Both the position numbers and the translations under genes were made by a program. A stretch of DNA of 20,000 nt from an uncultured virus (IMG/VR IMGVR_UViG_3300046694_000251) (taxonomy: Duplodnaviria; Heunggongvirae; Uroviricota; Caudoviricetes), in the IMG/VR virus record IMGVR_UViG_3300046694_000251; one strand, 5' to 3'. The notes beneath the pieces are model-generated. The model made no database searches, was not told where the DNA came from, and saw only the letters and a list, made by a program, of their open reading frames with translations. Each line of letters starts with the position of its first letter. Within the stretch, counting starts at the first letter, position 1. Shown piece by piece: positions 1 through 20,000 of the stretch.

Positions 1-207
1 CGAGCGGGCCGCACAGGACTCCACCGCATCGAGGCCGGATCCTGGGTCGCCACCTACGCCTACTCCCAGACCTTCCTGGACGGGGACCGCATCACAGTCG
101 CATTCTCCGGAAGCAACATCACCGTGCAGAGGAACGGAACCCAGGTGCTCACCCTTACTAACTCGACGTTCAGCACGGCCACCAAGGTCGGAATGGTGGT
201 GACCTGA
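1..207 (+). CDS. 3' end of a probable tail/structural protein (5'-truncated)
   Basis: Frame 1 is open from base 1 (RAGRTGLHRIEAGSWVATYAYSQTFLDGDRITVAFSGSNITVQRNGTQVLTLTNSTFSTATKVGMVVT) to TGA 205-207, which overlaps the next ATG (TGATG). Beta-rich, Thr/Ser-rich composition. Confidence 0.6.
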   Translation, partial: RAGRTGLHRIEAGSWVATYAYSQTFLDGDRITVAFSGSNITVQRNGTQVLTLTNSTFSTATKVGMVVT

Positions 208-1433
208 TGACCACGCACAACCTCACCTTCGTCAACGACGACGACTTCGCCCCGGTCGTCTCCTTCTCCGGCAGCATCGTCGGCCGCCGGTTCAGGGTGT
301 TCGGTCCCACGCTCGGCGGCCAGGTCACCCTCGACGGCACGCTGGCCATCAAGATCCCACGCCCGCAGCCGCTAGCCCCCGAGGCCGGGCAGATCTCCTT
401 CCAGGGTCACCTCTCGGCCGGAATCAAGGCGCCCGCCGCAGCGTTCAAGGACTTCGCCCACTACCCGTACGCGGGCGTCGACCCGGCCATGGCGTGGACC
501 GGTATCAACTCCGGCGCGCTTCAGTCGGCTCCCGCTGGCTCCTACAGCCGCGCCTACGCCGCGTTCACCGGCCCGGTGGACTACCCGGTATCCGGTGGCG
601 GCTACGCCTGGAAGCGGGCCGCGTACGCCTCTGTCGGGTTCAAGTTCGCGAGCATGTCGGTGAACAAACACCAGATTTTGGATGCGGTCCAGTTCGAGGC
701 GCTGCCGGTGGGGTCAACCGGCCCCAGCGCATACCAGAACGCCCGCGAGATCCAGGCCATCATCAAGCCGTCCCGGCTGAACTACGCGACCAACCCCAAC
801 TTCGAGAGCGGGCTGACCGGCTACGGTCCGACCGGCCAGGCCACCCATGCGCTGGACTCCTTCTCCTGGCGGGGCACCCAGGCTCTCAAGGTCACCGTGC
901 CCACCACGGCCACACAGGACAGCGGCCTGTCCTTCCAGGTGTCCGGCATGATCCCGGGCCGTACGTACACCATGAGCGCCCGCGTGGCCATCGCCCAGGG
1001 CTGTGGGGACATCGCCCCCTGGTCCGGCGCGGGGGCAGTGCAGTTGGGCGCGGTGAAGTGGACGCAGGCAGCCAACCGCAGGGACCCGGCCCAGAAGCGG
1101 TGGCGCACGCTGTACGTCACCTTCACGACGCCGTCGTCCTCGCTGTACGTCGGCATGAACGTCCTGAAGCCCACCATGACCCCGGGCACGGCGAGCATCT
1201 TCTGGGCCGACGGCGTCCTGGTCGAGGAAGGTACCTCCGTCCGCGACTACTTCGACGGCTCGATGGGATCGGACTACCTGTGGGAGCAGGGGGGCAGCCC
1301 CAACCTGGCCCGCTCGTACTTCTACGAGAACTACGTCGAGCGCAGTTACCTGATCCGCACCCTGCTCGAAGAGAATGTTCCTCTGGGAATCACGGCGGCC
1401 GTACCTCAGTACGCCGTTCTGCCGACCCAGTAA
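207..1433 (+). CDS. Minor tail protein with a probable carbohydrate-binding (CBM-like) domain
   Basis: 408 aa with high GC3. The segments NYATNPNFESG, GRTYTMSARV, WRTLYVTFT and FWADGVLVEEG...YFDGS resemble the CBM4/9-like modules common in actinophage tail proteins. Lies just upstream of a holin-like gene. Confidence 0.65.
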   Translation: MTTHNLTFVNDDDFAPVVSFSGSIVGRRFRVFGPTLGGQVTLDGTLAIKIPRPQPLAPEAGQISFQGHLSAGIKAPAAAFKDFAHYPYAGVDPAMAWTGINSGALQSAPAGSYSRAYAAFTGPVDYPVSGGGYAWKRAAYASVGFKFASMSVNKHQILDAVQFEALPVGSTGPSAYQNAREIQAIIKPSRLNYATNPNFESGLTGYGPTGQATHALDSFSWRGTQALKVTVPTTATQDSGLSFQVSGMIPGRTYTMSARVAIAQGCGDIAPWSGAGAVQLGAVKWTQAANRRDPAQKRWRTLYVTFTTPSSSLYVGMNVLKPTMTPGTASIFWADGVLVEEGTSVRDYFDGSMGSDYLWEQGGSPNLARSYFYENYVERSYLIRTLLEENVPLGITAAVPQYAVLPTQ

Positions 1434-1454
1434 CCACGACCCGTAAGGATCCCC

Positions 1455-2066
1455 ATGCTTACCAACTACGCCGACGTGGCGGCCCTCGCCGTCGGCCTGG
1501 TCCTGCCCGCCATCGTGGCGGTGTTCACCAAGCCGTCGACCAACCCCACCGTCAAGGGCTTCGCGCACGCCGTCCTGGCCCTCGCCACCGGCTCCCTGGC
1601 CACCTACAAGGCCGACCCGTCGAACTTCGTGTGGGCGCCCGCTGTGATCGCCGCGTTCCTGGCCTGGCTGTCCGGCACGGCGTTCTACCACTCCCTGCTG
1701 AAGAAGTACTCCTGGTTCGGTGCGCTCCAGAACCTGTTCGTGTCCGAGGTCGAGAGCCGTCTTAATACCCACGGCGCCGACGTCGAGCGGTACTTCGAGG
1801 TGGCGCAGGCGGCCGAGCTGGCCGAGGACGCGCAGGGCATCACCAACGACTTCCCCTTGAGCACCGACGTGGTTCAGTCCGGCGTGGAGGAGGCCGTCAA
1901 GGCGGCCGAGGAGATCCCCGTCGTCGGCACGGTCGTCCAGCGCTTCGAGACGGTCGCGGTCCCGGCGATCATTACGGCCGTGGAGGCTGTCGCGGCGCCG
2001 GTCGTCGAGAACTCCACCCCTGCCGTCGCTGTGCAGCCTGGCGGCCTGGGTCCGAGGGCGATCTGA
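1455..2066 (+). CDS. Putative holin (N-terminal ~3 transmembrane helices, long acidic C-terminal tail)
   Basis: Three hydrophobic stretches in the first ~85 aa; AAGGA RBS upstream; position at the end of the tail block. Confidence 0.55.
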   Translation: MLTNYADVAALAVGLVLPAIVAVFTKPSTNPTVKGFAHAVLALATGSLATYKADPSNFVWAPAVIAAFLAWLSGTAFYHSLLKKYSWFGALQNLFVSEVESRLNTHGADVERYFEVAQAAELAEDAQGITNDFPLSTDVVQSGVEEAVKAAEEIPVVGTVVQRFETVAVPAIITAVEAVAAPVVENSTPAVAVQPGGLGPRAI

Positions 2067-2068
2067 CC

Positions 2069-2356
2069 ATGGACTGGTTCCGGCTGCTGCTGATCGCCTT
2101 CGCCACCTTCACCGCGTGGGAGTGGCTGCGCGACGTCCTGCCTGTCGCTATCCCGGCCGCCCTTCAGCCGCCCGTGGTCGTGGGGCTGGCCTACGAGGTG
2201 CAGCGTGTTCCCGGCCCGTGGCTGGCCGCTGGGGCGGCTGCTGGAGTCGTGGCGGTACTGCACGCGCAGGTACGGGGCAGCGGGGCGGAGACGGCCTCTC
2301 TGCGCCTGCCGCGCAGGCACCCGAACACAGGGCGGCGAGTTCCCGACCTCCCCTGA
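2069..2356 (+). CDS. Small membrane protein, possible lysis accessory
   Basis: 95 aa with hydrophobic segments and a basic C-terminus; starts 2 nt after the holin-like stop and is followed by a terminator. Confidence 0.55.
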   Translation: MDWFRLLLIAFATFTAWEWLRDVLPVAIPAALQPPVVVGLAYEVQRVPGPWLAAGAAAGVVAVLHAQVRGSGAETASLRLPRRHPNTGRRVPDLP

Positions 2357-2371
2357 TTGTCAAGCACAAGC

Positions 2372-2407
2372 AAAACCCCGCTAGACAAGCGGGGTTTTCT
2401 TGCTTTT
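2372..2407 (+). terminator. Intrinsic, probably bidirectional, terminator ending the structural/lysis operon
   Basis: AAAACCCCGCT (2372-2382) and AGCGGGGTTTT (2388-2398) form a perfect inverted repeat with a 5-nt loop, followed by the T-rich CTTGCTTTT. Confidence 0.8.
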
Positions 2408-2428
2408 AGAAGCCGTAATGGCTAAGGT
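2400..2428 (+). promoter_or_regulatory. Candidate sigma70/HrdB-type promoter with a GAAGCCGTAAT motif in its spacer
   Basis: TTGCTT (2400-2405) - 17 nt - TAAGGT (2423-2428), immediately after the terminator. Confidence 0.4.
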
Positions 2429-2477
2429 CTTCCTTGTTGCCAACCACGGCAGCGACCACCACAACACTGGAGCAGAC

Positions 2478-3707
2478 TTGAGCAAGCAGCCCATCACCCT
2501 GGCCTTCGCTGGTTCCGCCGACATCGACCCCGAGAATGTCAAGGACCTGCTCAACGACTGGCTCGGCTTCGGCGACGAGGACAAGGACGGCTTCTTCGAG
2601 CCGAGCGACCGCGAGATCAACCTCATCTTCCCGGTCACCCGGGAGCACCTGTCCGACGGCCTGGAAGCGGTCCTCGGCTGGGCCGAGAAGGCCGACCTCC
2701 CCTACGTCGCCGTCGCCGACAACAAGCGCAGCCGCGCCACCGAGCAGATCCTCAAGGACGCCGAGGAGACCGTCCACGTCGCCAACGTCACGGCCGGTGT
2801 GGTCGACCTGCTGAAGAAGGCCGACAGCGCGGGCGACGAGGTCCACGTCATCCTGCTGTGGGGCGACGAGGGCAGCGAGCAGGCCGAACTCCTCCTGGAC
2901 GCCGCCGACCAGGCGGGCTTCAAGGCCAAGGACCTCACCGCCGGACTCGACGACATCTCCTTCGGTGAGCAGCCGCAGGCCGAGGAGCCGGAGGAGGAGC
3001 CCCAGCCGGAACCCGAGCCGGAGCCCGAGCCGGAGGCCCCCAAGCGTGGTCGCCGTCGTGGCCGTCGCTCTGAGCCCGAGGAGGCCGAGCCGGAGGAGGA
3101 GCCGCTGACCGAGGAGGACGCGCCGGAGGAGCCCAAGCAGGAGGAGCCCAAGCGCGGCCGTCGCGGTCGCAAGGTCGAGCCGGAGCCCGAGGAGCACCCG
3201 GTCGAGCAGGACATCCAGGAGCAGCAGGAGGACCTGGAGCAGGAGGTCAACCGCGCCGCGCAGAAGATCCAGCGTGAGGCCACCCCGGTCCCCGACAAGG
3301 AGATCGACCTCATCCTCATCGGCAACGCTTTGGAGGGTGCCTACAACGCCTTCCGCCTGGAGGACGAGCGCAACGCGGTCATCAACCAGGCCGAGGTACG
3401 CCTCCGGCCGCTGACCGAACTGCTGGCCAAGGCGCTTAATATCGTGGCCGACTCGGTCCACGACAAGGAGGCCGAGGAGCAGGAGCGCCCGGCCGAGAAG
3501 AAGGCCGAGGAGCCGGAGGAGGAGCAGACCTCCGGACGCCGTCGCCGTGGACGTCCGCGCGACGAGAGCAAGACGTTTGCCTTCCTGGTCGACGACGAGG
3601 GCAACTACAGCCGTCGCGGCCGTGGCCGTATCCCGGCCGGACAGACCGTCGTACACCTGACCCGGGCGGAGATCGAGGAGAAGGGCCTCGAACTCGACTC
3701 GGAGTGA
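2478..3707 (+). CDS. Hypothetical protein: globular N-terminal domain, acidic Glu/Pro-rich linker, Arg-rich AT-hook-like motifs
   Basis: Same frame as the tracked 2400..3707 ORF. TTG at 2478 is preferred because GGAG lies at 2469-2472. Contains KRGRRRGRR, KRGRRGR, RRRRGRPR and RGRGRIPA. Confidence 0.75.
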   Translation: MSKQPITLAFAGSADIDPENVKDLLNDWLGFGDEDKDGFFEPSDREINLIFPVTREHLSDGLEAVLGWAEKADLPYVAVADNKRSRATEQILKDAEETVHVANVTAGVVDLLKKADSAGDEVHVILLWGDEGSEQAELLLDAADQAGFKAKDLTAGLDDISFGEQPQAEEPEEEPQPEPEPEPEPEAPKRGRRRGRRSEPEEAEPEEEPLTEEDAPEEPKQEEPKRGRRGRKVEPEPEEHPVEQDIQEQQEDLEQEVNRAAQKIQREATPVPDKEIDLILIGNALEGAYNAFRLEDERNAVINQAEVRLRPLTELLAKALNIVADSVHDKEAEEQERPAEKKAEEPEEEQTSGRRRRGRPRDESKTFAFLVDDEGNYSRRGRGRIPAGQTVVHLTRAEIEEKGLELDSE

Positions 3708-3712
3708 GTAAC

Positions 3713-3771
3713 GCAAAAGCCCCCGGCGCTGAAGAGGTTCGAGACCTCAATTCACTGCCGGGGGCTTTTGC
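3713..3771 (+). terminator. Long stem-loop, terminator-like
   Basis: GCAAAAGCCCCCGGC (3713-3727) and GCCGGGGGCTTTTGC (3757-3771) form a perfect 15-bp inverted repeat, with inner stems TGAA/TTCA and GAGGT/ACCTC. Confidence 0.65.
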
Positions 3772-3821
3772 CCACCACACCCCGAGGCCCACCACAAACC
3801 CCGAGATGGGAAGAACCTAAC

Positions 3822-3869
3822 ATGTCGAGCCGACTTAATATCAACGGCGGATTCGGAGCCGCCGAGTGA
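3822..3869 (+). CDS. Putative 15-aa leader mini-ORF (MSSRLNINGGFGAAE)
   Basis: ATG at 3822 after purine-rich GGGAAGAA; its TGA overlaps the GTG start of the initiator gene (GTGA); carries CTTAATATC in frame. Confidence 0.35.
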   Translation: MSSRLNINGGFGAAE

Positions 3870-4879
3870 GCATCCTGATCATGTCGGAAGTGTTCACGCA
3901 GTCCGACACCCGCCTGGCCACGCGCCTCGTTCTGCTCGCGCTGGCGGACGCGGCCAACGACTCCCACCGCATGTGCTGGGAGTCCGTCGACACCATCGCG
4001 GCCAAGGCCCGGGTCTCCCGACGGCAGTGCTTCACCGCGCTGTCGACCCTGGAGGACCGGCGCATCGTCGAGCACGTCTCGGACGAGGAGAAGCCCGCCG
4101 AGGCGGAGCGGTACAAGTCCGTGGTCCGCAGGATTCTGCCGGTGTCCGAGTGGCTGCCGGAGCCTGCTAAGGGTGCAGAATCCGCACCCCCCTCTAAGGG
4201 TGCAGAATCCGCACAGGTGTCGAATTTTTCACCCAACCCCAATAACCAACTGGAAGTTAGAGATATAGAAGAAACTACGTTTCTTCCACCGCGCCGGTCG
4301 GCACGGTCCGATCCCGGCGGAGCCGAGGAGATCCCTACGAGGCCGGGTGCTCGTGGCTGGGATGCCGTGGCCGCTCCTCGTCGTGGCGGCCGGAAGAAGA
4401 CCCGGAAGCAGGTGGCGGAGGAGGCTGCCCTGGCCGAGAAGGAACTCGACCCGGCGTTCGTCGTGGCCCAGGCTCTCGGAGAGGACACCCCATCCTTCAG
4501 CCTGTACGGCGATCTCCCGGCCTCGGACGGTGACCTGGCCCCTCCGGTCCGGCGACCTCGTGAGAAGCGCTCCAGGAGGCCGTCGGAGGAACTGGCGGAG
4601 TTCTTCGGCAAGCGGGCTCAGGGGGTAGGCCATCCGGTACCCGGTCCGGTCAACCTTGGAGCCCTCACCGGACAGTTCGGCCGGTGGATGCGCGAGGGTC
4701 TGGAACGAGAGGCAATCCGGCAGATGATCATCACCTACTGGTCGTCCTCCTGGAACCGCTCGGAGAACCATCCGGCGTGGAAGGACTTCCTCGCCGCCCG
4801 TGGTCTGTTGACGGAGCGGCTGGGCAAGGCCGAGAACACGATGGAGAAACACCGGCACGACGAGTCCTTCTGGGACTGA
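3866..4879 (+). CDS. Phage replication initiator protein (N-terminal winged HTH)
   Basis: The N-terminus RLVLLALADAAND...CWESVDTIAAKARVSRRQCFTALSTLED matches the typical phage initiator HTH pattern. Has internal direct repeats and sits upstream of a DnaC-like loader. Confidence 0.75.
   Translation: MSILIMSEVFTQSDTRLATRLVLLALADAANDSHRMCWESVDTIAAKARVSRRQCFTALSTLEDRRIVEHVSDEEKPAEAERYKSVVRRILPVSEWLPEPAKGAESAPPSKGAESAQVSNFSPNPNNQLEVRDIEETTFLPPRRSARSDPGGAEEIPTRPGARGWDAVAAPRRGGRKKTRKQVAEEAALAEKELDPAFVVAQALGEDTPSFSLYGDLPASDGDLAPPVRRPREKRSRRPSEELAEFFGKRAQGVGHPVPGPVNLGALTGQFGRWMREGLEREAIRQMIITYWSSSWNRSENHPAWKDFLAARGLLTERLGKAENTMEKHRHDESFWD
4167..4214 (+). repeat. Two 21-bp direct repeats (iteron-like), CTAAGGGTGCAGAATCCGCAC
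   Basis: Identical copies at 4167-4187 and 4194-4214 (27-bp period), followed by an AT-rich tract at about 4222-4285. Confidence 0.85.
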
Positions 4880-4886
4880 TGCCACC

Positions 4887-4927
4887 AGGGGCGGGCTGCT
4901 ACGGCGGTCCGCCCCTTACGTTTACTT
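4887..4927 (+). terminator. Intrinsic terminator after the initiator gene
   Basis: 13-bp stem (4887-4899/4904-4916, two G-U pairs) closed by a C(UACG)G tetraloop, followed by TACGTTTACTT. Confidence 0.7.
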
Positions 4928-4954
4928 GAAGGCGTATTCTGGAAGGCGTAATCT
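4926..4954 (+). promoter_or_regulatory. Candidate promoter overlapped by tandem GAAGGCGTA(T/A)T repeats
   Basis: TTGAAG (4926-4931) - 17 nt - TAATCT (4949-4954); repeats at 4928-4938 and 4942-4952. Confidence 0.45.
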
Positions 4955-5001
4955 GTGGTAGCCTCCTGAGCGTTGAACCACCACCACACGAGGAGGCCAC
5001 G

Positions 5002-5661
5002 ATGGCGACAGACCCCCGGGTCCACGCCCTGCGGCTCAAGGAGTACGGCATCCCCGCGCACTACAGGGCCCTTCGACTTAATACCGTGGCGGACGCCCCT
5101 GAGCGCGCCGCCTGCAAGACCTGGCTCGACGAACTGCGCGACCACTACGTCACCGACAAGCGGCCCCTCACGGAGTACCCCGAGGACTGGTCCCGGATCG
5201 GCAAGGGTCTGCTGCTCGTGGGCCCGCCCGGCACCGGAAAGACCACCCTGGCTACCGCCACGCTGCTGGAGGTCTACTACGCCCACCGGCTCCCGGTGCA
5301 CTGGCTGGCCTACGCCGACTTCGTGAAGGACTCCATCGAGAAGATGGGCCTCCAGGACCGCAGCGAGCCCGAGGCCGTCGCCCGGTGGTGGGAGATCCAG
5401 GACAAGATCGTGGCGGCCGAGAAGGCCCCCGTCCTCGTGCTGGACGACGTCGGCAAGGAGCACCGCACCAAGACCGGCTACGCCGAGGGCCTGCTGGACA
5501 CCCTGCTGCGCCAGCGGCACCGCGAGGCCCGGCCCACGATCGTCACCTCGAACCTCCCGCCCCGGGAGTGGGGTGCCGTCTACAACCCCACGATGGGCTC
5601 CTTCATCCAGCAGGCATTCACACACGTCAAGTTGATCGGAGAGGACCGCCGTGCAGCCTGA
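5002..5661 (+). CDS. DnaC/IstB-like AAA+ ATPase, helicase loader
   Basis: Walker A GPPGTGKT, Walker B VLVLDDVGKE, and PTIVTSNL; strong GAGGAGG RBS. Confidence 0.88.
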   Translation: MATDPRVHALRLKEYGIPAHYRALRLNTVADAPERAACKTWLDELRDHYVTDKRPLTEYPEDWSRIGKGLLLVGPPGTGKTTLATATLLEVYYAHRLPVHWLAYADFVKDSIEKMGLQDRSEPEAVARWWEIQDKIVAAEKAPVLVLDDVGKEHRTKTGYAEGLLDTLLRQRHREARPTIVTSNLPPREWGAVYNPTMGSFIQQAFTHVKLIGEDRRAA

Positions 5662-5884
5662 ACACACGCAGCCGCCGCTCCCGTTCGAGGACGAGGTTTT
5701 GGTGCTTCTCTACAAACGCGAAGTGCCGGACCACCGCCTCCCCGAGCACTGGGCCTCCCTGGAGTGGACCCTCCGCAGCCGCGCCAAGCACCTGGGCTTC
5801 GACCTCGTACGCACCCGCCGGTTCCAGAAGTGGGAGGGCGACACGCTTAATATCTCGCTCCGCGCGGAAGCGGAGCGCACCTGA
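5651..5884 (+). CDS. Hypothetical protein (77 aa)
   Basis: GTG with a GAGG RBS; overlaps the upstream stop; its TGA overlaps the next ATG. Confidence 0.6.
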   Translation: MQPEHTQPPLPFEDEVLVLLYKREVPDHRLPEHWASLEWTLRSRAKHLGFDLVRTRRFQKWEGDTLNISLRAEAERT

Positions 5885-6342
5885 TGGAACGGGGCGACAT
5901 CTCCAACGAGGTCGTCCCCCGCTTGGTCATCGCCTACGAGGGCATGCTCGGCGTCCTGCCGGAGAAGCCCGAGGGGTACGTGCACGAGCTGGTTGCCCGC
6001 AAGTTCGGGCGCCGCGCGCGGCTGGCCAAGCGGACCGTGGACGCGTACGAGATCAACGACGCGCTGGCCCGGGTCATCTGGGACACCGTCTGGCGCTTCA
6101 AGTACTCGGTCGACGTCGTCACCTACCTCGGTGAGGACGCCGTCGAGCCGCTGGAGGCCCGCCTGGACGCCGAGGGACTTCCCATCGGCCGGGTGTGGGC
6201 CACGACCCCTGAACGGCTGGCCAGACGCCTGCCCTACATGCCGGACGTCGCCGCGATCTTCGACAACGAACACCACCTGATCTTCGGCAGCAAGGGCCGC
6301 ACCCTGCCCGCTGCCCCCACCACCCTGATAGGGGCTATGTAA
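5884..6342 (+). CDS. Hypothetical protein (possible degenerate HAD-like fold)
   Basis: 152 aa, high GC3, tightly coupled to both neighbours. The fold suggestion is a weak impression only. Confidence 0.7.
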   Translation: MERGDISNEVVPRLVIAYEGMLGVLPEKPEGYVHELVARKFGRRARLAKRTVDAYEINDALARVIWDTVWRFKYSVDVVTYLGEDAVEPLEARLDAEGLPIGRVWATTPERLARRLPYMPDVAAIFDNEHHLIFGSKGRTLPAAPTTLIGAM

Positions 6343-7611
6343 GTGGCTGACTTCGAGCGCTTGCTCGTGTCCCGCGTCATCCAGGACAAGGACCTGGCCG
6401 ACGTCGCGGACGCGGGCATCACCGCCGAGTTCTTCGGCGACCCGGACAACAAGGCCGTCTTCAAGTCCATCCTGCGGCACAAGGCGACGTACGGCGAGAT
6501 CCCCAGCCTCGCCACCATCAAGACCGACTTCCCCACGTACCGGTTCGTCAAGGTCGAGGACAGCATGCAGGTGCTGACCGACCGGCTGCGCGAGCAGCAC
6601 ACCCTCGACCTGCTGGAGCAGGGCCTGGCCGACTCAGTCGACGCCCACGAGGAGGGCAACGCGCTGGCCGCCATGGCGGCCCTGCACAAGACCCTCGCGG
6701 ACATCGCCTCAGCGGTCCCCAACGCCCGCGACACCGACCTGACGGAGACCGGCCAGGCGCGTCTTGCGCGGTACCTCACGCTCAAGGACCTGCCGGACGG
6801 GCTGCGGGGCATCCCCACCGGCTTCAACACGATCGACAGGGCCACTCAGGGACTCCAGAAGGAGCAGTTGGTCACCTTCGTCGGTCCGCCGAAGGCCGGT
6901 AAGAGCACCCTGCTGTTGTTGGCCGCCATGGCTGCGCACCTGCACGGGGAGCGCCCGCTTTTTATCGGCTTCGAGATGAGTAATGAGGAGCAGGAGGAAC
7001 GTTTCGACGCCATCCGTGCGGGGATTTCCCACGCCCGGCTGAGAAACGGAACGCTCAAGAAGGCCGAGTGGGACAAACTCGAAAGGGCCCTGCGGGAACT
7101 GGAGGCTATGCCCTCGTTCTTCCTGTCCTCGGACTCCATGAATGCGACGACGCTCACCGGTGTGCAGTCGAAGATCGACCACATCCGGCCGACGATCGTA
7201 TTCGTGGACGGCATCTACATGATGCAGGACGAACTCGGCGAGGCTCAGGGATCCAGCCAGGCGCTTACCAACCTCACCCGAGGATTCAAGCGCATGGCGA
7301 AGAACCTGCAACTCCCGATCGTCATTTCCACGCAGGTCCTGGAATGGAAGATGAACAAGAAGAAGGGCATCACTTCCGACTCGATCGGATATTCGTCCTC
7401 CTTCGCCCAGGACTCCGACGTGATTCTCGGTGTCGAATCCACGGACGACGCGAACATCAACAAGATCAAGGTCGTGCTGGCCCGTAACTGCCCGCCCCTG
7501 GAGACCTACTGCCAGTGGGACTGGGAGACCGGCAAGTTCGAGGAACTGAACGAGGACCCGTTCGCCATGGACGAGGTGAACACCGATGGCTATGTCGGCG
7601 CCTCCTTCTGA
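6343..7611 (+). CDS. dnaB: DnaB-like replicative helicase
   Basis: GIPTGFNTID, Walker A GPPKAGKST, FIGFEMS, IVFVDGIYMM, KRMAKNLQLPIVISTQ and SSSFAQDSDVILG correspond to SF4 helicase motifs. Confidence 0.92.
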   Translation: MADFERLLVSRVIQDKDLADVADAGITAEFFGDPDNKAVFKSILRHKATYGEIPSLATIKTDFPTYRFVKVEDSMQVLTDRLREQHTLDLLEQGLADSVDAHEEGNALAAMAALHKTLADIASAVPNARDTDLTETGQARLARYLTLKDLPDGLRGIPTGFNTIDRATQGLQKEQLVTFVGPPKAGKSTLLLLAAMAAHLHGERPLFIGFEMSNEEQEERFDAIRAGISHARLRNGTLKKAEWDKLERALRELEAMPSFFLSSDSMNATTLTGVQSKIDHIRPTIVFVDGIYMMQDELGEAQGSSQALTNLTRGFKRMAKNLQLPIVISTQVLEWKMNKKKGITSDSIGYSSSFAQDSDVILGVESTDDANINKIKVVLARNCPPLETYCQWDWETGKFEELNEDPFAMDEVNTDGYVGASF

Positions 7612-7888
7612 GCCCCGGCTGGTGGTCCTCGCCGGGAACTACCGGGAGTTCCAGTTCTGGTGTTACGAGAACGAGCGCAATCCCCGTGACCGGAATCTGA
7701 TATACGCCAGCGAATGGTACCGGCTGCGGGGACTCGGACCGGTCCGCTACATCACGTACGGAACCTGGTACATGCGCCGCGACGCCTGGGAAATGAAGAG
7801 CTACCTCGAATACCTGGAGAGGAGATACCAGTGCCCCGAGCAAAAGCGGGATGGGACGCAATCGGTAATCCCGTCCCCGGAAACGTGA
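7586..7888 (+). CDS. Hypothetical protein (100 aa)
   Basis: GAGGTG RBS upstream; aromatic-rich, protein-like sequence filling the helicase-primase gap; 3' end overlaps the primase start. Confidence 0.6.
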   Translation: MAMSAPPSEPRLVVLAGNYREFQFWCYENERNPRDRNLIYASEWYRLRGLGPVRYITYGTWYMRRDAWEMKSYLEYLERRYQCPEQKRDGTQSVIPSPET

Positions 7889-8796
7889 CAGCCTGCCTCG
7901 ACACCCTCGACCTGGACTACAAAGTCCAGGGTGACGAGATCCATATGCCGTGCCCCATGCATGAGCAGCGCACCGGAAAGAAAGACGCACACCCATCCTT
8001 TTCCATAAACTACGACGAGGGGTATTTCAACTGCTTCTCCTGCGGATACCGAGGGGCCTTCTGGGTCCTCGTCCGCGACGTCCTCGACGTGGACGCGAGC
8101 GACGCCAAGAACTGGGTGCGGCGCCGGGGCGGAGCGGAGCGGGTACGGAAGTACCTGGAGAAGAAGAAGGAGCAGCGCCCCAGCCAGGTCGATACGACCA
8201 AGCAGATCAATGAGGCGTCGCTGGCGCTGTACACCACGCCACCTCTGAGTGCCTGCGCCGAGCGGTTCTTCCTGCCGGAGGACGCCGAGGCGTGCGGGGT
8301 GCTGTGGGACCCGGCCCGGGACATGTGGATCGTCCCGGTGCGCGACCCGGACACCGGGATGTTGTGGGGCTGGCAGGAGAAGAACGCCCGCTACTTCCGC
8401 AACCGGCCGTCGGGCATGGCCAAGTCCAAGACGCTCTTCGGCCTGCACACTTACGACGACGACGTGGCTGTGCTGGTCGAGTCGCCGCTGGACGTGGCCC
8501 GGCTGTGGACCTGCGGGATCAGGGGCGGTCTGGCTGCCTTCGGTGCCGGAGTCTCCGACGCGCAGATGAGCCTGATCCGCGACCACTTCGACACCGTCGT
8601 CATCGCCCTCGACAACGACGAGGCTGGTGTGGAGGCGTGCAGGCGGCTGCTGAAGGAGTGGACCGGCCGGGGCCTGACCCTCAAGTTCCTCGACTACTCC
8701 AAGGCCCCCAGAGCCAAGGACGTTGGCGAGATGACCGCCGACCAGATTAAGAACGCCGTGCGCGGCGCCTACTCATCCATCCTCGCCCGCTTCTAG
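7831..8796 (+). CDS. DNA primase (CHC2 zinc finger + TOPRIM)
   Basis: CPMH...FNCFSCG zinc-binding domain; TOPRIM motifs VLVESPLD and IALDNDEAG. GTG at 7831 follows GGAGAGGAG and is in frame with the tracked 7714 ORF. Confidence 0.9.
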   Translation: MPRAKAGWDAIGNPVPGNVTACLDTLDLDYKVQGDEIHMPCPMHEQRTGKKDAHPSFSINYDEGYFNCFSCGYRGAFWVLVRDVLDVDASDAKNWVRRRGGAERVRKYLEKKKEQRPSQVDTTKQINEASLALYTTPPLSACAERFFLPEDAEACGVLWDPARDMWIVPVRDPDTGMLWGWQEKNARYFRNRPSGMAKSKTLFGLHTYDDDVAVLVESPLDVARLWTCGIRGGLAAFGAGVSDAQMSLIRDHFDTVVIALDNDEAGVEACRRLLKEWTGRGLTLKFLDYSKAPRAKDVGEMTADQIKNAVRGAYSSILARF

Positions 8797-8805
8797 GAGA
8801 ACCCC

Positions 8806-8850
8806 ATGACCCGGCTTAATACCTGCCCCCGCAAGGGGGACCACCGATGA
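8806..8850 (+). CDS. Putative 14-aa mini-ORF (MTRLNTCPRKGDHR)
   Basis: AGGAGA RBS just before ATG 8806; its TGA overlaps the next ATG (ATGA); carries CTTAATACC in frame. Confidence 0.45.
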   Translation: MTRLNTCPRKGDHR

Positions 8851-9143
8851 AGGCACCCGAGGGCTACGAGCACCTGGGCGAGGACTTCTGGGCCCGCGTC
8901 GAGCCGGACCCGGACACCGACTGCCTCATCTTCCAGTCCACCGCGACGCGGCCGTACTACCAGGGCAAGACCCTGCTGTCCTTCCTGACCGGCGGGGACG
9001 GCCGCCAGAAGCACCGTGCGTGCAGGCGCCGGATGTGTGCCAACCCGGACCACATCCAGGACGGGCACTTCGACATGGGGACGCCGTACGCCCGGCGGCC
9101 CCGGTCGCGTTCTCAGTTCGCCCGTCAGTACTCGCAGTGCTGA
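8847..9143 (+). CDS. HNH endonuclease-like protein, possibly degenerate
   Basis: FWARVE...DCLIF...KHRACRRRMCANPDHI resembles the phage HNH pattern FWxKV...CWxW...HxCxxRxCxNPxHL. Confidence 0.55.
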   Translation: MKAPEGYEHLGEDFWARVEPDPDTDCLIFQSTATRPYYQGKTLLSFLTGGDGRQKHRACRRRMCANPDHIQDGHFDMGTPYARRPRSRSQFARQYSQC

Positions 9144-10777
9144 CGGTCGACCTCCACGGCTATCAGGAGTCGGCGGTCGATCGTGCTGTGGAGCGCGGCT
9201 CTCTCCTGATCGCGTACGAGATGGGCCTGGGCAAGACCGTCATCGCCCTGGCCGCCATTGAGGAGCTGCTGGAGAAGGGGGAGGTAGAGACCGCCGTCAT
9301 CGTGGTCCCAGCCAACCTGAAGTACCAGTGGGCCAAGTCCATCGCCCGCCTCACCGACGTTCCGACCCGCGTGGTCACGGTGCGCGAGGACGGGCTAAAG
9401 CAGGAGATCACCGTCCCCACGGAGGAGTACTGCGTCCTGATCGACGGCGACGCCAAGAAGCGCGCCGGGCTCTACGCCAAGGTCAAGACGCTCCGGCCGG
9501 ACTACGTGATCCTCGGCTACGAGAACGTCGTCAACGACTGGAACTACGTCAGGAGGATCAAGCCGGAGTGCATCGTCCTGGACGAGTGCACGGCCATCAA
9601 GACCTTCCGGGCCCAGCGCACGCGGAAGATCAAGAGGCTCACGGCGCCGTTCCGCTTCGGCATGACCGGCACCCCGGTCGAGAACGGGAAGCCCGAGGAA
9701 CTGTTCTCGATCATGCAGTGGGTCGACGACCAGGTCCTGGGCCGGTTCGACCTGTTCGACAAGACGTACATCGTGCGCAACCGCTTCGGCGGGGTGCAGA
9801 ACTACAGGAACCTGCCGGTGCTGCACGCCAAGCTGGCCGACGTCATGGTCCGCAAGACGCGGCTGGACGAAGACGTCCGGCCGTACCTGCCCGAGGTGCA
9901 GGAGTCCGTCATCCCGGTCGTCCTGGACGCGAAGACGAAGAAGGCGTACCGGGCCATCGCGGCCGACCTGCTCGCCGAGCTGCGGGCAGCCGGGCCGACG
10001 ATGGGTGACTTCGATCTGTTCGCGCACTACCACGGGGGAGAGGCGGCCAACGAGAACAGCCAGCAGGGCAAGATCATGAGCCGCATGCAGGCGCTCGACA
10101 TGCTGCTGAACCACCCGGACCTGATCGTCATGTCCGGGCAGAGTTACGAGGAGAGCCAGGAGGCACGCTCGCGCGGCGCCGAGAAGAAGGTGTGGCCGGG
10201 CTCGAAGTACGCCTACGAGGTGTGGCAGTCCGGCCTGCTCGATGACGTCACCACGGCCCCGAAACTGGACGCCGTGGCGGCAGCGGTCGAGGACATCATG
10301 GCGGTGCCCGGCAACAAGATCATCGTGTTCAGCGTCAACCCCGACATGCTGGACCTGCTCGGTGACCGGCTGCCGGAGGGCTCGTTCGTCACCTACACCG
10401 GCCGGATGTCCTCGGCAGCCAAGGCCTATGCCGCCCAGCGGTTCGAGACCGACGGACAGTGTCAGGTGTTCCTGTCCTCCCACGCGGGGGCGTTCGGCAC
10501 CGACCTGTACATGGCCAATTACTTGATCAACTACGACCTCGCCTGGTCGGCCGGGAAGCAGGACCAGATCAACGCCCGGCACAACCGCGCGAGCAGCCAG
10601 TTCAAGGACATCTACATCCTGAACGCCGTCACCCAGGGCACCACCGAGCCGCGCAAGCTAGCGATGCTGGCGCACAAGCGGAGGGTGGGCAGCGCCATCA
10701 CAGACGGGCGCGGGGCCGACGAGAAGGGTCGGATCGAGAACGACGTCCAGACCCTGACGCAGTGCCTGGAGGCGTAA
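9137..10777 (+). CDS. SNF2-family (SF2) helicase/ATPase
   Basis: YEMGLGKT (motif I), IVLDECTAIK (II), GMTGTPVEN (III), and C-terminal FLSSHAGAFGTDL, NYDLAWS and QINARHNR. GTG 9137 overlaps the upstream stop and is in frame with the tracked 9020 ORF. Confidence 0.88.
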   Translation: MLTVDLHGYQESAVDRAVERGSLLIAYEMGLGKTVIALAAIEELLEKGEVETAVIVVPANLKYQWAKSIARLTDVPTRVVTVREDGLKQEITVPTEEYCVLIDGDAKKRAGLYAKVKTLRPDYVILGYENVVNDWNYVRRIKPECIVLDECTAIKTFRAQRTRKIKRLTAPFRFGMTGTPVENGKPEELFSIMQWVDDQVLGRFDLFDKTYIVRNRFGGVQNYRNLPVLHAKLADVMVRKTRLDEDVRPYLPEVQESVIPVVLDAKTKKAYRAIAADLLAELRAAGPTMGDFDLFAHYHGGEAANENSQQGKIMSRMQALDMLLNHPDLIVMSGQSYEESQEARSRGAEKKVWPGSKYAYEVWQSGLLDDVTTAPKLDAVAAAVEDIMAVPGNKIIVFSVNPDMLDLLGDRLPEGSFVTYTGRMSSAAKAYAAQRFETDGQCQVFLSSHAGAFGTDLYMANYLINYDLAWSAGKQDQINARHNRASSQFKDIYILNAVTQGTTEPRKLAMLAHKRRVGSAITDGRGADEKGRIENDVQTLTQCLEA

Positions 10778-10842
10778 CTTCCAGGATCGCACGACGGACG
10801 TCGAGTGGTTCTAAAGCCGTAATCGCATGGCACCATCAAGGC

Positions 10843-10977
10843 ATGCGAGAAGAACCACTCGACGTCCTGCTCCGTGAGGGGATTGGGGACGTCATAAGCC
10901 CACCCGAGGAGCGGGAGGACTGGGATCTGACCCCCGTCCGCCTGGCGCTCCGAGGTGCCCCAGCCGACCGCTGGTGA
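10843..10977 (+). CDS. Possible small hypothetical protein (44 aa)
   Basis: ATG 10843 to TGA 10977 fills an intergenic gap downstream of an AAAGCCGTAAT motif; only a weak RBS. Confidence 0.3.
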   Translation: MREEPLDVLLREGIGDVISPPEEREDWDLTPVRLALRGAPADRW

Positions 10978-11004
10978 CCTTGTAAAGCAGTTCGGCGGAA
11001 TCTG

Positions 11005-11033
11005 TTGACATCCGCATATGCCAAACGTAGAGT
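11005..11033 (+). promoter_or_regulatory. Strong sigma70/HrdB-type promoter
   Basis: TTGACA (11005-11010) - 17 nt - TAGAGT (11028-11033). Confidence 0.8.
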
Positions 11034-11088
11034 CGTCCTCACGAAGCGTTAATCGAACGAAGGATCGAACAGCTCGCAGGAGGACATC

Positions 11089-11436
11089 GTGACCACCATC
11101 GCGGAAGCGCTCGGCATCACCTGGGGGAGCAACAGAGCCACCGACTCCCCGGAGTACCGGCTGACCTACCACGCGCAGAAGCAGGCCGCCCTGAAGGGCT
11201 GGAGCAGCGCGCAGGTCCTGGAGGCCGCCGACCGGCCGCAGCACACCTCCCCGTCCAGCCGGTTCCCCGGCCAGTGGCGCCACGTCCGAGGCGACATCGT
11301 CGCCGTCGTCGACCCGGCCGACCACCGCGTCATCACCGTCTACCAGGACGTCGCCGAGACCACTCTCCGCACCGACCAGACCGACGCCGACGCGCAGCGC
11401 TACGCCAAGGGCCACTCCGGTCTCGGCTGCAAGTAA
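11089..11436 (+). CDS. DUF4258-like (RelE/BrnT-fold) putative ribonuclease
   Basis: YRLTYHAQKQ..KGWS..QVLEAADRP...GDIVAVVD....VITVY matches the DUF4258 pattern; AGGAGG RBS; has its own promoter. Confidence 0.6.
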   Translation: MTTIAEALGITWGSNRATDSPEYRLTYHAQKQAALKGWSSAQVLEAADRPQHTSPSSRFPGQWRHVRGDIVAVVDPADHRVITVYQDVAETTLRTDQTDADAQRYAKGHSGLGCK

Positions 11437-11462
11437 CGGCTTCAAGAAGACGTAATCCAATA

Positions 11463-11491
11463 TGGACAATCTCGAAGACGTAATGTAGAGT
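11463..11491 (+). promoter_or_regulatory. Sigma70/HrdB-type promoter with GAAGACGTAAT sites
   Basis: TGGACA (11463-11468) - 17 nt - TAGAGT (11486-11491); shares GTAGAGTCG with the 11005 promoter; motif copies at 11446-11456 and 11474-11484. Confidence 0.7.
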
Positions 11492-11540
11492 CGGACCTGC
11501 TCAACCGACCTACTACTCCGTAGAAAGAGAGCCCCGCTCT

Positions 11541-12017
11541 ATGGCTACCGTGCAGAGACGAGCAACCCAGCGCATCGAGCGCCCTATCTCCCTCACCCAG
11601 TCCGCGCCCTGGGAGAAGACCCGCCAGTTCCTGGCCCTGAAGTTCCAGGAGACCGAGATCGTCACCCGCAAGAACAAGTTGCGCGACGAGGTCAGCGTCC
11701 ACGTGGACGCCAACGGCGACATCGACGAGAAGGGCAGCAAGTTCTGGAAGTTGGACCCTCCCATCGAGGTCAACGGCCAGAAGTTCACCGAGGTCAAGCG
11801 CGAGCGCCGCGTCAGCGTGAGCCTGGACGCCGAGAAGGCCGAGGAACTGGCCGTCGCCAAGGGCATCCGCGACCGGGTCTTCAAGGAAGTCACCACCGAG
11901 GTCCTGGACCAGGACGAGTTGTACGTCCTCAACCAGGAAGGCGTCCTCAGCGACGAGGAACTGGACGGCCTGTTCGTCGAGACCGAGTCCTTCGCGTTCA
12001 AGCCCATCCGTGGCTGA
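11541..12017 (+). CDS. Hypothetical phage protein (158 aa)
   Basis: Clean high-GC3 ORF, first gene after the promoter; charged and helical in character. Confidence 0.75.
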   Translation: MATVQRRATQRIERPISLTQSAPWEKTRQFLALKFQETEIVTRKNKLRDEVSVHVDANGDIDEKGSKFWKLDPPIEVNGQKFTEVKRERRVSVSLDAEKAEELAVAKGIRDRVFKEVTTEVLDQDELYVLNQEGVLSDEELDGLFVETESFAFKPIRG

Positions 12018-12032
12018 TAGGAGCACCACCAC

Positions 12033-12503
12033 ATGAACACCATCGCCGACACCATCGACAAGGCATTCGCCGAGATCGGTGAGCAGTTCTACCCCGGATC
12101 GACGCGCCCCCTGGTACGTCACCGCAACCGGCTTAATACCGAGGCCGCCCCGTCGGCGGCCGATCCCGGAGCATGGGATGCCAAGCCCCGTAAGTACGTC
12201 GTGGCCGGAGTCGAGACGGAGTTCTTCACCGTCGGCGACCTCGCCAAGGCGCTGGGACGGCAGCCCGTGACGATCCGGAAGTGGGAGCGGGAAGGGGTCA
12301 TCCCCAAGTCCACCTACCAGTCGCCGGGCAAGGACGGAGATGTACGCGGCCGACGCCGTCTGTACACCCGCCAGCAGGTCGAGGGCATGGTGCGCATCGC
12401 CTACGAGGAAGGCGTCCTCGTCTCCCACCAGAAGCCGATCAAGGGCACCCGCTTCACCGAGCGCATCGTCGACCTCTTCAAGGTCCTGGCGGGCGACGAG
12501 TGA
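12033..12503 (+). CDS. MerR-like helix-turn-helix DNA-binding protein
   Basis: FTVGDLAKALGRQPVTIRKWEREGVIP...GRRRLYTRQQV is a MerR-type wHTH signature; AGGAG RBS. Confidence 0.8.
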   Translation: MNTIADTIDKAFAEIGEQFYPGSTRPLVRHRNRLNTEAAPSAADPGAWDAKPRKYVVAGVETEFFTVGDLAKALGRQPVTIRKWEREGVIPKSTYQSPGKDGDVRGRRRLYTRQQVEGMVRIAYEEGVLVSHQKPIKGTRFTERIVDLFKVLAGDE

Positions 12504-12736
12504 GGATCGTCAAGAGCCAGAAGCACCACGTGTCCATGGGGAACTTCGAGTGGGTGGAGTTCGGCTACGAGGTCGACATCTCCACCGACGACTTCCCCAA
12601 GGCACGCACCCTCGACGACCTGGACAAGGTCGCCACCGACCAGATCACCAAGGCCCTCGCGGCCGACATCGAGGAAGCCCGGCTGAACACGGGCGAAGCA
12701 TCCTCGTACGTCCATCTCTACCAGCAGGAGAACTGA
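12500..12736 (+). CDS. Hypothetical protein (78 aa)
   Basis: GTG 12500 overlaps the upstream stop (GTGA); in frame with the tracked 12281 ORF; abuts the next ATG. Confidence 0.65.
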   Translation: MRIVKSQKHHVSMGNFEWVEFGYEVDISTDDFPKARTLDDLDKVATDQITKALAADIEEARLNTGEASSYVHLYQQEN

Positions 12737-13549
12737 ATGCCCCGCACCCTTACCCGCCGCCGCACCGCCCGCGACACCGAGGCGTACTCCCCGGCCGACG
12801 AGCCGGAGGACGAGAAGGGCTACGCGGAGGAAGAGGACGAGGCTCCGGCCCGTGGCTCCCGCCGTGGCTCGCGCCGGTCGCTTAATACCGAGGAGGCCGA
12901 CACCTCCCGACGCTCGCGCCGTGCCTCGCGTGACGAGGACGACGACGAGGACGACGAGCCCGCGCCGAAGGTCGGCGGCCGTGGCTGGGGCTCGTACGAG
13001 AAGACCAAGCAGGCGTCCTCCGGCTTCCCGGACAACTTCAAGGCGGGCAGCGAGTCCGTGATCGTGAAGATCCTGGACGAGGAACCGTTCCTGGTCTTCC
13101 TCCAGCACTGGATCGAGCGCTCGGGCAAGAAGTCCTTCACCTGCCTGGAGAGCAAGTGCCCGCTGTGCGACGACGCGGGTGACAAGCCCAGCCAGCAGAT
13201 CTCCTTCAACGTCATCGACTTCACCGACCCCGAGGACCCGCAGGTCAAGGTCTGGCAGGTCGGCCCGATGGTCGCGGACATCCTGAAGAACTACTCCAAG
13301 GACAAGAAGACCGCCCCGATCAACCGGGACGACCTCTACTTCTCCGTCCGCAAGGAGACCAAGAACAAGAAGACCAACTACTACATCACGCCGGTCAAGG
13401 AACGTGACCTCCTCGACGACTGGGACATCGAGCCTCTGACCGAGGAGGACCTGGAGACGTTCGACGCCAAGGCGTACGACGCGGACATCCTCCAGGTCAC
13501 CCGTCGCAGCGAACTCAAGACCATCGTCCGGGAAATCCTGAACGACTGA
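12737..13549 (+). CDS. Putative single-stranded DNA-binding protein (gp32-like) with charged N-terminal extension
   Basis: QHW...FTCLESKCPLC zinc-like motif, FNVID, VKVWQVG and TNYYITP; located directly before the DNA polymerase. Confidence 0.55.
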   Translation: MPRTLTRRRTARDTEAYSPADEPEDEKGYAEEEDEAPARGSRRGSRRSLNTEEADTSRRSRRASRDEDDDEDDEPAPKVGGRGWGSYEKTKQASSGFPDNFKAGSESVIVKILDEEPFLVFLQHWIERSGKKSFTCLESKCPLCDDAGDKPSQQISFNVIDFTDPEDPQVKVWQVGPMVADILKNYSKDKKTAPINRDDLYFSVRKETKNKKTNYYITPVKERDLLDDWDIEPLTEEDLETFDAKAYDADILQVTRRSELKTIVREILND

Positions 13550-13561
13550 CCTGCCTCCCAC

Positions 13562-13602
13562 GGGGAGGTTCCAGCACCGCGCTGGGGCCTCCCCTCAGCT
13601 TT
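13562..13602 (+). terminator. Stem-loop upstream of the DNA polymerase gene (terminator/attenuator candidate)
   Basis: GGGGAGGTTCCAGC (13562-13575) pairs with GCTGGGGCCTCCCC (13581-13594) using two G-U pairs; weak T tract. Confidence 0.5.
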
Positions 13603-13628
13603 CCCATCCACCACCACCGGAGCCCGCC

Positions 13629-15608
13629 GTGCAGATCCGCAACTCCGTCATCCTCACCCCCGACCGGCTTAATACCGTGGTCGAGCGCTTCATGGAGCGC
13701 CCGGCCTTCACCTTCGACATCGAGACGTTCGGCGCCTTCCGGAACGTCCCGACGCAGAACGTCGCCAACTGGATCTCCCTGGCCGCCGACGGCATGGCCT
13801 ACGCCATCCCCTTCGGCCACCCCAACGGCGACGTCCTGGTGAGCAAGGCCACCCGCAAGAAGAACCGGCTGACAGGCAAGTTCGACGCCATCCCGGCCGT
13901 CTACGACGCCCCGCCGGAGCAGATGCTCCCGTCCGAAGTGTTCAGCATCCTCAAGCCGCTGTTCTTCGCCGAAGACAAGATCAAGATCGCGCACAACGCC
14001 ACATTCGACCTGATCTCCACGGCGAAGTACTGGGGCGAGATCGCACCGCCGGAGTACTCCGACACGATCGTCCTTCAGTGGTTGTGCGACGAGAACATGA
14101 AGCAGAAGGGCCTCAAGGAACTCGTCAAGCGCTACTACAAGGTCGACTACGACACCGAGAACGTCGGCAAGCAGGTCGAGGCCCACCCGTTCTCCAAGGT
14201 CGCGCACTACGCCTACATGGACGCCAAGTACACCTGGCTGCTGTGGAAGCGGTTCCAGCGGCAGATCCAGGAGCAGGGCCTGACTCACGTCCGGCGGCTG
14301 GAGGAGGACGTCCTGGGGGTGCTGCTCGACATGGGCATCACCGGGGCGCCGGTCGACGAGGCCGCGATGCGCGAGCTGGTCACGGACATGTCCGCCCGGC
14401 TGGTCGACATCGAGGCGGACATCTACCGGGCCGCAGGCAAGCAGTTCAACCTCAACGCCCCGGCGCAGAAGGCCGAGGTGCTGTACGCCCCCAAGAGCGA
14501 GGGCGGCCAGGGCCTCAAGCCGATGAAGCCCACCGACGGTGGGAAGAAGAAGCGGGACACGGGCCAGGCGCTGGAGTGGAAGGACTTCAGCACCGACTCC
14601 GACAGCCTGGAGAAGCACGAGAACAACGCGGTCGTCAAGAAGCTGCTGGAGTACGCGGAAGTCAGCAAGCTGCTCGACTACCCCATCGCGTACCTCGGTG
14701 TGGAGGGCGACCCGAAGAAGCCGTGCCGGATCTTCGACGGCCGGATCCACGCCGACTTCGTCCAGTACGGAACGGTGACCGGCCGGTTCTCCTGCCGCGA
14801 ACCCAACCTCCAGAACATCCCCCGACCCGACACCGACCTCGGTAAGCGGATCCGTGGCCTGTTCGTCGCGCCGCCCGGCTACAAGCTGGTCGTCGCGGAC
14901 TACGGGCAGATCGAACTCGTCGTGCTCGCGCACTTCATCGGTCGTGGTGACCTCTACAAGGGGTTCCACAACGGAGTCGACCCGCACTCGGCGACGGCCG
15001 CCGCGCTCATGGGCGTGGACCCGCAGGAGTTCATGCGGCGGGTCAAGGAAGGCGACCGCACCTGTATCGACTTCCGCCAGGTCGCCAAGGGCATCAACTT
15101 CGCCGTCGTGTACGGCGCGGGCCCGGACAAGGTCGCCTCGATGGCAGGCATCACCGTGAAGGAAGCCAAGCGCTTCATGGAGATGCACCAGAAGATGTTC
15201 CCGGAGGTCTACCGCTTCAAGGAGGAAGTGGTACGGGTCTGCCGGTCGCGTCGGCCTCCGCACATCCGCACCCTGCTCGGCCGCAAGCGGCGCCTGCCGC
15301 TCATCCTCAGCCAGAACAACGGCCTGCGGATGGGTGCCGAGCGCCAGGCGGTGAACTCCCTGATCCAGGGGAGCGCGGCCGACCTGATCAAGTTGGCGAT
15401 GATCCGGCTGAACAACGCCCTGCCGGACGATATGCGCCTGATCCTCTCCGTGCACGACGAACTCGTGACGCTCGCGCCGGAGGACCGGGCCGAGGAATGC
15501 GCCGCACTGGTGAAGGAAGCCATGCTCGGCGAAGGAATCCAGAAACTGCTAAAGGTTCCGCTCTCTTCGGACGTGAAGATCGTGGACCGCTGGTCGGAGG
15601 CAAAGTAA
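13629..15608 (+). CDS. polA: Family A DNA polymerase with 3'-5' exonuclease (no 5'-3' exonuclease domain)
   Basis: Exo I FDIET, Exo II AHNATFD, Exo III YAYMDA; TGRFSCREPNLQNIP; motif A ADYGQIELVVLAH, motif B RQVAKGINFAVVYG, motif C SVHDEL. Confidence 0.96.
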   Translation: MQIRNSVILTPDRLNTVVERFMERPAFTFDIETFGAFRNVPTQNVANWISLAADGMAYAIPFGHPNGDVLVSKATRKKNRLTGKFDAIPAVYDAPPEQMLPSEVFSILKPLFFAEDKIKIAHNATFDLISTAKYWGEIAPPEYSDTIVLQWLCDENMKQKGLKELVKRYYKVDYDTENVGKQVEAHPFSKVAHYAYMDAKYTWLLWKRFQRQIQEQGLTHVRRLEEDVLGVLLDMGITGAPVDEAAMRELVTDMSARLVDIEADIYRAAGKQFNLNAPAQKAEVLYAPKSEGGQGLKPMKPTDGGKKKRDTGQALEWKDFSTDSDSLEKHENNAVVKKLLEYAEVSKLLDYPIAYLGVEGDPKKPCRIFDGRIHADFVQYGTVTGRFSCREPNLQNIPRPDTDLGKRIRGLFVAPPGYKLVVADYGQIELVVLAHFIGRGDLYKGFHNGVDPHSATAAALMGVDPQEFMRRVKEGDRTCIDFRQVAKGINFAVVYGAGPDKVASMAGITVKEAKRFMEMHQKMFPEVYRFKEEVVRVCRSRRPPHIRTLLGRKRRLPLILSQNNGLRMGAERQAVNSLIQGSAADLIKLAMIRLNNALPDDMRLILSVHDELVTLAPEDRAEECAALVKEAMLGEGIQKLLKVPLSSDVKIVDRWSEAK

Positions 15609-16075
15609 TGGGACTCTTCAGTTGGAAGAAGGACGACGAAGTGCCCGACGGGCTTAATACCGAGGAGGAAGACCTCCAGGTCGACCTCTACACCCCGCAA
15701 ATGCTGACCAAGCGGCTGCTCTGGGACATCGTCCCGTGCAGCCAGGTCGAGGCACTGATCCCGCTCATGAACCTCACCCCGGACAGCCAGGACGTCTCCG
15801 AAATGGAGCACCAGGCCAGTCACGACCGAATCGACCAACTCACACCGCTGAGGGAAATGCTAGCGCTGCTCATCCCGCTAGTTTCTGGCATTACTGCCTC
15901 GGCTATGCTGGTTAACTCTGGCAATTCCATGGACGAGGAAACCGCAGCAGTTCTCCAGCGGCATCATTCCGTAGTCGTCCGCGCCGGAGTAGTGGCGGTC
16001 CTCGCCAATCTCCTCGATATGGGAATCATCAGTTACGCGGATGGAGTGCAGTTCGGTGACCAACTTCTGGGCTAA
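15608..16075 (+). CDS. Hypothetical protein
   Basis: ATG 15608 overlaps the polymerase TAA (TAATG); in frame with the tracked 15497 ORF. Confidence 0.7.
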   Translation: MGLFSWKKDDEVPDGLNTEEEDLQVDLYTPQMLTKRLLWDIVPCSQVEALIPLMNLTPDSQDVSEMEHQASHDRIDQLTPLREMLALLIPLVSGITASAMLVNSGNSMDEETAAVLQRHHSVVVRAGVVAVLANLLDMGIISYADGVQFGDQLLG

Positions 16076-16502
16076 CAAACTGGGGGCGGCCCGACCGGCC
16101 GCCCCGGCCCCGGCCCCGGCGCCGGTCCAGCAGCAGCAGGTCGGCGGCCCGTGGTGGGCCACCCCGCAACAGCAGCCCTACCCCCCGCAGCAGGTAGTCC
16201 AGCAGACAGTGCCAGAACCACAGCAGAAGGCTCCGGCCCGCGCGATGGTGGCCAAGCAGGACACCCACTGCCCGGAGTGCCAAGGCACGAACTACTTCCG
16301 CCCCGTGGGAATGATGAACGCGATGGCTCAGTGCTACGAGTGCGGCTACAACCCGCGCTTCCAGCAGAGCACCGCCGGACTGCCGTCCGGCAGCGGAGGA
16401 GACGGTCCCGCCACCCCAGCCAAGCAGATCGCGTCCGGCGGTCTGGGAGGCCGGAGCAACTACAACCCGGGCGCCATCATCAGGGCCGACGGCTCGGTCT
16501 AG
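16056..16502 (+). CDS. Pro/Gln-rich protein with a zinc ribbon (CPEC...CYEC)
   Basis: GTG 16056 after GGAG (16043-16046); two CxxC pairs. Confidence 0.7.
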   Translation: MTNFWANKLGAARPAAPAPAPAPVQQQQVGGPWWATPQQQPYPPQQVVQQTVPEPQQKAPARAMVAKQDTHCPECQGTNYFRPVGMMNAMAQCYECGYNPRFQQSTAGLPSGSGGDGPATPAKQIASGGLGGRSNYNPGAIIRADGSV

Positions 16503-16533
16503 CGCCCACTCCTCCCTGACGCATCACTACTGA

Positions 16534-18495
16534 ATGGAATTACTGGTGACCTCCCTGCTCACCCCCGCCGGTGACCTTGCCGACCCTTACCGCTCCTTCA
16601 TCGCGAAAAGCCGATACTCCAGGTGGATCGAGGAGGACAACCGGCGCGAGACCTGGTCCGAGACCGTCGCCCGATACGTGACGTTCATGCTCGGCCAGTT
16701 GAAGGACAAGCACGACTACATCCCCGACCGTGCCGTGGTCGACGAGATCCACGCGGCCATCCTCAACCACGAGGTCATGCCGTCCATGCGCGCCGTTATG
16801 ACGGCCGGGCCCGCCCTGGACCGCTCGAACATCGCGGGCTTCAACTGTTCGTACCTCCCGCTGAAGGACGCCCGCGCTCTGGACGAGCTGCTGTACGTCC
16901 TCATGAACGGCACGGGCGTGGGTTACTCGGTCGAGAGCAAGTACACCGACCAGTTGCCTGCCGTTCCGGCCGTCCTGCGTGCGGCTGCTGACGTGATCGT
17001 GGTCGAGGACTCCAAGGAGGGCTGGGGTTACGCGTTCCGGTCCCTGCTGGAGGGCCTGTGGCAGGGCGAGGTGCGTCACTGGGACCTGTCCCAGGTGCGA
17101 CCGGCGGGCGCACGTCTTAATACCTTCGGAGGGCGAGCCTCCGGCCCGGGTCCGCTGGACGACCTGTTCACCTTCACCGTGCAGAAGTTCCACGAGGCCG
17201 CCGGTCGCAACTTCCGGCCGATCGAGGTCCACGACATCGCCTGCAAGATCGCGTCCGTAGTGGTCGTCGGTGGTGTCCGCCGGTCGGCGATGATCTCCCT
17301 GTCCGACCTGGACGACCGCGAGATGGCCGAGGCCAAGAGCGGGGAGTGGTGGGTCGAGCACCCCTACCGCGCCCTGGCGAACAACTCGGCCGTCTACACC
17401 GACGGCATGCGCTACGAGGACTTCCACACCGAGTGGGACTCCCTCGTAGCCAGCGGCTCGGGCGAGCGCGGCATCTTCCACCGTGGGGCGGCGCAGAGGC
17501 AGGCCGCGAAGTTCGGGCGCCGGGAGGAGGACACCGACTACGGGACCAACCCCTGTAGCGAGATCATTCTGCGGCCGTTCTCGTTCTGCAATCTCTCCGA
17601 GGTCGTCGTGCGGCCGGAGGACACCCCCGAGGACTTGTACCGCAAGGTGCGCCTGGCGTCCGTCCTGGGCACCTGGCAGAGCACGCTGACCGACTATCCC
17701 TACCTGCGCGAGGAGTGGCGTAAGAACGCGGAGGAGGAGCGCCTGCTGGGTGTCTCCCTCACCGGGGTCTACGGCAACCGCTGGACCAACGGCACGGTCA
17801 ACCTGAAGACGACCGAGGTGCTGCTGGCGGACCTGCGCGGGAGTGTGGTGGAGGCCAACGCGGCCGAGGCTGCCCGCATCGGTATCCAGGCGTCGGCTGC
17901 GACCACCTGCGTCAAGCCGTCCGGCACGGTCTCCCAGTTGGTCGACTGTGAGTCCGGCCTGCACCAGAAGCACGCGAAGTTCTACAAGCGGCGGGTGCGG
18001 GTGGACAAGAAGGACCCGATCGCGTTCGTGCTCATCGACTCGGGCCTGCCGTACGAGGAGGACTCCTACAACTCCGCCGCGTGGGTGTTCACCTTCCCGC
18101 AGAAGGCAGGCGAGGACGCCCTGGTACGTGACGACGTGAGCGCCATCGAGCACCTGGAATTGTGGTTGGCCTTCCAGAGGCACTGGTGCGAGCACAAGCC
18201 GTCGGTGACCATCAGCGTCCGCGAGCACGAGTGGGAGCAGGTCGGCGAGTGGGTGTGGGAGCACCTGGCCGAGATCTCTGGTGTCTCCTTCCTGCCCTTC
18301 AGCGAGCACACGTACGTCCAGGCGCCGTACGAGGAGATCACGCGGGAGGAGTACGAGGCGCTGGCGGCCAGGAAGCAGCGCGTGGAGTGGTCGGACCTGG
18401 CGTTCTACGAGACCTTCGACCAGACCAAGGGATCGCAGGAACTGGCCTGCTCGGCGGCCGGTGGCTGTGAGGTCGTGGACCTGGTGACCACCTGA
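16534..18495 (+). CDS. nrdJ: Class II (adenosylcobalamin-dependent) ribonucleotide reductase
   Basis: MPSMRA, FNCSY, GTGVGYSV, VVVGGVRRSAMISL, GTNPCSEI, TCVKPSGTVSQL, WCEHKPSVT and C-terminal CSAAGGC. No beta subunit gene is adjacent. The start may be GTG 16546. Confidence 0.93.
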   Translation: MELLVTSLLTPAGDLADPYRSFIAKSRYSRWIEEDNRRETWSETVARYVTFMLGQLKDKHDYIPDRAVVDEIHAAILNHEVMPSMRAVMTAGPALDRSNIAGFNCSYLPLKDARALDELLYVLMNGTGVGYSVESKYTDQLPAVPAVLRAAADVIVVEDSKEGWGYAFRSLLEGLWQGEVRHWDLSQVRPAGARLNTFGGRASGPGPLDDLFTFTVQKFHEAAGRNFRPIEVHDIACKIASVVVVGGVRRSAMISLSDLDDREMAEAKSGEWWVEHPYRALANNSAVYTDGMRYEDFHTEWDSLVASGSGERGIFHRGAAQRQAAKFGRREEDTDYGTNPCSEIILRPFSFCNLSEVVVRPEDTPEDLYRKVRLASVLGTWQSTLTDYPYLREEWRKNAEEERLLGVSLTGVYGNRWTNGTVNLKTTEVLLADLRGSVVEANAAEAARIGIQASAATTCVKPSGTVSQLVDCESGLHQKHAKFYKRRVRVDKKDPIAFVLIDSGLPYEEDSYNSAAWVFTFPQKAGEDALVRDDVSAIEHLELWLAFQRHWCEHKPSVTISVREHEWEQVGEWVWEHLAEISGVSFLPFSEHTYVQAPYEEITREEYEALAARKQRVEWSDLAFYETFDQTKGSQELACSAAGGCEVVDLVTT

Positions 18496-18878
18496 TGTAC
18501 GAGTACAACGCCGTAGTGACCGACGTCCATGACGGCGACACCATCACGGTGAACCTGGACCTGGGCGTCGGCACCTGGCACCACGACTTCCACGTCCGGC
18601 TGATCGGCGGCAACGCGCAGGAATTGAAGGACCCGGGGGGCGAGGAGGCACGGCAGAACCTGGCCGGTCTCCTGCCCCTCGGCAGCCGGGTCGTCGTCCG
18701 CTCGCACAAGGCGGGCAAGGACATCGAGCCCGACAAGTTCGGCGGCCGGTGGCTGGCGGATGTAACGCTGCCTGACGGCCGCGACCTAGTCGCCCACCTC
18801 ATCGAGCAGCAGTGGCTGGCACCGTGGGATGGCAGCGGGAAGAAGCCGGTGCCCCCGTGGCCTCGGAAGATTCCCTAA
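18495..18878 (+). CDS. Thermonuclease (staphylococcal nuclease-like)
   Basis: YEYNAVVTDVHDGDTI, VRLIGGNAQEL and DKFGGRWLADV match SNase motifs. Confidence 0.85.
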   Translation: MYEYNAVVTDVHDGDTITVNLDLGVGTWHHDFHVRLIGGNAQELKDPGGEEARQNLAGLLPLGSRVVVRSHKAGKDIEPDKFGGRWLADVTLPDGRDLVAHLIEQQWLAPWDGSGKKPVPPWPRKIP

Positions 18879-18911
18879 AGATCTTGCTCTGACTAGTTGA
18901 TACGTAGCTGG

Positions 18912-18952
18912 ACCGGTAGTCCCTAACCGATTACGGTATTGGGACTACCGGT
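18912..18952. repeat. 12-bp perfect inverted repeat (terminator or operator)
   Basis: ACCGGTAGTCCC (18912-18923) and GGGACTACCGGT (18941-18952), with an inner ACCG/CGGT stem; followed by TCTGCTTT. Confidence 0.7.
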
Positions 18953-18998
18953 TCTGCTTTACGGCTTCGGCATTACGGGATTGGAAGACACACCACAC

Positions 18999-20000
18999 AT
19001 GGCACTTAATACCTGCGCGGGCGGCCCCGACAAGGAAGCCCTCGCGCTCATCGCAAAGATCAACAAGGAACACCCGGGCGCAGTCTGTTTCGCCTCCGAG
19101 ATGCGCATCCCCAAGCGGTTCACCTCCGGCTCCCTGAGCCTGGACATCGCCCTCGGCGGCGGCTGGCCGGGCAACCAGTGGGTCGAGGTCATCGGCCGCG
19201 AGTCCCACGGCAAGACCGCCATCGTCTACAAGACCCTCGCGGCCAACCAGAAGAAGGACCCCAACTTCACCTGCCTGTGGATCGCCGCAGAGCACTACGA
19301 CGTCGACCAGGCCGAAGCCCTCGGCGTCGACAACGAGCGCGTCCTGGTCGTCCCCACCCAGGCCATGGAGTTCGCCTACCAGACCATGCTCGACTTCGCC
19401 GCCAGCCGGTCCGTCGACATGATCGTCCTCGACTCCTACCCGGCGCTCATCGCCGACGAAGAGTCGGAGAAGGACATGGACGAGGCGACCATGGCGCTGG
19501 GCGCCCGCCTCACCGGCAAGTTCTTCCGCAAGTCCGGGGCGGCCACCAAGCGATCCATGACGGACACCGACGACCGGCCGCTGCTGGGGATCGTCATCAA
19601 TCAGTACAGGGATGCGATCGGGAAATTCTCCCCGCACGGCACGCCGACCACGACCCCAGGCGGCAACGCCAAGAACTATGCCTTCTACACGCGCGTCGAG
19701 GTCCGGCGCGATGAGTGGATTCAGGAGGCCCGGCCCGGAAAGGGCAAGGTGAACGTCGGCCAGGTCATCAAGGTCAAGACGATCAAGAACAAGTCGGCCG
19801 CCCCGCAGCAGACCGCGACCATCGACTTCTACTTCCGCTCCGCCCCGTTCCTGAACTTCGCTCGCGGTGACTACGACACCGTGAAGGAGATCATGATCAT
19901 GGGGATCCTCTTCGACGTCATCCAGCGCAAGGGCGCCTACTTCCAGATCGACAACGGGGAGTACGACGACAAGGGCAAGCCGGTCCTGCGCTGGCAGGGC
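18999..20000 (+). CDS. recA: RecA-like recombinase (3'-truncated; missing from the ORF track)
   Basis: Open from ATG 18999 to the window end: TSGSLSLDIALGGGWP, VEVIGRESHGKT, MIVLDSYPAL, IVINQYRDAIG, TTPGGNAKNYAFYTRVEVRR and VKTIKNK. Confidence 0.92.
   Translation, partial: MALNTCAGGPDKEALALIAKINKEHPGAVCFASEMRIPKRFTSGSLSLDIALGGGWPGNQWVEVIGRESHGKTAIVYKTLAANQKKDPNFTCLWIAAEHYDVDQAEALGVDNERVLVVPTQAMEFAYQTMLDFAASRSVDMIVLDSYPALIADEESEKDMDEATMALGARLTGKFFRKSGAATKRSMTDTDDRPLLGIVINQYRDAIGKFSPHGTPTTTPGGNAKNYAFYTRVEVRRDEWIQEARPGKGKVNVGQVIKVKTIKNKSAAPQQTATIDFYFRSAPFLNFARGDYDTVKEIMIMGILFDVIQRKGAYFQIDNGEYDDKGKPVLRWQG

Follow-up and report, generated by a model that had tools for sequence, protein, structure and literature searches.

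We find that the phage DNA analysed here, together with its relatives, carries a repeated sense-strand element that consists of the word CTT-(A/C)AT-AYC, usually a spacer of 0-2 bases, and a GC-rich hairpin of variable sequence. The word is locked to one reading frame of translated sequence. Taken with its hairpin, it looks like an undescribed control signal that is read during translation.

All 12 copies of CTTAATAYC in the window, by which we mean the whole 20,000-nt stretch of DNA, are on the + strand, at the positions that the initial annotation had reported (Table 1); the − strand has none. The CTTAATAYCG(A/T)GG extension that it described at six copies, and the 17-mer common to 12880 and 15652, are present as well. 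It had also proposed that the word be counted against a codon-preserving shuffle. Dinucleotide shuffles of the window (n=200) give a mean CTTAATAYC count of 0.00, and synonymous-codon shuffles of the called genes (n=1000) give a mean of 3.04 copies on the + strand and 0.006 on the − strand. The codon shuffle leaves untouched the copies at 3834, 8815 and 15653, which lie outside the called genes. Since 3 of the mean 3.04 are therefore unshuffled copies, only about 0.04 copies are truly produced by shuffling, and it is this value with which the 9 copies observed in called genes should be compared. Those nine are all read in the frame CTT-AAT-AYC, and the other three of the 12 are in frame behind a nearby in-frame start codon, so that the in-frame reading first suggested for the word holds throughout the window. 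The statement that C never occurs at position −1 fits the 12 copies of the window but is not a general rule: in two complete relatives, 11/78 copies have C there and G is preferred (51/78).

Table 1. Copies of the word in the window, with the associated hairpins and mini-ORFs (folding energies in kcal/mol).
Feature	Position	Strand	Context
Word CTTAATACC	1761-1769	+	in frame, about codon 102 of ORF 1455-2066
Predicted stem, 1761 site (atypical)	1777-1803	+	-8.0; begins 7 nt past word
Word CTTAATATC	3435-3443	+	in frame near end of ORF 2400-3707, 87 codons before stop
Predicted stem, 3435 site	3452-3476	+	-13.1; begins 8 nt past word
Mini-ORF MSSRLNINGGFGAAE	ATG 3822 to TGA 3867-3869	+	upstream of replication-initiator-like gene
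Word in 3822 mini-ORF	3834-3842	+	codon 5; hairpin 3845-3864 (-11.7)
Word CTTAATACC	5077-5085	+	25 codons after ATG 5002, IstB/AAA loader-like gene
Hairpin, 5077 site	5086-5115	+	-15.2
Word CTTAATATC	5846-5854	+	9 codons before stop TGA 5882-5884, which overlaps ATG at 5884 of next gene
Hairpin, 5846 site	5856-5877	+	-17.7; 3' arm contains GGAG upstream of ATG 5884
Mini-ORF MTRLNTCPRKGDHR	ATG 8806 to TGA 8848-8850	+	preceded by AGGAG ribosome-binding site; stop overlaps next gene's ATG at 8847
Word in 8806 mini-ORF	8815-8823	+	codon 4; hairpin 8826-8839 (-12.5)
Word	12132-12140	+	codon 34 of MerR-like gene 12033-12503; hairpin 12143-12161 (-15.9)
Word	12881-12889	+	codon 49 of ORF 12737-13549 (SSB position by synteny with phage Alone3)
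Hairpin, 12881 site, GGAGG/CCTCC	within 12890-12908	+	-8.7
Word	13668-13676	+	codon 14 of DNA polymerase I (13629-15608); hairpin 13679-13706 (-17.8)
Word	15653-15661	+	in-frame starts 4, 15 and 52 codons upstream, the second being the ATG just behind the PolA stop; hairpin 15664-15689 (-13.9)
Word	17116-17124	+	codon 195 of class II ribonucleotide reductase (16534-18495); hairpin 17126-17144 (-15.3)
Word	19005-19013	+	ATG 18999 plus one codon, then word, fused in frame to RecA; predicted structure 19015-19047 (-19.0)

Beyond the window we used a 97%-identical record (G001) and other related genomes; a megablast search of GenBank phages with the window gave no match. Four complete genomes (the complete relatives are 105 kb) hold 35-39 sense copies each versus 0-1 antisense, spaced about 2.7 kb apart. 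The word is absent from the lytic-looking relatives BRock, Alone3 and G006, and an unbiased k-mer scan of the distant G006 for an analogous word returned tRNA T-arm words only. The phage itself is temperate: it encodes serine and tyrosine integrases, and an integrated copy is found in a Streptomyces contig. In Streptomyces sp. NPDC002088, the 104-kb prophage contains 39 copies, and the remaining ~10.6 Mb contain 33 (19 on + and 14 on −), as compared with 13 for a reversed-letter control. Because the word is neither enriched nor oriented in the host chromosome, we reject a host Chi/KOPS-like signal, which had been one of the options raised at the outset.

Only one copy is on the reverse strand, and the ORF that contains it, next to the serine integrase, runs in the same direction. 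There an ATG and five codons precede the in-frame word, which a 2-nt spacer separates from its hairpin; the copy has A in G002 and C in G003. That is, orientation follows the gene, and the nicking, packaging and replication roles tied to a fixed strand, also among the initial proposals, are disfavoured by this copy. Enrichment at gene ends is modest (17/57 copies versus 17% expected, p = 0.012) and roughly half of the sites lie deep within long genes. At several sites the hairpin falls over or beside the ribosome-binding site or start of the next gene, and many sites lie within the ribosome-binding region of some gene. A table of the flanks shows no conserved columns outside −3 to +12 of the word. 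A sigma-70-type or phage promoter does not fit, as there is no second element at a fixed distance and copies at codons 3-5 would remove their own start codon; nor does an intrinsic terminator, as no T run follows the stems and the flanks are not enriched in T.

In sister phages the word reads CTTCATACC at the corresponding places, a concerted one-letter switch between two forms. Only the A form is found at 25 relatives' loci, and the C form is found at 16, two of which have one A word each. The C form occupies the same place in a C-type relative at 9 of the 10 window sites that can be aligned. We take the C form as the older on the polarity given by FastTree and an identity matrix, a careful PolA tree leaving the matter unresolved. 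The earlier proposal of a selected nucleic-acid signal laid over the protein code is strongly borne out by the codon-aware null, by the retention of rare codons at orthologous sites, and by the concerted switch. A switch that spans a whole lineage, moreover, implies a reader that has evolved along with the word.

The two forms co-occur with different phage tRNAs. A tRNA-Asn(GUU) is encoded in all genomes, and in the A lineage, where it is ordinary, it is the only one of the two. An odd but conserved 86-nt tRNA-His(GUG), with a G-1:C73 pair and a long variable arm, is encoded by 5/5 C-type genomes that include the tRNA region (G003, G004, G005, G019 and the prophage G034) and by 0/4 such A-type genomes (G002, G015, G021, G025), which are not nine independent observations, because the tRNA-His pattern is a single phylogenetic event. 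A-type loci hold no C word, and C-type genomes, which encode both tRNAs, do hold A words. One conserved leader has an anti-word further downstream that pairs with the word and co-varies with it, the pair being A:T in 4/4 A-type and C:G in 4/4 C-type genomes; this co-variation suggests that it matters whether the word is accessible in RNA.

Individual sites compare with those of relatives as follows. C-type relatives have CTTCATACT in the same position at the 3834 site, and the 5077 site reads CTTCATACC/G in 4/5 aligned C-type loci and CTCAAGGCC in L049. At 8815 the frame is preserved through 3-nt indels while the hairpins differ. The 7-bp stem of the 12132 site shows two independent compensatory changes among 18 sequences. 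At 13668, L069 has a different 7-bp hairpin in the same place, and L074 (69% identity) has no word. At the RecA site, the ATG that is fused to RecA in the window starts, in C-type relatives, a separate 11-codon leader ORF whose TGA overlaps a TTG start of RecA.

The frame of the word is strict. In the A-type genome G002, 30/30 genic copies are at codon phase 0, as are 24/24 exact genic copies in the C-type genome G003; near-words in G003 lie mostly off phase 0, with 11/60 of those at two mismatches and 137/509 of those at three in phase 0. The initial annotation attributed the fixed frame to the TAA or TTA codons that arise in the alternative frames. This explanation fails, because CTTCATACC, which has no TTA and is free of stops in every frame, is equally frame-locked. 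The ATA and TCA codons that other frames need are used 35-62 times per genome. Copies outside long genes have the start codon of a mini-ORF 2-4 codons upstream, with the word in frame; three tiny leader ORFs carry the word in this manner. Indels that separate start codon and word are multiples of 3, and the ATG of the RecA site is exactly 6 nt upstream in 15/15 distinct sequences. In G002, 30 of the 34 L-N-[TI] tripeptides are encoded by CTTAATACC. A motif at the level of the peptide was rejected: the flanking codons are unconserved and the common Leu-Asn-Thr codons are hardly used.

The 30 nt downstream of the word fold at -10.6 kcal/mol, versus -6.2 for 3805 control windows (Mann-Whitney p = 1.7e-20), and the 30 nt upstream are unstructured (-5.8). 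The first paired base is 0-2 nt downstream at 10/12 window copies and at 57/78 copies in the two complete relatives; the other 21/78 have no stem beginning within 2 nt. The commonest stem start is 2 nt past the word (34/78), which is 5 nt past the NAU codon. The stems are preserved by compensatory changes or are swapped for other hairpins in the same place, and the loops are unconserved. Positions 3-6 of the word (counted from 0) have a mean unpaired probability of 0.75-0.89, as compared with 0.15-0.25 for the 5' stem arm. Folding alone does not prove a role in RNA, because the antisense strand folds equally well (-10.8 versus -10.6) and sense-specific G-U pairing, which we looked for in the stems, is not enriched (41/567 versus 63/606). 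The hairpin had not been part of the initial description of the word.

We tentatively favour, at somewhat less than an even chance, the interpretation that word and hairpin form a sense-strand mRNA element at which the translating ribosome pauses or is gated, at a rare NAU codon placed before the hairpin. The ribosome would meet the fixed rare codons CUU-(A/C)AU-A(C/U)C, usually a spacer of 0-2 nt, and then a GC-rich hairpin that is free in sequence. If CUU occupies the P site and NAU the A site, the stem would begin about 12 nt downstream from the first base of the P-site codon. In frameshift and pausing cassettes, structure at that distance meets the mRNA entry channel of the ribosome, and the commonest stem start found here falls at the ~5-9 nt after the A-site codon that is typical of frameshift cassettes. 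Each copy could act as a programmed pause or gate, and passage through it would depend on how the NAU codon is decoded (AAU here and CAU in the sister phages), perhaps with help from the phage tRNA-Asn(GUU) or tRNA-His(GUG). The subset of copies at stop/start junctions or in short leaders may couple or throttle translation of the next gene, and in a lysogen the gate might serve as a fail-safe on lytic genes. We infer the ribosome as reader, the pausing, and the part played by the phage tRNAs from this arrangement. Any gating would be at most partial, because the host's own tRNAs serve these codons, and no ribosomal mechanism is known to us in which a fixed word of 8-9 nt, instead of one codon, is required.

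A change of frame at the word finds no counterpart in the sequences. In G003, off-frame reading after the C form leads to no designed product or stop: the median distance to the first stop is 44 in the +1 frame versus 33.5 in controls, and 76 versus 68 in the −1 frame. Accordingly, a frameshift product was rejected, there being no conserved trans-frame product in that genome. In the −1 frame the A form meets TAA at once, whereas the older C form does not. Neither CUU-AAU-ACC nor CUU-CAU-ACC contains an X-XXY-YYZ heptamer, which speaks against a −1 frameshift cassette, and the word has no in-frame stop codon for a SECIS-type recoding.

An extension of the ribosomal reading, which we consider unlikely, is that word and hairpin are the cis half, and the phage tRNAs the trans half, of a decoding system owned by the phage, in which passage of the ribosome at the ~40 places, or even the identity of the inserted residue, would depend on the tRNA. 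In the CAU lineage this part would fall to the long-arm tRNA-His(GUG); once the codon had changed to AAU, tRNA-Asn(GUU) would have assumed it. If so, a switch addressed by codons throughout the genome would let the phage pass from silence as a prophage to lytic growth.

Other readers must be weighed against the ribosome. It is possible, if rather improbable, that the single-stranded word 5' of a hairpin is the site of a sequence-specific RNA-binding protein or RNase of the phage, resembling a translational operator, the boxA-boxB nut site of lambda, or a site of RNA processing or stabilisation. Such a protein would control mRNA stability, antitermination or translation, and its specificity would have switched from C to A. 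The unpaired word beside a variable hairpin is what this account expects, as are the match of orientation to gene, the lineage-wide switch, the co-variation of word and anti-word, and the many sites inside ribosome-binding regions. Yet it leaves unexplained the strict frame and the in-frame starts outside long genes, and translating ribosomes would remove a bound factor. Contigs of 90-99%-similar relatives from four runs of root metatranscriptomes bridge the sites at 8815, 12881 and 15653, which counts somewhat against processing, though contigs cannot show cleavage, RNA ends or strand. Nor have we found a candidate protein. The MerR-like protein, singled out earlier for binding assays, is no specific candidate, because its gene is also present in BRock, Alone3 and G006, all of which lack the word. 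A SpoVS-like gene was set aside for the same distribution; a clade-specific membrane and helix-turn-helix protein, because the helix-turn-helix does not sort by A/C type; and a 512-aa 'queuine tRNA-ribosyltransferase' or DpdA-like protein, because it too occurs in relatives without the word. The DpdA-like name is owed to a PHROG label and to a weak lead from the atlas (score 0.75), and the protein has no sequence match in Pfam, NCBIfam or PDB.

The word could instead be recognised as DNA. Stoperators are 13-bp duplex sites bound by the immunity repressor in the Cluster A mycobacteriophages L5 and Bxb1 (PMC6550527, in excerpt), and a repressor or other DNA-binding protein of the phage might similarly silence lytic transcription in the lysogen. 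In both cases temperate actinobacteriophages carry up to ~30-40 short asymmetric words along the direction of transcription, with a consensus that varies by lineage together with its reader (PMC6550527, in excerpt). The integrases and the integrated copy, the absence of the word from lytic-looking relatives, the strand symmetry of the hairpins, and a palindrome upstream of a helix-turn-helix gene, made up of the word and a partial copy in inverted orientation, all agree with such a role. We nonetheless judge it quite unlikely. A DNA site needs no frame, and here a 9-nt word keeps one frame strictly (30/30 and 24/24 in phase 0) with nearly all copies within translated frames rather than between genes. 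A compensated, free-sequence hairpin at fixed spacing (57/78) has no part in duplex recognition, the inverted partner has only (A/C)ATACC without the invariant CTT, and no repressor has been identified in the phage. Least probable of all, and in our view scarcely credible, is a polar DNA signal tied to the strand, whether Chi/KOPS-like, a programmed nick, a start for a primase on single-stranded DNA, or a site of packaging or modification. The extreme strand bias and the spacing of about 2.7 kb would suit it, a hairpin could form in single-stranded DNA, and the phage owns a DnaG-type primase, a DnaB helicase and the DpdA-like gene. The reverse copy, however, sits in a reverse gene and has switched between A and C with the rest; the host genome shows no enrichment; the DpdA-like gene is present in relatives without the word; and the frame lock goes unexplained.

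Among systems read during translation, frameshift, pausing and SECIS cassettes are close in architecture, with a frame-dependent codon signal and a hairpin within a few nucleotides on the sense strand of coding sequence. CUU is the classic shift-prone P-site codon of +1 sites of the prfB/Ty1 type, and SECIS systems have a long-variable-arm tRNA dedicated to them and a hairpin with conserved apical features, the bacterial SECIS sitting after UGA. But those cassettes occur once per gene of a special class, whereas here there are ~40 copies per genome in unrelated genes, with no stop codon, heptamer, conserved trans-frame product or conserved loops. The long-arm tRNA-His(GUG) is present in the C lineage only, and the A lineage has an ordinary tRNA-Asn. 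In Streptomyces, control by bldA tRNA-Leu(UAA) at TTA uses a very rare codon and the supply of one tRNA as a regulator. Our element shares the genus, the rare codon and a possible dependence on tRNA supply, but the codon alone suffices for bldA, and here there is a three-codon word with a hairpin and phage-encoded tRNAs. Attenuation of the ermC/cat type and the his/trp leaders place a short special-codon ORF before a hairpin that covers the next ribosome-binding site. The window sites at 3822-3869, 8806-8850 and 5846-5884, and the C-type RecA leader, are arranged in this way, but only some copies are, half being deep in long genes, and one word is reused across the genome. Lambda nut sites (boxA and the boxB hairpin) are few and lose function when translated, and the start-associated sequences (SAS) of Cluster K are a repeated word upstream of start codons. 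The element resembles the former in setting a conserved single-stranded word beside a hairpin, and the latter in tying a repeated word to gene starts; unlike both, its copies are translated and frame-locked. Among the papers listed in literature searches for the 9-mer and for rare-codon motifs of Streptomyces phages, none describes such an element, and none of those listed for a phage tRNA-His with a long variable arm concerns such a tRNA.

For annotation, several copies flag short leader ORFs and mis-called gene starts. Since such a prophage is present in a Streptomyces isolate, the proposal can be tested directly in a host that is culturable, and if it is correct the element may offer an orthogonal, tRNA-addressed expression switch for Streptomyces. 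For the phages themselves, a signal read during translation would be a second layer of code that dictates amino acids at ~40 places in unrelated proteins; the one-letter switch across all copies shows that word and reader evolve together. Such a signal would be a translational counterpart of stoperators, that is, a genome-wide control of a temperate phage by one word.

All twelve copies of CTTAATAYC (hereafter the word) that the initial annotation reported are present in the window where it placed them, and all lie on the + strand with none on the - strand. Dinucleotide shuffles of the window produce 0.00 copies. We also drew 1000 random versions of the window in which synonymous codons were exchanged among its called genes. 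These trials contain a mean of 3.04 copies on the + strand and 0.006 on the - strand. Three of the 3.04 copies lie outside called genes and are untouched by the shuffle; therefore only about 0.04 copies are expected by chance, compared with nine observed in called genes, and the original reading of the word as a selected signal withstands a codon-aware null. The analysis also confirms the six extended matches described there and the 17-mer common to two copies. The claim that C never precedes the word is correct for the 12 window copies, but does not extend to relatives, in which C occupies position -1 in 11 of 78 copies.

The window comes from a temperate phage of Streptomyces with a genome of about 105 kb. 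Its nearest record, G001 (73.9 kb), is 97% identical to it. Pfam and PHROG scans reveal the gene content of a myovirus with an actinobacterial flavour: sheath, tube and baseplate; DnaB, a DnaG-type primase, an SNF2 helicase, PolA, a class II RNR, RecA and ThyX; WhiB-, SpoVS- and Lsr2-like genes; an RNA ligase/polynucleotide kinase pair; and two integrases, one of the large serine type and one of the tyrosine type. We assign the host and life style because PolA is 51% identical to that of the Streptomyces phages BRock and Alone3, with which gene order is shared, and because a relative with 90% PolA identity is integrated in Streptomyces sp. NPDC002088, on a contig of 203 kb. In G002, a complete relative, the two integrase genes adjoin, the tyrosine integrase (380 aa) running forward and a serine recombinase (693 aa), which ends in a DUF4096 transposase-like tail, running in reverse.

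Among relatives the word takes either this form (A form) or a sister form, CTTCATAY(C/T/G) (C form). G001 has 28 copies, every one of them on the gene strand. Sense and antisense counts in the complete genomes are 39 and 1 in A-type G002, and 39 and 1, 37 and 0, and 35 and 1 in C-type G003, G004 and G005, respectively; G007 (47.5 kb, PolA identity 69%) has few C-like 8-mers, 4 sense and 0 antisense. Among the strand-biased 8-10-mers of these genomes, the word ranks top. No such word occurs in BRock, Alone3 or the BRock-like G006. Copies are missing from a stretch of 15-18 kb consisting mostly of small genes of unknown function, and from a second gap of 10-14 kb in tail and baseplate genes.

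The lysogen allows us to compare phage and host directly. The NPDC002088 genome contains the word 72 times in total: 39 copies in the 104-kb prophage (38 sense and one in the integrase block), and 33 in the remaining ~10.6 Mb, 19 on the + and 14 on the - strand. A reversed-letter control gives 13. Because density differs about 100-fold between prophage and host, and because the host copies lack orientation, we reject Chi, KOPS and uptake-sequence readings.

Genic copies are read in a single frame. Every genic copy of G002 (30 of 30), and every exact one of G003 (24 of 24), has codon phase 0. The initial annotation attributed the fixed frame of the window copies to TAA or the rare TTA arising in the other frames. 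That argument could explain the frame of the A form, but it cannot explain the frame of the probably older C form, in which neither a stop nor TTA arises in any of the three frames. Codons needed by the other frames are used normally (ATA 35-47 times, TCA 60-62). Neighbours of CTTCATACC in G003 genes occur mostly in phase 2 (40 of 60 with two mismatches and 283 of 509 with three), with 11 and 137, respectively, in phase 0. In G002, CTTAATACC spells 30 of the 34 L-N-[TI] tripeptides; that is, the word creates the tripeptide rather than the reverse.

Copies beyond long genes are likewise translated in frame. Two window copies lie in short ORFs with their own start codons, and at 8815 relatives preserve the frame through 3-nt indels. 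At the RecA site, an ATG stands 6 nt upstream of the word in 15 of 15 distinct sequences. Comparison of the window with L042, L043, L046 and other C-type loci indicates that in C-type phages this ATG opens an 11-codon leader (MRLHTYGGPC*), whose TGA overlaps a TTG start of RecA, while in the window's lineage (18999-19047) the leader is fused in frame as an N-terminal extension of RecA.

The two forms replace one another in concert. We surveyed 44 loci around PolA relatives, several of them from near-identical phages and so not 44 independent cases. CTTAATAYC is the sole form in 25 loci, and CTTCATAY(C/T/G) occurs in 16, two of which hold one A word each; A-type loci contain no C word. At nine of the ten alignable window sites, 15653 being the exception, at least one C-type relative reads CTTCATAC- where the window reads CTTAATAC- (sites 1761 and 3435 lie beyond these loci and outside this comparison). 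The switch changes Asn to His in every protein, and thus selection acts on the nucleic acid together with its reader. The C form is likely the older state, given a FastTree PolA tree rooted on BRock and an identity matrix, which place G007 first, C-type lineages next and A-type phages nested; a more careful PolA tree does not resolve the branching order. Paired words occur within one gene in G001 and in the prophage G034. The first place of the pair reads CTGAACACC in C-type G003, Leu-Asn-Thr by common codons, and is already CTTAATACC in the C-type prophage G034, beside a CTTCATACC.

The word is followed by a hairpin. For the 78 copies of G002 and G003, the 30 nt 3' of the word fold with a mean of -10.6 kcal/mol, compared with -6.2 in 3805 control windows (p = 1.7e-20), and 77% of copies versus 27% of controls reach -8 kcal/mol or lower. 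The 30 nt on the 5' side are unstructured (-5.8). Pairing begins at offset 2 in 34 of 78 copies and within offsets 0-2 in 57. The predicted folds leave the word open, with the 5' stem arm at +11 to +15, a median stem of 7 paired bases and a median loop of 5 nt. Ten of the 12 window copies fit this pattern, 1761 and 3435 being atypical. The flank preferences, G at -1 and K-A-G-G at +9 to +12, arise from the beginning of the stem, and the flank table reveals no second, distant element around the word. At orthologous sites stems are conserved above loops and flanks and undergo compensatory double changes: one pair at 12132 changes from GC to both AU and CG, and 12881 has a compensatory GC to CG. 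At 13668 and 8815 other lineages carry an unrelated hairpin in the same place.

Gene direction is uniform except in one small block. The sole reverse-strand copy lies in that block, within a conserved small ORF adjoining the reverse-strand serine integrase. ATG and five codons precede the in-frame word, and a hairpin of 6-7 bp follows it after two bases. The copy is an A form in G002 and a C form in G003, and G005 also has a C copy on the reverse strand. Thus, at this one locus, orientation is set by the gene and not by a fixed strand.

About half of the copies lie deep within long genes. Positions near gene ends (up to 20 codons from the first possible start or 15 from the stop) are occupied by 17 of 57 genic copies, compared with 17% expected (p = 0.012), and another 21 of the 78 copies fall beyond called genes, in ORFs that are either short or weakly biased. 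Eighteen copies in G002 and G003 lie 0-15 codons ahead of a stop. For nine of these, the stop overlaps the next gene's start codon, and the hairpin covers or adjoins that gene's GGAG/GAGG or start codon.

In one conserved leader the word closes an ORF (CTT-AAT-ACC-TAG) that precedes a clade-specific, DUF2637-like gene, whose product is a membrane protein with a C-terminal helix-turn-helix. Here (A)ATACCT pairs with a downstream anti-word, AGGTAT(T), in which the base opposite the A/C letter is T in all four A-type genomes and G in all four C-type genomes; the anti-word lacks the invariant CTT. A 10-bp hairpin, conserved CCTGTCCCACC..CGAGAGG, and then ATG follow the anti-word. Word and anti-word could fold into an RNA hairpin, which would conceal the word, or could form a palindromic operator in the DNA. 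The protein's helix-turn-helix does not divide along A and C types.

Every genome with a tRNA region encodes tRNA-Pro(UGG), Phe(GAA), Leu(CAA) and Asn(GUU). C-type genomes add a tRNA-His(GUG) of 86 nt, which has a G-1:C73 pair and whose variable arm is long and class-II-like, with a stem of 5 bp and a loop of 4 nt. This tRNA is conserved in 5 of 5 C-type genomes (G003, G004, G005, G019 and the Streptomyces prophage), where four of its stems carry compensatory changes, and is absent from all four A-type genomes covering the region (G002, G015, G021, G025). Its single match in the lysogen genome lies within the prophage. An arm of this kind is not known to us from any other tRNA-His, and a literature search listed none. 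The lineage with the CAU word therefore has a phage tRNA for CAU, while the lineage that switched to AAU lost tRNA-His and kept tRNA-Asn. This pattern is suggestive only, since it represents one evolutionary event; it fits the asymmetry of the switch, in which C-type genomes tolerate A words and A-type genomes have no C word.

Features located in the window and its relatives (G, genome records; L, sequence pieces taken from relatives)
Feature	Location	Strand	Remarks
Word in 15-codon ORF	window 3834	+	own start codon
Word in 14-codon ORF	window 8815	+	own start codon
Leader upstream of membrane/helix-turn-helix gene	L098-L105; G002 87634-87720 (L083:7634-7720)
tRNA-His(GUG)	L090:1737-1822	-	G003
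tRNA-His(GUG)	L107:1501-1586
tRNA-His(GUG)	L108:74-159
tRNA-His(GUG)	L109:74-159
tRNA-His(GUG)	L110:64-149
Word-free stretch	G002 72326-87634; G003 83747-101924		G003 as reverse complement
Paired words	G001 49777, 49804		reverse complement; 27 nt apart
Paired words	G034:C18:136147, 136168		21 nt apart
Adjoining integrases	G002 1-4105 (L079)
RNA ligase and polynucleotide kinase	G002 91126-93445 (L083:11126-13445)
Lsr2-like nucleoid protein	G002 94869-95294
512-aa protein	G002 70527-72062 (L082:10527-12062)
512-aa protein, G001 counterpart	L029:16077-17612
c-di-AMP (ydaO-type) riboswitch	L083:15912-16051	+	G002; 59.6 bits
c-di-AMP (ydaO-type) riboswitch	L090:2995-3129	-	G003; 71.9 bits

Near the tRNA cluster of G002 lie the Lsr2-like gene and the ligase/kinase pair, which is of the tRNA/RNA-repair type. 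Both riboswitches reach the Rfam gathering score; that of G002 sits among the tRNA genes, immediately upstream of a 208-aa gene with endolysin, transglycosylase and minor-tail PHROG matches. A 512-aa protein, absent from the window and kept as far out as BRock and Alone3 (annotated as hypothetical in the latter), carries the PHROG label 'queuine tRNA-ribosyltransferase' and a weak atlas lead to DpdA, with no sequence match in Pfam, NCBIfam or PDB. It may indicate 7-deazaguanine modification of DNA or tRNA in this phage group.

Sense orientation, strict frame, in-frame starts and a hairpin of free sequence together suggest a signal that is read in the mRNA during translation. A role of the word on a fixed strand of DNA is highly improbable, given the reverse-strand copy. 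We know of no mechanism of ribosomal pausing or gating that requires a fixed word of 8-9 nt, and this is the main weakness of that reading. A co-evolving RNA-binding protein could supply such a requirement, as could a stoperator-like repressor that binds DNA; either would leave the reading frame without explanation, and we regard the former as rather unlikely and the latter as more doubtful still. Two features of the hairpins count against an RNA-only reading: the stems fold equally well antisense, and the sense strand has no excess of G-U pairs.

Our literature searches found no description of the word or of the element. The analysis adds the codon-aware null, the reverse-gene copy, the host-genome count and the likely ancestral C state, as well as the geometry of leader ORFs and coupling, the anti-word that co-varies with the word and the tRNA-His pattern.

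Counted from the first base of CUU, the hairpin begins about 12 nt downstream. Frameshift and pausing cassettes have this geometry, and CUU is the classic shift-prone codon, yet there is no designed trans-frame product, and we reject a frameshift product. For these reasons we tentatively favour a pause or gate, a reading that we would put at somewhat below an even chance. The translating ribosome would read the element in the mRNA and pause, or be gated, at the rare NAU codon; a phage tRNA would possibly relieve the pause, and part of the copies would serve translational coupling.
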